Origin: Patescibacteria group bacterium UBA6017
GTDB lineage: Bacteria; Patescibacteriota; Saccharimonadia; UBA4664
DNA: 49,279 bases
Assembly: GCA_002429485.1 (NCBI GenBank)
Contig: DIZX01000012.1
Coordinates: 1,440-50,718, forward strand
Direction: 5' to 3'
Shown here: positions 1 through 49,279 of the stretch, piece after piece
Position numbering within the stretch: position 1 is the stretch's first letter
How the letters are laid out: the number at the start of each line of letters is the position of its first letter
Notes under the pieces: generated by a model
What the model saw: only the letters and a program-made list of their open reading frames with translations
Databases searched by the model: none
What the model was told of the DNA's origin: nothing
Program-made: the position numbers and the translations under genes

Positions 1-392
1 ATGACGTGGATGCTGTGGTCCAAGAGCAGCGCCGCTCCATACCGGAGTCCAATGTTCAAGGCAGCAAGCATCACGAATACTGCAACATGACGCCACAGGC
101 CGGTAAACACCGCAAACGGAGTGCATAGGAAGGCTGCCCATTCCGCCAAAGTGCCAGCAATCAGCACCATATAGGCTCCCGTTAAAACGAGCCATAATGC
201 CAGGGCCGAGCTCCCGAGGCCGTAGCCCGCGACGAAAATCAGAACAACGCCGACGATGCTGGTAACGGTACAGCCGCTGACAAACGTCGTGTATGGATCG
301 CCGAACAGTATCGGATTCAGGCTCCGAAATCGCAGGTGGTTCCACGAGCTGGTCTTGGTCCGCCGAACGGAAGAGGTGCGTACTGCAATCAT
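1..392 (-). CDS. membrane protein, N-terminal part (gene runs off the left edge)
   Basis: Manual minus-strand translation from ATG at 392 (MIAVRTSSVRRTKTSSWNHLRF...) is followed by hydrophobic stretches and stays open to position 1. It is absent from the ORF track because no stop lies in the window. Confidence 0.45.
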   Translation of the reverse strand, partial: MIAVRTSSVRRTKTSSWNHLRFRSLNPILFGDPYTTFVSGCTVTSIVGVVLIFVAGYGLGSSALALWLVLTGAYMVLIAGTLAEWAAFLCTPFAVFTGLWRHVAVFVMLAALNIGLRYGAALLLDHSIHV

Positions 393-474
393 GTCAATTC
401 CAATCTCGCGTAGGGATGGATTAAAACATTAAAGCATATATACGGCCATGTGTCAATAATCGCATCTATCCAGA

Positions 475-504
475 TTGACATTTACCCTCCAAATGTGCTT
501 AAAT
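475..504 (+). promoter_or_regulatory. sigma70-like promoter upstream of rpsJ
   Basis: TTGACA (475-480), an 18-nt spacer, then TGc-TTAAAT (496-504), an extended -10 look-alike. It lies about 43 nt before the rpsJ ATG. Confidence 0.4.
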
Positions 505-546
505 TTAACCCGAAGAGTATTAACGATCGAAAGATAGCACCTCCCC

Positions 547-882
547 ATGGCAACACCAGCAGAAGTCAAAGCCCCCGAAAAGCAGCGAATTCGCATTCGC
601 CTCAAAGCTTACGATTCTAAAGTAATCGACCAAAGCGCCAAACAAATCATCGACACCGCCACCCGCACGGGTGCCAAAGTCGCTGGGCCAATCCCGCTGC
701 CCACCGAAAAGAACTCAATGACAGTCCTGCGCTCGCCACACATCTACAAAGATGCCCGAGAGCAGTTTGAGATGCGCACCCACAAGCGCCTCATCGACAT
801 CACCGAGCCAACCCCCAAGACCATCGACGCACTGATGAACTTGAACCTCCCGGCCGGCGTCGACATCGAAATCAAAATGTAA
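547..882 (+). CDS. rpsJ: 30S ribosomal protein S10
   Basis: 111 aa. IRIRLKAYD...PLPTEK...[27 protein letters not shown] is a typical S10 sequence. Confidence 0.97.
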
Positions 883-895
883 CTAACGTCCGATC

Positions 896-922
896 AAAAG
901 CCCCGCGCAAGCGGGGCTTTTT
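896..922. terminator. bidirectional intrinsic terminator between rpsJ and the convergent gene
   Basis: aaaa-GCCCCGC-gcaa-GCGGGGC-ttttt: a 7-bp GC stem with an A-run on the left and a T-run on the right. It sits 14 nt after the rpsJ stop and 11 nt after the stop of the minus-strand gene. Confidence 0.75.
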
Positions 923-932
923 GATGCCAACC

Positions 933-1268
933 TTACAGCCCCGGCATCGGCAAAAACTCCAACACCTCAATCGAACATCCTGGCATTTTAAGGTGGGGGT
1001 GGTCTGCTAGCAGATCTGCTGCGTCGTCGAGTGAGTCGGCCTTTAGTATCGAATAGCCCGACACGGTAGTGGTGCTATCTGTCACTTCGGTTCCTTCTAG
1101 GCACTTGCCGGCGTTCACCGGGTTGCCGAATTCTACGTTTTCTCCACCCACTACGTCGCGCCAGGCGGTCCATTCGTCCATGCTGGCTTTCATTTGCGCG
1201 GGGGTGGCATCGGCCATCCGTTGGCGGCCGGACACGGGCGATTGATATAGGACCATATATTTGTTCAT
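933..1268 (-). CDS. small alpha+beta protein, YCII/DGPF-like (tentative)
   Basis: 111-aa clean ORF. The length and the pattern (MVLY...P...M..W..W...GG....G.P...) resemble YCII-related dimeric alpha/beta-barrel proteins. The match is by eye only. Confidence 0.5.
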   Translation of the reverse strand: MNKYMVLYQSPVSGRQRMADATPAQMKASMDEWTAWRDVVGGENVEFGNPVNAGKCLEGTEVTDSTTTVSGYSILKADSLDDAADLLADHPHLKMPGCSIEVLEFLPMPGL

Positions 1269-1326
1269 AACGCACTCTCCAATAATGTGGGCCGAGTATA
1301 CACTATTGCTGAGGTAAAATAATCGT

Positions 1327-1662
1327 ATGAGAGTCTGGGATGTTCCAGCCGAAGAACTATGCCGGGTGCACCTATTGGGTGAGCACCGGGAGCTGCACGC
1401 CGTATGGGTTATATTGACTCAGAACAAACGCGGATATCGGAACCACCCCGAGACCAAGCGCTGGGAGGGGAAGCTGGCTGCGCTATATATTCGTCACGGC
1501 GAGCTGGCCTTTGAGATGGGTCGGCGGGGGTACAATCACGCGTCGGATCTGGATGAGGCCCTCGCTACCGGGGCGGCGGTGCAAACTGAGCTAGTGGATA
1601 GCCTAGATCGCCAACGCCAAATGCTGCGGGCCAAGCCGTGCGACTGCGGGAAATCGAACTGA
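1327..1662 (+). CDS. pyrimidine dimer DNA glycosylase (T4 endonuclease V / DenV-like)
   Basis: 111 aa. MRVWDVPAEELCRVHLLGEHRELHAVW...RGYRNHPETKRW matches the conserved N-terminus of the Pyr_excise family. Confidence 0.7.
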   Translation: MRVWDVPAEELCRVHLLGEHRELHAVWVILTQNKRGYRNHPETKRWEGKLAALYIRHGELAFEMGRRGYNHASDLDEALATGAAVQTELVDSLDRQRQMLRAKPCDCGKSN

Positions 1663-1665
1663 CCG

Positions 1666-1920
1666 CTAATCTAGGCTAAAATCGCGGCTCATTACGTGAT
1701 GGTAGGCGTAGGCAAATTCGTACCATTCGTAACGCGCGAAGGCGTCCCAGTAGTCGTGCCAATCCGATTCCGGCGCTACGCCGGCATTTAAGTAGTCATT
1801 GATATTCGCCAAGTCTTCTTCCTCGATACGCTCGATGGCGTCTCGAAAAGCGTCTTCCTGGTCGGGGGTGCAAGAATCGTTAATAACTTCGTGCGAGGCT
1901 ATGAGTTCAGTATTTTCCAT
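1666..1920 (-). CDS. hypothetical acidic, Trp/Tyr-rich protein
   Basis: 84-aa ORF, divergent from the NUDIX gene. No family recognised. Confidence 0.45.
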   Translation of the reverse strand: MENTELIASHEVINDSCTPDQEDAFRDAIERIEEEDLANINDYLNAGVAPESDWHDYWDAFARYEWYEFAYAYHHVMSRDFSLD

Positions 1921-1921
1921 G

Positions 1922-1949
1922 TTGGTATTGTATCAAAAGCGTGTATAAT
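1922..1949 (+). promoter_or_regulatory. sigma70-like promoter giving a near-leaderless NUDIX mRNA
   Basis: TTGGTA (1922-1927), 16-nt spacer, TATAAT (1944-1949). The ATG at 1960 is only 10 nt past the -10 element. Confidence 0.4.
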
Positions 1950-1959
1950 CGCTCACATT

Positions 1960-2421
1960 ATGTTTGAACACCAACTTCCGTCAAATTATCGCGTGTCGCT
2001 CAAGGCTCTCATTTACGATGAGGCCGGGCGAATATTGCTCGTGAAGGAGAAGCATGACCACTGGGAGCTGCCCGGCGGGGGACCCGATCACGGAGAAACG
2101 CCCGAGGAGGCTCTGCGCCGTGAGCTTTATGAAGAGTTGGGCGTGGAAGTGGCAAGTTTTAGCCCCGAGCCGGCCTTCGTATGGTTTTTGCATATCGGGG
2201 CCAGGAACCGCTACGCCTGCTGGCTGACCTATGAGGTCGTCATTAAGGGTGAGCCCACGACCACCGATCATACCTCGGCCGTCGAGTTTCGTGACCTCAG
2301 TACACTAATGCCTAGCGAAGTCGCGGTGTACTTTAAGTCAAAGCTCCCCGAAGTACTAGCCTACCAGCCGACGCTTAGCCGAAACTTGTCTGCCGTACCC
2401 GCTTCGCGCTTCAATTCTTAG
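1960..2421 (+). CDS. NUDIX hydrolase
   Basis: Nudix box GGGPDHGETPEEALRRELYEELGVEV. I moved the start from 1891 to ATG 1960 (MFEHQLPS...) to avoid overlapping the divergent gene and the promoter. Confidence 0.88.
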   Translation: MFEHQLPSNYRVSLKALIYDEAGRILLVKEKHDHWELPGGGPDHGETPEEALRRELYEELGVEVASFSPEPAFVWFLHIGARNRYACWLTYEVVIKGEPTTTDHTSAVEFRDLSTLMPSEVAVYFKSKLPEVLAYQPTLSRNLSAVPASRFNS

Positions 2422-2436
2422 TGTAGAATTATCTAT

Positions 2437-2880
2437 ATGCAAACTACTACCGAGATAGAAACAGAAATTATTTACTATACTGACGGCAGCTGCGAGCCCA
2501 ACCCGGGCGCTGGCGGCTTTGCCGTGATTCGGGCTATGGAGCCCCGGGTACTGGGCAGTGAGCCCGACAGTACCAATATCCGCATGGAGGGCAAAGCGCT
2601 CATCGCAGCTATTAAGGATTCCGACGGAGCACCGTGCGTGATCCATACCGACAGCGAATTTTGGATCAACGTGATCACCAAGTGGTCGAAAGGCTGGGAG
2701 GCCAACGGCTGGAAGAAAAAGGGCGGCGAGATCAAGAACCTCGATATTGTCCAGGAAGTTGTACCGCTGTACCGGGCGTCAAAGGCGCGGCTGGAGTGGG
2801 TACGGGGCCACAATAATGATCCCGGCAACGAGATGGCCGATCATTGGGCCAACGAGGCCCGCAAAACGAAGGCCCAATAA
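2437..2880 (+). CDS. rnhA: ribonuclease HI
   Basis: YTDGSCEPNPGAGG, RMEGKA, IHTDSEF and W..V.GH...PGNEMAD..A are the RNase H DEDD motifs in the canonical order. Confidence 0.9.
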   Translation: MQTTTEIETEIIYYTDGSCEPNPGAGGFAVIRAMEPRVLGSEPDSTNIRMEGKALIAAIKDSDGAPCVIHTDSEFWINVITKWSKGWEANGWKKKGGEIKNLDIVQEVVPLYRASKARLEWVRGHNNDPGNEMADHWANEARKTKAQ

Positions 2881-2942
2881 TTCCTGGTGTTCGCCTGGGC
2901 ACTTGATTAATCTGCAAAATCTTGTTACAGTAGTCAATCCTT

Positions 2943-3602
2943 ATGGCTACAACTACCCCTACAACAGATAAAACCACCCGCCGCCTCCAGCTCACACCCG
3001 CCGTGATGCTGGGGCTTTTGGCCGTACTGGCGCCGCTGAGTTATATCATCGGCCGTGTGAGTACGGGTTTTGTTGCCAATACCTACTTAGCCTACCTCAC
3101 CTCCGGGGTAGTCTCTAGCGCCTTGGGCGTATTGCTCGGTATCCCGATTGGGCTCTTCTTCGGAACATTGCGCGCACCCCAAGCAAAAACAGCCGCCTCT
3201 GCCAGTACCCCCAAGATGGAGTATTCGATTCTGGAGCAGCTCCGCTCCGAGTTGGTTGAGAACCAGTCGCTGTTCGAGGCCCGCCGCGGCAGCACGACGC
3301 TGTATGCCCGGATTGCCTACATTACTTCGTTTTGGACCACCATTAAAGCCTCGGGCAGATTATTCGTGATGAGCGACCCCGTCTTGCTCGGCATTATCGC
3401 AACTGCATATTATTGGCTCGACCAGGCCTCGCGTCTTGAATTATTGGCCTATAAAGCCAAGTACGCTCAAACGGCCGCCGAGGGTAATGAGGCCAGTGCC
3501 AGTCATCTCATTTCTGAGGTTCGATTGCTCGACGGTCAAATCGCCAACAGCTTAGAGAAAGCCATTTCGGCTATAGACGCCGCCAGCTCTACTCTTATCT
3601 AA
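2943..3602 (+). CDS. hypothetical membrane protein
   Basis: 219-aa ORF with two N-terminal hydrophobic helices and a helical C-terminal domain. The overlapping ORFs are shorter and lack protein-like features. Confidence 0.55.
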   Translation: MATTTPTTDKTTRRLQLTPAVMLGLLAVLAPLSYIIGRVSTGFVANTYLAYLTSGVVSSALGVLLGIPIGLFFGTLRAPQAKTAASASTPKMEYSILEQLRSELVENQSLFEARRGSTTLYARIAYITSFWTTIKASGRLFVMSDPVLLGIIATAYYWLDQASRLELLAYKAKYAQTAAEGNEASASHLISEVRLLDGQIANSLEKAISAIDAASSTLI

Positions 3603-3635
3603 ATCATAAGCACCACTAGCTCGTGGGAGCTACTC

Positions 3636-4124
3636 GTGCTATTATATGTCATTATTCGCCGACCGAACTACAGAATCGAGGTTCGTTCAGTGACGGATAA
3701 AGAAAACGACGCCATTGTTGTTGAACTAATTTTGCGTCAAGGAGTGGGGCTTGACCCCGAAGATGCAGAGAAGTTCGAGACTGGTGTCTACGCGATGTTT
3801 GATAACATCTATCGGTCCGGAGACAAACGACCGCCCATTGAGGTGGTCTGGTCGACAAACTGCCTTAGCGGCTACAAAGTCCAGGTGGACGTAGTTATCA
3901 GGTTTCGGCCTGGTAAGTCCACCAACCTGAATGCCGTAGCCGCAATTGACTTCTGGATCAGGATAGTTGGAAGTTGGGTGCAGATTGTACCTTACTTCGC
4001 CGTTTTCGGCCTCGGCATAGTCGTTATCGACCAATCGGGCCAACTCTGCGTACGGCTCAGCCGTACCGCCATTTCGTGTTTCGCTTCTACTACCAGGCGC
4101 ACCTTGGAGGCAATGAGTCCATAG
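3636..4124 (+). CDS. hypothetical protein (strand unresolved; competes with 3726..4130 minus)
   Basis: A 162-aa plus ORF and a 134-aa minus ORF cover the same DNA. The first half of the plus frame has purine-rich first codon positions, which favours plus. Neither product is recognisable. Confidence 0.3.
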   Translation: MLLYVIIRRPNYRIEVRSVTDKENDAIVVELILRQGVGLDPEDAEKFETGVYAMFDNIYRSGDKRPPIEVVWSTNCLSGYKVQVDVVIRFRPGKSTNLNAVAAIDFWIRIVGSWVQIVPYFAVFGLGIVVIDQSGQLCVRLSRTAISCFASTTRRTLEAMSP

Positions 4125-4208
4125 CGGCAACGGCTGCTCGAGTCTTCGGACTCGAGTGGCCGCCTCTCTTTTTAGGGCATACCCACATCCGCGTCGTATA
4201 GTTAAACC

Positions 4209-5420
4209 ATGAACTTATTTTCTGACGATACCAGGCGCCCCCTTGCCGATCGAGTGCGACCGCGCACGCTCGACGAATTCATCGGGCAGGCTCAAGTGGT
4301 GGGTGAGGGGCAATTGCTGCGTACCATCATCACTCAGGGAACGCCGACGTCGTTGATCCTGTGGGGGCCGCCCGGCACGGGCAAAACCACCTTGGCGCGC
4401 ATCATTGCATCCAGTGGTGATTTTGCCTTCGAAGAGATTTCGGCGACCACGAGTGGGCTGCCCGACGTCAAGAAGGTGATTGAACGAGCCACCGACCGCA
4501 AAAACCTTGGTCAAGCCACCGTATTATTTGTGGACGAAATTCATCGTTTCAATAAGGCTCAGCAAGATGCCTTTCTGCCCCATGTTGAAAACGGCACCAT
4601 CATTCTCATTGGCGCAACCACGGAAAACCCATCCTTTGAAGTTATTGGCCCGCTGCTGTCCCGCAGCCGGGTAGTGGTGCTCGAACCGCTTTCGGTAGAG
4701 CAGATTTTGGCGATTATTGACCGTGGCATCAAGGAGCTTCGCGGCAAGCAGCTCGATCCGGACGCTGCCCAGCTCTTGGCCGAACTGGCTGCCGGGGATG
4801 CCCGCGTAGCGCTCGGCGGCCTCGAAACCGCTGCCAGCCTAGCCGGCGGGCGGATTACTCTGGAAGTAGTCAAACAGGCCATGCAAAAACCCGGCCTCAA
4901 ATACGATAAATCCGGGGAGTATCATTACAATCTCATCTCGGCCTACATTAAATCGATGCGCGGCGGAGCGGTGGACGCGGCTTTATTTTATATGGCGCGG
5001 ATGCTCGAGGGAGGTGAAGATCCCAAATTTATTGCCCGACGCCTGGTAATCTTTGCGTCCGAGGATGTTGGTCTGGCCGATAACACTATGCTTGGGCTCG
5101 CCTTGGCGGCCTTTCAGGCTATCGAGCGTATCGGTATGCCGGAAGGACGCATTATCCTGAGCCAGGCTACTATCGCCTTGGCCTCGGCGCCCAAGGACCG
5201 GCGCGCCTATGATGCTATTGGCTCGGCCATCACCGCCGCGCAGGAGCATCCCGAGGCCGAAGTCCCGCTGCATCTGCGCAACGCTCCCACTAAGCTCATG
5301 AAGGAGCTTGGCTACAGTAAGGGCTACGAATGGAAGCCGGGATTCGAGCACGAGCAGGGTTTTTTGCCCGACCAAATCAAGGGTCAGAAGTTTTACGACT
5401 CCAAATTGCCCAAAAAATAG
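4209..5420 (+). CDS. rarA: replication-associated recombination protein A (AAA+ ATPase RarA/MgsA)
   Basis: 403 aa. LADRVRPRTLDEFIGQ, Walker A GPPGTGKTTLA, Walker B LFVDEIHRFNK and the C-terminal MgsA domain (YHYNLISAYIKSMRG..DAALFYMARML.GGEDP.FIARRL). Confidence 0.93.
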   Translation: MNLFSDDTRRPLADRVRPRTLDEFIGQAQVVGEGQLLRTIITQGTPTSLILWGPPGTGKTTLARIIASSGDFAFEEISATTSGLPDVKKVIERATDRKNLGQATVLFVDEIHRFNKAQQDAFLPHVENGTIILIGATTENPSFEVIGPLLSRSRVVVLEPLSVEQILAIIDRGIKELRGKQLDPDAAQLLAELAAGDARVALGGLETAASLAGGRITLEVVKQAMQKPGLKYDKSGEYHYNLISAYIKSMRGGAVDAALFYMARMLEGGEDPKFIARRLVIFASEDVGLADNTMLGLALAAFQAIERIGMPEGRIILSQATIALASAPKDRRAYDAIGSAITAAQEHPEAEVPLHLRNAPTKLMKELGYSKGYEWKPGFEHEQGFLPDQIKGQKFYDSKLPKK

Positions 5421-5521
5421 GCTATAATCCCGAACGGGTTACGGCAGCGCATTCGAATGCGTCCGTGCATTGCCCATACATCGACCCGGTGATCTCACTG
5501 AGTCAAAACGAGAGGAACGAC

Positions 5522-5638
5522 ATGAACTCGAGGAAGTTCACTCTGGGCCTTGCCAGCGTGTTGGTCATCGTCGCCATCACGGGATTCATCATCGACGAGG
5601 TGAAGGCCGAATTCAGACACAAGGCCACGGCTTCGTAG
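5522..5638 (+). CDS. possible 38-aa single-pass membrane peptide
   Basis: Manual translation: MNSRKFTLGLASVLVIVAITGFIIDEVKAEFRHKATAS. Short, with no homology evidence. Confidence 0.25.
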   Translation: MNSRKFTLGLASVLVIVAITGFIIDEVKAEFRHKATAS

Positions 5639-5675
5639 TCGTAGCCGACCACGACATCGGCCCGCCGCCCCACAA

Positions 5676-5714
5676 CCAACCAGCCACGCTAAAATATCGA
5701 GCGTGGCTGGTTGG
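5676..5714. other. 15-bp perfect stem-loop
   Basis: CCAACCAGCCACGCT (5676-5690), a 9-nt loop, AGCGTGGCTGGTTGG (5700-5714). No flanking T-run, so it is not a canonical terminator. Confidence 0.5.
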
Positions 5715-5766
5715 CACCGACATCAGAAACTTTGCGCTCTTATTGTGCTTATGGTTTAATTAGCTC

Positions 5767-6033
5767 ATGACTAAAGCCGCCAAAAAAACCGTCGCCCGCG
5801 AAAGCGATAATGCTTATTTTCTAAAGATTTTGATTTATTTTCTATTCGGCATGACCTGGATTAAAGTCAACGGCTACATGGTAGTACCGGCCGGATTGGC
5901 CGTAGGCTTGCTAATCGCCCAGCACGATCATTTTGCTATCGACCGCAAGATCGAATACGCCGTACTAATTGTGTCGGCAATTCTAGGGCTGTGGGGTGGC
6001 ATCGCCTTGGTCAGCCTCTGGTTCGGCAAATAA
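5767..6033 (+). CDS. small membrane protein (2-3 TM)
   Basis: 88-aa ORF with a hydrophobic helix pattern. Confidence 0.5.
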   Translation: MTKAAKKTVARESDNAYFLKILIYFLFGMTWIKVNGYMVVPAGLAVGLLIAQHDHFAIDRKIEYAVLIVSAILGLWGGIALVSLWFGK

Positions 6034-6034
6034 T

Positions 6035-6301
6035 TTAGAAGTCGCTAAGTACGAAACGCATAGCTAGCGTCATGATGGCGATCATAAATCCGAGCTGCAC
6101 GAGTGATAGCAGCTGGCGCACGGGTGTGAATTCGAGCGGAATATAGCTATATAGGATGGTGATCGCTACGGTGGTGGCGAGCATTGCGCCTATCCGGTTG
6201 AGGGGGGAGTGGTTGTTCATTCCAAGCCTTACAAAATAATATTTACCCATACTAACACTCTTATTGCGTTTTGTCAATACTAGCGTCGATTGGGGCAACA
6301 T
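6035..6301 (-). CDS. small membrane protein
   Basis: 88-aa ORF with two hydrophobic helices. An internal ATG at 6250 (MGKYYF...) is an alternative start. Confidence 0.45.
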   Translation of the reverse strand: MLPQSTLVLTKRNKSVSMGKYYFVRLGMNNHSPLNRIGAMLATTVAITILYSYIPLEFTPVRQLLSLVQLGFMIAIMTLAMRFVLSDF

Positions 6302-6319
6302 AAGCTATAGTGTGTTGGT

Positions 6320-6694
6320 ATGTTTGTATTTCTACTCTCCCAGCTACCGCTCCCCGTCGTGTTGTACTTGAACTGGCGCGTCACCGTGAAGTTCTTGCGG
6401 GTGCGCCGCTTGTCCGCGTCGGTTCCGATCGAAAAGCCCCGCCGCCTAGTGATAGGGTGGTGGCTGAGTAACGTGGCGATAATCTTCGTAATGATCCCCG
6501 CCCTCGTCGAACGCCGGTTTTTTGTCCAGGATCACCGCTGGCTAGTGTCTTACGCTATCGCCGCCGGGCTCACCATTACCGGCCTGGCGCTTATGAATAG
6601 CGCTCTCGGCGAAGAGCTCCGGGACCTTGCTCGCTCGCGGCGATCAAAATCGCTCCGTAAACCTGTTGACACCATGCCGTCAGATACGGTATAG
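6320..6694 (+). CDS. membrane protein (4 TM) with basic C-terminus
   Basis: 124-aa ORF with hydrophobic segments. No family recognised. Confidence 0.5.
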   Translation: MFVFLLSQLPLPVVLYLNWRVTVKFLRVRRLSASVPIEKPRRLVIGWWLSNVAIIFVMIPALVERRFFVQDHRWLVSYAIAAGLTITGLALMNSALGEELRDLARSRRSKSLRKPVDTMPSDTV

Positions 6695-6816
6695 TCACAT
6701 GGTATTTCGCCTCGGCAAACATTGCTGCAGGCACTGCATAGACTAGGAAGTGCGCCGGTCTCCAAGATAGGAGATACCGCCATTGCCTAGCGCTTATTTA
6801 TGTAAGTAGGACCATC

Positions 6817-7476
6817 ATGAAGGCTATTCTCGGAACAAAACTCGGCATGACTCAGCTCTTTGACGAGAGCGGCAATGTTGCGCGCGTTACTCTAATCCAA
6901 GCCGGACCGTGCGTAGTTACCCAGGTCAAAACCGAAGCCACCGACGGCTACAACGCCGTACAGCTCGGTTTTGGCGAGGCCAAGCACCAGCCTAAGCCCC
7001 AAGCTGGCCACCTCAAAGCTGCCGGGAGTAATGCTCGTTACATGCGGGAGATCCGCATCTTGGACGTCCAGGCTACCCACCCGGCCGCTAAGACTCGTCT
7101 GGCAGATGCCGCCGAGGCTTTGGCGCTTGAAGTCGGAGCTACCATCGATCTAACTACTTTTGAACCTGGAGATGCAGTCCAGGTTACCGGAACTTCGAAG
7201 GGCAAAGGTTTCGCCGGTACCATTAAGCGCCACAACTTCAGCCGCGGACCGAAAACTCACGGTTCCAGAAACTACCGTGCGCCTGGTTCAATTGGTTCTG
7301 GTTACCCAGAGCACGTATTCAAGGGCATGCGCATGGCCGGTCACATGGGTCACGAGCAAGTCACCGTCACGGGCCTCAAAGTTGTCGTCGTTGACGCCAA
7401 GCTCGGCCTGCTGGGTATTTCCGGTGCAGTTCCCGGCCCGAAGCGCGGACTAGTAATGATCAGAGGCGCAATCTAA
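6817..7476 (+). CDS. rplC: 50S ribosomal protein L3
   Basis: MKAILGTKLGMTQLFDESGN... and FAGTIKRHNF.RGP.THGS. Confidence 0.97.
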   Translation: MKAILGTKLGMTQLFDESGNVARVTLIQAGPCVVTQVKTEATDGYNAVQLGFGEAKHQPKPQAGHLKAAGSNARYMREIRILDVQATHPAAKTRLADAAEALALEVGATIDLTTFEPGDAVQVTGTSKGKGFAGTIKRHNFSRGPKTHGSRNYRAPGSIGSGYPEHVFKGMRMAGHMGHEQVTVTGLKVVVVDAKLGLLGISGAVPGPKRGLVMIRGAI

Positions 7477-8111
7477 TGACTAAAGTCACTTCCTATTCAA
7501 AGACCGGCACCAAGCACGAAGCTACCGTTTCGCTTGATGCAGGCGTGTTTGGCGTTGAAGCCAATCATGAGCTCGTCGGCCAGGCTTACCGTACTTATCT
7601 CGCCAACGGCCGTGTTGCCGGTGCTGTCACTCTCAAGCGCGGCGAAGTTCGCGGCGGTGGCCGCAAGCCATGGCGCCAAAAAGGCACCGGCCGTGCTCGT
7701 GTCGGTTCTATCCGCGTGCCTAACTGGCGCGGCGGTGGTATCGTCTTCGGACCAAACGGCAACGAGAACCACACCCTGGGCCTCCCGGTTCGTATGAAGC
7801 GTGCGGCTATCCGCCAGGCACTTAGCCTCCAAGCCGAATCCGGCCACATCATTATCCTCGAAACATTCTCCTGCCCCGAAGGCAAAGTTAAGCCAACCGT
7901 CGAACTGTTGGGCAAGCTCGGCATCGAAGGCAAGATCTTGCTCGCCGTGAGCGTCAAAGATGGTTTGGTCGAACGAGCCACCCGCAACATTGCTGGTCTC
8001 AAGACCGTTCAGGCTAAATACCTCAACGTCTACAACATTATGAACGCCGACAAGATTGTCATTACTGAGAAAGCTCTCGCGATAGTAAACGAATGGTTGG
8101 GAGAGAAATAA
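7476..8111 (+). CDS. rplD: 50S ribosomal protein L4
   Basis: [35 protein letters not shown] overlap with rplC. Confidence 0.97.
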
Positions 8112-8392
8112 TGAACCACATCGTACTCACCCCCAAGATTAGCGAAAAGGCGATTTACCTCGCCGAGCGCGGTATCTATGTCTTCGAAGTGCCTACCAGC
8201 ACCAACAAGATTGAAGTCACCAAGGCCGTTGAAGCCGCCTTCAAGGTCAACGTCACCGACGTCAACATGATCATTACCAAGGGTAAGATCAAGCGCTACA
8301 AACAGATCCTGGGCCGCCAGAAGGATGTTAAGAAAGCTATGGTCAAACTCCAGCCTGGTCAGAAAATCTCCTTATTTGAGGGAGCCCAGTAA
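8111..8392 (+). CDS. rplW: 50S ribosomal protein L23
   Basis: I moved the start to ATG 8111 ([14 protein letters not shown]...), which overlaps the rplD stop (TAATG). Confidence 0.95.
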   Translation: MNHIVLTPKISEKAIYLAERGIYVFEVPTSTNKIEVTKAVEAAFKVNVTDVNMIITKGKIKRYKQILGRQKDVKKAMVKLQPGQKISLFEGAQ

Positions 8393-9246
8393 TGGCTATT
8401 AAACTCTACAAGCCGACAACCCCTGCCCGCCGTGGCATGACCACTCAGGACACCTCGACCCTCACCAAGGGCAAGCGTCCCGAGAAGTCCTTGCTCGTCG
8501 CCAAGAAGGCCGGTTCCGGCCGCAACAACCAGGGTAAGATCACCGTTCGCCACCGCGGCGGCGGCGTGAAGCGGTTCTACCGTCTCGTTGATTTCGATTT
8601 CAAACACATCGCTTCTGCTGTTGTCGAGGCTATCGAGTATGACCCCAACCGGTCTTCTCACATTGCCCTCGTTCGCATCGAAGGCGGCAAACTCGCTTAC
8701 ATCCTGGCTGGATCCGGTATGAAGGTCGGCGATCAGCTGGCCTCCGGTTCCGACGCCGGCATCAAGAAGGGCAACCGCCTCCCGCTCTCGGGCATTCCCG
8801 CCGGTACCCAGATCTACAACATCGAGCTCGTACTCGGCAAGGGCGGTCAGATTGCCCGCTCCGCCGGTACCAAGGCTTCGCTCGTCTCCAAGGAGTCGAA
8901 CAAGCCCGGTTTCGTCCAGGTCAAGCTTCCTTCGGGCGAGGTTCGCCTCGTTCACGAGAACTGCCAGGCTACCATCGGTACCGTCGGCAACGAGCAGCAC
9001 CAGAACATCAAGTGGGGCTCGGCCGGACGTCGCCGTCACATGGGTTGGCGCCCAGCCGTTCGCGGTAAGGCTATGAACCCGGTAGATCACCCTCACGGTG
9101 GTGGTGAAGGCGCGCAGCCAACAGCTATTTATAAATACGGTCAGAAGACGCCTTGGGGCAAGCCGGCATTGGGTCTCAAGACTCGCCGCCGCAAGTCCAC
9201 TGACGCAATGATCATCCGCGGACGCGGTAAAGGCAGGAGACGCTAA
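8392..9246 (+). CDS. rplB: 50S ribosomal protein L2
   Basis: GRNNQGKITVRHRGGGVKRFYRLVDF and MNPVDHPHGGGEG. Confidence 0.98.
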   Translation: MAIKLYKPTTPARRGMTTQDTSTLTKGKRPEKSLLVAKKAGSGRNNQGKITVRHRGGGVKRFYRLVDFDFKHIASAVVEAIEYDPNRSSHIALVRIEGGKLAYILAGSGMKVGDQLASGSDAGIKKGNRLPLSGIPAGTQIYNIELVLGKGGQIARSAGTKASLVSKESNKPGFVQVKLPSGEVRLVHENCQATIGTVGNEQHQNIKWGSAGRRRHMGWRPAVRGKAMNPVDHPHGGGEGAQPTAIYKYGQKTPWGKPALGLKTRRRKSTDAMIIRGRGKGRRR

Positions 9247-9519
9247 ATGAGTCGTTCACTCAAAAAAGGACCATACGTAGACGAGCGGCTGCTAAAGCGC
9301 ATTATTGCGCTGCCCGCCGGCGATAAGTCAGTACTGAAGACCTGGGCTCGTGCTTCCACGATTTCTCCCGAAATGGTCGGACACACCGTAGCCGTTCACA
9401 ACGGCCGCATGCACGTACCGGTCTTTGTTTCGGAAAACATGGTTGGACACAAGCTCGGTGAATTCTCCCCGACCCGCAAGTTCCGCGGCCACGGCGGTAA
9501 ATTGGCGAAGAGCAAATAA
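9247..9519 (+). CDS. rpsS: 30S ribosomal protein S19
   Basis: [12 protein letters not shown]...[17 protein letters not shown]. Confidence 0.98.
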
Positions 9520-9977
9520 TGAAGACATCCGCTACAGCTAAATTTGTTGGAACCAGCGCCCGCAAGACCGGGTTGGTAGCTGCGCTCATCCGCGGCCGCC
9601 GCGCTCTCGACGCTCAGGTCATCCTGATCAACACCGAGAAGCGTGCTTCCGGTCCGATCGGCAAAGTCCTGGCTTCAGCCATCGCCAACGCCGAGAACAA
9701 CCACAACGCCAAGGCCGCTAACCTGCAGGTCGAGAGCGTGCTCATCGGACCCGGGCCTACGCTCAAGCGTTCACGGCCTCGTGCCAAGGGTAGCGCCAGC
9801 GCCATTCGCAAGCGTTCCAGCCATATTACAGTCATTGTTACCGATACGGCTGCACTGGCCGCTAAAGCTCCTGAGGCTAAAGTATCCAAGGCCAAAGAGC
9901 TGAAGCAAGCTAACACCCCGGCGGTCAAAGCCGCTGAGGTTGCTGCTACCGAAACCACTAAGAAGGAGGCTAAGTAA
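9519..9977 (+). CDS. rplV: 50S ribosomal protein L22 with Ala/Lys-rich C-terminal tail
   Basis: TSARKTGLVAALIRGR...HITVIV core, plus a tail of about 40 aa (TDTAALAAKAPEAKVSKAKELK...KKEAK). Confidence 0.96.
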   Translation: MKTSATAKFVGTSARKTGLVAALIRGRRALDAQVILINTEKRASGPIGKVLASAIANAENNHNAKAANLQVESVLIGPGPTLKRSRPRAKGSASAIRKRSSHITVIVTDTAALAAKAPEAKVSKAKELKQANTPAVKAAEVAATETTKKEAK

Positions 9978-10603
9978 TGGGACAAAAGATCAACCCACGG
10001 AGTATGCGCCTGCAGATCGACCACGACTGGCAGTCCCGCTGGTACGCCGACCGTGACTACGCCACCTTCCTCATTCAGGACCTCAAGCTGCGCGCCGCAA
10101 TTTCGACCAAGCTCAACAAGCGCGCCGGCGTAGCCCGCGTTGACATCGAGCGCTCACCTGGCCAGATCGTGGTAACCATCCACACCTCCAAGCCCGGTGT
10201 TGTCATCGGCCGCGGCGGTAGTGGCGCCGAAGAGCTCAAGTCTCTCCTTGCCAAGATCGTTGGCGGACCCGTTAAAGTCTCCATCGAAGAGGTCAAGAAG
10301 CCCGAAATGAACGCTCAGCTAGTAGCCGAGAACGTTGCTGGTCAGCTCGAGCGCCGTATCAGTTTCCGTCGCGCCATGAAGATGAGCGTCGAGAACGCCA
10401 TGAAGAGTGGTGCTCTGGGTGCCAAGGTTGCCATCGCCGGCCGCCTCAACGGTGCAGAAATGGCCCGACGCGAAAACGTCAGCCAGGGCAGCATCCCGTT
10501 GCACACCCTGCGCGCCGACATCGACTACGCTCAGGCACTTGCCAAAACCACCTACGGCGTCATTGGCGTCAAGGTCTGGGTTTATAAAGGATCGAAGTTT
10601 TAG
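9977..10603 (+). CDS. rpsC: 30S ribosomal protein S3
   Basis: [12 protein letters not shown]...; KH-domain [10 protein letters not shown]; [11 protein letters not shown]. Confidence 0.98.
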
Positions 10604-10605
10604 CC

Positions 10606-11034
10606 ATGTTAATGCCAAAGAAAACCAAGTTTAGAAAGCAGATGAAGGGCGTAATGCGCGGCGACGCGACTCGCGGTACCGAAATCGCCTTTGGTCAGTT
10701 CGGTCTCAAGGCCGAAGCATCTGAGCGTATTACCTCCCGCCAGATCGAAGCCGCCCGTCGTGCCATGACTCGACACGTCAAGCGCGGTGGTAAGATCTGG
10801 ATTCGTATCTTCCCGGACACTCCGATCACTAAGAAGCCCGCCGAAGTCCGCATGGGTAGTGGTAAGGGATCCGTGGATCACTACGCCGCTAAGGTCAAGA
10901 CCGGAGCCATCATGTTCGAGATGGACGGTGTCGCCGAAGACGTAGCCAAAGAGGCTATGCGACTCGCCGCTCACAAGCTCCCCATCCCGACCCGATTTAT
11001 CGTTCGCGAAGTCCCAGGAGAGACACAGTCATGA
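10606..11034 (+). CDS. rplP: 50S ribosomal protein L16
   Basis: [15 protein letters not shown]... Confidence 0.97.
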
Positions 11035-11243
11035 TTAAAATTACAGAAATTACCAGCAAGACCGACCAGGAGCTAGCCGCTTTCATCGCCGCCGAACAGG
11101 CAGCGCTGGCCAACGCTATCATTGAGAGCCGCACCAAAGAGGTGAAGGGCGTCAAGATCCAGTCGGCTCATAAGAAGACCATCGCCCGTGCGCTCACAAT
11201 TAGCCGCGAGCGTGCAATCGCCAAAATGGAGGCAGCAGAATGA
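11031..11243 (+). CDS. rpmC: 50S ribosomal protein L29
   Basis: 70 aa in the conserved position. ATGA overlaps on both sides. Confidence 0.93.
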
Positions 11244-11491
11244 TTCGCACACTACGGGGGACAGTCGTCTCCGACAAAATGGACAAGACGGTGGTTGTTG
11301 CGGTAAAAACCGTAAAAGAACACCCCATCTACCGCAAGAAGTACAAAGTAACTACCAAGTTCAAGGCTCACGATGAGAACAACGAGATTCACACTGGCGA
11401 CTTCGTTGAGATCACTGAGACCCGCCCAATCAGCCGCGACAAGCGCTGGGTTGTAGCCCGCAAGGTGGTTGCAGGGGAGATGGAGGCCTAA
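11240..11491 (+). CDS. rpsQ: 30S ribosomal protein S17
   Basis: [18 protein letters not shown]...HPIYRK...KAHDENNE...GD.V.I.ETRPIS..KRW. Confidence 0.97.
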
Positions 11492-11492
11492 G

Positions 11493-11861
11493 ATGATTCA
11501 GTCAGAAACCAGACTTAAAGTAGCCGACAACTCCGGCGCCAAAGATATCTTGTGCATTAAGGTACTCGGCGGATCACGCCGCCGTTACGCCCGCGTAGGT
11601 GATATCATCACCGCCAGCGTTAAGGCCGCCCTTCCGGGTGCCGGCGTCAAGAAAAAAGAGATCGTGCGCGCCGTTATTGTCCGCACCATCAAAGAGACCA
11701 AGCGCGCCGACGGTTCGAGCATTCGCTTCGATGAGAACGCTGCCGTGTTGATCAACAAAGACGGTCAGCCTCGTGGTACCCGTATCTTCGGACCAATCGC
11801 CCGTGAACTTCGCGACGGCGGTTACATGAAGATCATCTCACTCGCTCCGGAGGTGCTGTAA
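11493..11861 (+). CDS. rplN: 50S ribosomal protein L14
   Basis: I moved the start to ATG 11493: [17 protein letters not shown]... Confidence 0.97.
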
Positions 11862-12268
11862 TGAAACTCAAGCGTGACGACAAAGTTGTCGTAATCCTCG
11901 GAAAAGACAAGGGCAAGACCGGCACCATCCTGGCCGTGCTCCCAGCTCAGAATAAAGTATTAGTTGAAAACATCAACGTCGTGAAGCGCCACACTAAGCC
12001 TTCACAGAAACTCCCTCGCGGCGGCATCCTCGATGTCACCAAGCCGATCGATGTTTCAAAAGTCATGGTTCTCGATCCGGCTTCCGGCAAGCCCGCCCGC
12101 GTCGGTTACCAGATCAAGCCCGATGGTAGCAAAGAGCGTATCTTCAAGGTCAGCTCGAACTACGATCGTACCGCCAAGAAGTCCGAAGCCGCTAAACCAA
12201 AGAAGACGGAGGCAGAGCCCAAGCCAAAAGCTAAGAGCCCAGCCGCCCCCAAAGCAGGTGACAAGTAA
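11861..12268 (+). CDS. rplX: 50S ribosomal protein L24 with Lys/Ala/Pro tail
   Basis: KOW motif KLKRDDKVVVILGKDKGKTG. C-terminal tail TAKKSEAAKPKKTEAEPKPKAKSPAAPKAGDK. Confidence 0.96.
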   Translation: MKLKRDDKVVVILGKDKGKTGTILAVLPAQNKVLVENINVVKRHTKPSQKLPRGGILDVTKPIDVSKVMVLDPASGKPARVGYQIKPDGSKERIFKVSSNYDRTAKKSEAAKPKKTEAEPKPKAKSPAAPKAGDK

Positions 12269-12813
12269 TGAATAGATTCAACGAAAAGTATAAGAAGGTT
12301 GTAGTACCGGCTCTGACGCAAGAGTTCAAGTACACCAATTCTCACCAAGTTCCGCGCATTGTCAAAGTCGTGGTGAGTGCCGGTGTGGGTCGCGCAGTCA
12401 GTGATGCCAAGCATCTGGACGCCGTGGCCGAGACTATTGCGAAGGTTACCGCTCAACACCCCGTCACTACTGTTGCCCGCAAGAGCATCGCCTCCTTCAA
12501 GCTCCGCGAAGGCAACCTGGTCGGCACCACCGTCACGTTGCGCGGGGAGCGAGCAGACGAGTTCCTCGACCTCCTGGTCGGTGTGGTTCTGCCCCGTATC
12601 CGCGACTTCCGCGGCATTTCCGATACTGCCTTCGACGCTCACGGTAACTACAGCCTAGGTCTACCCGACCACGGCATCTTCCCGCAGATTCCGTTCGAAG
12701 ACATCGGCACCGCTCATGGCATGCAGGTCAATATTGTGACCACCGCCAAGAACGCCGTTGAGAGCAAAAGATTACTACAATTAATGGGATTCCCCTTTAG
12801 GAAGGACGCATAA
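12268..12813 (+). CDS. rplE: 50S ribosomal protein L5
   Basis: 181 aa. ...[12 protein letters not shown]...FRG...FD..GNYSLG... in the conserved position. Confidence 0.97.
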
Positions 12814-12998
12814 TGGCACGAGTAGCACTAGTTGTAAAAGCCGCGCGCAAGCCCAAGTTTTCGACGCGACACGTTAACCGCTGCCAGATCTGCGGTCGTC
12901 CAAGAGGTTTTATTCGTAAATTCGCGCTATGCCGCGTCTGCTTCCGTGAGTTCGCCTCGCGTGGTCAGATCCCCGGCGTTACTAAGGCGAGTTGGTAA
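12813..12998 (+). CDS. rpsN: 30S ribosomal protein S14, Zn-ribbon (type Z)
   Basis: 61 aa with CQICGRPRG...CRVCFRE. Confidence 0.96.
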
Positions 12999-13009
12999 GG
13001 AGATAAATT

Positions 13010-13396
13010 ATGTTTAACGATTCAATTTCTGATCTCCTCACTCGCATCCGCAATGCCAATACGGCACGTAAGCGGTTGGTAGTGATGCCTTACTCGAAGA
13101 TGAAGCAGCAAGTTGCTGACATCCTCGTAAGTAACGGCTTCTTGGAGAATGTCAAAGTCACCGCTGATGGCGGGTTCAAGTCGCTGGAGCTCACGCTCCC
13201 AGTCGACCAAGAGACCATCACATCGTTGATCCGGGTTTCCAAGCCGGGTCGTCGGGTATACACCAGCGCCCAAGACATCCCGTTAGTACTTGGCGGACGC
13301 GGTATCGTTATCGTTTCCACTTCGGCTGGCGTGATGACCGGTCGTCAGGCGCGCAAGCAAAACCTCGGCGGCGAACTAATCTGTAAGGTGTGGTAA
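13010..13396 (+). CDS. rpsH: 30S ribosomal protein S8
   Basis: DSISDLLTRIRNAN.A....V.....K ... GGELICKVW. Confidence 0.97.
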   Translation: MFNDSISDLLTRIRNANTARKRLVVMPYSKMKQQVADILVSNGFLENVKVTADGGFKSLELTLPVDQETITSLIRVSKPGRRVYTSAQDIPLVLGGRGIVIVSTSAGVMTGRQARKQNLGGELICKVW

Positions 13397-13397
13397 C

Positions 13398-13937
13398 ATG
13401 AGTAGAATTGGACGCAAACCAATTACCGTTCCCGCCGGCGTCACCGTTGAACTCAACGGCCAGCACGTTAAGGTTACTGGCCCCAAAGGTAACCTTGAGC
13501 TAACCCTATTGCCTGGTATTAGCATCGAGCAAAGCGACGGCGTGGTAACCCTCGCTAAGGTCGTTGAGACCGCTGAAACCGGCCGACTGTATGGCCTCAG
13601 CCGTACTCTGGTCGACAACATGGTGATCGGCGTATCTCAGGGGTTCACCCGTGCGCTCGAAATCAACGGAGTCGGCTTTCGCGCCGCCGTTGCCGGTAAC
13701 ATAATCAACTTAAGCCTCGGTTTTTCGCACCCGGTAGTGTTTACACTGCCCGACGGCGTCGAAGCTAAGATAGAGAAAAACATCGTCACATTGAGCGGAT
13801 TCGATAAGCAATTGGTCGGCCAAGCTGCTGCCAACCTGCGGTCCCTCAAGAAGCCGGAGCCTTACAAGGGCAAGGGTATCAAGTACGTCGAAGAAACTAT
13901 CCGTCGCAAGGCCGGTAAGACTGCGACTAAGGGATAA
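13398..13937 (+). CDS. rplF: 50S ribosomal protein L6
   Basis: MSRIGRKPITVPAGVTV...PEPYKGKGIKY. Confidence 0.97.
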   Translation: MSRIGRKPITVPAGVTVELNGQHVKVTGPKGNLELTLLPGISIEQSDGVVTLAKVVETAETGRLYGLSRTLVDNMVIGVSQGFTRALEINGVGFRAAVAGNIINLSLGFSHPVVFTLPDGVEAKIEKNIVTLSGFDKQLVGQAAANLRSLKKPEPYKGKGIKYVEETIRRKAGKTATKG

Positions 13938-13942
13938 AAACT

Positions 13943-14290
13943 ATGATTAATCAAGCACTCGCCAAGTTAAATCGCCGCCGCGCCCGTGTGCGTTCCAAGG
14001 TATCCGGAACGCCCCTGCGTCCTCGCTTGTCTGTGAAGATCACTCTCATGCACATTACCGCTCAGGTAATCGATGACACCACCGGCAAAACTCTCGCATC
14101 CGCCAGCACCATTGGCCAAGACGTTACGGGCAATATGACCGCCAAAGCAACTTGGGTCGGCGAGAAGATCGCGGTAGCTGCCAAAGCCAAGAAAATTAAA
14201 CAGGTCGTATTTGACCGCAACGGCCGCATTTATCACGGTCGGTTGCACGCCCTGGCTGAGGCCGCTCGCGGCGCAGGATTGGAGTTTTAA
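13943..14290 (+). CDS. rplR: 50S ribosomal protein L18
   Basis: [19 protein letters not shown]...[23 protein letters not shown]. Confidence 0.97.
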
Positions 14291-14291
14291 G

Positions 14292-14798
14292 ATGGCTATT
14301 GAACAACAGCCCAAAGAGTTCGAAGAAAAGGTTATTTCCATCGACCGCGTTGCCCGTGTTGTGAAGGGTGGACGACGCTTCCGCTTCCGCGCCACTGTAG
14401 TTGTCGGCGACGGCAAAGGCCGCGTTGGCGTCGGTGTCGGTAAGGGCTCAGAGGTCATGACCTCAATTGCCAAGGCCGTAGCCCGCGCTAAGAGCCAGAT
14501 GATCACTGTCCCCCTCAAGGGCCACACCATCCCGCACGAAATCCAGGTCCGCTTCTCGGGCGCCATGGTACTGCTCAAGCCCGCTTCGGCTGGTACTGGC
14601 GTTATCGCCGGCGGAGCCGTTCGCAACGTCGTTGAAGTCGCTGGTATTCGCGACCTCTTGACCAAGTCACTCGGTTCCAGTAATAAAGTAAACAATGCAT
14701 ACGCCACTGCTTTGGCACTGTCGCGCCTCAAGGCCGATCCAGTCAAGCCAGACAAGGCCGATAGCAAAAAGAAGCCGGCTGCTGCCGAGACTGTTTAG
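14292..14798 (+). CDS. rpsE: 30S ribosomal protein S5
   Basis: I moved the start to ATG 14292 ([32 protein letters not shown]...). Lys/Pro-rich C-terminal tail. Confidence 0.97.
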
Positions 14799-14807
14799 GA
14801 ACTACTT

Positions 14808-15308
14808 ATGAAAATCCATGAATTAAATCTAGAATCCGCCAAAGATAAGAAGCGCGTCGGTCGCGGTATCGGTTCCGGCTACGGCAAAACTGCCGGCCGT
14901 GGTACCAAAGGTCAGAACGCCCGTACCGGCGGCGGTGTCCGCCCCGGATTTGAGGGTGGTCAAAACCCACTCGCCAAGCGTCTCCCGAAGAAGCGCGGTT
15001 TCACCGCTCTCAACCACACTCAATACCAGGTAGTAAACCTGGATGGTCTCGATAAGTTCAAGGCCGGAGCCGTCGTCGACGCCGCCGCCCTGGCCGCTAT
15101 CGGTCTCGTCAAGAAAGCTGATGACCGCATCAAGCTGCTCTCACGTGGCGAACTCACCAAGAAACTCACCGTCACAGTCAATGCTGCCAGCGCTACCGCC
15201 AAGGCTGCCGTCGAAGCTGCCGGTGGTACGCTCGAAGTCGTCAAATTTGTACCGGCGCCTAGCAAAAAGGCCACTCGTCCTAAGCCAGAGGAGCAGGTTA
15301 CAGCCTAA
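14808..15308 (+). CDS. rplO: 50S ribosomal protein L15
   Basis: [26 protein letters not shown]. It starts 9 nt after rpsE, leaving no room for rpmD (L30). Confidence 0.97.
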
Positions 15309-16621
15309 TGAACCTCGCAAGTCTCAAGCAGATCTATCGTTCCCCAGATCTGCGCCGGAGGGTGCTGGTGGTACTTGGGCTCATCGTAATCTTCCGCTTC
15401 CTGTCGCACGTCCCGGTTCCTGTTCCCGACAACGCGGCACTCGCCAACTTCCTGAAATTCATCTTCAACTCGAATAAAATACTCGGGTTTGCGGATGTTT
15501 TTTCGGGTGGTGCATTATCCAATTTCTCGATCATTATGATGGGTGTGGGGCCCTATATTAACGCCTCGATCATTATGCAGCTGCTCCAGCAGGTAGTGCC
15601 CAGCTTTGAGGCGCTATCCAAAGAGGGGGAGCAGGGCCGTCGCAAGCTCAACCAGTACACCCGGCTTCTCACCCTGCCCCTGGCACTCGTTCAGTCTTTT
15701 GGCATGGTCTTCTTGATTCAGCAGACTTCGATCCGCGTGGCCAACACCGACGTCATCGGCCACCCCAATCTATTCCAATGGGCCCTCATGGTCTCCACGA
15801 TCACCGCCGGGTCAATCCTGCTGATGTGGATTGGTGAGATTATTACGGAGAAGGGGATCGGCAACGGTATTTCACTCATTATCTTCTGCGGGATTATCTC
15901 GCGTCTTCCCGGCAGCGCCGGTCAATTCGCCAGCCTCGCCTCGGGCGACGCCGGTAAGATTATCACCCTCGTCGGGTTCCTGATTGCTACCCTAGCTATC
16001 ATTGCCTTCGTGGTGGTTCTCAACGAAGGCCAGCGCAATATCCCCGTATCTTATGCCAAACGTACCCGTGGCGACCGTGTCTTTGCCGGCGTCGACACCC
16101 ACCTGCCCTTGCGCGTTATTACGGCCGGTGTAATCCCGATCATCTTCGCCTTGGCCTTCCTGTCGATTCCCGGCCTATTAGGTCAGATCCTTACCAGCGC
16201 TAAGACACATTGGGTATCCCAATTTGCTTCCAACCTGACTACCTGGTTCTCGCCCAACGGGATGATTTACGCCGTATCGTATTTTGTCCTGGTTGTGGCC
16301 TTTACCTACTTCTATACCTCAGTGGTATTTAATCCCAAAGACATCGCCGAGAATTTGCAGAAGCAAGGCGGCTTTATTCCTGGCATTCGCCCTGGCAACC
16401 AAACCGCCACCTACCTCAAGCGCGTCGTGAACCGTATTACCCTCGCCGGTGCTCTCGGTCTCGGATTCATCGCTGTCCTGCCATTCATCGGCCAGGCATT
16501 CACCAACAGTCAGATCCTCACCTTCGGCGGCACAGGCCTCCTCATCGTCGTCTCCGTGGCCATAGAGACCCTCAAGCAGCTCGAGGCTCAGGCCGTCACC
16601 ACTTCATACGAGCAATACTAG
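15308..16621 (+). CDS. secY: preprotein translocase subunit SecY
   Basis: 437 aa, polytopic. ...GVGPYINASIIMQLL...GE.GRRKLNQYTR... TAATG overlap with rplO. Confidence 0.97.
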   Translation: MNLASLKQIYRSPDLRRRVLVVLGLIVIFRFLSHVPVPVPDNAALANFLKFIFNSNKILGFADVFSGGALSNFSIIMMGVGPYINASIIMQLLQQVVPSFEALSKEGEQGRRKLNQYTRLLTLPLALVQSFGMVFLIQQTSIRVANTDVIGHPNLFQWALMVSTITAGSILLMWIGEIITEKGIGNGISLIIFCGIISRLPGSAGQFASLASGDAGKIITLVGFLIATLAIIAFVVVLNEGQRNIPVSYAKRTRGDRVFAGVDTHLPLRVITAGVIPIIFALAFLSIPGLLGQILTSAKTHWVSQFASNLTTWFSPNGMIYAVSYFVLVVAFTYFYTSVVFNPKDIAENLQKQGGFIPGIRPGNQTATYLKRVVNRITLAGALGLGFIAVLPFIGQAFTNSQILTFGGTGLLIVVSVAIETLKQLEAQAVTTSYEQY

Positions 16622-16625
16622 AGTT

Positions 16626-17273
16626 ATGCCCGAAGTTTGGGCAGATTTGCATTCTCACTACAGTCATCAGGACTGGATAGATAAACCGTCACTTTTCGCC
16701 GAAACAGCAATCCACTATTTCCCGCAACGGGCCACTATCCTGGAGCTTGGTGCCGGCCAGGGTCAGGACAGCCGGTATTTCGCCGATAATGAGCTTAGCG
16801 TCACTGCGACCGATATCGAACAAAGTGCTCTAGATACCCTAGAGAGCAAACTTACCCCCAATCAACGCAACAAAGTCACGACCGCGACAGTTGATCTGCG
16901 CGAGGCGCTACCGTATTCAGACTCCTCCTTCGACGTCGTATACGCGCATTTATCGCTTCATTATTTCGATCTGGCTCATACGAAACGCGCTTTTAGCGAA
17001 ATTGCTCGGGTTTTGAAGCCGGGCGGTATCCTGGCTTTCTTCGTCAACTCCGTCAATGACCCGGAATATAACACAGGGACAAGACTTGAAGCAGACTACT
17101 TTCAGATAGGCGATACGCGAAAGCGCTACTTCAGTGTCGAGTCGGCCTCAGAACTCACACAGGGCTCTTTTGAGACAAAGCTCCTCGACGACCTAGGCGA
17201 GACATACAAAGACGCCGACAAGGGCGTTCATCGCCTTATTCGCTACATTGGTCAAAAGCCAAAACAGCTTTAG
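16626..17273 (+). CDS. class I SAM-dependent methyltransferase
   Basis: Motif I ILELGAGQGQDS; post-I acidic residue; VVYAHLSLHYF; LKPGGILAF. It occupies the slot where adk/map usually sit. Confidence 0.8.
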   Translation: MPEVWADLHSHYSHQDWIDKPSLFAETAIHYFPQRATILELGAGQGQDSRYFADNELSVTATDIEQSALDTLESKLTPNQRNKVTTATVDLREALPYSDSSFDVVYAHLSLHYFDLAHTKRAFSEIARVLKPGGILAFFVNSVNDPEYNTGTRLEADYFQIGDTRKRYFSVESASELTQGSFETKLLDDLGETYKDADKGVHRLIRYIGQKPKQL

Positions 17274-17294
17274 GTAAAATTAATCCCTAAACCA

Positions 17295-17323
17295 TTGAAT
17301 TTACGCTCAATATTCGGTATAAT
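17295..17323 (+). promoter_or_regulatory. near-consensus sigma70 promoter (distal)
   Basis: TTGAAT (17295-17300), 17-nt spacer, TATAAT (17318-17323). Confidence 0.45.
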
Positions 17324-17431
17324 AATGGAAATTGATGCGGATTTTAGCGAAGCAGACAGTAAATTACGCTTCCGGCCGCGGACATTGCAGTGCAAACTAG
17401 ATAAACTTTTGCATGAACAGATACAAAACCC

Positions 17432-17460
17432 TTTACAATCAAGTAACAACTATCTATAAT
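17432..17460 (+). promoter_or_regulatory. near-consensus sigma70 promoter for infA-rpmJ-rpsM...
   Basis: TTTACA (17432-17437), 17-nt spacer, TATAAT (17455-17460). The infA ATG is at 17479. Confidence 0.55.
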
Positions 17461-17478
17461 CGACAACTGTAGTCATAT

Positions 17479-17742
17479 ATGTCAGACGCAAAGAAAACCA
17501 CAAGGCCGGATCGCTCCGGCAAGCGAACCACAAAGGAAGTAATCGAGCTCGAAGGCACCGTCCTTGAGACTCTACCTAACACCCTTTTTAAGGTAGAACT
17601 CGAGAACGGCCACGTTGTGTTAGCACATATCTCCGGAAAGATGAGGATGCACTACATCCGAATTATTCCCGGCGATCGCGTGACGTTAGAAATGACACCC
17701 TACGATCTGTCAAAAGCTCGTATCACATACAGGCATAAGTAA
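17479..17742 (+). CDS. infA: translation initiation factor IF-1 (with ~17-aa basic N-terminal extension)
   Basis: ...[64 protein letters not shown]. Confidence 0.96.
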
Positions 17743-17767
17743 TTATTAACGACGAAGGATCACACCA

Positions 17768-17884
17768 GTGAAAGTACGCGCCAGCGTTAAGAAAATTTGT
17801 GATCAGTGCAAAGTAGTACGCCGCGAAGGCGTGGTGCGGGTCATCTGCCCAGCGAAGCCTCGTCATAAGCAGAGGCAGGGTTAA
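17768..17884 (+). CDS. rpmJ: 50S ribosomal protein L36
   Basis: Manual translation from GTG 17768: [38 protein letters not shown]. Its stop overlaps the rpsM ATG by 1 nt. It is below the ORF-track length cutoff. Confidence 0.93.
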
Positions 17885-18270
17885 TGGCACGTATATCTGG
17901 AGTTAATATCCCCGATGCTAAGCGCATCGAAATTGCGCTTACGTATGTATTCGGTATTGGTCTGACCAGTAGCCGAAAAATTCTCGTAGCTACCGGTATT
18001 GATATGAATACCCGAGTGAAGGACCTCACCGAGGCCGAAATCTCTAAGTTGCGTGAGCAGATCGACAAGAATTACCACGTCGAAGGCGACCTCCAACGCG
18101 AGATCGGCCTCAATATCAAGCGCCTGAAGGAAATCAACTCCTACCGCGGTTTGCGCCACAAGGCCAACCTCCCGGTCCGCGGGCAACGCACCAAGACCAA
18201 CGCACGCACCAAGCGCGGCAAGAAGGTTACCATGGGCTCCGGACGTAAGAAATCAGCAGCGAAGACTTAA
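17884..18270 (+). CDS. rpsM: 30S ribosomal protein S13
   Basis: [26 protein letters not shown]... Confidence 0.97.
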
Positions 18271-18275
18271 GGAAT

Positions 18276-18680
18276 ATGATGGCTAAAACTACCCCCAAAA
18301 CTACTACCGCCCGCCGCCGCAAGATCAAGCGATCCGTTGCTACCGGTCAGATGCACGTGCAGGCAACCTTCAATAACACCATCATCACTTTCACCGATGA
18401 GCGTGGCAACGCGCTGTCGTGGGCAAGTTCTGGTTCGGCTGGCTTCAAGGGTTCTCGTAAGAGTACCCCGTTCGCCGCTCAAACCGCCGCCGAGAAGGCC
18501 GCCGTCGCCGCCAAAGACTACGGTCTTAGTCGCGTCGATGTCCTCGTCAACGGCGTCGGCAGTGGCCGCGAGTCGGCTATCCGCGCTCTTACCACCCTCG
18601 GTATCGCAGTTTCAAGCATTAAGGACGTCACCGGCATTCCGCACGGTGGCTGCCGTCCACGAAAGGCTCGGAGAGTCTAA
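18276..18680 (+). CDS. rpsK: 30S ribosomal protein S11
   Basis: ...[41 protein letters not shown]...[17 protein letters not shown]. Confidence 0.97.
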
Positions 18681-19297
18681 TGGCACGTAATCTTACCCCA
18701 ATCGTCAAGCAAAGCCGCCGCGAGGCCGTTGCGCTGCACCCCAAAGCTATCAAGGGCATGGCTAAGCATCCCTACAAGCCCGGTCAGCACGGCCCCAACG
18801 CCGGCCGTTCCAAGCCCAGCCAGTATTCCCTGCAGCTGCGCCAGAAGCAGATGGTCAAGCGCACCTACGGTCTGCTCGAAAAGCAGTTCGCCAGGATCGT
18901 CAAAGAAGCCGGTCGCCGCACGGGTAACACCGGTGACATCATGCTCACCATCCTCGAGCAGCGTTTCGACAACGCCGTTTACCGCCTCGGCCTGGCCCCT
19001 TCGCGCCAGTCTGCTCGTCAGCTCGTAACTCACGGCCACTTTATGCTCAACGGCCGCCGCGTCGACATCCCCTCGATCTCCCTCAAGGCCGGTGACGAAT
19101 TCACCGTTCGCCCCAAGAGTGCCAAGAATGCCTACTTCACCCAGCTCACCACCGAACTCGCCGGCAACTCCACCTCGGTCCGCTGGCTCACCTTTGATGC
19201 CAAAAAACTCGTCGGTAAAGTCACTGGGGCCCCGGCCCGCGAGGACATCACCGAAGAGATTCACGAGCAGCTTATTATTGAATTTTACTCACGCTAA
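18680..19297 (+). CDS. rpsD: 30S ribosomal protein S4
   Basis: 205 aa. ...YSLQLRQKQMVKRTYG.LEKQF... and the S4 domain RLDN.VYRLGLA.SR..ARQLV.HGH...NG..V.IPS. Confidence 0.97.
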   Translation: MARNLTPIVKQSRREAVALHPKAIKGMAKHPYKPGQHGPNAGRSKPSQYSLQLRQKQMVKRTYGLLEKQFARIVKEAGRRTGNTGDIMLTILEQRFDNAVYRLGLAPSRQSARQLVTHGHFMLNGRRVDIPSISLKAGDEFTVRPKSAKNAYFTQLTTELAGNSTSVRWLTFDAKKLVGKVTGAPAREDITEEIHEQLIIEFYSR

Positions 19298-19313
19298 GGA
19301 AAGGACGATTACA

Positions 19314-20252
19314 GTGTTACACCCGATTCAGCTCCCAGAGCTCAAGCCCACCCAAGAGGAAGGCAACAAGGCCACATTCGTAGTAGAGCCGTTGCACCCA
19401 GGTTATGGCATGACGCTCGGCAACAGCCTGCGCCGTGTTATCCTCTCCAGCCTCGGCGGCGCCGCCGTTACGGCTGTCAAGATCGACAGCGTAGCCCACG
19501 AGTTCTCGACCATCGAGGGCGTCAAGGAAGATGTCGTAGAGATTATCCTTAACCTCAAGAAGCTCCGCTTCCGCGTGTTCTCCGATGAGCCTCAGTACCT
19601 CATTCTGTCCGTTTCTCGCAAGGGTGAAATCACCGCCAACGACATCAAGACCACCGCTGACGTTGAAATCGTCAACCCGGATCAGGTTATCGCCACCCTC
19701 GACAATGCCAAGATCAAGCTCGGCATGGAAATCAAAGTCGAAAAGGGCCGCGGTTACGTACCGGTTGAAAACCGCGAAGCCGAGAAGCTCGAAGTCGGCA
19801 TGATCGCCGTCGATGCTCTCTACTCGCCAATCCAGCGCGTGCGCTACAACGTCGAGAACACTCGCGTTGGTCAAATGACCGACCTCGACCGCCTCAACAT
19901 GGAGATCGAAACTGACGGCACCATTACCCCTCACGAAGCCATTCGTCAGGCCGCCGAAATCCTCGTGGATCACTTCCGCGTCGTTGCCGGCAACGTTGCC
20001 GAAGGCGAAGTCGCATCAGACACCGCCGGCTCGGTTGAGCTCGGATCCGCCAAGATCAACATCGAAGAAGTTAACTTCTCGCCGCGTACCACCAACGCGC
20101 TCATCAATAACGACATAAAATCCGTTCAAGATCTACTCAAGCTCTCAGACACCGAACTGCGCGAACTCAAGGGTTTTGGCAGCAAGGCCTACGAAGAAGT
20201 CAAAGAGAAGATTGCCGAGCTCGGCATAACGGATTCGAAAGAAGTAGCCTAG
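19314..20252 (+). CDS. rpoA: DNA-directed RNA polymerase subunit alpha
   Basis: I moved the start to GTG 19314, preceded by AAGGAAAGGA. ...FVVEPLHPGYGMTLGNSLRRVILSSL...; C-terminal domain ...IEEVNFSPRTTNALINNDIKSVQDLL. The track's 19092 start lies inside rpsD. Confidence 0.95.
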   Translation: MLHPIQLPELKPTQEEGNKATFVVEPLHPGYGMTLGNSLRRVILSSLGGAAVTAVKIDSVAHEFSTIEGVKEDVVEIILNLKKLRFRVFSDEPQYLILSVSRKGEITANDIKTTADVEIVNPDQVIATLDNAKIKLGMEIKVEKGRGYVPVENREAEKLEVGMIAVDALYSPIQRVRYNVENTRVGQMTDLDRLNMEIETDGTITPHEAIRQAAEILVDHFRVVAGNVAEGEVASDTAGSVELGSAKINIEEVNFSPRTTNALINNDIKSVQDLLKLSDTELRELKGFGSKAYEEVKEKIAELGITDSKEVA

Positions 20253-20253
20253 T

Positions 20254-20754
20254 ATGCACCGCCACTCTTACACCGGAAGAAAGCTCTCGCGCGACGCTGG
20301 TCCTCGCAAGGCTTTGATTCGCGGTCAATTAACCTCGCTGACGCTCCACGAAGCCATCACTACGACCCTGCCCAAGGCTCGCGAAGTTGCGCCCTCGTTT
20401 GAGCGCCTCGTGACCTACGCCAAGAAGGACACCTTGGCTGGTGCCCGTGCTCTTCGCCGCGAACTTCTCACCGAGAATGCCTCGCAGAAGATGCTCCAGG
20501 AGCTCCTGCCCGCCTTCGAAGGCCGACAGGGTGGTTACACTCGCATCATTAAGCTCGAAAACCGCCGCGGCGACAACGCTCCCATGGCTCGCCTAGAGCT
20601 CGTCCTCAATGACGTCAAGCCTGCCGTCGTAACTGCCAAGACTACTGCTGCTAAAGCAAAGGCCCCAGCCTCGGCTGAGAAGCCCGCCAAGGTTGCAGCT
20701 GCTAAGACCCCGGCCAAGACCGCCGCATCAACCACAGAGGTTTCCAATGATTAA
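20254..20754 (+). CDS. rplQ: 50S ribosomal protein L17 with Ala/Lys/Pro tail
   Basis: MHRHSYTGRKLSRD.G.RKAL....GGYTRI.KL..RRGDNAPMA.LELV, plus the tail AKTTAAKAKAPASAEKPAKVAAAKTPAKTAA... Confidence 0.96.
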   Translation: MHRHSYTGRKLSRDAGPRKALIRGQLTSLTLHEAITTTLPKAREVAPSFERLVTYAKKDTLAGARALRRELLTENASQKMLQELLPAFEGRQGGYTRIIKLENRRGDNAPMARLELVLNDVKPAVVTAKTTAAKAKAPASAEKPAKVAAAKTPAKTAASTTEVSND

Positions 20755-21181
20755 GACTTACTCACCAAAACCCATCGAACTCACCCACGATTGGTACATT
20801 ATCGACGCTGAAGGCCAAACCCTCGGCCGCCTGGCTACGCTGGTTGCTACCTACTTGCTGGGTAAGCACAAAGTTCGCTTTAGCCCCCACCTCGATTGCG
20901 GCGATAACATCGTCATCATCAACGCAGCCAAGATTTCCGTCACCGGTAACAAGCTCGAAGACAAGATGTACTACCGTCACTCCGGCTACCCGGGCGGTAT
21001 CAAAGAGACCAGCCTCGCCAACTTACTCGCCCGCAACCCCGCCGCCGCGATCGAAAAGGCCGTCACCGGCATGCTACCCAAAAACCGTCTCACCGACGAC
21101 CGCCTGCGCCGCCTCAAGGTCTACCCTGGCATTGAGCACCCTCACGCACCGCAGAGCCCTAAACCCCTAGGAGATAAATAA
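20747..21181 (+). CDS. rplM: 50S ribosomal protein L13
   Basis: I moved the start to ATG 20747: MIKTYSPKPIELTHDWYIIDAEGQTLGRLA... Confidence 0.96.
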   Translation: MIKTYSPKPIELTHDWYIIDAEGQTLGRLATLVATYLLGKHKVRFSPHLDCGDNIVIINAAKISVTGNKLEDKMYYRHSGYPGGIKETSLANLLARNPAAAIEKAVTGMLPKNRLTDDRLRRLKVYPGIEHPHAPQSPKPLGDK

Positions 21182-21582
21182 TGGCCGAACTTCCGCACTA
21201 CCATTACGCTCGCGGCCGCCGCAAAGAGGCCATTGCTACCGTCCGGCTTTACCCGGGTAAGGGTGAGATCGTCGTCGGCGAGGAGACTGCCGCCAATTAC
21301 TTCAACAACGACGCCCTCATGACCGTTGTCGAACAGCCCACCAAGCTCGTTGGTCAGGAGCTCAAATTCCGCATTAGCCTGCACGTCAAAGGCGGCGGCA
21401 AGCGCGGACAGGCCGAAGCTGCCCGCCTCGCCATCTCTCGTGCCCTTAACGTCATGAGTAACGATGAGCTACGCCCGACCCTCAAAAAGGCCGGCTTCCT
21501 CACCCGTGACCCCCGTGAAAAAGAGCGTATGAAGCCCGGACTCAAGAAAGCCCGTAAAGCATCGCAGTTCTCTAAGCGCTAG
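21181..21582 (+). CDS. rpsI: 30S ribosomal protein S9
   Basis: ...GRRKEAIATVRL..G.G.I.V......GGG..GQA.A.RLAISRAL...LTRD.R.KERMKPGLKKARKA.QFSKR. Confidence 0.97.
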   Translation: MAELPHYHYARGRRKEAIATVRLYPGKGEIVVGEETAANYFNNDALMTVVEQPTKLVGQELKFRISLHVKGGGKRGQAEAARLAISRALNVMSNDELRPTLKKAGFLTRDPREKERMKPGLKKARKASQFSKR

Positions 21583-21590
21583 CCCTAGCG

Positions 21591-22466
21591 GTGAAATACC
21601 CCACCGGCCAAGCCTTCCTCCAAGAGCCCAACAAGCGCCTAGCGCTCGTTGGGCTCAGTGGTGTTGGCAAGTCCACTGCCGCGCGGCTCCTGCCGTCCGA
21701 TGATTGGTTCACATTCTCGGTTGATTACCGCATCTGGACCCATTACCTCGGCGACCAGCTCAACGACTACCTCAAGTCGTTAGCTATGGCGCAACCTATC
21801 CTCGAAGACCTTTTACGTCATGACGCCATCACCATCAACCACCGTGTTGGCTTCGACAACTTATTGGCCACCAGTGCCTTTATGGGTATGCTTGGCAACC
21901 CCGAGCAGGACGGTTCCTCTATCGCCGAATTCAGCCTCCGCATGGCCGACCACGCCCGGGCTGAGGTTCAGGCTATGCTCGACATCCCAGATTTTATCCG
22001 CCGCGCCGAGCGCCTTTATGGGTATTCCAACCTCCTAGTCGACGCTTCCGGCAGCGCCTGTGAGGTTATCGAGCCTGGTAATCCCAACGACCCGGCCCTC
22101 AATGTACTCGCAGATAACTGCGTAGTGGTCTACATCGAGGCCACAGCCGATCACAAGCAAGAACTCATTCGCCGCGCCGCCATATATCCCAAACCCATCT
22201 ATTACCGTTCCGACTTCATCGAGGCCAATTTACCGAGTCTCCTGGCCGAAAATAACGTCAAACACGTCGAAGACCTCGATCCGAAAATCGTCGGTCGCTA
22301 CCTGTACCCTAGGTTACTGGATCACCGAACCAAGCGGTACGCTGCCATCGCCGGACGCATTGGCTATACCGTCTCGATGGCCGACGTTCTGGGTGCCAAA
22401 ACTGGGCAAGACATTCTTGAGCTGGTCGGCAGGACAATTGATGCCGACGGCACGCCAAAGAGTTAG
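21591..22466 (+). CDS. P-loop NTPase/kinase-like protein, function unknown
   Basis: 291 aa with a GTG start. Walker A VGLSGVGKSTAA near the N-terminus. No further family assignment was possible by eye. Confidence 0.6.
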   Translation: MKYPTGQAFLQEPNKRLALVGLSGVGKSTAARLLPSDDWFTFSVDYRIWTHYLGDQLNDYLKSLAMAQPILEDLLRHDAITINHRVGFDNLLATSAFMGMLGNPEQDGSSIAEFSLRMADHARAEVQAMLDIPDFIRRAERLYGYSNLLVDASGSACEVIEPGNPNDPALNVLADNCVVVYIEATADHKQELIRRAAIYPKPIYYRSDFIEANLPSLLAENNVKHVEDLDPKIVGRYLYPRLLDHRTKRYAAIAGRIGYTVSMADVLGAKTGQDILELVGRTIDADGTPKS

Positions 22467-22527
22467 CCGCAATTATTGTGCATTTTGACTAATTAAGGCG
22501 GTATATGCATCACATATCTTAAAAAAT

Positions 22528-22556
22528 TTGCCAAAATACGGAAAAACGTGTATAAC
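22528..22556 (+). promoter_or_regulatory. sigma70-like promoter upstream of the first WhiB-like gene
   Basis: TTGCCA (22528-22533), 17-nt spacer, TATAAC (22551-22556). Confidence 0.45.
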
Positions 22557-22615
22557 TACCTCATCTATCAGGTTTGATGGAAGGACTTTTAGACCAAGAG
22601 CTAAGGGGTGCACCA

Positions 22616-22873
22616 ATGCAAGCTGCGCTAGACTTTCTCAGAGGCACTCGAGGTGATTCGACACAATGGCAGGATCAGGCCATTTGTGTCGGAGACGACC
22701 AAGGCGTCTACTTCACCAGAAGTACAGTTCATGCAAAGAAAGTTTGCATGAACTGTCCCGTTCGGCCCGCCTGTCTTGAGGACGCGCTTGAAAGAGACAT
22801 CCGATTTGGCGTCTACGGTGGCCTTACCTGGAGTGAGCGCAAAGCTCTGAAAAAACAACAGCGTGCCGCTTAA
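22616..22873 (+). CDS. WhiB-family (Wbl) Fe-S transcriptional regulator
   Basis: Four Cys residues in the Wbl arrangement (C...C-x2-C-x5-C: ICVG...VCMNCPVRPAC), the FGVYGG turn, and a basic tail SERKALKKQQR. I chose the ATG at 22616 because AAGGGG lies 7 nt upstream; the track ORF begins at 22574. Confidence 0.85.
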   Translation: MQAALDFLRGTRGDSTQWQDQAICVGDDQGVYFTRSTVHAKKVCMNCPVRPACLEDALERDIRFGVYGGLTWSERKALKKQQRAA

Positions 22874-22925
22874 CTAGTTAGCCCGACTGGGCTGTCTAGA
22901 GGAAGACCTTTCAGGGGAGGTTGTT

Positions 22926-23186
22926 ATGGCAGAAGATATTCGAAAGAGCGGCAAATGCACCACCGAGGGTGACCCAGAAGCATTCTTTGTCCCGGGGGCT
23001 GCCCAGGGTCCGAACAAGATTTTCTGCTTTGACTGCCCCGTCATAGCGGAATGTCTTGCCGAAGCACTCGACAACCGAATCGAGTCCGGCATCTGGGGCG
23101 GCATGACCGAAAGGGAGCGTAAAGCGCTACTGAAGCGCCGACCCGGCGTACCGTCCTGGAGGGCTCTGTTTGAGGCGACAGGCTGA
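22926..23186 (+). CDS. WhiB-family (Wbl) Fe-S transcriptional regulator, second paralog
   Basis: KCTTEG...FCFDCPVIAEC (C...C-x2-C-x5-C), SGIWGGMTERERKALLKRR. GGGGAGG RBS upstream. Confidence 0.88.
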   Translation: MAEDIRKSGKCTTEGDPEAFFVPGAAQGPNKIFCFDCPVIAECLAEALDNRIESGIWGGMTERERKALLKRRPGVPSWRALFEATG

Positions 23187-23279
23187 GGGTGGAAGCCGAG
23201 GCAGCAGAACGTCCGGTGCGGCGCAGTCGCGAGCCAGTACTGGCCAGCGCCAGCTAGCCCGCTCGGTATCCGGTCTCAA

Positions 23280-23321
23280 ATGGCCACCTCGGAGATGAGA
23301 AATCAACTCCGAGGTGGCCAT
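23280..23321. other. 15-bp perfect inverted repeat
   Basis: ATGGCCACCTCGGAG (23280-23294), a 12-nt loop, CTCCGAGGTGGCCAT (23307-23321). No T-run follows on either strand. Confidence 0.6.
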
Positions 23322-23386
23322 CGTCATGATTAGGCCCCCGATTTTGCATTTCGCAACAACACCATAAGCGCTATACTTACTACATC

Positions 23387-24382
23387 GTGAACACCCATAA
23401 CGCCCGTACAATTCGCGGCCTAATTATCTTTGCCGTCAGCCTGGGGCTGCTCGGTACCTTTGGCTTCGCCAATTTCGCCCATATCTCGATTGCTGAAGCC
23501 GCCTACGCGACTATTCTTATACTGCTGACCCATTACGATCACTACGGTTTTGCCGATTCTAAGTCTCGTCTGCTCGTAATTATCCTGATTCTATCGAGTT
23601 TGGGCTTGATAGCTTATTTGCTTAAGTGGTTAGCCGAATATATGATGGGCTTAAGTGATAACGTACGTAGGCTCCGCGTGAAATCAAAAGTCGAAAAACT
23701 CAAAGATCATTACATCGTCTGCGGTCTGGGCCGGGTAGGTTCACAAGTCGCCGGCGAAATGCATCACGAAGGTGTGCCATTCGTGGGCGTTGATCGTGAT
23801 GAGGCTAAAGTTGCCGAGGCAAATGAGCGCGGCGAATTGGCGTTAGCACTCGATAGTACGCTCGAAACCGCCCTTACCGAGGTCGGGATCTCCAGAGCGG
23901 CCGGTCTTGTGGCCTGTCTCGGTGAAGACTCCCTCAATTTGTTTGTCGTCCTCGCCGCCCGCGCCATGAACCCCGATCTCTATATCGTCGCTCGCGCTAA
24001 CCGTCCCGAGAACGAGATCAAGCTTAAGCGTGCCGGAGCCGACCGGGTTGCGCTGCCGTATCAGATCGGCGGCTATCACATGGCCTCAATGGCCCTGCGC
24101 CCGAATGTAGTTGATTATATGGACATTATGACCGGCAAGAACGGCCTCACTGAGCTCGAAGTCGAAGAAATGGTCGTTTCCGAAGTCTCGAAGCTGGCCG
24201 GCCGCCGCCTGGGCACCGCCCTGGCCGAAGGGGAAGTGGGGGCCACCGTGATCGCCATCAACGGCGCCGATGGTACCAGCCGTGTCCGCCCGACCGGCAA
24301 GGAGATTATCTACAAGGGTGATCGATTGATAATCCTCGGCTCAAAGCGCGACCTCACCGCCGCCTCGGAGCTCATCAGATGA
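23387..24382 (+). CDS. 2-TM ion channel with RCK (TrkA-N/TrkA-C) domains
   Basis: GTG start. N-terminal two-helix pore-like module, then the Rossmann segment HYIVCGLGRVGSQVAGEM (TrkA-N) and a TrkA-C-like C-terminus (...VVSEVSKLAGRRL...GDRLIILG). Confidence 0.8.
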   Translation: MNTHNARTIRGLIIFAVSLGLLGTFGFANFAHISIAEAAYATILILLTHYDHYGFADSKSRLLVIILILSSLGLIAYLLKWLAEYMMGLSDNVRRLRVKSKVEKLKDHYIVCGLGRVGSQVAGEMHHEGVPFVGVDRDEAKVAEANERGELALALDSTLETALTEVGISRAAGLVACLGEDSLNLFVVLAARAMNPDLYIVARANRPENEIKLKRAGADRVALPYQIGGYHMASMALRPNVVDYMDIMTGKNGLTELEVEEMVVSEVSKLAGRRLGTALAEGEVGATVIAINGADGTSRVRPTGKEIIYKGDRLIILGSKRDLTAASELIR

Positions 24383-25278
24383 CACCTCAATCATTCACGG
24401 CCGAACTAGGAGCCGCCGGTGAGCGGCTCGATGTGTTTCTGGCGGCCGCTTTGCAGCGCCCTCGCAGCCAGGTGCAGCGTTTGGTGCGTACTAACCTAGT
24501 TTCGGTAAACGGCGAGCAAGAGCGCACTAGTTACCAGATGCAGGCGGGCGACGTGGTCCAGATACAGGAACCGCCTGCCCCGGCCGCCAAAGCTGCACCT
24601 CCGGATATGCCGATCATCTATGAAGATGACGATTTGGTGATTATCGATAAACCGGCCGGCATCGCAGTGCACCCCGGCGCCGCGTCGCACGTGACAGCCA
24701 CCGTAGTCGATTTTGCCCGCCCCCGTACCACCGATCAGGACCCCGACCGGCCTGGTATCGTCCACCGGCTCGACCGCGACACCTCCGGAATTCTTATTAT
24801 CGCCAAAAATGAACACGCCAAGGCATTCATGCAGGCTGCCTTCAAGCGCCGCGATGTCCACAAAACCTACGAGCTGTTGGTGGTCGGCCGGATCGATAAG
24901 GAGCAGGCGGTCATCAAACTCCCGCTCGGCCGCGACCCCGCCCACCCGCTCCAGCAGGCCGTAGAAGCCTCCGGCCGCGAAGCCATTACTCCTTACGTGG
25001 CCACGCGATACTACAACGGCTACACTCAGATCCAGGCCAAGCCCGAAACCGGCCGCACCCATCAATTGCGCGTACACTTTGCCGCGCTGGGGCACCCGGT
25101 GGCCGGAGATATCGTCTACGGGCCGCCTAAGCGTCCTATCGGCCTCAAACGGCAGTTTCTGCACGCCAGCACGATTGAGTTCACGGCGCCCTCAGGCAAG
25201 CTCGTGACGCTCGTCAGCCCGCTCCCACCCGATTTGCAGGTTGTGCTGGACCGCCTAGAGGAGGAGTCTGCGGCGTGA
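24379..25278 (+). CDS. rluD: RluA-family 23S rRNA pseudouridine synthase (RluD-like)
   Basis: N-terminal S4 domain. Catalytic motif IVHRLDRDTSGILIIAK; ...TGRTHQLRVHFA..GHP..GD..YG. Confidence 0.9.
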   Translation: MTPQSFTAELGAAGERLDVFLAAALQRPRSQVQRLVRTNLVSVNGEQERTSYQMQAGDVVQIQEPPAPAAKAAPPDMPIIYEDDDLVIIDKPAGIAVHPGAASHVTATVVDFARPRTTDQDPDRPGIVHRLDRDTSGILIIAKNEHAKAFMQAAFKRRDVHKTYELLVVGRIDKEQAVIKLPLGRDPAHPLQQAVEASGREAITPYVATRYYNGYTQIQAKPETGRTHQLRVHFAALGHPVAGDIVYGPPKRPIGLKRQFLHASTIEFTAPSGKLVTLVSPLPPDLQVVLDRLEEESAA

Positions 25279-26078
25279 GCGCGCGCCTGCACCCCAAAAC
25301 CGCCACTCAGGTGGATGCTCTGCGTGAGCACCCGTTCGGTAGTGTGATCTTTCATGGTCCGCGGGGAATTGGTAAGGCCGGGGCAGCCCGTGAGCTCGCC
25401 ACCAGACTCAATTGTCTCGGCGATGAGCCCGCTAAATGCACTAATTGCCGTCAAATTGAGGCCGGCAACTTTCCCGATCTAATTACGGTTGGGCTGCTGG
25501 ACAAGGCCAGCCTCAGCATCGAGCAGGTGAGGGGACTCACCGCCGCCCTCGCCCTGAGGCCGTTTACCGCCGGTTCTGTGCGGGTGGTAATAATCGACCC
25601 GGCCGATCAGCTCACCCCCGAGGCACAAAACGCCTTGCTCAAACTGCTCGAAGAACCGCCGCCCCGCACCCTCGTTATTCTGGTGGCCCAACATCTTGGT
25701 GCGCTGCTTGTTACCGTTCGCTCCCGTTGTCAGGCGATCTTCTTCGTGCGAGCCGATACCGATCCGTCGTCGGCTCAGACCGCCGATTCCCAGGAAGTTG
25801 ACGCCCAGCTCAGCCTAGCCGCCGATGCCGCCGGCGTCGAAGCGCAAACTTTGTTCGATCGGCTATTGCTCGCCGCCCGTCTGGCTAGCACCGGCGCCGA
25901 CCTTGAGCGCTTCGGGGAAGCCTTGCATCGCCGTGTTATTGCCCGCCTCGAGGCCAATGAGCTAGACGCCAGCAGCGCTAATACTTGGCTCAGCGCCCTC
26001 GAGCGCTTTCGTTTGCAGCTTCGCGCCAAAGTGACGGCGCGCGTGGCGCTCGAGCGGCTAATGCTGGAGCTGAGCTAA
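25275..26078 (+). CDS. holB: DNA polymerase III delta-prime subunit
   Basis: GTG start overlapping the rluD stop. FHGPRGIGKAGAA, Zn-module-like C..C..C (CLGDEPAKCTNCRQ), NALLKLLEEPP, SRC. Confidence 0.85.
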   Translation: MSARLHPKTATQVDALREHPFGSVIFHGPRGIGKAGAARELATRLNCLGDEPAKCTNCRQIEAGNFPDLITVGLLDKASLSIEQVRGLTAALALRPFTAGSVRVVIIDPADQLTPEAQNALLKLLEEPPPRTLVILVAQHLGALLVTVRSRCQAIFFVRADTDPSSAQTADSQEVDAQLSLAADAAGVEAQTLFDRLLLAARLASTGADLERFGEALHRRVIARLEANELDASSANTWLSALERFRLQLRAKVTARVALERLMLELS

Positions 26079-26761
26079 TGCTAGAGCTAGTGGTTGTCGC
26101 TGGCTCATGGATGTTATTGCGCCGTCAGTTGTCTGCTCAAGAATATGGTGCCCCCACCACCGTCCTCGCCCCCAAACGCACCAGCGCCCAGTTGGCCCAG
26201 CTCACGGCCTACGCCGATCGGCTATATACCGAACGCAAATGGTTGGCCGCCGAGAAGGCTTATCTGAGCGTACTCAAGCTTGATCATAAAAATGTCACTG
26301 CCTACGCGCACCTCGGAATTATTTTCTCGACCCAAAAGAATATGCCCGACGCCATCGAGTGCTTCGAGATCGCTGCCCAGCTCAAACCATCCGCCCGCGC
26401 CTTCCAAAATCTGGCTTCGGCCTTCTACGACAACCGCAATTACATCAAGTCGATCGCCGCCTACGAGAAGTCGATCATGTTTGAGCCCCACGCCCAGCGC
26501 TACGTCGGGCTCGGCAAGGCCAACCTGAAGCTTCACAACATTCCAGCGGCCGTTACCGCCTTCGAGCACGCCGTGAATCTCGATTCTACCAAGCCGATAC
26601 TCGCGCTGCTGGCTGACGCCTACGATCAGACCGGGAAAAAGAATGAGGCCAATGCAGTCTATGCCCGCATTCATCAGCTCGATCCCACCGACCCCCTAGC
26701 AGCGCGCCGCATCGGTATCCACCTCCCGGATAGCACGCTACCGCTTGATAGCGCATTCTGA
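26078..26761 (+). CDS. TPR-repeat protein with N-terminal membrane anchor
   Basis: I moved the start to ATG 26078 (TAATG overlap with holB). Several 34-aa TPR-like units (A...Y..AL.L.P....A...LG..Y). Confidence 0.75.
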   Translation: MLELVVVAGSWMLLRRQLSAQEYGAPTTVLAPKRTSAQLAQLTAYADRLYTERKWLAAEKAYLSVLKLDHKNVTAYAHLGIIFSTQKNMPDAIECFEIAAQLKPSARAFQNLASAFYDNRNYIKSIAAYEKSIMFEPHAQRYVGLGKANLKLHNIPAAVTAFEHAVNLDSTKPILALLADAYDQTGKKNEANAVYARIHQLDPTDPLAARRIGIHLPDSTLPLDSAF

Positions 26762-26820
26762 AACTGTTACTATATTCGGGTTGAAAACGCTCATTCTAGA
26801 GCCCAACGAAAGAGACCTTT

Positions 26821-26895
26821 GCCGGCGTGGCTCAATGGTAGAGCAACAGTTTTGTAAACTGTAGGTTACGGGTTCGATTCCTGTCGCCGGCTCCA
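26821..26895 (+). tRNA. tRNA-Thr (anticodon TGT), CCA encoded
   Basis: Hand-folded cloverleaf: acceptor GCCGGCG/CGCCGGC, D arm GCTC..GAGC, anticodon stem ACAGT/ACTGT with loop TTTGTAA, T arm ACGGG-TTCGATT-CCTGT. Confidence 0.9.
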
Positions 26896-26908
26896 TTTCA
26901 ACATATAT

Positions 26909-26994
26909 GCCGGGTTACTCAAGTGGCCAACGAGGGCTGACTGTAAATCAGCTGACATTAGTCTTCGGGAGTTCAAATCTCTCACCCGGCACCA
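26909..26994 (+). tRNA. tRNA-Tyr (anticodon GTA), long variable arm, CCA encoded
   Basis: Acceptor GCCGGGT/ACCCGGC, anticodon stem GCTGA/TCAGC with loop CTGTAAA, long variable arm, T loop TTCAAAT. Confidence 0.88.
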
Positions 26995-27067
26995 TTTGCA
27001 CTTATTTCTAGGCCATACCTCTTGTTAGGTGCGGCAAATTATGGTAGTGTATCAAGGTTAAAGTCGG

Positions 27068-27142
<75 letters not shown>

Positions 27143-27171
27143 GTTATTTAATTAGGATTTATCAACCTCAG

Positions 27172-27369
27172 ATGAAGCGCCTCGTACTCAATCAGCATGA
27201 CAAGAAGCTCACTGGCCTATGTGCCGGTCTAGCGGATTATTTTGAAGTTGACGCTACGATCGTCCGCTTAATCGTGATGGTAGTCGCTCTTACCACCTGG
27301 GTGGTGCCGGGAATTCTAGTTTATTTCATTGCATCATCCATTACCCCCAAAGAAGGAGAAGTTAAATAA
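27172..27369 (+). CDS. PspC-domain membrane protein
   Basis: I moved the start to ATG 27172, because the track ORF 27022.. runs through tRNA-Thr. MKRLVLNQHDKKLTGLCAGLADYFEVDATIVRLI... is the PspC N-terminal domain plus a TM helix. Confidence 0.8.
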   Translation: MKRLVLNQHDKKLTGLCAGLADYFEVDATIVRLIVMVVALTTWVVPGILVYFIASSITPKEGEVK

Positions 27370-27530
27370 TGCCAAAGCGCAACCGTCCGTTTATCACTCT
27401 GCGTTCCGAGGAAGACCCTACTATGGTCTATACCACCTCCAAGAACCCCAAGAACACCACTGAGCGCATCACTGCGAACAAGTATTCCAAGCTGCTTCGC
27501 AAGGTCATTGTCTTCAAAGAGTCCAAGTAA
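27369..27530 (+). CDS. rpmG: 50S ribosomal protein L33
   Basis: Manual translation: MPKRNRPFITLRSEEDPTMVYTTSKNPKNTTERITANKYSKLLRKVIVFKESK* (53 aa, below the ORF-track cutoff). TAATG overlap with the PspC gene. Confidence 0.88.
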   Translation: MPKRNRPFITLRSEEDPTMVYTTSKNPKNTTERITANKYSKLLRKVIVFKESK

Positions 27531-27567
27531 CTCAGGCTATAATACAATCTGGGGAGGCTACTAAGCC

Positions 27568-28155
27568 ATGAATCGCCGCAGCATTATCGCCATCGCTGCG
27601 ATTATCATCGTAGTAGGCATTAGCTATTTTATCTTCCGGTCCAGCCCTATACAGCAGCCGGGGATTAGGCCTGTGCCCACACCCACTCCCAAGCCCTTCT
27701 CGCTGACGGATTACACCGAAGGTGATGATGTTCAGGCCAGATTGACCATTGACGGTCGGATTGTGGCTTTGGAAAAGCACTTCTCGGTCACAATGACGGT
27801 CGCCAAGCTACACCGTGAGCTTAATGTCTTCCAATCCTATTCCGCGACCGCTTCGACGAGCATCGCTCTCGACAACAATCAGCCCGCCTTCGAGGATTTT
27901 ATGCGCGCGCTTCATAATGCTGGCTACGAAGACTCCACCAAAAACCCCAAAGCCGCGGATACGTATCTCGGCCTGTGTCCCTCTGGTCAGCGCATGATTT
28001 ACGAATTCTTCCAGGGTGGCAAGACCCTGATGAGCTCATGGTCCACCACCTGCGGCGATCCCACGGACTTCACCGGCAACGCCGCCACCATCCGCGCTCT
28101 GTTCCAGGCCCAATTTCCTCAATATCAAACCGTCGTCGGGTCAATTCAGCTATAA
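27568..28155 (+). CDS. membrane-anchored/secreted hypothetical protein
   Basis: 195 aa. N-terminal signal-anchor RRSIIAIAAIIIVVGISYFIF. No family recognised. Confidence 0.6.
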   Translation: MNRRSIIAIAAIIIVVGISYFIFRSSPIQQPGIRPVPTPTPKPFSLTDYTEGDDVQARLTIDGRIVALEKHFSVTMTVAKLHRELNVFQSYSATASTSIALDNNQPAFEDFMRALHNAGYEDSTKNPKAADTYLGLCPSGQRMIYEFFQGGKTLMSSWSTTCGDPTDFTGNAATIRALFQAQFPQYQTVVGSIQL

Positions 28156-28222
28156 TTAGCCCGCAGCAGGTGACGAAACCACTCAAGTTCGGGTACAATA
28201 AGTCAGTTATTCATTTCACCAT

Positions 28223-28298
28223 AGGGGTGTAGCTCAGTTGGTAGAGCATCGGTCTCCAAAACCGAGTGTCGTAGGTTCGAGTCCTGCCACCCCTGCCA
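28223..28298 (+). tRNA. tRNA-Trp (anticodon CCA), CCA encoded
   Basis: Acceptor AGGGGTG/CACCCCT, anticodon stem TCGGT/ACCGA with loop CTCCAAA, T arm GTAGG-TTCGAGT-CCTGC, discriminator G. Confidence 0.92.
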
Positions 28299-28391
28299 GA
28301 TATATTATGGCTTCCTAGAGCCAAAAAAACGTACTACTTTTCGATATTATATTTACGCATCGGAATAATCCCTTCGCAAGGCCCTAAAATT

Positions 28392-28410
28392 GTTTGAGTC
28401 CTGTTACCCC
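28392..28410 (+). repeat. decayed direct copy of the tRNA-Trp T-loop/acceptor 3' segment
   Basis: GTTTGAGTCCTGTTACCCC against tRNA 28275-28293 GTTCGAGTCCTGCCACCCC is 16/19 identical. All three mismatches are C to T. It lies 94 nt after the tRNA. Confidence 0.6.
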
Positions 28411-28694
28411 ATTACCGAATTTTCTACACATTCTCACATGCAACAACATCTTCACTGACATCTTCGGAAAGCATTGCCTTATATATTGTGGTCGTCTACG
28501 ATATAGACACAACATAACAGTCATTCACCGAAGTTACCGGGCAAGTAGGGCGTAATTCCCTCGCTGTCGCGCAACTGTAAAGTCAGAAAACCGGTCGGGA
28601 ATGTTTTATCCATGTACTCTTCGCCGTAAAGAGTGACGGAAGGCTTCAAACCCCTCTGCGCTAGAACGACCGCTAGTACAAAGAGGGGATTTGT

Positions 28695-31067
28695 TTGTCC
28701 AGAGAAACCGAATCTGATTCAAGATTACAGGAACGCGAGGGAACTGCTAACCTCGATACTGATGTTGAGGCCAATTTTGTTGGTGATCCTGATGACCCCG
28801 AGTCTCAGGAGTCGGTAGGAAGCATCCCTGGGGAAGAGTTTGACGTGGACTCCACTGGATCGCTATTGGACTTCGAAAGCCTGCCAACCGAAACAGAACA
28901 GGGCGAGGTTTCGTTCTCGCAACGCTACGTTTTGCGCGATGGAGGGGCCTATCCGATCGATGCCAGCCAAGAAGATGGTACCAACCCCGACGTACCAATG
29001 AGCCAAGGCTTAGAGGGGGTACAGTTAGAGGAGCACCTAGCGGCCCTTGAGGCTGTCAGTGTGGGGGGATCACCTACTACTGAGATTCGGGGCCTCGAGG
29101 GGCACACCGAAACTACCGAGCTATTCATTGTCTCGACCTACGTCAAGGTAGGTGAAACCGCCGAAGGGGAACCAATTATCGAAATTACCGGCTCGTTCGA
29201 ACATCGCGAGATCGAAGTATTAGATAAAGAAGTCGACGAGGCGGAAGACGCTGGTGACGACTATACCGATGAAGACCAAATGCTGAGCGTTGACGGATCT
29301 AGTGACTTCACCGATTACGACGGACATCCTGAGGTTTACGGCGATGACGGCGACGACGAATACGCCGACGAACCGCCAGCCTGGTCGCCCTATGCCGCTC
29401 CTCAGCCTGATCTTGTCAGGATTGAGCCTATGGTAGCTTCCTTGCCAGCCGAGACTCCCATACTATCGGTTCAGGAGAATCAACCCACGGTCGAATCAGT
29501 AGCCCCGTCAAAGCCAACGATAGCTACGAAACCGCAAGTTACTGGCTTAAGTAGCGCCCTGCGGGAACCACAAACTCCAAATCCGCAATTCACTGCTGAG
29601 CGGAGGGATCAAAAAATCGGCGCTGATAATTCCGCTAGCCCCGTGCAAAATCCCGACAATCCAACCGGAGGCGGAAAATTTAACATGGAGCCAACAGTGA
29701 TGATAGCCCCGTTTGCAACTAGGCCGCTATCAAATGAAACAACTACATTTACGCCCGCTGAGCAGCCTCGAGTCTTGCAGGGCGAACCCCACCCACCCTC
29801 GACATCCAACGAGGCGGCTGGCACGATTGATCATCACGAGACTCGGAGTGTGTATTCATCAGTCGCACCGAGCCATGAGAACGTCCCCGGCCAATCATTA
29901 GTTGAGCCGAGCTCCTCCACCTCTACGAACCTCAGGCCAATCGAGTCGACTACTCCCCGACCAGTGAAAGTAGTGCAGACGGAATCACGTTCAGTTATAG
30001 CCAGTTCAGAATCTGATAAATCAGCTCCGAGTCAGCAATTTGAATCTCACCAAAGCTTGCATGATCTTGTGGCTGAAGCAGTCGTCGGCAGTTTGGATCA
30101 AGCCCAGAGCGCACCGCAGATTGACGCTGGCACCGCTGAGCAACCCCTTCAGCTTGAAACTCAAGATGAAGTTTTCGATGAGCCAGCCACCCATCAAGAT
30201 GTTCTAGATACACCTGTTTTGGTCCATACCAGCCTACCTCTTGCGCCACCCTCCGATTTGGTGCAGCAGATATTTAATCGCGAGGTTGGTGGGGTAGAAT
30301 CTGCTCGAACTCTAATAGTTGAACCTATAGTTACCAATGAGGGTATTTTTGCGGTGGAGCACACTCCAAATCAAGCAGCTGTCGAAAGAGTACTCATAAA
30401 GTCAAACGAAGTCGCGCAACTGCGCCCAGTGTCCTTGGAGTCCGCTCATACCAACCCGCCCGTTGCCCCGGAAGCTTCAGTAGCAAAGCCTGTCCGTGAA
30501 GTTCGATCCACTGTGCGCCACGAACAAGCTGTGCCAGTACCCGCTTCGCCTCGAGCCCAATTGGTTGAACCAACCCCAGCATTCACGCACACCGAGCCAT
30601 CGCGCACCGTTGAGCCCTCACGTAGGGTCGCAGCCGAGCCCAGAGTTGAAGCCGTCGAATCACAACCTGCCCTAGTGGCAAAGCCGATATCAAGACACAC
30701 ACCGGAACTCTCTAATACGTTAGCGCCACATGTAATCAATGAACCCAATCACAAGTCTGAGGCCAAGCCAACATCCGAGCCTGACCGAGCAGTTGCTCCC
30801 TCCCCCAATGCTCCAGCTAAGACAATGGAACAACCAGTAACCTCTTGGCTGGAAGACTTCACCGTCCAGCCTACTCATGAGTCTTCTGACGACGGGCGCG
30901 CCGCCATTATTTGGCCCAAACTTTCAACCTCCGAAGCGGTAGCGCCCGCAAGAGCACAGGGTGGGTATAGTCAATTAACTGATGAAGACCTGGAGGTCTC
31001 CTTTGAGGTTGGTCAGCCGACCGGGCGTAAACGCCCGGCGCACAGGACTAGGACGGCAGCTGTATGA
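28695..31067 (+). CDS. 790-aa acidic, Pro/Ser/Thr/Glu/Val-rich low-complexity protein (predicted largely disordered)
   Basis: TTG start 6 nt after AAGAGGGGA. No signal peptide or TM segment. The D/E-rich N-terminal third has runs such as DDGDDEYADE. The long PSTQ-rich remainder shows no recognisable domain. Confidence 0.7.
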   Translation: MSRETESDSRLQEREGTANLDTDVEANFVGDPDDPESQESVGSIPGEEFDVDSTGSLLDFESLPTETEQGEVSFSQRYVLRDGGAYPIDASQEDGTNPDVPMSQGLEGVQLEEHLAALEAVSVGGSPTTEIRGLEGHTETTELFIVSTYVKVGETAEGEPIIEITGSFEHREIEVLDKEVDEAEDAGDDYTDEDQMLSVDGSSDFTDYDGHPEVYGDDGDDEYADEPPAWSPYAAPQPDLVRIEPMVASLPAETPILSVQENQPTVESVAPSKPTIATKPQVTGLSSALREPQTPNPQFTAERRDQKIGADNSASPVQNPDNPTGGGKFNMEPTVMIAPFATRPLSNETTTFTPAEQPRVLQGEPHPPSTSNEAAGTIDHHETRSVYSSVAPSHENVPGQSLVEPSSSTSTNLRPIESTTPRPVKVVQTESRSVIASSESDKSAPSQQFESHQSLHDLVAEAVVGSLDQAQSAPQIDAGTAEQPLQLETQDEVFDEPATHQDVLDTPVLVHTSLPLAPPSDLVQQIFNREVGGVESARTLIVEPIVTNEGIFAVEHTPNQAAVERVLIKSNEVAQLRPVSLESAHTNPPVAPEASVAKPVREVRSTVRHEQAVPVPASPRAQLVEPTPAFTHTEPSRTVEPSRRVAAEPRVEAVESQPALVAKPISRHTPELSNTLAPHVINEPNHKSEAKPTSEPDRAVAPSPNAPAKTMEQPVTSWLEDFTVQPTHESSDDGRAAIIWPKLSTSEAVAPARAQGGYSQLTDEDLEVSFEVGQPTGRKRPAHRTRTAAV

Positions 31068-32803
31068 GCGCACCAATCTCTATCAAATTTCGGGATTTAG
31101 CTTCAAGTGCCCGAGCCGGTAAGCTTTCGGATGTTGTCGAGCGCGATGCCGAGCTCAAACGGCTAGTTCGGATTCTCTTGCGGCCAACCAGCCACCATGG
31201 GGTTATCGTCGCCGAACCTGGCATGGGAAAAACCAGTCTCGTCCAGGCGCTAGCTCTACGCCTGGTTCAGGGCAAAATCCCGCAGCTTGAGCCGAAAATC
31301 TATAGCCTCGACACGGAGCAAATTATGGGCCTGCTTGTCGGCGGGGATAGCCTCAGGAATTGTTTAGATGCCCTGCGCCAAGCCGTCGCCCAACTTCCGG
31401 CCGCCATTATTGTCATCGAGGACATTCAGCTGCTGGCGACCGACGACCCCGGTCGACTCGAGCTCACCCTTGGGCTAATCCAGGCCGTAGCCTCTCACGA
31501 CGGTATTCGCCTCATCACCACCACCACAGCAACCGCCTACCAACGCATATTTCAAGGTGATTACGTTTTTAGCCGAACCTTCGACGCCCTGGAGCTCACC
31601 GAACCCACCACCGATGCAATTATTCACATGGTCGAGCAGGCGGTACCCCGGCTTGAACGTCAAAACCATCAAACAATCTCGGTGGGTGCCGTCGAAAAGG
31701 CCGTATATTATGGCGGACGTTTCGGCCATGGCCGATCTTTGCCCGATGCCGCCATTCGCTTGCTCGAAGGAGCCGTCATCAAGACTGGGTTGGACGGCCG
31801 AGACTCGGTTGAGCCAACTGACATCAAAGATATTGTGTCTGAACGTGAGCGTATGCCACTGGCGGATCTCGAAACCGACCAAAAAGATCGCTTAGCTGAT
31901 CTCGAAGATAAACTCCTACAGGAGGTAGTCGGTCAGGATGCCGCCATTCGTACCATCGCTCGTACCATCGCCAAGGCACAGCTCGGTCTCGGTGACGCCT
32001 CTCGTCCGCGTGGCTCATTTCTCCTACTTGGCCCATCCGGCGTCGGTAAAACTGAAACCGCCAAGGTGCTCGCAAGCCACGTTTTTTCCGGCCCCAATGC
32101 GCTCATCCGCCTTGATATGAGCGAGTACGGCGAAGCCCACAGTGCCGTGAGACTTATCGGCTCTCCCCCAGGCTATATCGGCTACGAGGAGGGGGGTCAA
32201 CTCACCGGAGCGGTCGCCCGCGAGCCGTACTCGCTCGTCCTGCTGGATGAAATCGAAAAGGCCCACACCAAACTCTTTGACCTCTTTCTCCAACTCCTCG
32301 ATGACGGGCGTCTCACCGACTCTGCCGGTAAAACAGTCGACTTTACTCAGACGCTGGTGATGGCTACTTCAAACACGGGCAGCGCCGAAATCGCAGAGGC
32401 GGCTGCCAGAGGCATTAACGTAAACGGTCATGATTTCGTCCAAAATACTCTCATGCCAATTCTCATGCGCAACTTCCGCCCCGAGTTTCTCAATCGTTTC
32501 GACGCTATACTCATTTATCAACCCCTGGGTGAGATTCAGCTAGTCGCCCTCGCTCAACGCGAGCTCGGGCGACTAGCCGGACGTCTCGAGCGGCTCGGTA
32601 TCACCTTCGACATTTCCGATCAGCATATGGCCGATCTCCTCCGCCCTCATTACAATCCACTCTTTGGTGCTCGACCAGTGAAGCGATTGATCGCCAATCA
32701 CTTTGAAACTCCCATTGCTGACATGATTATAAAACGCCAACTCGAAGGGCCGCTCACTATCACCGGCGCAGAGCCCTGGCTAAGACAAGGGGCAACAAGA
32801 TGA
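31064..32803 (+). CDS. compact Clp/Hsp100-family double AAA+ ATPase (no N-domain, no M-domain)
   Basis: First module: VERDAELKRLVRILLR...AEPGMGKTSLV, with VIEDIQ where FIDELH is expected. Second module is canonical: VVGQDAAI, GPSGVGKTETAK, LVLLDEIEKAH, GYIGYEEGG, ATSN, GARPVKRLI. ATGA overlap with the upstream gene. Confidence 0.88.
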   Translation: MSAPISIKFRDLASSARAGKLSDVVERDAELKRLVRILLRPTSHHGVIVAEPGMGKTSLVQALALRLVQGKIPQLEPKIYSLDTEQIMGLLVGGDSLRNCLDALRQAVAQLPAAIIVIEDIQLLATDDPGRLELTLGLIQAVASHDGIRLITTTTATAYQRIFQGDYVFSRTFDALELTEPTTDAIIHMVEQAVPRLERQNHQTISVGAVEKAVYYGGRFGHGRSLPDAAIRLLEGAVIKTGLDGRDSVEPTDIKDIVSERERMPLADLETDQKDRLADLEDKLLQEVVGQDAAIRTIARTIAKAQLGLGDASRPRGSFLLLGPSGVGKTETAKVLASHVFSGPNALIRLDMSEYGEAHSAVRLIGSPPGYIGYEEGGQLTGAVAREPYSLVLLDEIEKAHTKLFDLFLQLLDDGRLTDSAGKTVDFTQTLVMATSNTGSAEIAEAAARGINVNGHDFVQNTLMPILMRNFRPEFLNRFDAILIYQPLGEIQLVALAQRELGRLAGRLERLGITFDISDQHMADLLRPHYNPLFGARPVKRLIANHFETPIADMIIKRQLEGPLTITGAEPWLRQGATR

Positions 32804-33219
32804 ATCATCAACTAGGCGAATTACAGCACCAAGTCGAAATTTCTCGTCCCGAGGAATTGGTTCTTGTGAGCACAGAAGGTGTCACGGTCTCTATAGTTAG
32901 CGAATCTATGGAAACTCAGCCACCGAGAGACGAAATCCCTGAAGGTACTTCCGTAAAAACAGAGGCCTCGCAGCAGGAATTTGAGAGTGATTCTCTCCCA
33001 GTCACACAATCAGATTGGATGGTGCCCGCGGCCCGTCCGGAAATCCTGGATTGGCCGTTCCTGGATATCCAGAGCCAAGCTAATGACGCCGTAGTCGCCG
33101 CGATCGAAGATGAGTCTGTCGGCGAATTAGCCGCGCCTAATGAACAACCGATTCCAAGGCGTGCAACAACCCGACCCGGGTCCTATGAGCTGGCTGCCAG
33201 CGGGCGGATTGCAGCATGA
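32800..33219 (+). CDS. 139-aa acidic hypothetical protein
   Basis: ATGA overlaps at both ends. E/D/S/Q-rich with no recognisable domain. Confidence 0.6.
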   Translation: MNHQLGELQHQVEISRPEELVLVSTEGVTVSIVSESMETQPPRDEIPEGTSVKTEASQQEFESDSLPVTQSDWMVPAARPEILDWPFLDIQSQANDAVVAAIEDESVGELAAPNEQPIPRRATTRPGSYELAASGRIAA

Positions 33220-35390
33220 AGCTCACCGGACAATATACCTTCATTCGCCTCAAACCTTCGCCCGAGACAATAACCGAGGGAGCGCTGGCGAAGCGCCACT
33301 TTGAGGCCACCAAGTCGCTCATGACCGCCTTTGCCGGATTACTCAACTCTAATCGAACGGCCGCAATTAGTCTCGAATTGGCAGCCAAAGAACAGAGCAT
33401 AAACTTCATTATCGGCTCCCCGGAAGAATGGGTCGAAGAAGTCACTCATCACGTTTATGCCGCCTTACCGGGAAGCGAGTTGGAAGTGCTCGACGAATGG
33501 ACTGTTTTTGATACCCTGGGAGATATAGCTGGGGCAAGTGTTCAGTTTAGCCCGCCAGAAGGGGAGCTGCGCTCAGCTGAGTTTGCTGGCAGTGATCCGC
33601 TCCAACCACTGCTAGAGATATTGCATAGCTTGCCCACCGGTAGCCGTCTGTCCCTTCAGCTCCTTCTGACGGGTGCTTTCGCCAAGGGCACACTCGGGGG
33701 AGCTCTCGCAGGTGCATTTCAAGATGCGGTAACTAGCGGCCTGCGCCAGGTCCTTATCGGACCACCGTCGGACCAAACTGCCACCGACAAACCAAGAAAC
33801 AAGCTCGATGATGCCCCCCTGCTCGCCAACCTGCGCTTAATTGCCCTAGCAAAATCAGAGCCCGAAGCTACGGACATCATCCGACGCGCCACGAGCGCCT
33901 ATCACGGGCTCACCCTGCCGGGCAAAACTAAACTGCGCTACCAAACGCCCCGACATCTCGACCCTTGGCTCAAAACAGCTCTTCTTCGTCAGTCCGATCC
34001 AAAAACCTCCTTCCGGCTCACACCAATGGAAGCCACGAACCTATACCATACGCCGCTCAATGTGCGTTCGTTCCCGAAGTTAGTTTCCATGGAGACAACG
34101 CGCCTGCCCATACCTCAAAACCTCTCCACCCAAGGCATCGTCATAGGCACCGGCGCGCATCGTAGTGGGGGGCAGCCAATTCACCTAGCCCCCGAAGACC
34201 GACTTCGCCACACCTACCTCATAGGCCAAACTGGCACCGGTAAATCCACTCTATTTCAGAACGCCATCCTGCAGGATATGGAAAACGGCGACGGCTGTTG
34301 CTTCATCGATCCGCACGGTGAAGTCATCGATTGGCTGCTGCCCCGGATTCCCGCCAACCGCGCTGCCGACGTTGTCCTGTTCGACCCTGGCGACCCTTCT
34401 GCCATCCTTGGCCTCAACCTTCTCGAGTGGCGTACTCCCCACGAGCGCGATCTGATAATTCAGGAGCTGATAGCGCTGTTCTATAAACTTTTCGACCCCG
34501 CCCGCACGGGCATTATTGGACCTCAATTCGAGCATTGGCTTCGCAACGCTGCGCTGACCATTACCGAACCAGCCGTCCGAGGTACGATTGTTGATATTCC
34601 GCGTCTCTTCACGGATAAAGCCTTTGCGAAGGCTGCCGTTGAACGATCTTCGCACGTCGCCGTCAAAGATTTTTGGAATAATCAAATGGCTGCCACCGCC
34701 GATTTCCACAAGTCCGAGATGCTCAACTATTTCACCTCCAAGTTCGGAAGCTTCCTCGGCAATTCCGTGATGTATCAAATTCTTTCGCAGCGCTCTAGCG
34801 CCTTCGACCTGCGTACCATCATGGACCGCCGCAAAATCCTGCTCGTCAACCTCTCGAAGGGCCGACTTGGCAGCCTCAATGCCCAACTACTGGGTACCCT
34901 CATCGTGACCAAAATTCAGATGGCCGCCATGAGCCGGGCCGACGTCCCGGCCGAAAACCGGCCACCATTCTATGTCTATATCGACGAGTTTCAGAATGTC
35001 GTTACCGATTCGTTCGCCGCTATGCTCTCAGAAGTCCGCAAGTATGGCGTCGGGCTGCACCTGGCGCATCAATACGTCGATCAACTCCCCGACAATATCA
35101 AGCAAGCCGTATTTGGCAATATTGGTACCATCATGGCTTACCGCCTTGGTTCTACTGACGCCAAGTGGCTCAGTGGCCATTTTGCCCCCCTCAGCATCGA
35201 TGACCTCACCAATATCCCGCCCTACCATTACCATATGAGAACCCTTGCCGACGGCCAACTTACCACTCCCTTTACGGTGAAAGCTCCGTATATTGAAACA
35301 ACCCCCCGCCCAGATGTTGAGCAAGCCATCCGCAGCCGTGTTAGAGACTTCGTGGAAAGCACTCATGCCGTTACGAATGCCCCAAAATGA
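33216..35390 (+). CDS. FtsK/HerA-superfamily P-loop ATPase (HerA/DUF87- or TraD/VirD4-like), soluble, with ~330-aa unknown N-terminal domain
   Basis: Walker A LIGQTGTGKST, then CCFIDPHGE, Walker B FYVYIDEFQNV, and VRKYGVGLHLAHQYVDQL...GNIGTIMAYRL, which is typical of the HerA/TraG-D_C type. No TM helices seen. Confidence 0.8.
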   Translation: MKLTGQYTFIRLKPSPETITEGALAKRHFEATKSLMTAFAGLLNSNRTAAISLELAAKEQSINFIIGSPEEWVEEVTHHVYAALPGSELEVLDEWTVFDTLGDIAGASVQFSPPEGELRSAEFAGSDPLQPLLEILHSLPTGSRLSLQLLLTGAFAKGTLGGALAGAFQDAVTSGLRQVLIGPPSDQTATDKPRNKLDDAPLLANLRLIALAKSEPEATDIIRRATSAYHGLTLPGKTKLRYQTPRHLDPWLKTALLRQSDPKTSFRLTPMEATNLYHTPLNVRSFPKLVSMETTRLPIPQNLSTQGIVIGTGAHRSGGQPIHLAPEDRLRHTYLIGQTGTGKSTLFQNAILQDMENGDGCCFIDPHGEVIDWLLPRIPANRAADVVLFDPGDPSAILGLNLLEWRTPHERDLIIQELIALFYKLFDPARTGIIGPQFEHWLRNAALTITEPAVRGTIVDIPRLFTDKAFAKAAVERSSHVAVKDFWNNQMAATADFHKSEMLNYFTSKFGSFLGNSVMYQILSQRSSAFDLRTIMDRRKILLVNLSKGRLGSLNAQLLGTLIVTKIQMAAMSRADVPAENRPPFYVYIDEFQNVVTDSFAAMLSEVRKYGVGLHLAHQYVDQLPDNIKQAVFGNIGTIMAYRLGSTDAKWLSGHFAPLSIDDLTNIPPYHYHMRTLADGQLTTPFTVKAPYIETTPRPDVEQAIRSRVRDFVESTHAVTNAPK

Positions 35391-35441
35391 GCGAGGGCAC
35401 TTTCTTGCAACCATAAGCAAGTTTGCAGTAAACTGTTCCCC

Positions 35442-36467
35442 ATGCAGCCTTTACTCTCAATTATTGTTATCGGTCTCAACCACAAAGTTGCACCCTTAGA
35501 AGTACGAGAAAAGGTCGTTGGCAGCGCTCCTTTTAAGCGAGCGGAACAAGCCTTCTACCCGAGCCTGATAAGCGAATTCGTCGGACTATCCACCTGCAAC
35601 CGTACTGAACTTTATGTCGTAACCGCCGCTCCTGACGAGGTTACGCGAGGGCTAGGTCAACTCTTTGGCTATGACTACGCCTACGTTTTAGCAGATGAGG
35701 AAGCAACCAACCATTTGTATAGCGTAGTATCGGGGCTTGATTCTATGATTCTTGGCGAATACGACATTGTCGCACAGGTAAAACAGGCATACTTTGCGGC
35801 GGCTCAAGCAAAGACTGTCGGACCGGTACTCCATCAGCTCTTTCAGCGAGCAATTCGGGCCAGCAAAGTGGTTAGGTCTTCAACCAATATTGGCACAGGC
35901 ATTACGTCACTAGCCCGGGCTGCCGTAGATCAAGCTAAAGTCAAAGTTGAAAATCTCAAAGACCAACCAGTCCTCATACTTGGAGCCGGAAGTATGGCGG
36001 AAAAAGTGGGAAAATACTTAGCAAAGGAAGGGGTGCGGGATATTACCTTTGCCAACCGAACCTATAGCCGCGCTGAGAAGCTGGCTTCCGAATATAAGGC
36101 TAATGCCATCCCGCTCGATGAGCTAGAAGCTGGCCTACTGGCAAGTACTGTCGTCATCTGCGCAACGGCTGCCCCTGACCAGGTGATAACACATAAAATG
36201 CTACAAGATACTATGACTGTAAGGCCGCTCCACTCGCTGCACATAATCGACCTTGCTGTACCCCGAGATGTTGAACCGAGTGCTGCAAGTATCGCTGGGG
36301 TACATTTGGATAATGTCGATACCCTCCAAAATCACCTCGATGATAATAAGCAAGAGAGAATTAAGGCGGTAGCCATGGCCCAATCGCTTATAGAACTTGA
36401 GTCACAGAAATTTTGGGAATGGAATGAGTCGCGAAATGCGAGGACTCAAATAAAAATCGTCGTCTAG
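35442..36467 (+). CDS. hemA: glutamyl-tRNA reductase-like protein, C-terminally short
   Basis: VIGLNHKVAPLEVREK, catalytic-Cys motif LSTCNRTELYV, SGLDSMILGEYDIVAQVKQAY, NAD-binding ILGAGSMAEKVGKYL, DLAVPRDVEP. It is 341 aa; E. coli HemA, recalled from memory, is about 418 aa. Confidence 0.85.
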   Translation: MQPLLSIIVIGLNHKVAPLEVREKVVGSAPFKRAEQAFYPSLISEFVGLSTCNRTELYVVTAAPDEVTRGLGQLFGYDYAYVLADEEATNHLYSVVSGLDSMILGEYDIVAQVKQAYFAAAQAKTVGPVLHQLFQRAIRASKVVRSSTNIGTGITSLARAAVDQAKVKVENLKDQPVLILGAGSMAEKVGKYLAKEGVRDITFANRTYSRAEKLASEYKANAIPLDELEAGLLASTVVICATAAPDQVITHKMLQDTMTVRPLHSLHIIDLAVPRDVEPSAASIAGVHLDNVDTLQNHLDDNKQERIKAVAMAQSLIELESQKFWEWNESRNARTQIKIVV

Positions 36468-36585
36468 ATTATACTGTCGTGAAAATAGCTTAGTGCCGGT
36501 GTAGCCCCGCACGACTTTATGCCAAGCAATATTGCGTTCATATCCGTCAAGCTTTAAAATAAACACAAGAATAATACGGCTATAC

Positions 36586-37293
36586 ATGGATTTGCGTCCT
36601 CCACAGCAGAATCGAGGCATTGTTCGAACCGCCGCACTCAAGGCGGGTACGGTTGTTGTTGTGATGGCTTTGATCTTTGCAGCGAGATCAGTGGGTGGGT
36701 TACGGGTGGCCAGCAGTGCATCTAGCCAACCATTGCCATCTGAAAGCTCATTACCTGCTAACAAAAGCCAAACTGCTACCGGCAATACTTCGGGATCAAC
36801 GTCACTCGGATCGCCTTCGCCTAGCGCATCCCCGACAAGCACGTCTTCAAATAAAACAAATACAACGACTTCGACGTCAACAACTAGCTCTGCTTCTCCA
36901 ACCCCCACGGCATCTACGACAGCTACTTTATCAACTCCAAAGCCAACGTCGACTCCAGCTCCAACCCCGACCCCTACCCCGTCTCCAACACCAACCGCCA
37001 CCTTTCGCGATGGGACTTACTCTGCCGTTGGCAGCTACGCGACCAACGGTTTCACCGAGAAGATTGGTATCTCGTTGACAATCTCTGGTGGCGTTATTAC
37101 TGCTACGAGCGCTACAAACATGGCAGTCAATCCCACCTCTAAAAATTACCAAAATGACTTCATTGCAAACTACAAACCATATGTAATTGGTAGGAGCATA
37201 TCGTCGTTATCTTTAGGTAAGGTTGCAACATCGTCGCTGACCCCAAACGGCTTCAATGCTGCTACTTCTTCAATCAAGCTACAGGCCAACTAA
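36586..37293 (+). CDS. membrane-anchored protein with Ser/Thr/Pro linker and C-terminal FMN-binding-like domain
   Basis: I moved the start to ATG 36586. TM anchor AGTVVVVMALIFAA, an STP-rich linker of about 110 aa, and DGTYSAVGSY...ISLTISGGVITA...GKVATSSLT, which resembles the FMN_bind fold with its flavinylated Thr motif. Confidence 0.6.
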   Translation: MDLRPPQQNRGIVRTAALKAGTVVVVMALIFAARSVGGLRVASSASSQPLPSESSLPANKSQTATGNTSGSTSLGSPSPSASPTSTSSNKTNTTTSTSTTSSASPTPTASTTATLSTPKPTSTPAPTPTPTPSPTPTATFRDGTYSAVGSYATNGFTEKIGISLTISGGVITATSATNMAVNPTSKNYQNDFIANYKPYVIGRSISSLSLGKVATSSLTPNGFNAATSSIKLQAN

Positions 37294-37297
37294 GTCT

Positions 37298-38194
37298 ATG
37301 AGTGAGGCTTCGTTAATATTACGGTTTGAAGCAATCGGAACCACCTGGCAAATTGATTGTTACGATCTTCCTGCGTCTCTCAGACCTGAGATACTTGAGG
37401 CAGATATTATGAAGCGGATTTCAGAGTATGGCATGACGTACTCGCGCTTTCGGGATGATTCATTAGTCGCTCAAATGTCGCGCGAAGCGGGACGATATAC
37501 GCTACCGTCGGATAGCAAGCTGATATTCAACTTTTATGAGCAGCTTTACCGGGTCACGGACGGCAAAGTTACGCCGCTCATCGGCCAAGTTCTGGTAGAT
37601 TCCGGGTATGATGCGGCCTATTCGCTCGTACCCCAAGAGATTATCCAGGCCGCCCCGTTATGGGAGGACAGCTTCGAATATGCCGACTCAACCCTAACTC
37701 TGAAACAACCCACTTTGCTAGACATTGGTGCCGCCGGAAAAGGCTACCTCGTTGATATAATCGGCGAAATGTTAACCGAAGTAGCCATTGCTAGCTACTG
37801 CATCGATGCCGGTGGTGACATTTTGGTGCGCGGCATGAGCGCGGCACCATTCCGAATCGGTCTTGAGCACCCGCATGACGATAGCCAAGTTATTGGCGTA
37901 ATACCTCTCGGTGACGGCAGTATCTGTGCCTCAGCCAGCAATCGGCGTGCTTGGGGCGATCTTCATCACATTATAGACCCTCACACAGCCGAGCCGGTAC
38001 GTTCCATTATCGCCACTTGGGTGGTCGCTTCATCCGCTATGATTGCCGATGGCCTAGCTACGGCCTTATTCTTCACCCCCGCTGCAAAACTTAAGCAGGT
38101 TTTCGATTTTGAATATATCCTAGTTAAACAAGATATGACTTTTGAATTTTCTTCGGGGCTGAATGCTGAGATATTTACGGGAGCTACGCCATGA
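37298..38194 (+). CDS. apbE: FAD:protein FMN transferase (ApbE family)
   Basis: I moved the start to ATG 37298. ...FRDDSLV...LLDIGAAGKGYLVD...CIDAGGDIL...ASASNRRAW...HIIDPHT..P. Confidence 0.85.
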   Translation: MSEASLILRFEAIGTTWQIDCYDLPASLRPEILEADIMKRISEYGMTYSRFRDDSLVAQMSREAGRYTLPSDSKLIFNFYEQLYRVTDGKVTPLIGQVLVDSGYDAAYSLVPQEIIQAAPLWEDSFEYADSTLTLKQPTLLDIGAAGKGYLVDIIGEMLTEVAIASYCIDAGGDILVRGMSAAPFRIGLEHPHDDSQVIGVIPLGDGSICASASNRRAWGDLHHIIDPHTAEPVRSIIATWVVASSAMIADGLATALFFTPAAKLKQVFDFEYILVKQDMTFEFSSGLNAEIFTGATP

Positions 38195-39702
38195 ATGTGA
38201 TCGATAAATTCCTGAATTCCTACACTATGTATCGGGTGATACTTTACGGGCTCGGCCTAATTTCGCTGGTAGCTCTAGTTCTCAGCGCGATCGGTATTTT
38301 GGACTTTCCGCTCCTAGCCGTTGCGACGTCACTAGCATTAGTCGTTGGGGTGGGCTTCATCGCACACACTATATTTGCCAAACTGTTTCATTCTGCGACG
38401 GGAGCCGAAACATGGCTTATAACTTCACTTATATTATTTCTTATTCTAAAACCGGCGCAAACCAAAGCCGAATACGCAGTGCTTGTCGTGGTAACCGTTC
38501 TCGCTATGGCGTCAAAGTATGTCATTGCCTTCGCCAATCGCCATATCTTCAACCCGGTGGCTATCGCTTTGGTGGTTCTCGGTCTGCTCGGCAGCGGGGA
38601 AGTCTATTGGTGGGTAGGCAGCAAAGCCATGCTGCCAGTTGCGCTTCTGATCGGACTGGTTGTGCTCCGCAAAACCCGTCGTTTCCATATGCTCTGGCCT
38701 TTCGTAGTGGTCGCTCTTATAACCCATGCGTTTATGCCGGGCGTGCCTCACGACCCAATTGCGGTAGTGCGCGATCTTATTATCTCGGGACCGCTAGTAT
38801 TTTTTGCGACCATCATGCTAACCGAGCCAGCTACTGCGCCACCAACGCAAGTTTTACGAATAGCATACTCGGCGCTTGTAGGCTTGCTCTACGGATGGAG
38901 CTTTCATATCGGTCCCATCTTCTCAACCCCAGAGGTCGCATTAGTGACGGGTAATATATTCTCGTATGCGGTCAGCTCAAAGCGTCGCCAGCGGATGCGA
39001 CTCGAGCGTTGCACCTTGCAAGCTGCTGGCGTTTATGAATTTGCTTTTACGCCACTGGACGGCAAATTGGCTTACAAACCCGGCCAATATCTAGAGTGGA
39101 CATTACCTCACAAGCGCCACGATAGCCGGGGCAATCGTCGCTACTTTACGATTGCCTCATCACCCACCGAAACCGAGATCAAACTGGCTGCCAGAATAGA
39201 CACTGAACACTCTAGTACGTTCAAGAAAGCTCTGCTGGACATGAAGCCCGGGGACGAGATATGGGCGTCGCAACTAGGTGGCGATTTTCGCTTGTCTCGT
39301 GATAAGGGGGAAAAGCTAGTCTTCATCGCTGGTGGAATCGGGATAACTCCGTTTCGAAGCATGGTCCAGTCAATAGTCGACCAAGGGCAACGCCGAGACA
39401 TTACCTTGCTCTACACCTCTCTTGCTGCTGATGGATTCGCCTATTGGCCGCTCTTTAATCAGGCCGTCGCTAGCGGGGTAAAGCCAATTTACGTCATTAC
39501 GGGTCCAACCATACCAGAAGGATGGACGGGTAAATCTGGCTTTATTACTTCCGATATGATTAAGGCAGAAGTTCCCGATTATGCCCACGCGATGTTTTAT
39601 CTGTCAGGACCAAATGTGATGGTTGTGAATTACAAAAAGGTACTACGCTCGCTCGGTGTACCGAGCCGAAGTATCAAAACAGATTATTTCCCCGGGTTCT
39701 AA
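38191..39702 (+). CDS. fusion of an NqrB/RnfD-like polytopic membrane domain with an FNR-type FAD/NAD(P)H oxidoreductase domain
   Basis: About 9 TM segments including IMLTEPATAPP (an NqrB/RnfD-like TEP.T.P motif). Then PGQYLEW, RYFTIASSP (RxYS-type FAD motif), FIAGGIGITPF (NAD(P)H motif) and YLSGP. ATGA overlap with apbE. Confidence 0.75.
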   Translation: MNVIDKFLNSYTMYRVILYGLGLISLVALVLSAIGILDFPLLAVATSLALVVGVGFIAHTIFAKLFHSATGAETWLITSLILFLILKPAQTKAEYAVLVVVTVLAMASKYVIAFANRHIFNPVAIALVVLGLLGSGEVYWWVGSKAMLPVALLIGLVVLRKTRRFHMLWPFVVVALITHAFMPGVPHDPIAVVRDLIISGPLVFFATIMLTEPATAPPTQVLRIAYSALVGLLYGWSFHIGPIFSTPEVALVTGNIFSYAVSSKRRQRMRLERCTLQAAGVYEFAFTPLDGKLAYKPGQYLEWTLPHKRHDSRGNRRYFTIASSPTETEIKLAARIDTEHSSTFKKALLDMKPGDEIWASQLGGDFRLSRDKGEKLVFIAGGIGITPFRSMVQSIVDQGQRRDITLLYTSLAADGFAYWPLFNQAVASGVKPIYVITGPTIPEGWTGKSGFITSDMIKAEVPDYAHAMFYLSGPNVMVVNYKKVLRSLGVPSRSIKTDYFPGF

Positions 39703-39887
39703 TCAATCAATTCAAATCAGATGATGGGGTGCCTACGCCCGTAAGAACCGACTACTCTACTGACCGAGATTTCATCTAGCCTAGACATAGTGATCCGGAA
39801 GTCCGACTACTACCCTGGCCAATGCCATTTTGACAGACGCTCGCACTTAAGCGTAAGCTCTATCTAAATAACTAAGGGTACCCCTCT

Positions 39888-40541
39888 ATGCGCAAAATAT
39901 CATACAAACTAACTATCGCAGCCAGCATGACCCTGTTTGCTCTCAGCGGTGCCTCCGTCCTGGCGGTGAGCCCTAACGCCAATGCCCATGCCACCAACGT
40001 CGGCAATCCAACCTCCCCGGCGGTCGAAGCCACCGGCAGGCCGGCGCCCACCGATAACCCAACCGATGTGAGATCGAAAGGTTCCACTCATCTAGCCGAT
40101 GCCAAGCTCAAAGCCTGCCAGAAGCGCGAAACAGCCATCAACAACATCATGGCACGCACTATTGACCGCTCCAACAAGCAAATCAAGGTCTTTGATACCA
40201 TTGCCACTCGCACCGAGGCATTTTACACCAGCAAAGGCAAGACCCTGTCCGGATACGCCGCGCTCGTATCGGCCGTCAGTACCGCCAAGGCCAAGGCCAC
40301 TACGGACCTCGCCGCTATGAAAACCACCGCCGACCTCAAATGTGATGGTACCGACCCCAAGGGCGCCGCCAGCGCCTTCAAGGCCAACCTGAAGCTCGAA
40401 ATTGCCGACCTCAAAGCCTACAAGACCGCCGTTAAGAACCTTATCGTTGGAGTGAAATCGGTCCAGGGCACGGACAGCTCATCCCCTAAGGCGAGCACCT
40501 CACCCACGGCCAGCCCCACTACTAACCAGGGAGGTAACTAG
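39888..40541 (+). CDS. secreted helical protein with Ser/Thr/Pro tail
   Basis: Signal peptide MRKISYKLTIAASMTLFALSGASVLA, a helical Ala/Lys-rich body, and an STP-rich C-terminus. Confidence 0.65.
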   Translation: MRKISYKLTIAASMTLFALSGASVLAVSPNANAHATNVGNPTSPAVEATGRPAPTDNPTDVRSKGSTHLADAKLKACQKRETAINNIMARTIDRSNKQIKVFDTIATRTEAFYTSKGKTLSGYAALVSAVSTAKAKATTDLAAMKTTADLKCDGTDPKGAASAFKANLKLEIADLKAYKTAVKNLIVGVKSVQGTDSSSPKASTSPTASPTTNQGGN

Positions 40542-40543
40542 TA

Positions 40544-40816
40544 ATGAAGAAGCAATCCGGTTTCGCAGTACTTGAAATCCTCCTGTTGGTTGTCGTCGTA
40601 GCCATCCTTGGCTATACCGCCGTCACCTTCATCGGGCACCAACAGGCAGCCACGGACACCACCGGCTCAACCGCCGCCACAGTTACCGTTCCGGCTGCCC
40701 CACAGATCAACTCAACCGCTGATTTAACTGCCGCCGAAAGCGCAGTGGACCAAGTCAACGTTGATGCGGGCACCGCGGACAGCTCACAGCTTGATTCCGA
40801 GCTAGCCAACTTCTAA
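40544..40816 (+). CDS. prepilin-type N-terminal cleavage/methylation-domain protein (pilin/pseudopilin-like)
   Basis: MKKQSG|FAVLEILLLVVVVAILGY is a class III signal: G, then F, with E at +5 and a hydrophobic helix. Confidence 0.75.
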   Translation: MKKQSGFAVLEILLLVVVVAILGYTAVTFIGHQQAATDTTGSTAATVTVPAAPQINSTADLTAAESAVDQVNVDAGTADSSQLDSELANF

Positions 40817-40840
40817 CAAAAAATAGAGGACCAAATATAA

Positions 40841-40865
40841 AGAGGGTTAGCTGCCCTCTCTTTTT
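40841..40865. terminator. intrinsic terminator (probably bidirectional) between the pilin gene and the convergent HKD gene
   Basis: AGAGGG-ttagctg-CCCTCT followed by cTTTTT. The upstream side is A/T-rich. Confidence 0.7.
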
Positions 40866-40886
40866 GCGCTGCTATAAACTAGCCGT

Positions 40887-41366
40887 CTACATAAATTTAC
40901 TGATCTTAATAAACTTCAGCATTTCAGTTGCTAAATTAGCTGATTTAACCCTTCTCATAACCTCGCAGCTCGAGCTCTGGGACAAGATGTTGAGGCTTCC
41001 CTCGTATAGAATAGAGCCATCAATGATCGCTAGCTTCCTGTGATGGTTATCGGTAAATAGAACTTGGACGCCAAGCCCCTGCAGTAAACCAATTGCGGTA
41101 GCGGCCTCCGCCGCCATCCGCCGGTCGTGCTCCTTCGGATCACGCGTATTGATTACTATATGAACCCCTCTTTTCGTAAGCCTACGAAATGAGGGGTAAA
41201 GCGCATTCATGCGCTTATGGGTTATAAAAGGGCTTTCGATAATTAACTCACGTTTACACTTAACTAAGTCATTCAAGAATGCTGGGTAAAATGACTGTTC
41301 GTCATATAATCTAGATGTAAGCAGAGGCGTCGGGGTAGAGCGCTTGAAGGGCCGATGGAAGATCAT
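40887..41366 (-). CDS. short single-HKD phospholipase-D-family nuclease (Nuc-like)
   Basis: 159 aa with a perfect HxK(x4)D(x6)GSxN motif: HRKLAIIDGSILYEGSLN. GAGGAG lies 8 nt upstream. ATGA overlap with the upstream small ORF. Confidence 0.85.
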   Translation of the reverse strand: MIFHRPFKRSTPTPLLTSRLYDEQSFYPAFLNDLVKCKRELIIESPFITHKRMNALYPSFRRLTKRGVHIVINTRDPKEHDRRMAAEAATAIGLLQGLGVQVLFTDNHHRKLAIIDGSILYEGSLNILSQSSSCEVMRRVKSANLATEMLKFIKISKFM

Positions 41367-41545
41367 GAGTTTGGCTCCTCATCCTCAAACAGCGCCCGAA
41401 TTTCATCTGGATCACACTCAACGTCATCGTCAAAAGTTTGATTCCCGGACTGCCACCCCTGCCATATGAAACCAAACCCCAAAATGCCCCTCAAAATAGG
41501 GTATTTTGGGGTTTGGTTTTGACCTATGGGTGGCAGGACAATCAA
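41363..41545 (-). CDS. small WQGWQSGNQTFDD-motif ORF, copy 1 (start uncertain)
   Basis: ...GFGFIWQGWQSGNQTFDDDVECDPDEIRALFEDEEPNS*. Its stop overlaps the HKD ATG. The N-terminal part as drawn runs through a 17-bp hairpin. In-frame TTG codons nearer the motif are alternative starts. Confidence 0.45.
   Translation of the reverse strand: MIVLPPIGQNQTPKYPILRGILGFGFIWQGWQSGNQTFDDDVECDPDEIRALFEDEEPNS
41424..41465 (+). repeat. 42-bp core, copy 1
   Basis: TCATCGTCAAAAGTTTGATTCCCGGACTGCCACCCCTGCCAT is identical over 42 nt to 46364-46405. Its last part, CTGCCACCCCTGCCA, equals the tRNA-Trp 3' end. Confidence 0.95.
41469..41519. other. 17-bp perfect hairpin between head-to-head cores
   Basis: AAACCAAACCCCAAAAT (41469-41485), a 17-nt loop, ATTTTGGGGTTTGGTTT (41503-41519). 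A-rich 5' arm and T-rich 3' arm, so it is terminator-like in both directions. Confidence 0.8.
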
Positions 41546-41552
41546 ACTTTTT
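41526..41552 (-). repeat. truncated inverted copy of the core
   Basis: The reverse complement AAAAAGTTTGATTGTCCTGCCACCCAT matches the copy-2 type core AAAAGTTTGATT(ctc)GTCCTGCCACCC with a 3-nt deletion. On the plus strand it encodes ...YGWQDNQTF... Confidence 0.75.
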
Positions 41553-41728
41553 CATTCATCGGCCTCCACAATTTTGAAGTCATCTACCCCCCTGGGGCCA
41601 TGTTTGTTATGCTAAACCTGTTGCCTAACTGGCGTTGGGTACTAAATTCACGCGCTAGTGAGCCTAGCCGATACAGGCCACCACGCAGACTACTAGGAGA
41701 ATTCGATATCAGACATACTCTCAAAAAT

Positions 41729-43534
41729 ATGCTTTCAACATCTATTGCAGTGGCTAGGTCTCTGGTGCAGACTGCTTTACCAGAAAATGGGTCTGAATAT
41801 AAGACATTTTCCATAAAGGAAGTTACTGCGCAAGTGGCGACTCTCCTGATAGTACTGGTCGGCTTCATAACCTTCTCTTCTGGTCTTTCTAACTATTTCG
41901 TTGGTGACGACCAGGGTCAGATCACTACAAACACGCCAGTTCATAGTATTGCCAATATTGGAATGTTCTTTAATGGAGGCACCTTCTACACGGGTCAAGC
42001 GCTGCACCCGCTTGTTGGAGCCTATTATCGCCCGCTCATGACTACGGTTTACTCACTCGTGTACACGTTATTTGGCCCTCAACCGGGGGCATTCCACTTA
42101 GTTCAACTATGCCTACAAATTGCTTGTTCTATAATGCTTTTTCTAGTCTTCAAATACTTTTTTAGACCAAATTTGGCTTTTATCCTCTCGCTTATATTTC
42201 TAGTCCACCCTATAAACAGCCAGGCTGTATTTGCAATCGCTTCCATGCAGGAGCCGTTATTCTTCTTATTCGGAGTAACAGCCCTATGGTCCGCAATTAG
42301 GTTCCGGGGTAAATCCTTATGGTATTTGCTACTAACAGTTTTGCTATTAATCTTGTCGATGCTATCGAAAGAAACGGGTGTTCTATTTTTAGTGATTACC
42401 TTGATATACGTATACCATGCAGACCGAAAGCGCTTCTACCCACTACTGGGGTTATCGGCGCTCCCCACTATCATGTATATAACGCTAAAAATACACGCCG
42501 TAGGAGTCGCAGTTAACCCGCATACCGCTCCGATCGATAACCTTAGTCTGTTGGAGCGAATGATAAATGTCCCATCCATGGTTCTCTTCTACTTTACGAA
42601 GTTTATTTATCCCTTGCCACTCGCTCATAATTACTACTGGGTTTACAAAACAATTACATTCCAGCATGTTATTTTGCCACTCATAGTCGACCTCGTAATT
42701 GCTGCCGGAATCACCTATTTGGCGGTCGTATTGCGAAAAAAGTCACCGAGGCAGCACTTCCCGTTATTCATGTTCTTCGCTATCTGGTTACTTCTAGGCG
42801 TGCTTTTGCATATGCAGATTATCCCTCTCGATGTGACCGTCAGCGAGACTTGGTTCTACTTTTCTATGGCTGGGCTTTTGGGGCTGATCGGCGTGCTACT
42901 GAATGCGTTCATGCCTCGTGTTTCAAAGGGGTGGCCAATCGCAGTCGTTGTCATTGTCATTTGTCTTCTCGGATTTCGGACATGGGAGCGCGGCTTTGAT
43001 TGGAAAGATGTATATTCCCTTGCTTACCGGGATATTGCAGTCTCAAAAGATGATTACGTATCGCTATCAAATATCGCATATGGCTTGGATTCACAAGGTG
43101 AATACTCTCAAGCCAAGCCTTATGTGTTACGCGCTGTTAACATTTATCCATCTTTCAATAACTACAACACGCTCGGAATTACGCTAGCTGGGCTACATGA
43201 CTACCCCGGAGCTAGAGATGCATATTTAAAAGCACTGGGCTATAACTATTATGAGAATATTTTATGCAACTTGGGCCAGATTTTGACGGTATATGGTGAT
43301 TATGATGCGAATAAACGGATACTTGCCGTCGGGCTTCGGACGTACCCAAGGAATAGCTTGTTGTGGTCAGATCTAGCGATCCTAGAATATTCCAACGGCT
43401 ATACCTCCAATGCCAACCTTGCCGTAGCAAAGGCGGTGCAGTACGGTAACCCATACCCGGAAATATACAAAAAAATACTAGGTAATCAGCCTCTTGATCT
43501 AAATATCGACCCTAAGCCTAGTAGGGGATTTTGA
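41729..43534 (+). CDS. GT-C-fold glycosyltransferase (PMT/ArnT/TMTC-like) with C-terminal TPR repeats
   Basis: Polytopic N-terminal domain with an early-loop DD motif (NYFVGDDQGQITTN) and a C-terminal TPR region (YSQAKPYVLRAVNIYP...). The start is uncertain: ATG 41729 or 41600. The track ORF is open from 41438 through the inverted core. Confidence 0.7.
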   Translation: MLSTSIAVARSLVQTALPENGSEYKTFSIKEVTAQVATLLIVLVGFITFSSGLSNYFVGDDQGQITTNTPVHSIANIGMFFNGGTFYTGQALHPLVGAYYRPLMTTVYSLVYTLFGPQPGAFHLVQLCLQIACSIMLFLVFKYFFRPNLAFILSLIFLVHPINSQAVFAIASMQEPLFFLFGVTALWSAIRFRGKSLWYLLLTVLLLILSMLSKETGVLFLVITLIYVYHADRKRFYPLLGLSALPTIMYITLKIHAVGVAVNPHTAPIDNLSLLERMINVPSMVLFYFTKFIYPLPLAHNYYWVYKTITFQHVILPLIVDLVIAAGITYLAVVLRKKSPRQHFPLFMFFAIWLLLGVLLHMQIIPLDVTVSETWFYFSMAGLLGLIGVLLNAFMPRVSKGWPIAVVVIVICLLGFRTWERGFDWKDVYSLAYRDIAVSKDDYVSLSNIAYGLDSQGEYSQAKPYVLRAVNIYPSFNNYNTLGITLAGLHDYPGARDAYLKALGYNYYENILCNLGQILTVYGDYDANKRILAVGLRTYPRNSLLWSDLAILEYSNGYTSNANLAVAKAVQYGNPYPEIYKKILGNQPLDLNIDPKPSRGF

Positions 43535-43635
43535 ATTGAGAATGAATAGCTGGGTTATGCGGGTGAGTAGCTCTTGGTCGTTCATTCGGATACATAGCCT
43601 TGATTAAACGTGCAGGCATCAGAAACCGCATAGTT

Positions 43636-44115
43636 CTATAGAAAATCACTTATCCGAAGAAAGGCTACCATCTCACTCGCAAGTTGTGCTGATTCTAATC
43701 TTCTCATAACCTCGTAGCTTGAGCTCTGGGACAAGATGTTGAGACTACCCTCATATAGAATTTAGCCATCAATAATCGCTAGCTTTCTATGATGGTTACC
43801 CGTGAATAGCACTACGGCTCCAAGCTCTTGAATTAAACCAATTGCGGTAGCGGCTTCAGCCGCCATCCGCCAATCGTGCTCCTTCGGATCTCGTGTATTG
43901 ATTACTATACGAACCCCTCTTTTGGTAAGCCTACGAAATGAGGGGTAAAGCGCATTCATGCGCTTATGGGTTATAAAAGGGCTCTCAATAATTAATTCTC
44001 GCTTACACTTTGCTAAGTCATTCATGAACGCTGGGTAAAATGACCGTTCGTCATATAATTTAGATGTGAGTAGGGGAGTCGGGTCAGGTCGTTTGAAGAG
44101 CTTCTTGAAGATCAT
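43636..44115 (-). pseudogene. HKD/PLD-family nuclease paralog with in-frame TAA inside the HKD motif
   Basis: Same 480-nt length as 40887-41366 and closely similar throughout. Codon 118 (43762-43764) is TAA where copy 1 has TCT (Ser). The frame continues ILYEGSLNILSQSSSYEVMRRLESAQLASEM... to a TAG at 43636. Confidence 0.8.
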
Positions 44116-44261
44116 AAGTTCTGATCCTCATCTTCAAACAGCGCCCGGATTTCGTTTGGATCACACTTAATCTCATCGTCAAAAGTTTGATTCTCGTCCT
44201 GCCACCCCTGCCAGCACTTATTTGAGGCTCTGTAGAGCCTTTTTTGATATACTGATAACAT
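44112..44261 (-). CDS. small WQGWQ-motif ORF, copy 2
   Basis: MLSVYQKRLYRASNKCWQGWQDENQTFDDEIKCDPNEIRALFEDEDQNL*. GGAG lies 9 nt before ATG 44261; ATG 44276 is an alternative. Its stop overlaps the ATG of the HKD pseudogene. Confidence 0.5.
   Translation of the reverse strand: MLSVYQKRLYRASNKCWQGWQDENQTFDDEIKCDPNEIRALFEDEDQNL
44173..44214 (+). repeat. core, copy 2 (closest to tRNA-Trp)
   Basis: TCATCGTCAAAAGTTTGATTCTCGTCCTGCCACCCCTGCCAG. Positions 44191-44214 are 22/24 identical to tRNA-Trp 28276-28299, with a 19-nt exact run at 44196-44214. Confidence 0.95.
44225..44245 (+). terminator. plus-strand intrinsic-terminator-like hairpin 10 nt after core 2
   Basis: AGGCTC-tgta-GAGCCT followed by TTTTT. 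Confidence 0.5.
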
Positions 44262-44315
44262 AGATTCTTTCTCCATGAGTAGATTTCCTATACGTAACTG
44301 GGTAAACTTAGAGCA

Positions 44316-44723
44316 ATGAACAAACCAATCTCTGAGCTTGTCGGTACACAAATCGCCGATATTATATGCGACGAACCATCTAAAAATTGGCTCTTTAAAT
44401 TTGATTCAGGGAGCGAATTTAGAATCGAATCGCTTTGGCGAATTTCAAACGACAAAGAAGTGTTACTTACTGACACAGATCATGAACAGAAATTTGGTCT
44501 TCCAGCACCCGTCAATGCGATGGTCGAGGCCAAACAATTGCTCGGTGGCAAAATCACGAAAGCTTTACTAACGCCCGTTGGTGACGTACACCTAACGTTC
44601 AGTAACGGGAACTGTCTTGAGATCCTCATTTGGTCGGCAGGCTATGAGTCATGGACATTGAATGCTGGCAAAATATTGATAGTTGCTCAAGGTGGTGGGA
44701 CTATAACTCAATTTGGCGAATAG
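44316..44723 (+). CDS. hypothetical protein (135 aa)
   Basis: Clean ORF with a beta-rich looking sequence. No family recognised. It is convergent with small ORF copy 3. Confidence 0.55.
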   Translation: MNKPISELVGTQIADIICDEPSKNWLFKFDSGSEFRIESLWRISNDKEVLLTDTDHEQKFGLPAPVNAMVEAKQLLGGKITKALLTPVGDVHLTFSNGNCLEILIWSAGYESWTLNAGKILIVAQGGGTITQFGE

Positions 44724-44754
44724 GGTCGTTTTAGGTAAGAGCGTATATAACAAA

Positions 44755-44901
44755 CTAATCTCTCTCCTCATCTAGAACTAATTTAATTTCCTCAACGTCA
44801 AAATCAAACTCATCGTCAAATGTTTGATTCCCGGACTGCAGCCCCTGCCAGCACTTATTTAAGGCTCTACGGAGCTTTTTTCGTATCTTAGTATTAGTCA
44901 A
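44755..44901 (-). CDS. small WQGWQ-motif ORF, copy 3 (degenerate, no downstream partner)
   Basis: Manual translation from TTG 44901: (M)TNTKIRKKLRRALNKCWQGLQSGNQTFDDEFDFDVEEIKLVLDEERD*. W to L change in the motif, no RBS and no cargo gene, so it may be a relic. Confidence 0.3.
   Translation of the reverse strand: MTNTKIRKKLRRALNKCWQGLQSGNQTFDDEFDFDVEEIKLVLDEERD
44810..44851 (+). repeat. core, copy 3 (3 mismatches)
   Basis: TCATCGTCAAATGTTTGATTCCCGGACTGCAGCCCCTGCCAG. It shares about 30 further nt of right flank (GCACTTATTT.AGGCTCT..GAGC.TTTTT) with copy 2. Confidence 0.9.
44862..44881 (+). terminator. weak plus-strand terminator-like hairpin after core 3
   Basis: GCTC-tacg-GAGC plus TTTTTT. 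It is homologous to the hairpin after core 2. Confidence 0.35.
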
Positions 44902-44910
44902 CTTGATACG

Positions 44911-45504
44911 TTGTCAAAATTAGAGCGTGTCTTGCCAAATGAGGCATATCCTGGTAATATAGGTCAATTCGTTCAAAGAATGCGTTTATCGGTGCGCCTC
45001 ACCGATCGGACCCAAGGAGTGGCTATGCAGATCAGCGTAGATACACAAGGTATTGAAGACTTCCTCGCGAAGAACGGGGACACCAACCGCGACGATTATG
45101 ACTACCGGACGCCAATGACGGTCGTCACGCCGGCGCATGTCTTCGCTCGCAAGCTCGTACAGGCTGCTACTACCGCCATCACCCAGCTCGGAGCGCTGAG
45201 CGTCTATATCGAGTCAGTTGAGCTCTTCTTCGCGCCGGAGCACCTCCGGAAATCGTTCAGCCCACGTTTCAAGCTCACCGTCACGATCCCTCGCACGACC
45301 CAGACTCTGACGGTCTTCGGTCCCAGCACCTCGAAGTGCTATGCCCTGCCCTATGCCTCGGATCCCTTCCCGGGTCTCGATTTCATCCAGGTGATGGTCG
45401 GGGACGTCCGCCGGGAGCTTCATCGCGAAATCGAGATGCTTCGCGCCAACCTCGACCTGCTCGATGAGCCGCTTGCCTCTCCCAAGCAAGACATCGCCGT
45501 CTAG
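44911..45504 (+). CDS. hypothetical protein (197 aa), visibly more GC-rich than its surroundings
   Basis: TTG start. No recognisable domain. A GC-rich hairpin (CCCCGAC-tcctt-GTCGGGG) follows downstream. Confidence 0.5.
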   Translation: MSKLERVLPNEAYPGNIGQFVQRMRLSVRLTDRTQGVAMQISVDTQGIEDFLAKNGDTNRDDYDYRTPMTVVTPAHVFARKLVQAATTAITQLGALSVYIESVELFFAPEHLRKSFSPRFKLTVTIPRTTQTLTVFGPSTSKCYALPYASDPFPGLDFIQVMVGDVRRELHREIEMLRANLDLLDEPLASPKQDIAV

Positions 45505-45655
45505 TAACCACAGCGGCGCCGCCCAACTCACCCAACCCCGCCCCTGACGAGAGTCCCCGACTCCTTGTCGGGGGCGATCGTCTTCCCTGGGGTAGGACAT
45601 ATACGACAATCATCTCTTAGGTTCGATACGCTCTACCAAACAAAACCAAACTCAG

Positions 45656-46288
45656 TTATTCAACCGCATCAATAATCTCAAAGTCATTATCGTTGAATAT
45701 AACGGCCTGAGAGTCTTTTAGCTTAATCAGCTTGTCTTGATCGGCCCGCGCTTCTACAGCCACCATTACTTCGTTAAATTCCGCGTTGTCGACGTGCGGT
45801 ATGATCGTGTAGGGCGCGAGTTTCAGTCCCTCTTCGATCACCTCCTCGGCAAATTCGGGCTCGTCCGCCGCTTCTAAGTTAATCCCGCCAAGCGATGCTC
45901 CCGCCACCAATGCGCCGGCGCTATCACCGCCGTACACAATACCGTTTTTCAACAACTCCTGGATAATGGATTCGAACCCGCTTCTACGCATTTCGTATCT
46001 GAGCATGAAGGTATTACCGCCCCCCGCCCAAATAAGGTCGTATCGTGAGAGAGTTTGTTTGAGGGAGGCAGAGTCATCGAACTCTCTCAGATCTACTACC
46101 GTAACCTTCATGCCAAGTGACTCAAAGAGGGCAACGCGTTTGTCGATGATAAAATTTCGCGCGCGATCGGAGTAGTAGTCTTTGGCATTCGGAACAAGCG
46201 CAACGGAAACATCTGCCAAAGGCTTGCCGATGAGTTCGGCAAGGTCATCGGGAGTTGGGATGTCAATCGATGATAGATATAGTTTCAT
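45656..46288 (-). CDS. peptidase S51 family (dipeptidase E-like)
   Basis: I moved the start to ATG 46288 (MKLYLSS...). ...DLIWAGGGNTFMLRYEMR...GIVYGGDSAGALVAG (nucleophile Ser in G-D-S-A-G) and a later ...IIPHVDN His. Confidence 0.8.
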   Translation of the reverse strand: MKLYLSSIDIPTPDDLAELIGKPLADVSVALVPNAKDYYSDRARNFIIDKRVALFESLGMKVTVVDLREFDDSASLKQTLSRYDLIWAGGGNTFMLRYEMRRSGFESIIQELLKNGIVYGGDSAGALVAGASLGGINLEAADEPEFAEEVIEEGLKLAPYTIIPHVDNAEFNEVMVAVEARADQDKLIKLKDSQAVIFNDNDFEIIDAVE

Positions 46289-46290
46289 AA

Positions 46291-46458
46291 TTACCACTTT
46301 ACCCTGTAATCGTCACGATGTTCTAGTACTTCCCTAACATCTTCCACTTCAAAATCCCAATTATCATCGTCAAAAGTTTGATTCCCGGACTGCCACCCCT
46401 GCCATGAAATCATCCGTTTGTCAAGTCGCGTCTTCGGGCGCGATTTTGTTGTGTTCAC
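46291..46458 (-). CDS. small WQGWQ-motif ORF, copy 4
   Basis: Manual translation from GTG 46458 (AAGGAG 5 nt upstream): (M)NTTKSRPKTRLDKRMISWQGWQSGNQTFDDDNWDFEVEDVREVLEHRDDYRVKW*. The stop is 2 nt before the S51 peptidase ATG. It is below the ORF-track cutoff. Confidence 0.5.
   Translation of the reverse strand: MNTTKSRPKTRLDKRMISWQGWQSGNQTFDDDNWDFEVEDVREVLEHRDDYRVKW
46364..46405 (+). repeat. 42-bp core, copy 4
   Basis: Identical to 41424-41465 over exactly 42 nt, with unrelated sequence on both sides. Confidence 0.95.
46426..46450 (+). terminator. plus-strand intrinsic-terminator-like hairpin 21 nt after core 4
   Basis: TCGCGTC-ttcg-GGCGCGA (7 bp including one G-U pair, TTCG tetraloop) followed by TTTTgTT. 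Confidence 0.5.
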
Positions 46459-46546
46459 GAGAACTCCTTATCTGTTAGAGAGTTAAAGCCCTGGCTTAAT
46501 CCAGGCATTTTGTTATTTTCGCCGTTCTCTAGGCTATACTTTCACT

Positions 46547-47386
46547 ATGTGGTTCATCTTCTCTGCGCTTGCCGGGCTGCTCTACACTGGCGAAAGTTTG
46601 CTCCAGCGCCACTTTCTTCGCAATCAAAAGGATGCCTGGGCATTCTCATTTTTCTATAGCCTTGTCGGTACAATAGTCAGCTTCCCATTTATGCTTGCAT
46701 CGCCCGTTGTACCACACTCAGTCGGTCCGTGGCTGGGCGCGCTTCTTGTGGGCTTGCTGATAGTCGGCAATAACCTTTTACTTTTCAAAGCCGCCAACCA
46801 TATCGAAGCTTCCGTAATCGGCACGCTATTTAAATTGAAGTTCGTCTGGATATTTGCCCTAAGCATTGTGCTGCTTGGTAACACATTTGAGTGGACGAAG
46901 CTCGGAGGCGTAGTGCTTACTATTGCTGCTGGGCTCGTCATTATGCACCGGTTTAGGCGGCCCAGGGACAATTCTGGTGTCTCTCTCGTGCTAATAGCTA
47001 CTGTGCTGAATGCCCTGATAATCATAGCTTCGAAGTATTTACTGAGTTACTTCAACGCTCCGAGCCTAACATTCTTTGCGTCCTTTTTGCCTGCCCTGTT
47101 ACTAAATTTCATTCTTATGCCCAATGCTGCGTCGCGCATAAGGAGAATGTTTACCGCGGACTGGAAAGTAGTTTTTGGAATATGCGCCGTCGGGGCAGGA
47201 GCCAACTTACTGCTCAATAAAGCATTATCCCTTCATGACGCAACAAGTGTCATTATCATTAGTGAGGTTTTCCTAGTACTCGTTCTTGCCGGAGAGCATA
47301 TCGTTTTGAAGGAGAAAGAGCGGCTCTGGCTTAAACTTGGCAGCATCGCGCTAGCGATAGCTGGCGCCATATTGATGCAAATTTAA
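46547..47386 (+). CDS. EamA/DMT-family transporter
   Basis: 279 aa with about 10 TM segments arranged as two EamA-like halves. Confidence 0.7.
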   Translation: MWFIFSALAGLLYTGESLLQRHFLRNQKDAWAFSFFYSLVGTIVSFPFMLASPVVPHSVGPWLGALLVGLLIVGNNLLLFKAANHIEASVIGTLFKLKFVWIFALSIVLLGNTFEWTKLGGVVLTIAAGLVIMHRFRRPRDNSGVSLVLIATVLNALIIIASKYLLSYFNAPSLTFFASFLPALLLNFILMPNAASRIRRMFTADWKVVFGICAVGAGANLLLNKALSLHDATSVIIISEVFLVLVLAGEHIVLKEKERLWLKLGSIALAIAGAILMQI

Positions 47387-47475
47387 TCATCGACGACCGT
47401 TTGTTTGCAAGTGGGAGTTGGCCTGGTTTTTTCAAAGAAAAACAGGTTTTGCCTTTGTGTCTGTATAATTGAGCC

Positions 47476-48849
47476 ATGAAGATTACCTCTACCAACCCAT
47501 CCCGGAACTATGAACTCATCGGCGAAATCGAAGTAACGACAGATCAAGACATAAGCGAAGCCGTTACAAGAGCCCGCGCAGTGCAGCCTGCTTGGGCATC
47601 ACTTAGTCAACCCGAGCGAAATGCAGCCGTTGAATCCTTCATCGAGGCATGCAAACCACGTGCCGAAGAAATTGCTATAGCTATGGCCAAAGAAATGGGC
47701 AAGCCGATCTTCCAAGCTCGTGCTCAGATCGCGGAGAGCTTCAACTACTTCCATGCGTATATGGAAATGGCCGAAAAAGCCTTAGCCCCCAAGGTCGTGT
47801 TTGAAAATGATACCGAGGTTCACACCGAAACGCGCGAACCACTCGGTGTTATCGTCTGTATTACTCCCTGGAATTTCCCTTTCCTAAACATCCCATGGCA
47901 GGCAGGTCAATCACTGCTCGCTGGCAATGCCGTGCTATATAAGCCATCGGAAGAAATCATCGTGTTTGCCAGACTCATACAGGAGCTGGTTGCTGCGTCC
48001 AAACTACCCAAAGACATATTCACGGTCATCCTAGGTGACGGTCAGGTTGGAGAGTATCTAGTCCAGCAGCCAGTTGATGCTATTCTCTTCACTGGCAGTA
48101 CGCGCACCGGTCAGCGGATCACAGAGTTAGCCGCAAAAACTTCCACTCGCGTGTTAACGGAAATGGGCGGATCTTCTGCCGGTATCATCTTCGAAGACGC
48201 CGATGTCCCAGCAATAATCAGTACAGTGTATGATATGCGCTTTGATAACACTGGTCAGTACTGCGATGGGCTCAAGAGGCTTTTGGTACACGAAAGCAAA
48301 CTCGAAGAAGTCCTAGCAGCGCTCAGGCAAGTCAATGCAACGAAAAAAGTCGGTGATGCACTAGATGAAGCAACCAACATAGGCCCGCTGGTAGCCAAGC
48401 GCCAACTCGACCTTCTCAAAGCCCAGGTGCAAGATGCGCTCGATAACGGCGCGAAAATTGTATTCGGTGGTAATGAGCCAGAGGGTCTACAAGGTGCATA
48501 CTTTGAGCCCACGGTACTTACTGACATCACATTTGAAATGCGCGTGTGGAAAGAAGAAGTGTTTGGCCCTGTACTACCGGTTGTGACATTCAAAACTGAT
48601 GAAGAGGCCATCCAACTTGCGAATGACACAGTTTATGGCTTGTGCGATTTTGTCTTCACAACAGATAAAGAGCGTTACCGCCGCGTTGCCCATCAGCTTA
48701 AAGCGGGATTAGTCGCCCACAATAATGCGCTGTTCTATAGCCCGCATACCCCGTTTGGTGGCTACAAGAAGTCTGGCAATAGCCGAACTAATGGCATCGA
48801 GGGCTTTCACGAGGTTACCCAGATCAAAATGATAAGCGAGGAGAAGTAA
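47476..48849 (+). CDS. NAD(P)+-dependent aldehyde dehydrogenase
   Basis: 457 aa. ITPWNFPF, FTGSTRTG, catalytic Glu in LTEMGGSSAGIIF, catalytic Cys in NTGQYCDGLKRLLV, and EEVFGPVLPV. Confidence 0.9.
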   Translation: MKITSTNPSRNYELIGEIEVTTDQDISEAVTRARAVQPAWASLSQPERNAAVESFIEACKPRAEEIAIAMAKEMGKPIFQARAQIAESFNYFHAYMEMAEKALAPKVVFENDTEVHTETREPLGVIVCITPWNFPFLNIPWQAGQSLLAGNAVLYKPSEEIIVFARLIQELVAASKLPKDIFTVILGDGQVGEYLVQQPVDAILFTGSTRTGQRITELAAKTSTRVLTEMGGSSAGIIFEDADVPAIISTVYDMRFDNTGQYCDGLKRLLVHESKLEEVLAALRQVNATKKVGDALDEATNIGPLVAKRQLDLLKAQVQDALDNGAKIVFGGNEPEGLQGAYFEPTVLTDITFEMRVWKEEVFGPVLPVVTFKTDEEAIQLANDTVYGLCDFVFTTDKERYRRVAHQLKAGLVAHNNALFYSPHTPFGGYKKSGNSRTNGIEGFHEVTQIKMISEEK

Positions 48850-49279
48850 TGAACCTAATAGACAAAACAGCCCTAATCACCGGTGCAAGCGACGGAATCG
48901 GCAAAAGCATCGCTCTCCAGCTTGCAAAACAAAAAGCCAGCCTGATACTATTCGGCCGCGACGAAACCAAACTTGGCGACGTAGCACGCCAGTGCGAAGA
49001 CGAGGGTGCGAAAGTTAGTACCTATGCTTTTGATATCACAGATAGCACTAAACTCGATCAGGTAGTTAATGAGGTCTTACAAACGCATTCTGTGGATGCA
49101 CTTATAAACTGTGCTGGTATCTGGCATAAAGTTGGTGATCTTACTACCATTACACCCGAAAAGGTCCAGGAGGTGATCAGTACAAATCTTACAGCGCATA
49201 TATTGCTAACTCAAAGCTTGTTACCGAGCATGCGCGAACGTGAGACGGCTATTATAAATATTATCTCCAAATCAGGAAT
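48849..49279 (+). CDS. short-chain dehydrogenase/reductase (partial, runs off the right edge)
   Basis: MNLIDKTALITGASDGIGKSIA (TGxxxGxG) ...NCAGI... TAATG overlap with the aldehyde dehydrogenase stop. Confidence 0.85.
   Translation, partial: MNLIDKTALITGASDGIGKSIALQLAKQKASLILFGRDETKLGDVARQCEDEGAKVSTYAFDITDSTKLDQVVNEVLQTHSVDALINCAGIWHKVGDLTTITPEKVQEVISTNLTAHILLTQSLLPSMRERETAIINIISKSG

Follow-up and report, generated by a model that had tools for sequence, protein, structure and literature searches.

The 3′ end of a tRNA-Trp gene recurs several times downstream of that gene, in an 18-kb part of the window (the whole 49,279-nt stretch of Saccharimonadia DNA analysed here). We interpret the recurrences as att-like junctions in an array of small, integrase-less gene cassettes accreted at the tRNA 3′ end, and give this reading a probability of about 0.6. 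Taken in the orientation of the tRNA, a cassette would comprise a hairpin of terminator type, then its cargo of one or two genes, a small acidic ORF encoded on the other strand and a block of ~41 nt. Since the outer 15–19 nt of the block copy the acceptor/CCA end of the tRNA, a recombining cassette would rebuild a complete tRNA with its terminator, and each new cassette would displace older ones downstream. The joints would have arisen by site-specific recombination, the recombinase is presumably encoded elsewhere in the genome, and the cassettes may still be able to move.

Copies of the tRNA-Trp 3′ end

The features of the array are collected in Table 1. The 15-mer CTGCCACCCCTGCCA occurs exactly at 28284, 41450, 44199 and 46390 and with 2 mismatches at 44836, always on the plus strand; 0.10 matches are expected by chance, and none of 100 shuffles gave at least five. 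There are four distal copies, at 41.4–46.4 kb, comprising three exact 15-mers and one 13/15 match. The copy ending at 44213 shares with tRNA-Trp an uninterrupted 18 nt counted back from CCA and matches it at 22/24 positions overall; the 19-nt exact run reported earlier includes the G that follows CCA. The decayed copy, which lies 94 nt beyond the tRNA gene, has a chance expectation of 0.02 (at ≤3 mismatches), keeps the tRNA spacing and has a block-like antisense continuation (...TCAAACAATTTTAGG). These five copies are in direct orientation relative to the tRNA, and a sixth is partial and inverted. The original prediction of a tRNA-Trp 3′ end recurring downstream in direct orientation was thus reproduced, down to positions and mismatch counts, with the decayed copy included.

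Table 1. Features of the tRNA-Trp-linked array in the window
Feature	Coordinates	Strand	Basis or remarks
tRNA-Trp(cca), CCA encoded	28223..28298	+	ARAGORN; Rfam tRNA 71.4 bits; array head (attL-like side)
Type X hairpin GGCTTCCTAGAGCC just after tRNA-Trp	28309..28322	+	sequence; flank comparison
Decayed direct copy of tRNA-Trp T-loop-to-acceptor segment	28392..28410	+	16/19; all 3 mismatches C to T
PLD-like nuclease, 159 aa, single HKD motif	40887..41366	-	Pfam PLDc_2 2.5e-10; PADLOC MkoC/MkoB/DrmC PLD domains
Small acidic ORF 1 (WQGWQSGNQTFDDDVECDPDEIRALFEDEEPNS, stop)	41363..41464	-	stop overlaps PLD start (ATGA); family membership
Block copy 1	41424..41464	-	first 15 nt complement tRNA-Trp 3′ end
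Long hairpin and T-run after copy 1	41489..41511	+	sequence
PMT_2/TPR membrane glycosyltransferase-like protein, segment B cargo	41513..43534	+	local GC low, 0.43–0.46
Inverted partial block (GGGTGGCAGGACAATCAAACTTTTT)	41528..41551	+	nhmmer E=0.19; 5′ end of PMT_2/TPR ORF; encodes ...GWQDNQTF...
PLD nuclease paralogue, truncated, 117 aa	43762..44115	-	sequence comparison
Small acidic ORF 2	44112..44213	-	database protein P0002 starts from the in-frame ATG at 44261
Block copy 2	44173..44213	-	18-nt exact run from CCA end, 19 with next G
Type X hairpin and T-run after copy 2	44224..44241	+	hairpin scan; flank homology
DUF6188 protein, 135 aa, segment C cargo	44316..44723	+	family match
Small acidic ORF 3 (WQGLQSGNQTFDDEFDFDVEEIKLVLDEERD, stop)	44755..44850	-	in-frame TTG at 44901; no coupled downstream gene
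Block copy 3	44810..44850	-	core 13/15
Type X hairpin and T-run after copy 3	44861..44878	+	about 30/33 identical to flank of L085 block b
Promoter-like site near copy 3 hairpin	44917..44890	-	sequence
197-aa protein, segment D cargo	44911..45504	+	no family match
Peptidase S51 (PepE-like)	45656..46288	-	start 2 nt past small ORF 4 stop
Small acidic ORF 4 (MISWQGWQSGNQTFDDDNWDFEVEDVREVLEHRDDYRVKW, stop)	46291..46413	-	55-aa database protein P0001, called from upstream in-frame GTG at 46458
Block copy 4	46364..46404	-	41/41 identical to copy 1; ORF tails of copies 1 and 4 differ
Type Y flank after copy 4	46405..46446	+	terminator hairpin 46423–46446; flank comparison

The repeats lie at the start of small acidic ORFs

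The repeats had been described as 15-nt cores and read as possible att-like scars. The cores are there, but the distal repeats are really ~41 nt long (minus strand, TGGCAGGGGTGGCAGTCCGGGAATCAAACTTTTGACGATGA), and they are conserved functional modules, not decaying scars, each combining the block with a small-ORF start and a hairpin. Conservation sets in sharply at TGG, the complement of CCA. On the minus strand each distal block forms the 5′ end, or first ~13 codons, of an acidic ORF whose peptide (~35–60 aa) belongs to a family represented in public data by about 500 clusters; ORF 1 has further candidate in-frame TTG starts at 41482, 41494 and 41545. Blocks head genes, and are sometimes joined to a long ORF, as with PMT_2 in the window and a 534-aa ORF in L088, a placement that also fits a role in expression.

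Codon-position analysis of 23 copies separated the two halves of the ORF. Third positions are conserved in codons 0–10 (H3 0–1.0, and below H1 in codons 3–7) and free in codons 11–28 (H3 1.2–1.95); within the latter stretch, conserved residues have low H1 and H2. Conserved third positions imply that selection on the block does not act on the protein alone, and by sequence comparison a dual constraint is evident, at the nucleotide level on the block and at the protein level on the ORF tail. In 137 of 141 parsed family members the residue after W is L or Q, and the commonest N-terminal pentapeptides, WLGRQ (23) and WQGWQ (22), are exactly what results from translating the antisense tRNA-Gln(UUG) and tRNA-Trp ends.

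Could the tRNA match be a coincidence, with the repeats no more than the coding sequence of an N-terminal motif (WQGWQ...) that a family of small proteins conserves, amplified by local gene duplication? The block does sit within a real protein family of that size, the tail is under protein-level selection, and L081 and L082 keep W-x-G despite diverged nucleotide sequence. Against these points stand the conserved third positions of the block and the rarity of such a match, since we estimate that an 18-nt match ending at CCA would arise by chance about 1e-3 times per 1-Mb genome.

Cores co-vary with the neighbouring tRNA

Block arrays were also found on contigs of related Saccharimonadia, just downstream of tRNA-Trp (one locus) or tRNA-Gln (four loci), and in all five the blocks share the orientation of the tRNA 3′ end. 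L085, which is syntenic with the window as far as the tRNA, has two blocks within 1.6 kb of tRNA-Trp; three adjoin tRNA-Gln(ctg) in L088, two adjoin tRNA-Gln(ttg) in L098 and three in L099, and the two in L093 adjoin a tRNA-Gln-like 3′ end, cut by the contig end. The refutation test proposed with the original prediction favoured it, since in these genomes Trp-type cores adjoin tRNA-Trp and Gln-type cores adjoin tRNA-Gln. Window cores match tRNA-Trp exactly over 15–18 nt, and in three of the five related loci a core and the local tRNA agree without mismatch over 15 nt or more. All three L099 blocks reach at least 15/15 to their tRNA-Gln, and the L093a core matches its own lineage-specific variant of tRNA-Gln at 15/15 positions, versus 12/15 for tRNA-Trp. 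Between L100 (Trp-type) and L099a (Gln-type) there are 3 differences over 41 nt, two of them being the sites at which the two tRNA ends differ. The claim that the repeats are genuine copies of a tRNA 3′ end is borne out by this variation with the neighbouring tRNA and by exact matches of 15–17 nt. The coincidence account leaves unexplained why the core has exactly two forms, corresponding to two tRNA ends and following even a lineage-specific variant; it is contradicted by the co-variation and by the flank data below, and we regard it as highly improbable.

Two observations made here count against the cassette reading. Many Gln-type blocks (consensus TGGCTGGGGAGATGG) match the local tRNA-Gln over just 9–10 nt, and several blocks (L079, L081–83, L090 and L091) have no tRNA within 5–10 kb of readable flank.

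Cassettes are mosaic. The PLD cassette of the window, with a Trp core, is 80–96% identical over about 400 nt to that of L098, which has a Gln core in a tRNA-Gln array; their cores are identical at only 18/27 positions, and the upstream flanks are unrelated. From these comparisons the repeat anatomy, the tRNA-specific co-variation of the core and the mosaic structure of cassettes are established.

The same complementarity could serve an RNA-level function, in which the 5′ end of the small-ORF mRNA pairs with tRNA-Trp, tRNA-Gln or a fragment of either and controls translation or stability of the cassette gene. Pairing with the last 15–19 nt would resemble a retroviral primer-binding site or the target of a 3′ tRNA fragment. 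In keeping with this, complementarity is perfect from the TGG opposite CCA, with a length of up to 18 nt (copy 2, L083 and L100), and changes along with the tRNA; the block is constrained at the nucleotide level and occupies the region of the translation start, in every case in the sense orientation relative to the gene it heads. Pairing of a tRNA 3′ end with mRNA would nonetheless require the acceptor and T stems to be unwound, many Gln-type blocks could pair over 9–10 nt only, and there is no reverse transcriptase nearby. An RNA role explains neither direct-orientation arrays right downstream of the cognate tRNA gene nor the flanks shared with real tRNA genes, and we consider it rather improbable.

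Real tRNA genes and blocks share downstream flanks

A hairpin and T-run had been noted after each distal copy, and we located them at all four on the plus strand. This layout had been likened to that of a tRNA gene end plus its terminator; the hairpin of the real tRNA-Trp is followed by an A-run, not by a T-run. The copy 1 hairpin is symmetric, as it is also flanked by an A-run. Type X hairpins follow tRNA-Trp, distal copies 2 and 3, and the L093 tRNA-Gln; the hairpin GCTCTGTAGAGCC is common to the flanks of copy 2 and the L093 tRNA-Gln. After copy 4 comes a type Y flank that agrees at 40/42 positions with that of the real tRNA-Trp in L085, despite just 58% amino-acid identity between RluD homologues of L085 and the window, and at 38/44 positions with that of a Gln-type block in L096. 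As judged by alignment, the same modules lie downstream of real tRNA genes and of blocks.

Segment contents and recombinase searches

The proposal that 28.3–46.4 kb is a stack of accreted segments can be retained for its distal part. The three small segments (0.6–2.7 kb) look like cassettes, and segments B and C are GC-poor (0.42–0.46, versus about 0.50–0.56 in the surroundings). The first segment, of 13 kb, is doubtful and counts against the cassette reading; it may not be an insertion at all, because its GC content is genome-like and its genes are of metabolic or housekeeping type. The PLD-like nuclease is translationally coupled to small ORF 1. Because such coupling to PLD nucleases is frequent, we guess that the acidic peptide serves the nuclease as an inhibitor or as a partner resembling an antitoxin.

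Neither the 18-kb block nor the surroundings of the other arrays yielded a tyrosine or serine recombinase, a transposase or a relaxase, and no integrase was seen in any array examined (seven tRNA-linked, plus other block-bearing contigs). The original prediction had likewise recognised no recombinase in the block, and profile searches of its ORFs agree: the 135-aa unknown is a DUF6188 protein and the 197-aa unknown has no match. We saw no presence/absence difference in cassettes and no excision product; cassette order is the same in three other assemblies of this organism (L002–L004) and across the multi-sample loci L085–87, L088/89 and L093–95. Like the negative recombinase searches, this counts against the cassette reading. 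Serial integration, cassette mobility and a recombinase acting on the blocks are inferred.

The same anatomy might have been produced without a dedicated recombinase, if blocks are short homology anchors at which homologous recombination and gene conversion swap or duplicate cassettes. One route would be natural transformation, with DNA taken up from outside and the tRNA gene as conversion donor for the core; such a system would resemble orphan toxin/immunity modules shuffled via a conserved motif-coding stretch. The recombinase searches favour it, as does the identity of block copies 1 and 4 beside diverged tails, a pattern typical of concerted evolution. On both sides of the core, L083 (Trp core) and L090 (Gln core) are homologous, as in a conversion patch, and the unit of PLD gene, small ORF and block has been locally duplicated (copies 1 and 2). 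However, homology of 15–41 nt is short for RecA-type exchange. Conversion tracts should also have varying endpoints, whereas the outer edge of conservation is the same nucleotide, the CCA end, in roughly 25 aligned copies, and flank modules are swapped precisely at this edge. We consider homology anchors unlikely, and prefer cassettes joined at att-like blocks.

Comparison with known systems

Tandem accretion at tRNA sites and integron-like arrays are known phenomena, and the Saccharimonadia arrays share features with both. Like integrons (attI, with cassettes between attC sites), they have cassettes of roughly 1 kb with one or two genes, a recurring hairpin-containing site, no recombinase within the cassettes and unrelated cargo from one cassette to the next. 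They differ in that no intI lies beside the array, the array head is a tRNA gene, cargo genes occupy both strands, and the site, not an attC palindrome, combines a copy of the tRNA end with the beginning of a coding sequence. The pairing of small ORF and nuclease is reminiscent of type II toxin-antitoxin or nuclease-inhibitor pairs, in that the acidic ORF overlaps the nuclease gene start (ATGA or GTGCTAA) at window copy 1 and in L079, L081–83, L091 and L100, although none of the known antitoxin or toxin families gave a match. Of the blocks found without PLD as a query, only about a quarter precede a PLD gene; elsewhere the partner is an S51 peptidase or a radical SAM protein, or there is none, unlike in toxin-antitoxin pairs.

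The attP within an SSV-type integrase ORF matches part of a tRNA gene. SSV-type archaeal integrases, which carry attP within their own ORF (PMC7253208), are a precedent for a recombination site, such as we propose here, inside the protein-coding sequence of a mobile element. In the present arrays the ORF encodes a ~35–60-aa acidic peptide and no integrase, the site would lie at its 5′ end, and the hosts are bacterial (Saccharibacteria).

Islands accreted at tRNA or tmRNA genes, including CIMEs (integrase-less cis-mobilizable elements), also have an intact tRNA or tmRNA gene at one end and direct repeats of its 3′ end between consecutive segments; each new insertion moves the older ones outward, and some segments are without an integrase. 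Examples are the ssrA islands of Dehalococcoides (PMC3146451) and the tycheposon islands of Prochlorococcus (10.1101/2020.12.28.424599). The ssrA islands also have a conserved 15-bp element-side motif adjoining the repeat (PMC3146451), and a conserved element-side motif is common to them and the Saccharimonadia arrays. Where such islands span many kilobases, the units described here measure about 0.6–3 kb and carry one or two genes, with no integrase in any array examined. A further difference is that the repeat here forms part of the beginning of a conserved ORF, and a single block family addresses two tRNA targets via two nucleotide changes.

The tRNA-Trp 3′ end recurs within a conserved block

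With its encoded CCA, tRNA-Trp ends in the 15 nt CTGCCACCCCTGCCA, and this sequence recurs exactly at three downstream positions and with two mismatches at a fourth (see the table). Every tRNA-end copy lies on the plus strand, against a chance expectation of 0.10 matches, and in the copy ending at 44213 the match runs for 18 nt from the CCA end and reaches 22/24 overall. A further, decayed copy lies shortly past the tRNA itself. Read on the plus strand, each distal copy is followed by a terminator-like hairpin with a T-run. In coordinates, matches, orientation, hairpins and decayed copy, the direct repeats described in the original prediction were borne out.

Alignment of the four distal copies on the minus strand yielded a block of ~41 nt, TGGCAGGGGTGGCAGTCCGGGAATCAAACTTTTGACGATGA, whose outer 15-19 nt, here called the core, copy the tRNA 3′ end. 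The block becomes conserved abruptly at TGG, which is complementary to CCA. Copies 1 and 4 agree at 41/41 positions, and the sequences flanking them are unrelated on both sides. The motif ATAAT(T)(G/T)CA stands just upstream of TGG in many blocks, where it encodes a conserved I-I-[SA] before W, and it also adjoins real tRNA-Gln genes, for example in the related Saccharimonadia contigs L093 and L099; the conserved junction therefore reaches ~9 nt past the tRNA end in many copies. A partial, inverted sixth copy faces copy 1 head-to-head, with a long symmetric hairpin between them, and supplies the N-terminal GWQDNQTF of the predicted protein that it heads. Two other readings of the block were discarded: TTGACG inside it, a possible -35 element, is not followed by a -10 element, and no 5′ acceptor strand lies upstream on the plus strand to complete a full tRNA-like fold.

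Features of the tRNA-Trp locus and of selected loci in related contigs
Contig	Feature	Coordinates	Strand	CTGCCACCCCTGCCA match (+ strand)	Details
Window	tRNA-Trp(cca)	28223-28298	+		
Window	Decayed tRNA-end copy	28392-28410	+		16/19; expectation 0.02
Window	AdoCbl-II (B12) riboswitch aptamer	28525-28601	+		53.9 bits; gathering score 36.5
Window	ClpB-like double-AAA protein	31064-32803	+		
Window	TraD/TrwB-like coupling-protein homologue	33216-35390	+		weak matches
Window	90-aa protein	40544-40816	+		faint pilin/IcmG-like match
Window	Copy 1	41424-41464	-	41450, exact	small ORF, then PLD-type nuclease (ATGA overlap)
Window	Partial sixth copy, inverted	41528-41551	+		5′ end of PMT_2/TPR glycosyltransferase ORF
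Window	Copy 2	44173-44213	-	44199, exact	small ORF, then truncated paralogue of the PLD-type nuclease
Window	Copy 3	44810-44850	-	44836, two mismatches	small ORF; no gene after it
Window	Copy 4	46364-46404	-	46390, exact	small ORF, then S51 peptidase
L079	Two blocks and bracketed ORFs	6599-7600	+		blocks 960 nt apart
L088	Gln-type block fused in frame with long ORF	13057-14619	+		534 aa; no family match
L093	ATAAT(T)(G/T)CA beside tRNA-Gln	11725-11735			
L099	ATAAT(T)(G/T)CA beside tRNA-Gln	14382-14390			

The block opens a family of small acidic ORFs

In one frame the block encodes WQGWQSGNQTFDD, and this frame runs on into a short acidic tail whose conservation is at the protein and not the DNA level, so that each block heads a small minus-strand ORF. 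All four window ORFs fit a signature consisting of an N-terminal W[LQ]G.., then NQTF-D/E, then an acidic helix (V/I)(D/E)EIRxLLDE. The copy 4 protein used alone as a query matched only itself, and a profile was required to recover relatives: a profile search returned 18 clusters and, run exhaustively against 1.84 billion representative proteins, a profile returned 497 clusters at E<=1e-3. The small acidic ORF is a real family. The residue following W is L or Q in 137 of the 141 parsed members; the two most frequent pentapeptides, WLGRQ and WQGWQ, are what the antisense tRNA-Gln(UUG) and tRNA-Trp ends, respectively, literally encode.

Codon-position entropy across 23 copies separates the two parts of the gene. 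In codons 0-10, which make up the block, third positions are conserved, and in codons 3-7 they are more conserved than first positions, which argues for constraint at the nucleotide level. In codons 11-28 third positions are free, with first and second positions fixed at conserved D, E, I and L, the pattern of ordinary protein-coding selection. Nucleotide-level constraint on a tRNA complement would also suit a role in which the block pairs with the tRNA as RNA. As a full account of the repeats, which also bound segments of DNA beside the tRNA, we consider such pairing distinctly improbable; it might operate in addition to a function of the block as a junction.

Other coding arrangements were seen around the block. 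The in-frame fusion in L088, another related contig, indicates that it can head long proteins besides the small acidic ORF. A +1-frame overlapping mini-ORF of 11-12 codons, M(L)AGVAxRESNF*, begins with ATG or GTG in all four window copies (at 41464, 44213, 44850 and 46404) and with ATG or TTG in many others; in copies 2 and 3 the main frame lacks a start codon close to W. We set the mini-ORF (M-A-G-V-A-x-R-E-S-N-F-stop) aside, as its NTG start is found in only ~16/22 copies overall and its stop follows automatically from the F-D codons.

Arrays in relatives track the local tRNA

In the window, each segment is bounded by direct repeats that match exactly the 3′ portion of an intact tRNA gene beside them, and the arrangement is replicated in the related contigs L085, L088, L093, L098 and L099. 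In the organism represented by L085-L087, whose RluD homologue is 58% identical to that of the window, two Trp-type blocks lie within 1.6 kb downstream of tRNA-Trp, with the relative orientation seen in the window. L088/89, L093-95, L098 and L099 each carry two or three blocks in direct orientation downstream of tRNA-Gln.

The sequence of the core follows the tRNA beside it. All three cores of L099 equal the local tRNA-Gln(ttg) end over 15-17 nt, and one core of L093, a contig that holds just the 3′ part of its tRNA-Gln, matches its own variant tRNA-Gln end at 15/15 positions versus 12/15 for tRNA-Trp. The Trp-type block of L100 and the Gln-type block L099a show three differences in 41 nt, two of them where the two tRNA ends themselves differ. 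A single block/cassette unit serving both tRNA-Trp and tRNA-Gln is the best-supported reading. As caveats to it, several blocks have no tRNA within the readable flank, and a common Gln-type core, TGGCTGGGGAGATGG, matches local tRNAs over just 9-10 nt. A core independent of the tRNA would have refuted serial integration; the relatives' contexts showed the opposite. Coincidence is very hard to credit. As a DNA pattern, the non-tRNA half of the block gave one match in genome contigs, judged to be chance, and the block gave none in viral contigs.

Synteny breaks at the tRNA

The window corresponds to a metagenome-assembled Saccharibacteria (Saccharimonadia) genome. One protein from the repeat-bearing region is identically encoded on DHWZ01000002.1 (GCA_002413465.1) and on ENA contigs, and protein comparison placed the closest relatives of a neighbouring gene in Saccharimonadales MAGs. 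The first 27 kb of the window appear, from ORF sizes and synteny with L085, to be a ribosomal-protein region, and this side ends in tRNA-Thr, tRNA-Tyr, tRNA-Thr, a PspC-like ORF, a 195-aa ORF and tRNA-Trp. Gene order in the window and in L085 agrees as far as tRNA-Trp (RNA polymerase alpha, ribosomal protein genes, tRNA-Thr/Tyr/Thr, PspC) and is completely unlike past it, so that synteny is broken at the tRNA, as in a tRNA island. When synteny was probed with the ClpB-like neighbour, its nearest relatives proved too divergent, or sat on contigs too short, for block-wise comparison.

GC content is 0.42-0.46 at 41001-45000, which covers the PMT_2, truncated PLD and DUF6188 cassettes, and ~0.50-0.56 on either side. 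The 13-kb segment from the tRNA to copy 1 has genome-like GC and carries glutamyl-tRNA-reductase-like, ApbE, ClpB-like and TraD-like genes; formally within the direct repeats, it may be resident DNA. Near its start, a 790-aa Pro/Ser/Glu-rich ORF with no family match lies ~90 nt downstream of the riboswitch and precedes the ClpB-like AAA+ and TraD/TrwB-like genes, an odd set for B12 control. A 724-aa gene of this segment is split into several ORFs in the NCBI version of the window organism (L003), probably by assembly frameshifts.

Flanks are shared between tRNA genes and mosaic cassettes

The 42 nt that follow copy 4 and those that follow the real tRNA-Trp of L085 agree at 40/42 positions, and the copy 4 flank matches that of a Gln-type block in L096 at 38/44. 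The flank with a hairpin that follows copies 2 and 3 is found again after block b of L085; the hairpin sequence itself also stands behind the tRNA-Gln of L093, and a hairpin of the same type follows the window's own tRNA-Trp. Real tRNA genes heading arrays thus bear downstream flanks of the cassette type, as would be expected if an incoming cassette brought a new tRNA 3′ end together with its terminator.

Cassettes and cores also assort separately. The copy 1 cassette, comprising the small-ORF tail and PLD gene, is 80-96% identical over ~400 nt to a cassette with a Gln-type core in the tRNA-Gln array of L098; the cores agree at just 18/27 positions and the upstream flanks are unrelated. L083, with a Trp core, and L090, with a Gln core, are homologous to each other to either side of the core. 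Such two-sided homology, like the identity of copies 1 and 4 despite their diverged tails, would fit homologous exchange or gene conversion acting with no dedicated recombinase; we regard this explanation as unlikely. No cassette-level polymorphism was seen among the few near-identical contigs available. The HAD hydrolases of L085 and L088, considered as one shared cassette, proved just 23% identical and were set aside.

The cargo includes nucleases, toxin-antitoxin pairs, glycosyltransferases and peptidases. In L079 two blocks bracket ORFs that by eye are RelE/HigB-type toxin-like and HTH antitoxin-like, with the second block leading into a small ORF and a PLD gene broken by a frameshift. In the neighbourhood of L090 (ParE/RHH) and L088 (Fic), too, the cargo resembles toxin-antitoxin genes.

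The arrays have no linked recombinase

Pfam, NCBIfam and PADLOC scans of every sizeable ORF between 27.5 and 47.4 kb revealed no integrase, resolvase or transposase. The original prediction had remarked on this absence, and the remark stands after scans that included the 135-aa (DUF6188) and 197-aa proteins. Precomputed Pfam tables and scans of unknown ORFs gave no recombinase in the related arrays, and no integrase lies beside the array heads, where the neighbours are PspC, L33, MetK or a transporter.

Comparison of the sequences best supports a reading in which small, integrase-less cassettes have accreted as an array at a tRNA 3′ end and the blocks are their att-like junctions. Serial integration at tRNA-Trp, as first proposed, is upheld in part: the repeats are real, the core tracks the local tRNA and no recombinase was found, while integration, current mobility and an enzyme are what we infer from these features, and the 13-kb segment counted among the accreted ones is perhaps resident. 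More specifically, Saccharibacteria may possess a dedicated integron-like cassette system whose site mimics the tRNA-Trp/tRNA-Gln 3′ end, lies within the first codons of a small acidic gene and is served by an unlinked, possibly non-canonical recombinase; we give this proposal roughly one chance in four. The frequently coupled PLD-family phosphotransferase is, speculatively, one candidate for that recombinase.

Saccharibacteria have genomes of ~1 Mb. Reports of recognisable mobile elements in them are, to our knowledge, few, and their means of acquiring accessory genes are poorly understood. Small cassettes arrayed recurrently at tRNA-Trp/tRNA-Gln would show where variable genes sit and how they are perhaps exchanged, and the ~41-nt block or the peptide W[LQ]G...NQTF...EIRxLL would provide a simple tag for such hotspots in metagenomes. 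A translated recombination-type site that switches its target tRNA by two nucleotide changes would be under unusual overlapping constraints. If correct, the integron-like system would give ultra-small, reduced genomes a way of gaining genes that has not been described before, and the absent recombinase poses a concrete, testable question.

Comparison with known systems

An integrase is required in an autonomous tRNA-site island and absent by definition in a CIME. The arrays share with tandem tRNA-site islands and CIMEs the direct repeats of a tRNA 3′ part that bound segments; they differ from autonomous islands in having no integrase, and are a variant of integrase-less cis-mobilizable elements. 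Tandem islands separated by partial tRNA/tmRNA repeats are known from the ssrA islands of Dehalococcoides (PMC3146451) and the tycheposon islands of Prochlorococcus (10.1101/2020.12.28.424599). The arrays resemble integrons in cassette size, but no intI with attI lies beside them, and, judged by anatomy, their junction is a tRNA-end copy plus a 5-10-bp hairpin, unlike the imperfect palindromes with R''/L''-L'/R' cores of attC. Placement of the site inside an ORF is shared with SSV-type integrases (PMC7253208). As in a retroelement primer-binding site, a tRNA 3′ complement of 15-18 nt is present; no RT domain turned up in the repeat-bearing region of the window or at the related loci. ORF coupling recalls type II toxin-antitoxin systems; in the family test the small acidic ORF had no match to known toxin-antitoxin families, and the PLD protein matched generic nuclease PLD domains only. 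We found no description of such a system in the literature on Saccharibacteria. The arrays are set apart from all of these known systems by small cassettes with a consistently absent linked recombinase, by a site that doubles as the start of a conserved acidic ORF, and by the two nucleotide changes that switch this site between two tRNA targets.

What the first reader, a model, noticed from the sequence alone, without database searches (positions are those of the whole stretch)
28695..35390. Translationally coupled 4-gene operon: giant acidic disordered protein, compact Clp-like AAA+, acidic protein, soluble HerA/TraD-like ATPase
What the sequence shows:
- Four ORFs are joined by ATGA overlaps at 31064, 32800 and 33216, so they form a single translational unit.
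- The unit sits immediately after the tRNA-Trp junction, behind about 400 bp of AT-rich non-coding DNA.
- The products are a 790-aa low-complexity acidic/PST-rich protein, a 579-aa Hsp100-type unfoldase lacking N- and M-domains, a 139-aa acidic protein, and a 724-aa FtsK/HerA-superfamily ATPase (GQTGTGKST, FIDPHGE, YIDEFQ, RKYGVGLHLAHQ) with an unassigned N-terminal domain of about 330 aa and no TM segments.

Established knowledge: HerA/TraD/VirD4-type hexamers translocate DNA or protein substrates, and Hsp100 hexamers thread polypeptides.

Inference: pairing two different ring translocases with two disordered acidic proteins does not match any secretion, conjugation or defence system I recognise. 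There is no VirB4, relaxase, NurA, ClpP or sheath gene nearby. Candidate roles are a substrate-unfolding and export module for the disordered protein (surface fibre or host-attachment factor), a minimal DNA-transfer module of an integrated element, or a defence system.
Basis: partly seen in the sequence, partly recalled or inferred. Interest (0 to 1): 0.8.

Follow-up and report, generated by a model that had tools for sequence, protein, structure and literature searches.

The report
B12-riboswitch operon pairing two ring ATPases
The unit looks like an undescribed, B12-controlled machine that handles a long acidic disordered protein.

Summary
Four ORFs, A 28695-31067, B 31064-32803, C 32800-33219 and D 33216-35390, are joined by ATGA overlaps. 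B is a Clp/Hsp100 ATPase without N-domain, M-domain or ClpP loop. Its D1 ring is catalytically degenerate and its D2 ring is fully conserved. D is a soluble ATPase with the fold of the coupling protein TrwB/VirD4.

Two new results change the picture:
- The order A-B-C-D recurs in 65 other loci from many Patescibacteria classes. A is always large, acidic and free of membrane segments, and usually ends in Ala-Ala.
- The "non-coding" leader holds a cobalamin riboswitch (28525-28601, 53.9 bits). A cobalamin-clan hit lies directly upstream of A in 46 of 53 testable modules, with strong covariation.

The module is chromosomal and core-like, not an integrated element or defence island. I found no paper describing it. 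One study notes unexplained orphan coupling-protein homologues in 96% of Patescibacteria genomes.

Best guess (confidence 0.3): under B12 scarcity B unfolds A from its C-terminal tail, and C and D deliver it for export. The function is unproven. Novelty: the system has no described counterpart. Interest 0.8.

The parts
28525..28601 (+). Cobalamin riboswitch aptamer (Rfam RF01689, AdoCbl-II) in the 5' leader of gene A.
   Evidence: It scores 53.9 bits against a gathering score of 36.5, E 3.5e-11, and matches the full model length. Cobalamin-clan hits at or above gathering lie in the same place in 18 other module loci. With nhmmer and a covariance model, 46 of 53 testable modules have a hit, always on the same strand just upstream of A. 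Covariation score is 0.349 against 0.116 in shuffles, 0 of 500.
28651..28688 (+). Hairpin that pairs an anti-SD (CCCCTCT, 28651-28657) with the Shine-Dalgarno of A (AGAGGGG, 28682-28688). It is the likely expression platform.
   Evidence: Read from the sequence. The hairpin is present in both the MFE and the centroid fold of the leader. Its link to ligand binding is inferred, not shown.
28695..31067 (+). Gene A: 790-aa acidic, mostly disordered protein. It starts at a TTG 5 nt after the SD.
   Evidence: ORF. No Pfam or NCBIfam hit. pI 4.4, net charge -83. The gene at the same position in 48 other loci encodes 400-900 aa with D+E 13-29% and no TM segment. It is only 21-23% identical to relatives whose B and D are 59-73% identical.
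28902..29249 (+). Small N-terminal globular domain of A (about aa 70-185).
   Evidence: A profile built from other A proteins finds the domain at the same position in 19 of them. It also hits L005_A, a close relative of the window, at E 1.3e-4. The window sequence aligns colinearly. No structure model was possible.
30975..31064 (+). C-terminal tail of A: DLEVSFEV, then an Arg-rich stretch (GRKRPAHRTR), then TAAV-COOH.
   Evidence: Tails are conserved across the family: '...LNGITLRRAA' in most classes, and 'phi-x-phi-x-F-D/E + Arg-rich + T-A/T-A/V' in the window's subclade. 32 of 55 A proteins end in AA against 17 of 1184 other ORFs (Fisher p 4e-36). 44 of 55 end in A.
31064..32803 (+). Gene B: Clp/Hsp100-type double AAA+ ATPase, 579 aa. 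D1 spans about aa 1-245 and D2 about aa 273-562.
   Evidence: Pfam AAA_2 3.9e-55, ClpB_D2-small, AAA_lid_9. The best solved relative is ClpB (1qvr), which aligns in two stretches that skip the M-domain. B is colinear with ClpA 176-723. Across 64 orthologues D2 keeps Walker A and B, the GYVGY pore loop, sensor 1, the Arg finger and sensor 2. D1 has DD/DN/ED in place of DE, no pore-loop Tyr and Arg at the finger position in only 13 of 64 sequences. No IGF/IGL loop is present.
32800..33219 (+). Gene C: 139-aa acidic protein ending in AA.
   Evidence: ORF, with no family hits. A small gene of 75-142 aa lies between B and D in 57 of 66 modules. In most classes it is a ~100-aa protein with the C-terminal motif YSFVLDPxYFEQKFL. 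That form is modelled as a disordered N-terminus plus a helical hairpin and has no significant PDB match. The window's subclade has an acidic, unalignable version.
33216..35390 (+). Gene D: soluble TrwB/VirD4-like (FtsK-HerA superfamily) ATPase, 724 aa. The N-terminal domain spans about aa 1-305, the ATPase about aa 306-700, and an all-alpha insertion about aa 405-538.
   Evidence: Pfam TrwB_AAD_bind 24.8 bits (cut-off 20.5) and TraG-D_C 22.2 bits (cut-off 22). The AlphaFold model has pLDDT 87.9. Foldseek matches TrwB deltaN70 at E 4.5e-15 with TM 0.65 on the target, and TrwK/VirB4 over the full length at E 2.6e-16. Walker A (G337-K343) and Walker B (D590, E591) are invariant in 60 homologues. 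No TM segment.

Best explanation
This is a cobalamin-controlled operon conserved across Patescibacteria that processes, and probably exports, the long acidic disordered protein A.

Proposed steps:
1. When B12 is plentiful, the leader aptamer binds it. The hairpin that pairs the Shine-Dalgarno of A stays closed, and A is not translated.
2. When B12 is scarce, A is translated. The ATGA overlaps carry ribosomes on into B, C and D.
3. A is the client. Its conserved C-terminal tail (short beta-strand, basic residues, Ala-Ala-COOH) is engaged by the B hexamer.
4. In B only the D2 ring is a working motor, and D1 is a nucleotide-binding scaffold. B has no ClpP-docking loop, so it yields an unfolded chain rather than peptides.
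5. The small protein C acts as an adaptor. D, a soluble hexamer with the fold of the conjugative coupling protein TrwB/VirD4, receives the polyanionic chain and hands it to an envelope channel. The most likely channel is the Patescibacteria type IV secretion system, which lacks both a relaxase and a coupling protein of its own.

Shown: gene order, translational coupling, domain content, the state of the motifs, the riboswitch, and the conserved tail.

Inferred: the direction of the switch (OFF with ligand), that A is the client of B and D, that C is an adaptor, and any export.
For: Unit and conservation:
- A-B-C-D occurs in 66 loci, with gaps mostly under 25 nt or 4-nt overlaps.

Riboswitch:
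- Rfam hits at or above gathering in the window and 18 other loci.
- 46 of 53 testable modules have a hit. In about 1.2 Mb of loci, every nhmmer and covariance-model hit lies just upstream of A on its strand.
- Covariation exceeds all 500 shuffles and all slid controls.
- The SD is paired in a hairpin.
- The same riboswitch class precedes B12-binding and uptake-type genes (DUF4430, transcobalamin-like) in other Patescibacteria loci, so it behaves as a normal B12 sensor in this phylum.

A as client:
- Conserved C-terminal tail with strong Ala-Ala enrichment.
- A tmRNA tag in one of these organisms ends in ...PALA. From established knowledge, Ala-Ala-COOH tails are degrons for ClpX and ClpA.
- Acidic composition is conserved while sequence is not.

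B as stand-alone unfoldase:
- Intact D2, degenerate D1, no ClpP loop, no M-domain.

D as coupling-type ATPase:
- TrwB fold including the all-alpha insertion, and invariant Walker motifs.

Literature:
- 5,713 VirD4-type homologues in 2,918 of 3,035 Patescibacteria genomes, only 148 near virB4, function called open (PMC12102498).
- The Southlakia T4SS cluster lacks recognisable coupling and relaxase proteins (PMC10633639).

From memory, not tested: small accessory proteins sit next to coupling proteins (TrwA-TrwB, TraM-TraD). T4SS substrates carry basic C-terminal signals and must be unfolded.
Against: - D has no membrane anchor, which canonical coupling proteins have.
- No T4SS gene lies within 10 kb in any module locus.
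- Coupling-protein homologues are present in more genomes (2,918) than VirB4 (2,417).
- A's N-terminal domain and tail are conserved across classes that presumably have very different hosts. That fits binding to internal partners better than a host-specific effector.
- No signal of export was or could be tested. No complex prediction was possible.
- Why B12 should control such a system is not explained by any known logic. A B12-scavenging or host-directed role is only a guess.
- The oral Saccharibacteria with Tn-seq data do not have this arrangement, so no genetic data apply.
- All loci were collected through similarity to D. Conservation was therefore measured from D's side only.
Confidence: 0.3

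Rival explanations
1. A cytoplasmic B12-starvation response with no export. A is a polyanionic scaffold or nucleic-acid mimic. Its assembly state or occupancy of DNA- or RNA-binding proteins is set by the unfoldase B and the ring ATPase D. One possible role is to pause replication or division when the B12-dependent ribonucleotide reductase lacks its cofactor.
For: - All four products lack signal peptides and TM segments.
- A's N-domain and tail are conserved phylum-wide, as expected for internal partners.
- The module sits among housekeeping genes.
- Coupling-protein homologues are more widespread than VirB4.
- B12 control fits a physiological response.
Against: - There is no precedent for a TrwB-fold ATPase in such a role.
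- Nothing links A to nucleic-acid-binding proteins.
- The presence of a B12-dependent reductase in these genomes was not checked.
Confidence: 0.25
2. A B12-sparing route to deoxynucleotides. D is a DNA translocase, as its relatives are. The module takes up or processes DNA for salvage when the B12-dependent reductase cannot work. This would be analogous to B12 riboswitches that repress B12-independent reductase genes in other bacteria.
For: - D has the fold of DNA-pumping ATPases: TrwB, VirB4 and HerA.
- Some other cobalamin-riboswitch loci in Patescibacteria include nucleotide-metabolism genes. Thymidylate kinase and PRPP synthetase were recognised by eye from their sequences, and a cytidylyltransferase-like gene was confirmed by Pfam.
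- B12 control of B12-independent alternatives is established knowledge, recalled from memory.
Against: - This gives no role to a giant acidic protein or to a protein unfoldase.
- No nuclease, ComEC or DNA-binding domain is present in the module.
- D is soluble.
Confidence: 0.12
3. Direct B12 trafficking. The unfoldase strips cobalamin from very tight carrier proteins, or loads it onto enzymes, with A or C as carrier or adaptor.
For: - Riboswitch-controlled operons most often act on the ligand itself.
- Other riboswitch targets in the phylum are B12 binders.
Against: - No B12-binding domain or motif was found in A-D.
- The one conserved His in A's N-domain is lost in the window's subclade.
- There is no precedent for this.
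Confidence: 0.08
4. An anti-phage defence system or part of a mobile element inserted at tRNA-Trp.
For: - Partial PADLOC matches: B to PDC-M37B and DolB, D to mad8 and HerA.
- The module lies next to a tRNA gene.
Against: - The matches cover only generic ATPase cores.
- The module is near-universal and chromosomal, flanked by housekeeping genes that differ between lineages, and has no integrase or repeats.
- B and D identities fall from the close Saccharimonadia relatives to the other classes. This was not tested with a tree.
- A metabolite riboswitch is not a known control for defence systems.
Confidence: 0.03

Closest known systems
Type IV coupling proteins (TrwB of R388, VirD4, TraD) with their small accessory proteins (TrwA, TraM, PcfF)
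   Same: D has the TrwB nucleotide-binding fold with an all-alpha insertion and intact Walker motifs, and it reaches the Pfam cut-offs for TrwB_AAD_bind and TraG-D_C. A ~100-aa gene lies directly upstream of D, as trwA does for trwB (gene order recalled from memory). The putative client has a basic C-terminal tail.
   Different: D has no N-terminal membrane anchor, and the module has no relaxase, oriT or T4SS genes nearby. The client is an acidic protein, not a relaxase-DNA complex. C has no detectable similarity to TrwA or TraM. D falls far below the NCBIfam equivalog cut-offs (42 against 366 bits). No conjugation system includes a Clp-type unfoldase or a riboswitch.
Class I Clp/Hsp100 unfoldases (ClpB, ClpA, ClpC, ClpV)
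   Same: B has two AAA+ modules. Its D2 shows a strong match to ClpB D2 (296 bits) with every catalytic and pore-loop motif kept, plus the D2-small domain.
   Different: B has no N-domain and no M-domain, so it has no DnaK coupling as ClpB does. It has no IGF/IGL loop, so it has no ClpP partner as ClpA and ClpC do. Its D1 lacks the catalytic Glu, the pore Tyr and the Arg finger. It scores 445 bits against a cut-off of 1232 for the ClpB equivalog. It is encoded with a coupling-type ATPase.
C-terminal Ala-Ala degrons (ssrA tag, Ala tails) read by ClpX and ClpA
   Same: Most A proteins end in a hydrophobic or basic residue followed by Ala-Ala-COOH. A tmRNA tag from one of these organisms ends in ...PALA.
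   Different: The tail is genetically encoded on a dedicated 500-900-aa protein next to its presumed unfoldase. That unfoldase cannot dock ClpP, so degradation is not the expected outcome. Recognition was not tested.
Type VII secretion (EccA AAA+ ATPase plus EccC FtsK-like ATPase, with low-complexity PE/PPE substrates)
   Same: The logic is the same: an AAA+ ATPase and an FtsK-HerA-superfamily ATPase are encoded with low-complexity substrates that are recognised through C-terminal signals (from memory).
   Different: There is no homology beyond the superfamily level. B is Clp-type, not CbbX-type. D is single-domain and soluble, not a triple-domain membrane protein. No WXG100, EccB, EccD or MycP genes are present.
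Cobalamin riboswitch regulons (btuB, B12 transporters, metE, nrd genes)
   Same: The leader is a cobalamin-clan aptamer followed by an SD-sequestering hairpin. In the same phylum the class also precedes B12-binding and uptake-type genes.
   Different: No described B12 regulon contains a Clp-type unfoldase, a coupling-type ATPase or a giant acidic disordered protein. Paper searches for the riboswitch in Patescibacteria found nothing.

Membership tests
Clp/Hsp100 class I (ClpA/ClpB/ClpC) | Two tandem AAA+ modules with a D2-small domain | tested here: met
   AAA_2 3.9e-55, AAA_lid_9, ClpB_D2-small. Colinear with ClpA 176-723.
Clp/Hsp100 class I (ClpA/ClpB/ClpC) | N-terminal Clp_N substrate or adaptor domain | tested here: not met
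   The alignment to ClpA and ClpB starts at their residue ~160-176. There is no Clp_N hit.
ClpB/Hsp104 disaggregases | Coiled-coil M-domain inserted in D1, and the equivalog score | tested here: not met
   ClpB aligns in two stretches that skip roughly residues 447-520. The score is 444.8 bits against a cut-off of 1232.
ClpA/ClpC/ClpX protease partners | IGF/IGL tripeptide loop for ClpP docking | tested here: not met
   The corresponding region reads AARGINVNGHDF. No IG[FL] is conserved in 64 orthologues.
Clp/Hsp100 class I | Catalytically competent D1 (Walker B DE, pore-loop Tyr, Arg finger) | tested here: not met
   In 64 orthologues D1 shows DD, DN or ED at Walker B, no Tyr in the pore loop, and Arg at the finger in 13 of 64. 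D2 is fully conserved.
Type IV coupling proteins (VirD4/TrwB/TraD) | RecA-like nucleotide-binding domain with Walker A and B, plus an all-alpha domain inserted in it | tested here: met
   Model pLDDT 87.9, with helices 408-537 inserted between strands 386-389 and 541-545. Foldseek to TrwB at E 4.5e-15, TM 0.65. Invariant GxxGxGK and DE. This rests on a predicted, not solved, structure.
Type IV coupling proteins (VirD4/TrwB/TraD) | N-terminal transmembrane anchor | tested here: not met
   No hydrophobic segment at the N-terminus of D, with one exception among the 65 other module-linked homologues (L058). The unlinked 820-1000-aa paralogues mostly have one. The test was a hydropathy scan only.
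Type IV coupling proteins (VirD4/TrwB/TraD) | Genetic linkage to a relaxase or a VirB4-type T4SS | tested here: not met
   None within 10 kb in 66 module loci. Literature: 148 of 5,713 homologues lie near virB4.
Type IV coupling proteins (VirD4/TrwB/TraD) | Curated family scores | tested here: inconclusive
   The Pfam domain models are just above cut-off (24.8 against 20.5, and 22.2 against 22). All NCBIfam TraD and VirD4 models are far below theirs (42 against 366).
HerA-NurA type helicases | HAS-barrel N-domain and an adjacent NurA nuclease | tested here: not met
   There is no NurA gene. Foldseek ranks HerA below TrwB and with high rmsd. DUF87 is below its cut-off.
Cobalamin riboswitches (Rfam clan CL00101) | Score at or above the curated gathering threshold, with the consensus fold supported by covariation | tested here: met
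   53.9 bits against 36.5 over the full model. 18 further loci are at or above gathering. 14 of 23 pairs show double changes, and the covariation score exceeds all 500 shuffles and all slid controls.
Cobalamin riboswitches (Rfam clan CL00101) | Binds a corrinoid and switches expression | not testable with these tools
   This needs in-line probing or ITC, and reporter assays.
Known anti-phage defence systems (PADLOC) | A full set of a system's signature proteins | tested here: not met
   Only single partial ATPase-core matches: PDC-M37B, DolB, mad8 and HerA. A and C have no hits.

The most novel reading that the evidence does not exclude
The module is the missing substrate-delivery arm of the Patescibacteria type IV secretion system. 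Under B12 starvation the cell unfolds and exports a polyanionic, DNA-like protein through a machine descended from conjugation. The protein would either capture cobalamin or act on the host cell to obtain it. This would give the orphan coupling proteins found in 96% of these genomes a function. It would name the first T4SS substrate in the phylum and tie epibiotic parasitism to vitamin sensing.
Probability: 0.2. Interest if true: 0.92.

Novelty: categorically new. Interest (0 to 1): 0.8.

Why it matters
- **Open question.** Patescibacteria make up a large share of bacterial diversity, yet most of their conserved genes have no known role. A 2025 survey found coupling-protein homologues in nearly every genome, almost never beside the secretion system, and left their function open.
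- **What this adds.** One class of these homologues is locked into a conserved four-gene operon with a Clp-type unfoldase and a fast-evolving acidic disordered protein. The whole unit sits behind a vitamin-B12 riboswitch.
- **What becomes testable.** The work supplies a ligand (B12), a candidate client with a defined recognition tail, and two motors with clear active-site predictions.
- **Natural regulatory element.** The riboswitch is a native ligand-responsive element in a phylum where inducible expression tools are wanted (PMC11665869).
- **If export is confirmed.** It would be a new kind of protein-translocation pathway built from conjugation and chaperone parts.

Tried and rejected
- **Integrated element at tRNA-Trp.** Rejected. 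There is no composition break, the neighbours are housekeeping genes, and the module lies in different chromosomal contexts in other lineages.
- **Defence system.** PADLOC gives only partial ATPase-core matches.
- **Tn-seq data from Southlakia epibionticum.** Its coupling-protein homologues (SEML1_0142 and SEML1_0293) are of the long type. Its Clp-like SEML1_0700 is not adjacent to either. The data therefore do not apply to this module.
- **Profile search with A's N-domain.** It returned only 5 proteins, probably because acidic low-complexity words swamp the word filter. No usable alignment resulted, so no structure model of A was made.
- **Link between A's N-domain and another family.** I tested it against the unknown ~370-490-aa family that follows cobalamin riboswitches in other Saccharimonadia. 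hmmsearch was sub-threshold (E 0.05-0.2), and hhalign, run with a possibly unsuitable setting, reported no alignment (probability 0.05). The link is dropped.
- **Fold of typical C.** It is a helical hairpin with no significant PDB match. The best hit, at E = 2, was IcmQ, which means nothing at that level.
- **Kissing-loop contact.** I looked by eye for one between the aptamer loop and the SD hairpin and found none that convinced me.
- **B12 ligand in A.** A conserved His in A's N-domain is not conserved in the window's subclade.
- **Genome-wide pattern scan.** It returned other B12-regulated loci but no further A-B-C-D modules, so it gives no frequency estimate.
- **Co-occurrence with virB4 or nrdJ.** This could not be tested, because only +/-10 kb around each match can be read.


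Full report
**1. The observation**

The ORF list shows four same-strand ORFs at the stated coordinates: A 28695-31067 (790 aa, TTG start), B 31064-32803 (579 aa), C 32800-33219 (139 aa) and D 33216-35390 (724 aa). Each junction reads ATGA. tRNA-Trp lies at 28223-28298. Independent gene calls on three public copies of the same genome give the same four genes in two copies. The third copy has C and D split into shorter calls. The copies are a JGI metagenome, GCA_002413465.1 and an SRA assembly.

- A has pI 4.4 and net charge -83, with no hydrophobic segment and no family hit.
- C has pI 4.2 and no hits.
- GC content and skew run smoothly through the region.

**2. The two ATPases**

B matches AAA_2 (3.9e-55), ClpB_D2-small and AAA_lid_9. 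Against solved structures it aligns best with ClpB, in two stretches that skip the M-domain. It is colinear with ClpA residues 176-723, so it has neither an N-domain nor an M-domain. It stays far below every NCBIfam equivalog cut-off.

In an alignment of 64 orthologues:
- The D2 module keeps every functional motif: GPSGVGKTE, the GYVGY pore loop, LLDEIEKAH, TSN, EFxNRFD and GARPVKR.
- D1 keeps only the Walker A motif. Its Walker B reads DD, DN or ED, the pore-loop tyrosine is absent, and an arginine finger is present in 13 of 64 sequences.
- No IGF/IGL ClpP-docking loop exists.

B is therefore a stand-alone threading motor driven by D2.

D scores just above the Pfam cut-offs for TrwB_AAD_bind and TraG-D_C. 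An AlphaFold model built on 60 homologues has mean pLDDT 87.9. Foldseek matches the C-terminal ~400 residues to the coupling protein TrwB (E 4.5e-15, TM 0.65 on the target). The full length matches VirB4/TrwK (E 2.6e-16, poor superposition). HerA and Cag-beta rank lower. The model has an all-alpha insertion (about residues 405-538) inside the nucleotide-binding domain, as TrwB has. The Walker A and B residues are invariant. A hydropathy scan finds no membrane segment.

**3. Conservation**

A scan of one genome per species with D returned 80 loci. Their record titles name Patescibacteria of many classes: Saccharimonadia, Doudna-, Nomura-, Kaiser-, Magasanikiibacteria, Paceibacterota and others. 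A few MAGs are labelled Gammaproteobacteria, and I could not verify those labels.

In 65 of these loci, plus the window, a B homologue lies directly upstream of the D homologue. The full pattern is:
- a large ORF (mostly 400-900 aa);
- B (about 553 aa);
- a small ORF (75-142 aa, seen in 57 of 66 modules);
- D.

Gaps are mostly under 25 nt or are 4-nt overlaps. In most classes D is only 414-493 aa and begins at the Walker A region. The window and its eight close relatives (L001-L008) carry an extra N-terminal ~300 aa.

The remaining loci hold a different paralogue class of 820-1000 aa. Most of these have an N-terminal hydrophobic segment, they are often in tandem, and they lie next to secDF, recognised by eye from the sequences. 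The window's D aligns with them over its full length at 38% identity. Precomputed annotation gives their N-domain as PF26449.

Flanking genes differ between lineages and are housekeeping genes. Two caveats apply. Genes in the loci were called with a simple longest-ORF rule, so some start codons are too far upstream. All loci were also found through D.

**4. The large acidic protein A and the small protein C**

All 49 A proteins of 400 aa or more lack hydrophobic segments. They have D+E of 13-29%. Their sequences are not conserved: the window's A is 21-23% identical to relatives whose B and D are 59-73% identical. Three features are conserved.

- **N-terminal motif and domain.** Many start with MPTETDxFxDEE, followed by a ~120-aa domain. 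A profile finds the domain in 19 proteins, and more weakly at the same position in others. These include L005_A of the window's subclade at E 1.3e-4. The window aligns colinearly at residues ~70-185.
- **Short C-terminal motifs.** ILxRALGIP and RYSPPQND occur near the C-terminus in many classes.
- **The extreme C-terminus.** Most classes end in ...LNGITLRRAA or a similar sequence. The window's subclade has a beta-strand-like DLxIxF[DE], an Arg-rich stretch and T-A/T-A/V. 32 of 55 A proteins end in AA, against 17 of 1184 other ORFs (p 4e-36). 44 of 55 end in A.

The tmRNA tag of one of these organisms ends in PALA.

Typical C proteins share the C-terminal motif YSFVLDPxYFEQKFL. They have no Pfam family and are named only 'hypothetical' in public sources. 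They are modelled as a disordered N-terminus plus a helical hairpin, with no significant PDB match. In the window's subclade C is acidic (net charge -9 to -21), cannot be aligned with the typical form, and often also ends in AA.

In that one subclade three changes coincide: A's tail is Arg-rich, C is acidic, and D has the extra N-domain. This is consistent with co-evolution of interacting parts, which is an inference.

**5. The riboswitch**

An Rfam scan of the region found an AdoCbl-II cobalamin riboswitch aptamer at 28525-28601. It scores 53.9 bits against a gathering score of 36.5 and matches the full model. It ends 93 nt before A's start codon.

Downstream, CCCCTCT (28651-28657) pairs with the Shine-Dalgarno AGAGGGG (28682-28688) in both the MFE and the centroid folds.

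Support from the other loci:
- Cobalamin-clan hits (RF01689, RF01482 or RF00174) at or above gathering lie directly upstream of A in 18 other module loci.
- An nhmmer profile gave 39 hits in about 1.2 Mb, all on A's strand and all just upstream of A. A covariance model gave 30 hits with the same property.
- Together, 46 of 53 modules with enough upstream sequence have the element.
- On the 30-sequence alignment, 14 of 23 pairs show double changes. The covariation score is 0.349, against 0.116 in shuffles (0 of 500 reach it) and 0.07-0.09 in slid controls.

A pattern scan for the aptamer core also returned Patescibacteria loci where the riboswitch precedes other genes. These include DUF4430 and transcobalamin-like proteins, a DUF6580 membrane protein, and an unknown Zn-ribbon family followed by a cytidylyltransferase-like gene. 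The class therefore behaves as an ordinary B12 sensor in this phylum. A-B-C-D is one of its targets.

**6. Literature**

- Quinonero-Coronel et al. 2025 (PMC12102498) found 5,713 VirD4-type homologues in 2,918 of 3,035 Patescibacteria genomes. Only 148 lie near virB4, and VirB4 occurs in 2,417 genomes. [quoted passage not shown]
- Wang et al. 2023 (PMC10633639) note that the essential T4SS cluster of Southlakia lacks recognisable coupling and relaxase proteins. Their annotation table shows long coupling-type proteins and a Clp-like ATPase that are not adjacent, so their Tn-seq data do not bear on this module.
- Searches combining cobalamin riboswitch, Patescibacteria or CPR, T4CP and ClpB found no description of this operon or its riboswitch.

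**7. Interpretation**

What is shown:
- a phylum-wide, translationally coupled unit under a cobalamin riboswitch;
- an unfoldase that cannot feed a protease;
- a soluble ATPase with the coupling-protein fold;
- a polyanionic disordered protein with a conserved C-terminal tail of a kind that Clp motors read in other systems.

My best explanation is that A is the client. B engages its tail and unfolds it. C and D then pass it on, most likely to the T4SS, which lacks a coupling protein and a relaxase. The system would be switched on when B12 is scarce.

I hold this at about 0.3. The reasons for caution are:
- D has no membrane anchor.
- There is no linkage to T4SS genes.
- The homologues are more widespread than VirB4.
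- Export was not tested.
- The logic that connects B12 to such a system is a guess.

Rival readings, in order of weight:
- a cytoplasmic B12-starvation response (0.25);
- DNA salvage as a B12-sparing route (0.12);
- direct B12 trafficking (0.08);
- a defence system or mobile element (0.03).

**8. Verdict**

The components belong to known superfamilies, but none passes the membership tests of a characterised family, and the assembled system has no described counterpart. I rate it categorically new at the system level. If the export model proves right, it would instead count as a new variant of T4SS substrate coupling. Interest is 0.8.

Noticed in passing
window 35442-36467 (+): A glutamyl-tRNA reductase-like gene (GlutR_N plus Shikimate_DH, 341 aa) starts 52 nt after D. 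It encodes the first enzyme of tetrapyrrole synthesis, which is odd in a Saccharimonadia genome and odd next to a B12-controlled operon. It is followed by ApbE and an RnfD/NQR-like NAD-binding fusion. None of the related loci has this neighbour.
   Followed up: partly
L094 1654-3828, L143 5274-7430, L084 4543-7083, L146 1848-2869 and others: In other Patescibacteria, cobalamin riboswitches precede an unknown ~280-490-aa protein family. The family ends in a Zn-ribbon (e.g. ...CKKGHWNKRPRNKLIPKCKTCG) and has no Pfam hit. In different loci it is followed by a cytidylyltransferase-like gene or by genes that look like thymidylate kinase and PRPP synthetase. This may be a second uncharacterised B12-regulated function.
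   Followed up: partly
L100 714-3189, L134 1577-4758, L091 1048-2145: The cobalamin riboswitch is followed by secreted DUF4430 proteins, large transcobalamin-like proteins (Cobalamin_bind plus a squalene-cyclase-like repeat) and a DUF6580 membrane protein. This is probably the B12 capture and uptake set of these organisms.
   Followed up: partly
L009-L015, L017, L018, L035, L044, L079: A second class of coupling-type ATPases (820-1000 aa, most with an N-terminal hydrophobic segment; PF26449 in the precomputed annotation of related proteins) occurs without B. They are often two in tandem and lie next to divergently oriented secD/secF, recognised by eye. The window's D shares its N-terminal domain with this class.
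   Followed up: partly
L022, L024, L025, L027, L030, L036, L052, L065, L067, L070 (gene just upstream of the riboswitch and A): A ~160-175-aa protein (my cluster c4, e.g. ...KWKMIIFDIPENKRAVRDYLRTKLKQLGFKRWQNSIWITP) recurs immediately upstream of the module in one group of lineages. By eye it looks like a PaaX/Cas2-like regulator. This was not tested.
   Followed up: no
L002 15501-15599 and L007 18403-18513: SAM riboswitches (RF00162) lie a few kb downstream of the module in two close relatives. I did not look at the genes they control.
   Followed up: no
window 21591-26761 region (as called in L201/L202): Two adjacent WhiB-family genes and a TrkA-like gene lie upstream, before rluD-like, holB and a TPR protein. 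This is ordinary context, recorded for completeness.
   Followed up: no
L020, L026, L033, L054, L058, L075: These module-bearing contigs come from MAGs whose titles say 'uncultured Gammaproteobacteria'. One contig is 914 kb. The module and its neighbours look like those of Patescibacteria, so the labels are probably wrong. I could not check this.
   Followed up: no

Follow-up and report, generated by a model that had tools for sequence, protein, structure and literature searches.

A repeated small-ORF module downstream of tRNA-Trp in a Saccharibacteria-type genome probably marks the borders of stacked gene cassettes

Analysis of a 49,279-nucleotide stretch of DNA (the window) revealed that a recurring "small protein" consists largely of the 3′ end of the nearby tRNA-Trp gene in reverse complement, joined to a truly coding short acidic tail. 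In a Saccharibacteria-type genome, this repeat probably marks the borders of stacked cassettes of acquired genes, the small-ORF modules being probably attR-like junctions of cassettes or islands accreted in tandem at tRNA-Trp, each with a micro-ORF spanning the junction. Three parts make up such a junction. The first is a tRNA-derived DNA site of 15-18 nt, which corresponds to the T-stem, acceptor strand and CCA (antisense WQGWQ) and is followed by a short variable spacer and then by a T-loop-like block, GGAATCAAACTTTTGA (antisense N-Q-T-F-D). The second, on the cassette side, is an element-encoded acidic tail (D.D..E-I-R-.-L-L-D/E) under protein-level selection. The third, on the outer side, is a variable flank, usually a terminator-like hairpin and T-run on the tRNA-sense strand, the reverse complement of which gives a Lys/Arg-rich, non-homologous N-terminus and sometimes the start codon too.

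The tRNA-Trp (CCA) gene was located at 28223..28298 on the plus strand by ARAGORN, Rfam and sequence, and its 3′ end (...GTCCTGCCACCCCTGCCA) is copied in every core. The WQGWQ-encoding TGGCAGGGGTGGCAG is the exact reverse complement of this 3′ end, CCA included, and WQGWQxxNQTF as a whole reads the tRNA-Trp 3′ end in antisense together with the T-loop-like block, which comes after the tRNA-identical stretch of the core. The sequence TGGCAGGGGTGGCA occurs five times in the window against 0.32 expected by chance, the fifth occurrence being an exact minus-strand match to the tRNA-Trp 3′ end at 28285-28298. Searching for a 38-nt core pattern with up to 3 mismatches gave four plus-strand matches (41427-41464, 44176-44213, 44813-44850 and 46367-46404), with 0 expected (100 shuffles). 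As 42-nt units these are cores c1 (41424..41465), c2 (44173..44214), c3 (44810..44851) and c4 (46364..46405); c1 and c4 are 100% identical, and c2 and c3 are 90% identical to them. Counted from the CCA complement, identity to the local tRNA extends over 15 nt in c1 (ending at 41464), 18 nt in c2 (ending at 44213), 9 nt in c3, in which TGG has become CTG, and 15 nt in c4. The cores lie 13-18 kb from the tRNA-Trp gene in direct-repeat orientation. Four copies of the tRNA-Trp 3′ end, all in direct orientation and all downstream of the gene itself, show the pattern that repeated site-specific insertion at a tRNA gene leaves. Conservation sets in sharply at the TGG in 21 aligned copies, and an 86% duplication at c1 and c2 (40939-41464 / 43688-44213) stops exactly at the core TGG.

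An earlier note on this DNA had described a repeated small-ORF module, and the module is real: all four direct core copies, between 41.4 and 46.4 kb, sit within minus-strand small ORFs, the ORF listing reads the core through in a single frame, and the four small-ORF sequences agree with those quoted there. Copy 1 (W to stop at 41363..41464, ...WQGWQSGNQTFDDDVECDPDEIRALFEDEEPNS*) has no convincing start codon, with only TTG codons upstream, at 6, 10 and 27 codons. Copy 2 (44112..44261, MLSVYQKRLYRASNKCWQGWQDENQTFDDEIKCDPNEIRALFEDEDQNL*, 49 aa, recovered as P0003) has an ATG start and a Shine-Dalgarno sequence. Copy 3 (44755..44901, ...CWQGLQSGNQTFDDEFDFDVEEIKLVLDEERD*) has a TTG start and a degenerate core (WQGLQ) and is without co-directional cargo. 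Copy 4 (46291..46458, (GTG)NTTKSRPKTRLDKRMISWQGWQSGNQTFDDDNWDFEVEDVREVLEHRDDYRVKW*, 55 aa, P0001) begins at GTG, preceded, as had been reported, by an AAGGAG ribosome-binding site. The proposed translational coupling to unrelated downstream genes was likewise borne out, all three cargo genes being on the minus strand. ATGA overlaps connect c1 with an HKD (PLD-family) nuclease gene (40887..41366; PLDc_2 at 2.5e-10), whose HxK(x)4D...GSxN motif is intact, and c2 with an HKD pseudogene (43636..44115) split into ORFs 43762-44115 and 43636-43734; the ATG of a Peptidase S51 gene (45656..46288; Peptidase_S51 at 6.3e-27) lies 2 nt past the stop of c4. The further statement that the module precedes four different genes on both strands was not supported, its link to a GT-C/TPR gene depending on an inverted partial copy of the core. 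This fragment (GGGTGGCAGGAC-AATCAAACTTTT, 41527..41552, plus strand), identified by sequence, forms together with c1 an imperfect palindrome of ~130 nt, of which it is the right arm, and its YGWQDNQTF falls inside the long TTG-started ORF 41438-43534 (the GT-C/TPR gene), an in-frame position that is most likely incidental.

Terminator-like hairpins follow all four window cores on the plus strand. Directly after c1 is a hairpin with 21-nt arms (inverted repeat I1, 41469..41519), in which the terminator scan marked 41489-41511. The scan also found hairpins with T-runs directly after c2 (44224..44241), resembling the hairpin after the real tRNA-Trp (GGCTTCCTAGAGCC), and after c3 (44861..44878). 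The hairpin and T-run after c4 (AAGTCGCGTCTTCGGGCGCGATTT, 46423..46446), in a distal flank designated Z, were recognised by the scan and by homology, Z being homologous to flanks after tRNA-Trp-like ends in loci L004, L007, L012 and L104. The basic N-termini of the small ORFs are non-homologous and are reverse complements of terminator-like hairpins; they are by-products of plus-strand hairpin/T-run structures, as the earlier note had supposed. Its account of the module, frame, coupling and N-termini stands; what it missed is the origin of the core in the tRNA-Trp 3′ end.

The tRNA gene and the cores delimit four intervals. Interval 1, from the tRNA to c1 (28299..41465), is a mosaic accessory block by Pfam, NCBIfam, PADLOC and GC content, with a ClpB-like AAA ATPase, a HerA/VirD4-like ATPase, GlutR, ApbE, an oxidoreductase and the HKD nuclease, together with an AdoCbl riboswitch and a 790-aa orphan ORF. 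Its composition is also a mosaic, with a GC content of 52-58% at 28.8-35.4 kb versus ~47-50% elsewhere. ApbE and the NAD_binding_1 oxidoreductase lie inside interval 1 in the window but outside the array in L013 and L018; therefore, rearrangements occurred, and interval 1 is not readable as one clean element. Interval 2 (41466..44214) is a cassette with the GT-C/TPR glycosyltransferase on the plus strand, the HKD pseudogene and the c2 tail; interval 3 (44215..44851) is a 637-bp cassette with a DUF6188 gene on the plus strand and the c3 tail; and interval 4 (44852..46405) is a 1.55-kb cassette with a 197-aa orphan ORF (61% GC, plus strand), the S51 peptidase (minus strand) and the c4 tail. Across loci the intervals carry HKD and Mrr nucleases, an RHS toxin, PIN-MazE, a Zeta toxin, HigB/A, BrnT/A, an OLD-like nuclease, APH and an RT-trypsin fusion, a cargo typical of islands.

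Seven independent loci share the geometry (the window, L007, L010, L012, L013/L015, L022 and L107): the tRNA gene, which in L107 is partial and at the contig end, is 2.3-18 kb off, always downstream of the small ORF and on the strand opposite to it. At L022, where the neighbour is tRNA-Gln(ttg), all three copies encode WLGRQ, the antisense of CTGCCGCCCCAGCCA, and are identical to the tRNA over 15-17 nt. Some observations count against insertion at the tRNA. At L012 and L013 only 8-9 nt of the core agree with the local tRNA-Trp, which has an acceptor stem of the AGGGGAG type, and no tRNA was present in the stretches examined of L009, L016, L018, L106 and L108. Neither an empty site nor an excised circle nor a presence/absence polymorphism was recovered. 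The only integrase encountered, that of L016, is Tn916 Int (100% identity to the streptococcal protein), and the L110 serine recombinase is located at an unrelated site.

It is conceivable, and in our view unlikely, that the arrays were built by homologous recombination, with homology anchored in the tRNA gene itself and in the conserved 33-nt site with its tail, and with cassettes swapped or stacked after natural transformation without a dedicated recombinase. No integrase or other recombinase belonging to the arrays was found in any of ~15 loci, the core lacks the dyad symmetry that recombinase core sites usually have, gene order around the arrays varies between genomes, and the inverted partial core and palindrome adjoin c1, all of which fit such a process; the first two also count against site-specific insertion. 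However, 15-18 nt of identity is a short length for efficient homologous recombination, this model leaves the tRNA 3′ end as the repeat unexplained, and both the sharp boundary, at the CCA complement, and the Gln-type cores by tRNA-Gln are what site-specific insertion at a tRNA end would give.

A profile search matched 149 small proteins at E <= 1e-3, and the family has about 150-200 members, 110/184 starting with WQG/WQE (Trp type) and 59/184 with WLG/WLE (Gln type); its labelled genome matches are all Saccharibacteria/Saccharimonadales. That this is an ordinary small-protein gene family, for example of acidic proteins serving the adjacent nuclease as antitoxin, immunity protein or DNA mimic, with a coincidental likeness to tRNA-Trp, appears improbable. 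The number of profile matches, coding selection on the tail, an acidic C-terminus with a weak helix prediction at residues 38-46, and ATGA-type overlaps with nuclease genes of unrelated families, HKD and Mrr_cat, speak for it. Yet WQGWQ is the exact local tRNA end and changes to WLGRQ by tRNA-Gln, the synonymous sites of codons 1-11 are frozen, the N-termini are non-homologous, and start codons are 2-65 codons away, or missing in frame in 2/17 copies. The partners vary as well: stop-start overlaps or gaps of <=2 nt join the module to HKD (c1, c2, L005), Mrr_cat (L016, L018, L108), S51 (c4) or radical SAM (L106) genes, BrnT/BrnA and inositol phosphatase genes are also found behind it, and elsewhere it stands alone. 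No relative was found in Pfam, NCBIfam, PADLOC or PDB, nor a description in the literature searched, and the AF2 model is of low confidence (pLDDT 60). Since the module precedes unrelated genes or stands alone, the earlier suggestion that it serves the HKD nuclease specifically, as antitoxin or DNA mimic, is unsupported; so is that of a Trp leader peptide, because trp genes are absent and both UGG codons derive from the CCA end and acceptor stem.

Codons 1-11 (WQGWQxxNQTF) are conserved as DNA, their synonymous sites being nearly frozen (pS 0.21 and pN/pS 0.80 for codons 1-5; 0.28 and 0.79 for codons 6-11), whereas the acidic tail (D.D..EIR.LL) is under coding-type selection (pS 0.83, pN 0.39, ratio 0.47). 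The dN/dS-type check on more homologs that had been proposed thus gave a coding signal in the tail (pN/pS about 0.5) and a DNA-like one in the core (0.79-0.80). The commonest amino acid of a column is encoded by the same codon in 70/73 cases in block 2 versus 95/162 in the tail (Fisher p = 4e-10). A purely non-coding att site with conserved arm sequences and incidental ORFs is slightly less probable again than a small-protein family. It would suit the DNA-like codons 1-11, the copies without an in-frame start and c1 without a convincing one, the tails decayed at L005:6599 and L107:10756, and the N-termini that are terminator complements. It does not suit the tail, in which pairwise differences at codon positions 1, 2 and 3 are 0.48, 0.31 and 0.71, the third being most variable and the second least; one tail column encodes Arg by five codons (CGG, AGG, CGT, CGA and CGC); the tail frame has 0 stops versus 2-39 in each of the other five; 9/11 copies located by DNA pattern or tRNA-end scan, and not by ORF calling, are still open through the EIR motif; and stop-start coupling to cargo is recurrent. 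Of the three roles first offered, translation of a DNA-level recombination site comes closest for WQGWQxxNQTF, and the coding selection on the acidic tail speaks against a site of DNA alone.

An antisense-tRNA function in RNA, as a retrovirus-like primer-binding site or a T-box-like sensor of uncharged tRNA, is very improbable: the c2 complementarity of exactly 18 nt from the CCA complement has the retroviral format and the L107 island has an RT-trypsin gene, but in seven loci the position and orientation of the copies follow those of a tRNA gene, which RNA pairing would not need, RT is absent from the window and most loci, there is no Rfam match, T-box included, and no trp or gln genes lie downstream.

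Under the preferred reading of stacked cassettes, the array would have arisen by repeated site-specific insertion at the tRNA gene, with the intact tRNA as attL and each core as an attR-type junction, so that 28.3-46.4 kb would be a tandem pile of acquired cassettes and the sequence past the last core probably the ancestral tRNA-Trp terminator. The cassette recombinase may act in trans or may have been lost. The micro-ORF, coding to judge from its sequence, would read inward from the junction, often with stop-start coupling to the cassette's first gene, and would most likely bring ribosomes from outside transcripts into promoterless, RBS-poor cargo; a further role may fall to the tail peptide. 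The HKD nuclease is similar to nuclease domains of MkoC, MkoB and DrmC. Repeats of a tRNA gene 3′ end are of the kind left by mobile DNA inserting at tRNA genes.

The four repeated small ORFs (micro-ORFs) described in the earlier note were all found on the minus strand with the sequences it gave, and so were the ATGA overlaps with the HKD nuclease gene (first copy, c1) and with the broken HKD copy (c2), as well as the 2-nt gap before the S51 peptidase gene and the AAGGAG preceding the GTG start in c4; c1 has no convincing start codon. Each micro-ORF contains a DNA core, TCATCGTCAAAAGTTTGATTCCCGGACTGCCACCCCTGCCA, which occurs as four direct copies on the + strand, at 41424-41465 (c1), 44173-44214 (c2), 44810-44851 (c3) and 46364-46405 (c4), where chance would give none; c1 and c4 are identical over 42 nt. 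A search of the window with TGGCAGGGGTGGCA revealed, beyond the four cores, a fifth exact match at 28285-28298, which is the 3′ end of the tRNA-Trp gene (28223-28298, + strand, 71.4 bits; ending in ...GTCCTGCCACCCCTGCCA). Therefore, the peptide WQGWQ is the reverse complement of the T-stem, acceptor strand and CCA of tRNA-Trp. Counted from the CCA complement, the identity to tRNA-Trp extends over 15 nt in c1, 18 nt in c2, 9 nt in c3 and 15 nt in c4, and all four cores have the same orientation as the tRNA end and lie 13.2-18.1 kb downstream of tRNA-Trp. The second block, GGAATCAAACTTTTGA, which encodes N-Q-T-F-D, resembles an antisense T-loop (GGACTCGAACC in the tRNA), although a variable spacer of about 5 nt shifts its position.

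Reading along the tRNA-sense strand, a terminator-like hairpin with a T-run comes after each core, and these structures account for the Lys/Arg-rich "N-termini" of the small ORFs. The ancestral terminator of tRNA-Trp is probably the hairpin after c4 (Z hairpin, 46423-46446, + strand), which was seen again after tRNA-Trp-like ends in four related loci (L004, L007, L012 and L104); those after c2 and c3 are like the one that now follows the real tRNA-Trp. The duplication shared by c1 and c2 (86%) ends exactly at the TGG of the core. The inverted fragment of the earlier note (41527-41552) is a partial inverted core, palindromic with c1; an imperfect palindrome of about 130 nt (41424-41552) runs from core c1 through a hairpin with 21-nt arms to this fragment, and it may be the scar of recombination between inverted sites.

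Relatives of the module came from protein and DNA pattern searches and from a profile search that covered 1.84 billion representatives. The family has about 150-200 members, and all labelled genome hits belong to Saccharibacteria/Saccharimonadales. In every related locus with a tRNA and enough flank, the tRNA was located on the opposite strand and on the downstream side of the small ORF, at a distance of 3.4 kb in L007, 3.3 kb in L010, 3.9 kb in L012, 9.0 kb in L013/L015, and 2.3, 3.3 and 4.3 kb for the three copies in L022; in L107, part of a tRNA end is present at the edge of the contig. With one copy of the tRNA per genome of about 1 Mb, chance cannot explain this shared geometry. The L007 core is identical to its own tRNA end over 12+4 nt. 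In L022 the tRNA is tRNA-Gln(ttg); WLGRQ, as the three copies read there, is antisense to the 3′ end of that tRNA, CTGCCGCCCCAGCCA, with identity over 15-17 nt plus 2 contiguous nucleotides of flank, and with further flank bases (AATAATT) shared. Among 184 family members, 110 start with WQG/WQE (Trp type) and 59 with WLG/WLE (Gln type). These data indicate that the target tRNA, and not protein function, dictates the first five residues. In L012 and L013, the core matches the local tRNA for only 8-9 nt.

In L012, 22 nt of the local tRNA-Trp 3′ end are repeated beside a Z-type hairpin (13791-13925), only about 134 nt from the tRNA itself; this is a minimal att-like scar, and a further decayed module is located at 11165. 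L007 contains more tRNA-Trp 3′ fragments at 925-985, one with the T-arm of a different tRNA-Trp allele (AGGTTCGAGTCCTGCCA), and a decayed module at about 940-1077 (…TWQGCMSLKITSEVLEKIDIQEIYELL…); this site has been hit repeatedly.

To separate DNA constraint from coding, codons were compared in the 17 copies with DNA in hand. Codons 1-5 gave a pS of 0.21 and a pN of 0.17 (pN/pS 0.80), codons 6-11 gave 0.28 and 0.22 (0.79), and the tail gave 0.83 and 0.39 (0.47). The commonest residue was written with one codon in 70 of 73 cases in block 2 and in 95 of 162 in the tail (Fisher p = 4e-10). Tail differences at codon positions 1, 2 and 3 were 0.48, 0.31 and 0.71, the conserved tail Arg codons were CGG, AGG, CGT, CGA and CGC, and the tail frame had no stops, against 2-39 in the other five frames. 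Therefore, we conclude that the module is bipartite, with a DNA site of about 33 nt and then an acidic tail that truly codes for protein (D.D..EIR.LL); the purifying selection on this tail suggests a role for its peptide as well. Conservation begins sharply at TGG in the 21 aligned copies, the region upstream of W is unconserved, and start codons are found 2-65 codons upstream or are missing (L005, L008). AF2 modelling of the peptide gave two short helices only, at low confidence (pLDDT 60). The module had no significant match in Rfam 15, Pfam-A, NCBIfam, PADLOC or PDB, and the peptide family had no viral relatives in IMG/VR. The motif can be written W[QL]G..xxN.TF...EIR.LL, with the DNA form TGGC[AT]GGGG...GGAAYCRAACTTT.

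The tRNA and the cores bound four intervals in the window (28299-41465, 41466-44214, 44215-44851 and 44852-46405). They carry accessory cargo and a mosaic base composition, with stretches of 42-45% and 52-58% GC and one orphan ORF of 61% GC; both features are those of a tRNA-targeted island. Small cassettes of this kind also lie between cores in the related loci and carry HigB/A (L005), BrnT/A and an RT-trypsin fusion (L107), APH and orphan ORFs (L022), PIN-MazE and APH (L012), an RHS toxin (L010), or a multi-gene metabolic set with an OLD-like nuclease (L013). The micro-ORF points inward from each junction. It either overlaps the first gene or is at most 2 nt away from it where that gene is HKD (c1, c2, L005), Mrr_cat (L016, L018, L108), S51 (c4) or radical SAM (L106). 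By analogy with the short ORFs of attI1, the most economical function we infer for the micro-ORF would be translational coupling of the cargo to transcripts entering across the junction.

Several genes in these intervals were noted in their own right. An AdoCbl-II (cobalamin) riboswitch (28525-28601, 53.9 bits) lies just downstream of tRNA-Trp and upstream of a 790-aa ORF (28695-31067) with no match in Pfam, NCBIfam or PADLOC, an unusual case of a riboswitch-controlled orphan gene. The adjoining block of 52-58% GC (31064-35390) encodes a ClpB-like AAA_2 ATPase (PADLOC PDC-M37B/DolB-like), an orphan ORF of 139 aa and a HerA/VirD4/mad8-like ATPase of 724 aa (33216-35390), whose homologues include the T4SS coupling proteins found in L016, L018, L108 and L104; the block looks defence-related or conjugation-derived. 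The 61% GC ORF (197 aa, 44911-45504), set amid 42-49% GC and without a family match, is probably foreign. In the L107 island, the RVT_1 + Trypsin fusion gene (11182-12816) has the module on one side and a tRNA-Gln-like end on the other; it probably encodes an RT of the defence type.

An intact tRNA, direct repeats of its 3′ end, homology that stops sharply at the CCA complement and a last repeat with native flank behind it, together with a c1/c2 duplication that ends exactly at TGG, bear the mark of repeated insertion into a tRNA gene. No recombinase domain was found in the window between 27.5 and 46.5 kb or in the islands of L007, L010, L012, L013 and L022, and no recombinase of the cassettes was found in the window or the approximately 15 loci examined. 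A shared uncharacterised protein beside the tRNAs was sought as a hidden recombinase, and no common candidate family was found. The search for an empty site through the Z hairpin retrieved only another tRNA-Trp-like fragment with Z, no excised circle was recovered, and the near-identical contigs L001-L003 showed no polymorphism. Because recombinase, empty site and circle were not found, dyad symmetry is absent and the identity in L012 and L013 is short, many copies may be fossil junctions. As a live alternative, the arrays may have been reshuffled by homologous recombination between modules.

The integrase of L016 (19482-20303) was rejected as the cassette recombinase, being Tn916 Int, 100% identical to a Streptococcus protein; L069 (8482-9303) has only the Tn916 end in common with L016. 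This integrase of oral streptococci thus stands beside a Saccharibacteria T4SS cluster in L016 and occurs in a second Saccharibacteria MAG (L069), which reflects either Tn916 in Saccharibacteria or chimeric assemblies. A T4SS-like cluster follows the module in L016, L018 and L108. Its TrbL homologues are so widespread in these bacteria (1227 matches at E <= 1e-30) that the cluster, instead of being an ICE, may belong to the chromosome. Walking along the cluster to find the end of an element retrieved four further loci (L109-L112), in which the module is absent and an HKD gene is located at the cluster end. Beside this HKD gene, strains differ by a 511-aa large serine recombinase (Resolvase + Recombinase), present in one sample (L110, 18261-19796; compare L109 from 18350 onward) and absent from three others; its insertion breakpoint, TTGGTGCACC, is unrelated to the tRNA-type core.

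Other explanations of the module survived less well. A retroelement primer-binding site would suit the 18-nt complementarity of c2, but RT and LTR-like structure are absent from the window. An integron would require an IntI integrase at the array head, which is absent, and attC sites of imperfectly palindromic form; the core region reaches a dyad symmetry of 45-50% at best. A programmed +1 frameshift at UUU UGA C would bring in the sole ATG of c1 and L005, which is in the -1 frame ending at TTTTGA; TTTTGA is not kept in L007 (TTCTGA), L012 (TTTTTCAG) or the third L022 copy, L022c (TTCGAT). The interpretation in the earlier note was supported in part overall, its proposed roles as antitoxin and as leader peptide being those that found no support. 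An antitoxin for the nuclease, or a type II toxin-antitoxin pair, would need a constant toxin partner and an antitoxin with a folded, DNA-binding N-terminal domain; the partners are HKD, Mrr_cat, S51, radical SAM or none, and the N-termini are non-homologous. For a Trp leader or attenuator, the two Trp codons had been the argument; these UGG codons are complements of the CCA/acceptor stem, the downstream genes are unrelated to Trp, and no Rfam leader or T-box matched. A sigma-54 promoter (TGGCA..) has the wrong spacing, by reading only; a known RNA family or riboswitch gave no Rfam match even at E <= 5; and a phage or plasmid origin gave chance matches only in IMG/VR, INPHARED and PLSDB.

A broader reading is that Saccharibacteria may possess a cassette-capture system distinct from integrons. 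Small recombinase-less cassettes would stack at tRNA-Trp or tRNA-Gln via a bipartite site that originates from the tRNA 3′ end, and recombination would be left to an enzyme that acts in trans or has so far escaped recognition. The conserved acidic micro-protein, whose gene spans the site, would help to control recombination or to express the captured gene. We consider this full claim improbable. Speculatively, the recombinase could be the HKD or Mrr nuclease that is often found beside the site.

A peptide family that looked orphan, without a Pfam or NCBIfam model, can thus be read as marking the borders of cassettes at tRNA-Trp and tRNA-Gln, in a group (Saccharibacteria/Saccharimonadales) whose mobile elements are poorly charted. 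With the motif, accessory and defence islands of these reduced genomes can be located and bounded cheaply. For small-protein discovery, the result is a caution that half of a "conserved peptide" can be an antisense tRNA end.

The peptide family has no relative in the databases named above and no description in the literature searched. In mycobacteriophages such as BPs, attP lies inside the repressor gene and immunity depends on integration, and SSV-type integrases are split by attP. Here too an ORF spans the attachment site, so that integrated and excised forms would encode different protein ends; unlike these phages, the junction alters the N-terminus and start codon of a conserved peptide of about 35 residues rather than a regulator C-terminus, and phage genes are absent. 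The pdif modules and IMEX elements, which use the host XerC/D recombinase, are likewise small recombinase-less cassettes with TA or accessory genes, bounded by short conserved sites; the site here is a tRNA end and not dif-like, and lacks a two-arm dyad. In integrons, the attI1 short ORFs (ORF-11/ORF-18) enhance translation of the first cassette by coupling. By this analogy, integron cassette arrays with attI micro-ORFs would be close in function, sharing small, often single-gene cassettes between repeated recombination-type sites, TA- and defence-rich cargo, and a site-overlapping micro-ORF with stop-start coupling to the gene that follows. They differ in that IntI was not found, attC-type imperfect palindromes are absent, cassette genes occur in both orientations, the site comes from a tRNA 3′ end and the array head is a tRNA gene.

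Islands and integrative elements at tRNA 3′ ends can form tandem arrays by accretion, and they include cis-mobilizable derivatives without an integrase, for example the CIMEs of the ICESt1/ICESt3 family; Williams is said to have classified the tRNA sublocations in 2002. Such tRNA-end elements in Saccharibacteria were not found in the literature searched. The present loci differ from tRNA-targeted islands in the lack of an integrase in about 15 loci, in the very small size of the units (0.64-2.7 kb), and in a repeat that is followed by a T-loop-like DNA block and a coding tail reading across the junction. They share with them an intact tRNA at one end (the window, L007, L010, L012, L013, L015 and L022), direct repeats of its 3′ 15-18 nt at the junctions, with a distal repeat in the window, L007 and L022, accessory, toxin and defence cargo, mosaic GC, tandem units and a terminator after the reconstituted tRNA end. 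Tandem arrays of tRNA-targeted islands, integrase-less derivatives included, are the closest known systems.

Follow-up and report, generated by a model that had tools for sequence, protein, structure and literature searches.

A 42-bp repeat in a Patescibacteria island as a candidate attachment site of small tRNA-targeting cassettes

The DNA analysed here, referred to below as the window, is a 49,279-nucleotide stretch from Patescibacteria group bacterium UBA6017 (GCA_002429485.1 DIZX01000012.1:1440-50718). It contains an array of four copies of a 42-bp core that alternate with genes of varied type, and the array begins 13 kb from an intact tRNA-Trp gene, with ordinary-looking genes between. 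The features are as follows.

28223–28298, plus strand: intact tRNA-Trp(CCA), identified by ARAGORN and Rfam
28393–28411, plus strand: degenerate repeat of the tRNA-Trp T-loop-to-acceptor segment, GTTTGAGTCCTGTTACCCC, matching at 16/19 positions by local alignment
40887–41366, minus strand: single-domain HKD (PLD-like) nuclease, 159 aa, Pfam PLDc_2 E = 2.5e-10
41363–41482, minus strand: small acidic ORF 1, 39 aa, TTG start, MGFGFIWQGWQSGNQTFDDDVECDPDEIRALFEDEEPNS
41424–41465, plus strand: core copy 1, 0 mismatches to the 41-mer (41424–41464), made up of the arm block TCATCGTCAAAAGTTTGATT (41424–41443), the spacer CCCGGA and the tRNA-Trp 3' end CTGCCACCCCTGCCA (41450–41464)
41469–41519, plus strand: long hairpin with a T-run immediately following copy 1, resembling a terminator when read in the tRNA direction
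41519–41551, minus strand: inverted partial core, copy 5, AAAAGTTTGATTGTCCTGCCACCC, unit profile E = 0.09
41615–43534, plus strand: PMT_2-type glycosyltransferase with TPR repeats
43762–44115, minus strand: HKD paralogue with a premature stop (pseudogene), 86% identity to the copy-1 cassette
44112–44261, minus strand: small acidic ORF 2, 49 aa (P0001)
44173–44214, plus strand: core copy 2, 3 mismatches to the 41-mer (44173–44213)
44224–44241, plus strand: terminator-like hairpin after copy 2, GGCTCTGTAGAGCC followed by T6
44316–44723, plus strand: DUF6188 protein
44755–44901, minus strand: small acidic ORF 3, 48 aa, TTG start
44810–44851, plus strand: core copy 3, 3 mismatches to the 41-mer (44810–44850)
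44861–44878, plus strand: terminator-like hairpin after copy 3
44911–45504, plus strand: 197-aa ORF with no family match
45656–46297, minus strand: Peptidase_S51 (PepE/cyanophycinase-like)
46291–46458, minus strand: small acidic ORF 4, 55 aa (P0002)
46364–46405, plus strand: core copy 4, 0 mismatches to the 41-mer (46364–46404), identical to copy 1
46423–46446, plus strand: terminator-like hairpin after copy 4

The island is heterogeneous in composition, and its 197-aa ORF has 62% GC within surroundings of 41–46% GC. In PADLOC, the intact HKD nuclease matches the PLD domains of MkoC, MkoB and DrmC. Comparable units occur at other loci (numbered with the prefix L), where cassettes are 0.6–3 kb long and the cargo is mostly defence- or toxin-antitoxin-like (HKD nuclease, PDC-S54, ParE, Fic); HKD genes or their remnants follow about 8 of 20 units. 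Small ORFs are translationally coupled to the HKD genes after them, with an ATGA overlap of stop and start in copies 1 and 2 and an 8-nt overlap in L011 and L029; ORF 1 has a homologue in L027 (P0008). ORF 4, which starts with GTG preceded by AAGGAG, ends 2 nt before the ATG of the Peptidase_S51 gene, and no co-directional gene follows ORF 3.

A search of the whole window with the 41-mer (≤3 mismatches) gave exactly four matches, all on the plus strand, against an expectation of 0 from 100 shuffles. This confirmed the three differences per 41 positions that the original prediction had assigned to copies 2 and 3, and an independent repeat search recovered this 42-nt family and put copies 1 and 4 at 100% identity, as had been claimed. 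Copy 5, upstream of the PMT_2/TPR gene, faces copy 1 head-to-head, with the hairpin at 41469–41519 between them. A sixth, half-copy is located ~6.5 kb past the window end (L008, 641–680), with a right flank of the copy-4 type and a third HKD pseudogene, which brings the direct copies downstream of tRNA-Trp to five (four in the window and the L008 half-copy). The mosaic of flanks described earlier also holds: copies 1 and 2 share a left flank of about 527 nt at 86% identity, and copies 2 and 3 share an 84-nt right-flank family at 82%. Comparison with L026 and L027 shows that flank types have also been reassorted from one genome to another. The claim that copies 1 and 4 have nothing but the core in common is true of the DNA but not of the encoded peptides: in copies 1, 3 and 4, the left flanks that look unrelated code for acidic tails homologous to one another.

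The right 15–19 nt of the core repeat the 3' end of the tRNA-Trp gene in the window itself (28280–28298, same strand). The last 15 nt of all window cores equal the tRNA-Trp end, and copy 2 matches the gene at 19/19 positions (GTCCTGCCACCCCTGCCAG) and remains alignable through the tRNA 3' flank and hairpin, with an alignment score of 40 compared with a shuffle maximum of 27. A profile built from 18 units found the tRNA-Trp 3' end as its next-best match in the window (E = 3e-4). We presume that tRNA-Trp, which is co-oriented with all four cores, is the primary attachment target (attB/attL). The degenerate repeat at 28393–28411, ~95 nt downstream of the gene (empirical p about 0.006), is probably a relic of an old integration. 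The core itself was also considered as a functional tRNA or tRNA-like fold; ARAGORN and Rfam found none, and its T-stem is unable to pair.

A different tRNA takes the same place elsewhere. In L019/L030, the tRNA-derived part is CTGCCGCCCCAGCCA, with which an intact tRNA-Gln gene located 2.2 kb away in direct orientation ends. In L030, this tRNA-Gln heads an array of three co-oriented units, each carrying 15 nt of tRNA-Gln and 10–11 nt of tRNA flank; the resulting 25 nt are identical in 3/3 units, whereas their codons for NQTFDD have diverged. Covariation of the core with a local tRNA was thus directly observed in two genomes (tRNA-Trp in the window, tRNA-Gln in L030); no tRNA lay within the portions examined of the other loci. 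Co-oriented arrays of units or tRNA-like fragments occur in L011 (two), L016 (four fragments), L028 (five fragments, decayed) and L032 (two to three) as well as in L030. Homology breaks exactly at the CCA between L011 and L029, between L028 and L031, and between both pairs and the window, and the content between conserved blocks differs between genomes within the same two pairs. The architecture was found in several unrelated metagenomic contigs, one of them from a Saccharimonadales MAG. A scan of a genome collection gave one true match (L007), scans of viral contigs with two degenerate patterns gave unrelated matches only, the one metagenome scan gave six matches, all by chance, and tblastn against plasmids and phages gave none. 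Some contigs terminate at repeats, as is expected when repeats are assembled.

Every copy in the window is followed by a plus-strand terminator-like hairpin in the tRNA direction. The hairpin after copy 2 resembles the one after the tRNA-Trp gene, and the copy-4 flank type, TGAAAT..TTTGTCAAG, is common to L026, L030 and L032. The conserved TTGACA of the right flank was rejected as a −35 box, there being no −10 at a workable spacing, and no consistent plus-strand promoter was found at the cores.

On the minus strand, the left 20 nt of the core encode NQTFDD, the invariant motif of an unannotated family of acidic proteins of 40–70 aa that comprises 335 clusters. Searches of Pfam, NCBIfam, PADLOC, PHROGs and PDB returned no match to this protein, and its monomer model has low confidence (pLDDT 62) with a C-terminal helix. 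Among 136 family representatives, the W-x-G-x-Q segment has W at position 1 in 129, Q or L at position 2 in 69 and 59, respectively, and G or E at position 3 in 114 and 15, a residue pattern that fits the complements of the ..CCCCUGCCA (Trp) and ..CCCCAGCCA (Gln) tRNA ends. Synonymous sites in CAAACTTT are frozen: CAA is used in 17/17 units, ACT in 17/18 and TTT in 16/18, despite genome usage of about 0.4–0.7 for CAA and 0.15–0.33 for ACT. Variation in the small ORF falls mostly at third positions; Q-T-F-D is invariant, and the EIRxLL tail is kept with varying codons, including different Arg codons in EIR. A +1-frame mini-ORF (ATG..TTT TGA C), reminiscent of an RF2 frameshift site, was discarded, as it is lost where Phe is TTC and synonymous changes suit the main frame. 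Likewise, a Trp-codon leader peptide for attenuation and a RiPP precursor do not suit downstream genes that are too varied and sometimes missing.

These patterns are best accounted for, with a probability of roughly 0.68, if the 42-bp core is the att site of small integrative cassettes that target the 3' ends of tRNA-Trp and tRNA-Gln and accumulate by tandem accretion. Units consist, in the tRNA direction, of the block TCRTCRTCRAAAGTTTGRTT, a 6-nt spacer, the last 15–19 nt of the tRNA and a further flank. The first block would be an arm of the element, the tRNA portion the region of exchange, and the flank a far arm that supplies an intrinsic terminator for the regenerated tRNA. Repeated integration at one site would displace older cassettes outward and leave an array with site copies between cassettes. 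The acidic protein would then be encoded across the junction on the opposite strand, with its start and N-terminus from one cassette's far arm, W-[Q/L]-G-x-Q from the complement of the tRNA end, and NQTFDD and the acidic helix from the arm of the neighbouring cassette; such an arrangement would explain why left and right flanks assort independently. The perfect identity of copies 1 and 4 could reflect common ancestry of the site or homogenisation through exchange. The original prediction of a site-specific crossover site or gene-conversion hotspot is supported by the tRNA-derived right part, the CCA breakpoints, the reassorted flanks and the frozen synonymous sites. We infer a site-specific exchange, catalysed by a recombinase whose gene lies elsewhere; the small protein would be a possibly antitoxin-like partner, carried on the cassettes, of the HKD nuclease most often found downstream.

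An alternative, which we consider unlikely, is that the cores belong to paralogous genes for the small acidic protein, and that short-tract gene conversion or homologous recombination homogenised copies 1 and 4 and shuffled the flanks. The core would then be conserved as the family's invariant motif, the tRNA-like part would be at most a fossil, and there would be no present site-specific recombination. The family is real, as its size, its invariant Q-T-F-D and its tail with varying codons attest. The earlier assertion that ordinary protein-level conservation would not give such a pattern needs correcting, in that the left two thirds of the core are also genuinely coding; because they encode a conserved protein family, protein-level selection contributes, and with the small ORF clearly under such selection, part of the conservation does not come from recombination. 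No tyrosine or serine recombinase gene was present in the gene and Pfam tables of any of the loci examined (roughly 150 kb), and no circular or empty-site form was found. Five assemblies of the species are collinear, without excision, and L008, L009, L010, L036 and L037 showed no strain-level rearrangement at cores, so ongoing rearrangement is not shown. These negative results, the protein-level selection and the 13 kb between tRNA-Trp and the window array weigh against the att-site reading. The decayed tRNA-like fragments of L028 would also suit paralogy. However, this explanation leaves unaccounted for the match, seen in two genomes, between the W-x-G-x-Q part and a tRNA gene belonging to that locus, the stronger conservation in L030 of the tRNA part than of NQTFDD, the restriction of position 2 to Q or L, the exact CCA breakpoints and the terminator in the tRNA direction after each copy.

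A quite doubtful extension of the att-site reading is that the arrays form an integron-like capture platform in Patescibacteria, in which defence and toxin mini-cassettes are inserted, excised and shuffled by a recombinase that is unlinked or of a new kind. On this view, the site would be half tRNA 3' end and half microprotein codons, and the recurrently linked single-HKD enzyme would be the obvious recombinase candidate. A microprotein joined from two cassettes, one supplying the N-terminus and the next the C-terminus, could then act as a directionality, immunity or sensing factor.

It is improbable that the repeats are instead the ends of other mobile DNA, either integron-like attC sites or the terminal inverted repeats of a transposon or MITE, with AAAGTTTGRTT / AAYCAAACTTT as the ends that are recognised and the linked HKD nuclease as the enzyme that may act on them. 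Imperfect palindromes of 125–130 nt with outer ends AAAAGTTTGATT / AATCAAACTTTT are indeed formed by copy 1 together with copy 5 and by the L027 unit, small hairpins with the motif are seen again next to the L030 tRNA-Gln and after the 254-aa gene of that locus, and about 8 of 20 units are followed by HKD genes or remnants. Yet an inverted partner is missing for copies 2, 3 and 4, genes are found on both strands, neither intI nor a transposase is present, GTTTGAT departs from the integron GTTRRRY consensus, and the 10 occurrences of the motif in the window barely exceed the chance expectation of 4.95. We also know of no HKD enzyme that acts as a recombinase. RNA-level explanations, in which uncharged tRNA-Trp or tRNA-Gln would base-pair through its 3' end with the minus-strand mRNA, much as at a primer-binding site or T-box, or the small ORF would be controlled by a plus-strand antisense RNA ending at the terminator, draw on the 15–19 nt of complementarity and the plus-strand terminator after each core but are scarcely credible, given that there is no reverse transcriptase, T-box element or Rfam match there and no consistent plus-strand promoter, and that direct-repeat arrays beside an intact tRNA would go unexplained.

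The genomes of candidate-phyla bacteria such as Saccharibacteria are tiny, and to our knowledge few mobile elements have been described for these bacteria. The recurrent architecture reported here, which combines 0.6–3 kb cassettes, a tRNA-derived site and a 335-cluster microprotein family named in no database, bears on how defence genes are gained and exchanged by them. Should the site prove active, it would provide a concrete route by which genes move among these bacteria, one open to testing, and a compact att site that might serve to engineer them, and one DNA would be both recombination site and protein-coding motif. The pattern ..AAAGTTTGRTT-N6-tRNA 3' end offers a marker for finding such islands.

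Several known systems share parts of this organisation. As in type II toxin-antitoxin loci, the gene for a small, acidic and largely disordered protein lies immediately upstream of a gene for a predicted, potentially toxic nuclease and overlaps its start, and orphan copies of the small gene occur. In contrast to antitoxins, the protein has no recognisable DNA-binding domain, it is most conserved towards the N-terminus and not at the toxin-binding end, and many copies have other or no downstream genes. Integrons likewise combine an array of short cassettes with a repeated recombination site and an order reassorted between genomes. However, no locus here has intI or attI, the sites are tRNA-derived rather than attC hairpins, palindromes are confined to the L027 unit and to copy 1 paired with copy 5, both strands carry cargo genes, and ATCAAAC / GTTTGAT is one base off the attC RYYYAAC / GTTRRRY.

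Further parallels are the islands and prophages that target tRNA genes through tyrosine integrases, as defined in Islander/TIGER. Such islands regenerate the tRNA and leave the displaced 3' fragment at the far end (PMC4383910). Here too, the insert is bounded by a directly repeated tRNA 3' end, the inserted DNA gives the tRNA a new 3' flank, and the cargo is accessory and defensive; in L030, a co-oriented intact tRNA lies 2.2 kb from the first unit. Unlike those islands, the arrays have no integrase gene in or near them, the cassettes are very small, a conserved coding gene crosses the putative att site, and the window array lies 13 kb from the co-oriented tRNA-Trp.

The cis-mobilisable elements (CIMEs) of streptococci are tandem accretion arrays, and the tycheposons of Prochlorococcus are tandem elements with partial tRNAs between them (bioRxiv 10.1101/2020.12.28.424599). 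At least some tycheposon copies carry a tyrosine recombinase and replication genes, which were not seen here, and the junction-spanning microprotein and conserved arm block are without a described counterpart in either system. In other respects, the arrays reported here resemble both, with several co-oriented elements side by side, only partial tRNA copies between them, and islands full of degraded, integrase-less remnants and scattered partial tRNAs.

A search of the window with the 41-mer of core copy 1 returned four plus-strand matches, where none is expected in shuffles, and each match is followed directly on its 3' side by a plus-strand hairpin plus T-run whose sequence is different each time (4/4).

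Core copies and the terminator-like hairpins after them, all on the plus strand
41424: core copy 1, exact; hairpin at 41489-41511
44173: core copy 2, 3 mismatches relative to copy 1; hairpin at 44224-44241
44810: core copy 3, 3 mismatches relative to copy 1; hairpin at 44861-44878
46364: core copy 4, exact; hairpin at 46423-46446

The search bore out the original prediction that copies 1 and 4 are exactly alike over 42 nt (42/42) and that copies 2 and 3 each differ from copy 1 at three positions; the predicted common left flank of copies 1 and 2 and common right flank of copies 2 and 3 were also recovered, measuring about 527 nt (86% identity) and about 30-40 nt. At the DNA level copies 1 and 4 have nothing but the core in common, although their left flanks encode homologous peptide tails. 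An inverted partial copy (41519-41551) lies head-to-head with copy 1 across a hairpin at 41469-41519. About 6.5 kb past the window end, a further half-copy (641-680 of the comparison contig L008) has a right flank of the copy-4 type and adjoins a third pseudogene of the HKD type, a single-domain PLD-like nuclease. Between copy 4 and this half-copy, a 450-nt adh_short segment is duplicated at 92% (L008 3865-4315 and window 48824-49273). The window sequence is contained in JGI contig Ga0120146_1000001.

The right third of the core corresponds to the 3' end of a tRNA. All cores close with CTGCCACCCCTGCCA, the same 15 nt that end a tRNA-Trp gene on the same strand (28223-28298), which a six-frame motif scan of the window also picked up. 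Copy 2 matches this gene at 19/19 positions from the T-loop onward and can be aligned on through its 3' flank, hairpin GGCTnnnnAGAGCC included (score 40 versus a shuffle maximum of 27), and the next-best window match to a profile of 18 units (arm block, 6-nt spacer, tRNA 3' end and far arm) is the tRNA-Trp end (E=3e-4). Some 95 nt downstream of tRNA-Trp, its T-loop-to-acceptor segment is repeated in degenerate form (p about 0.006). The 13 kb between tRNA-Trp and copy 1 hold no further tRNA fragments; they encode a riboswitch-led 790-aa ORF, a ClpB-like ATPase, a weak TraG/TrwB-like protein, GlutR-like and ApbE proteins, and others. Directly 3' of tRNA-Trp, an AdoCbl-II riboswitch (28525-28601) precedes the 790-aa ORF (28695-31067), which has no Pfam match at E<=0.001 and is a putative B12-controlled gene with no assigned family. 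Also between tRNA-Trp and the array, a 724-aa ORF (33216-35390) with weak matches to TrwB/TraG, the type IV coupling protein, may be the trace of an old conjugative element.

A second locus carries the same relationship with a different tRNA. On a single contig, fetched as L019 and again with longer flanks as L030, a family member has the motif W-L-G-R-Q-F-W-NQTFDDD, and the complement of W-L-G-R-Q, CTGCCGCCCCAGCCA, corresponds exactly to the 3'-terminal 15 nt of an intact tRNA-Gln(TTG) 2.2 kb off in direct orientation, with identity running on into the flank (CCA|TG-AATTATT). Beyond this tRNA come three units, each with an intact small ORF, at intervals of about 2.3, 1 and 1 kb, in an array located between ClpB and tRNA-Gln with housekeeping genes around it. 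The 25 nt of tRNA end and flank are identical in 3/3 units despite diverged NQTFDD codons (NQTFDDD, FQTFEDD, NRTFGDD), so the tRNA-derived part is kept tighter than the protein motif. On this comparison, the tRNA-derived part follows the neighbouring tRNA gene. Among 136 representatives of the family, 129 have W at position 1; at position 2, 69 have Q and 59 have L, with hardly any others, and at position 3, 114 have G and 15 have E. CAG-GGG complements ..CCCCUGCCA and CTG-GGG complements ..CCCCAGCCA. In bacteria, ..CCCCUGCCA is the end of tRNA-Trp (A1:U72, G73) and ..CCCCAGCCA that of tRNA-Gln (U1:A72, G73), as seen directly for two genes, in the window and in L030.

All copies of the core sit in a minus-strand open frame encoding ..W-Q-G-W-Q-S-G-N-Q-T-F-D-D-[DE] and then an acidic tail; in copies 1, 3 and 4 the left flanks encode homologous tails, x-D-x-E-[EI]-[IV]-[RK]-x-[LV]-[LF]-[DE], with differing codons. 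A profile search found 30 such small proteins and an exhaustive search 335 clusters at E<=0.001. In the family alignment Q-T-F-D never varies, and N and the Glu of E-I-R hardly do. The small protein has no match in Pfam, NCBIfam, PADLOC, PHROG or PDB, and its AlphaFold model predicts a C-terminal helix only (pLDDT 62). Because differences among units fall at third codon positions and the Arg of E-I-R is encoded by CGG, CGT, CGA or AGG, the frame is under protein-level selection. A +1-frame mini-ORF in every core (41432-41465, 44181-44218, 44818-44855 and 46372-46405, minus strand; ATG or GTG ... AAC TTT TGA C), ending in an RF2-like +1 frameshift heptamer, was rejected as a by-product that is lost where Phe is TTC (L015, L019). 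A copy-1-type unit in another locus (L027 277-310) has an extra G in its G-run, so that the frame changes ahead of the second Trp (..NGRGWQSGNQTF) with the nucleotides otherwise conserved; this is a genuine frameshift or else a mistake in the assembly.

Nevertheless, the core is also constrained as nucleic acid, and the original view that ordinary protein-level conservation could not explain it stands in part. In the 18-unit set, Gln is CAA in 17/17, Thr is ACT in 17/18 and Phe is TTT in 16/18, while codon choice for Asn and Asp is free; the genomes use CAA at about 0.4-0.7 and ACT at 0.15-0.33, giving a product over about six lineages of roughly 2e-6. Thus, DNA- or RNA-level constraint also acts on the block CAAACTTT, which lies 6 nt from the tRNA part and may be a protein-binding arm of the site. 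Nor can amino-acid constraint alone explain the identity of copies 1 and 4, since we estimate from codon usage a chance of ~5e-5 that 12 degenerate codons match, and since the Q, W, Q, S and G positions vary in other family members. This identity is compatible with shared site ancestry or homogenisation through exchange. The arm motif AAAGTTTGGTT / AACCAAACTTT also recurs as small inverted repeats beside tRNA-Gln (L030 12290-12335), after a 254-aa gene (L030 10945-10975) and inside the copy-3 tail (window 44802-44829); it occurs 7 times in L030 versus 1.8 by chance and, marginally, 10 times versus 5 in the window, and is possibly a binding site.

Other loci contain arrays of co-oriented units or tRNA-Gln/Trp-like 3' fragments.

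Co-oriented units or fragments per locus
L011: 2
L016: 4
L028: 5
L032: 2-3

In all-against-all BLAST, homology between loci starts precisely at the CCA end of the core (L011 4090 versus L029 6027; L028 6085 versus L031 6723; L028 and L031 each versus window 41464-41467). Reassortment of flanks is also present between genomes: L026 matches copy 4 through core and right flank (91% over 80 nt) but has a different tail and neighbour, and L027 has a copy-1-type unit with the 3' end of an S51 peptidase gene directly upstream, whereas the S51 gene of the window is downstream of copy 4. Among named genomes, only a Saccharimonadales MAG carries a unit. In other assemblies of the same population as the window, contigs stop at window 41519 (copy-1 hairpin; L038) and 44168 (5 nt from copy 2; L010), as expected for repeats, although population heterogeneity at those sites would also fit.

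The genes between cores are varied, and the island has 41-46% GC with one 62% patch, compared with 53% for the window.

Cargo genes
Window: HKD nuclease (PADLOC matches MkoC, MkoB and DrmC PLD domains)
Window: two HKD pseudogenes
Window: PMT_2/TPR glycosyltransferase
Window: DUF6188 protein
Window, 44911-45504: orphan ORF, 197 aa, 62% GC
Window: S51 peptidase
Other loci: PDC-S54 (E=7e-121)
Other loci: viperin-like radical SAM protein
Other loci: Mrr-like candidate, judged by eye from translation
Other loci: N6_N4 methylase, APH
Other loci: ParE/RHH, ParE/Phd, Fic

The 197-aa ORF has no match in any library and probably represents a foreign cassette that arrived recently. About 8/20 units are followed by an HKD gene or remnant, in both tail subfamilies and with overlapping stop and start codons, so the pair of small ORF and HKD gene looks ancestral. 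Uncalled HKD remnants (L028 6208-6595, after family member P0024; L031 6840-7092, after P0029) are 72-78% identical to the window HKD cassettes, so the cassette of small ORF and HKD gene is widespread and often decayed.

These results are best explained by a model of repeated site-specific integration at a tRNA 3' end by a recombinase acting in trans, which would yield the order tRNA, cassette, unit, next cassette and onward, each unit reading arm, spacer, tRNA 3' end, far arm. At each junction the small ORF would be pieced together, with start codon and N-terminus from the far arm (where the copy 4 start, AAGGAG-GTG, is located), W-x-G-x-Q from the tRNA part, and NQTFDD and tail from the neighbouring cassette's arm. 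Assembly across the junction of two cassettes would explain why left and right flanks assort independently and why breakpoints bound the conserved block on both sides. The hairpins would act as terminators, as expected of an integrating element, because the arm beside a regenerated tRNA must provide its new 3' flank. The predicted crossover site is favoured by the tRNA-end match, the CCA breakpoints and the reassorted flanks; against it, no recombinase gene appears in any locus table (~150 kb in total, including +-10 kb around the L030 array), and five assemblies of the window's species are collinear at 99.6-100% identity. Gene conversion alone among paralogous small-protein genes would account for the coding signal as well as for the missing integrase, but we consider it unlikely, as it offers no explanation for the co-variation with tRNA, the split between Q and L, the breakpoints at the CCA or the terminators. 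Palindromes at copy 1 and L027 and recurrent AAAGTTTGG hairpins could instead point to attC-like sites or transposon ends, possibly with the HKD enzyme as catalyst, an improbable reading that fails for copies 2-4. An RNA-level role, as a primer-binding-site-like element or antisense RNA, comes without supporting genes or Rfam matches and is very improbable.

Our literature searches found no account of such cassettes in Saccharibacteria or Patescibacteria. The logic of integration at a tRNA resembles that of tRNA-targeting islands, in which the tRNA is regenerated and a displaced fragment is left behind (PMC4383910). Unlike those islands, however, the cassettes described here are very small and have no linked integrase, and their conserved arm also encodes the invariant motif of a microprotein that spans the junction.
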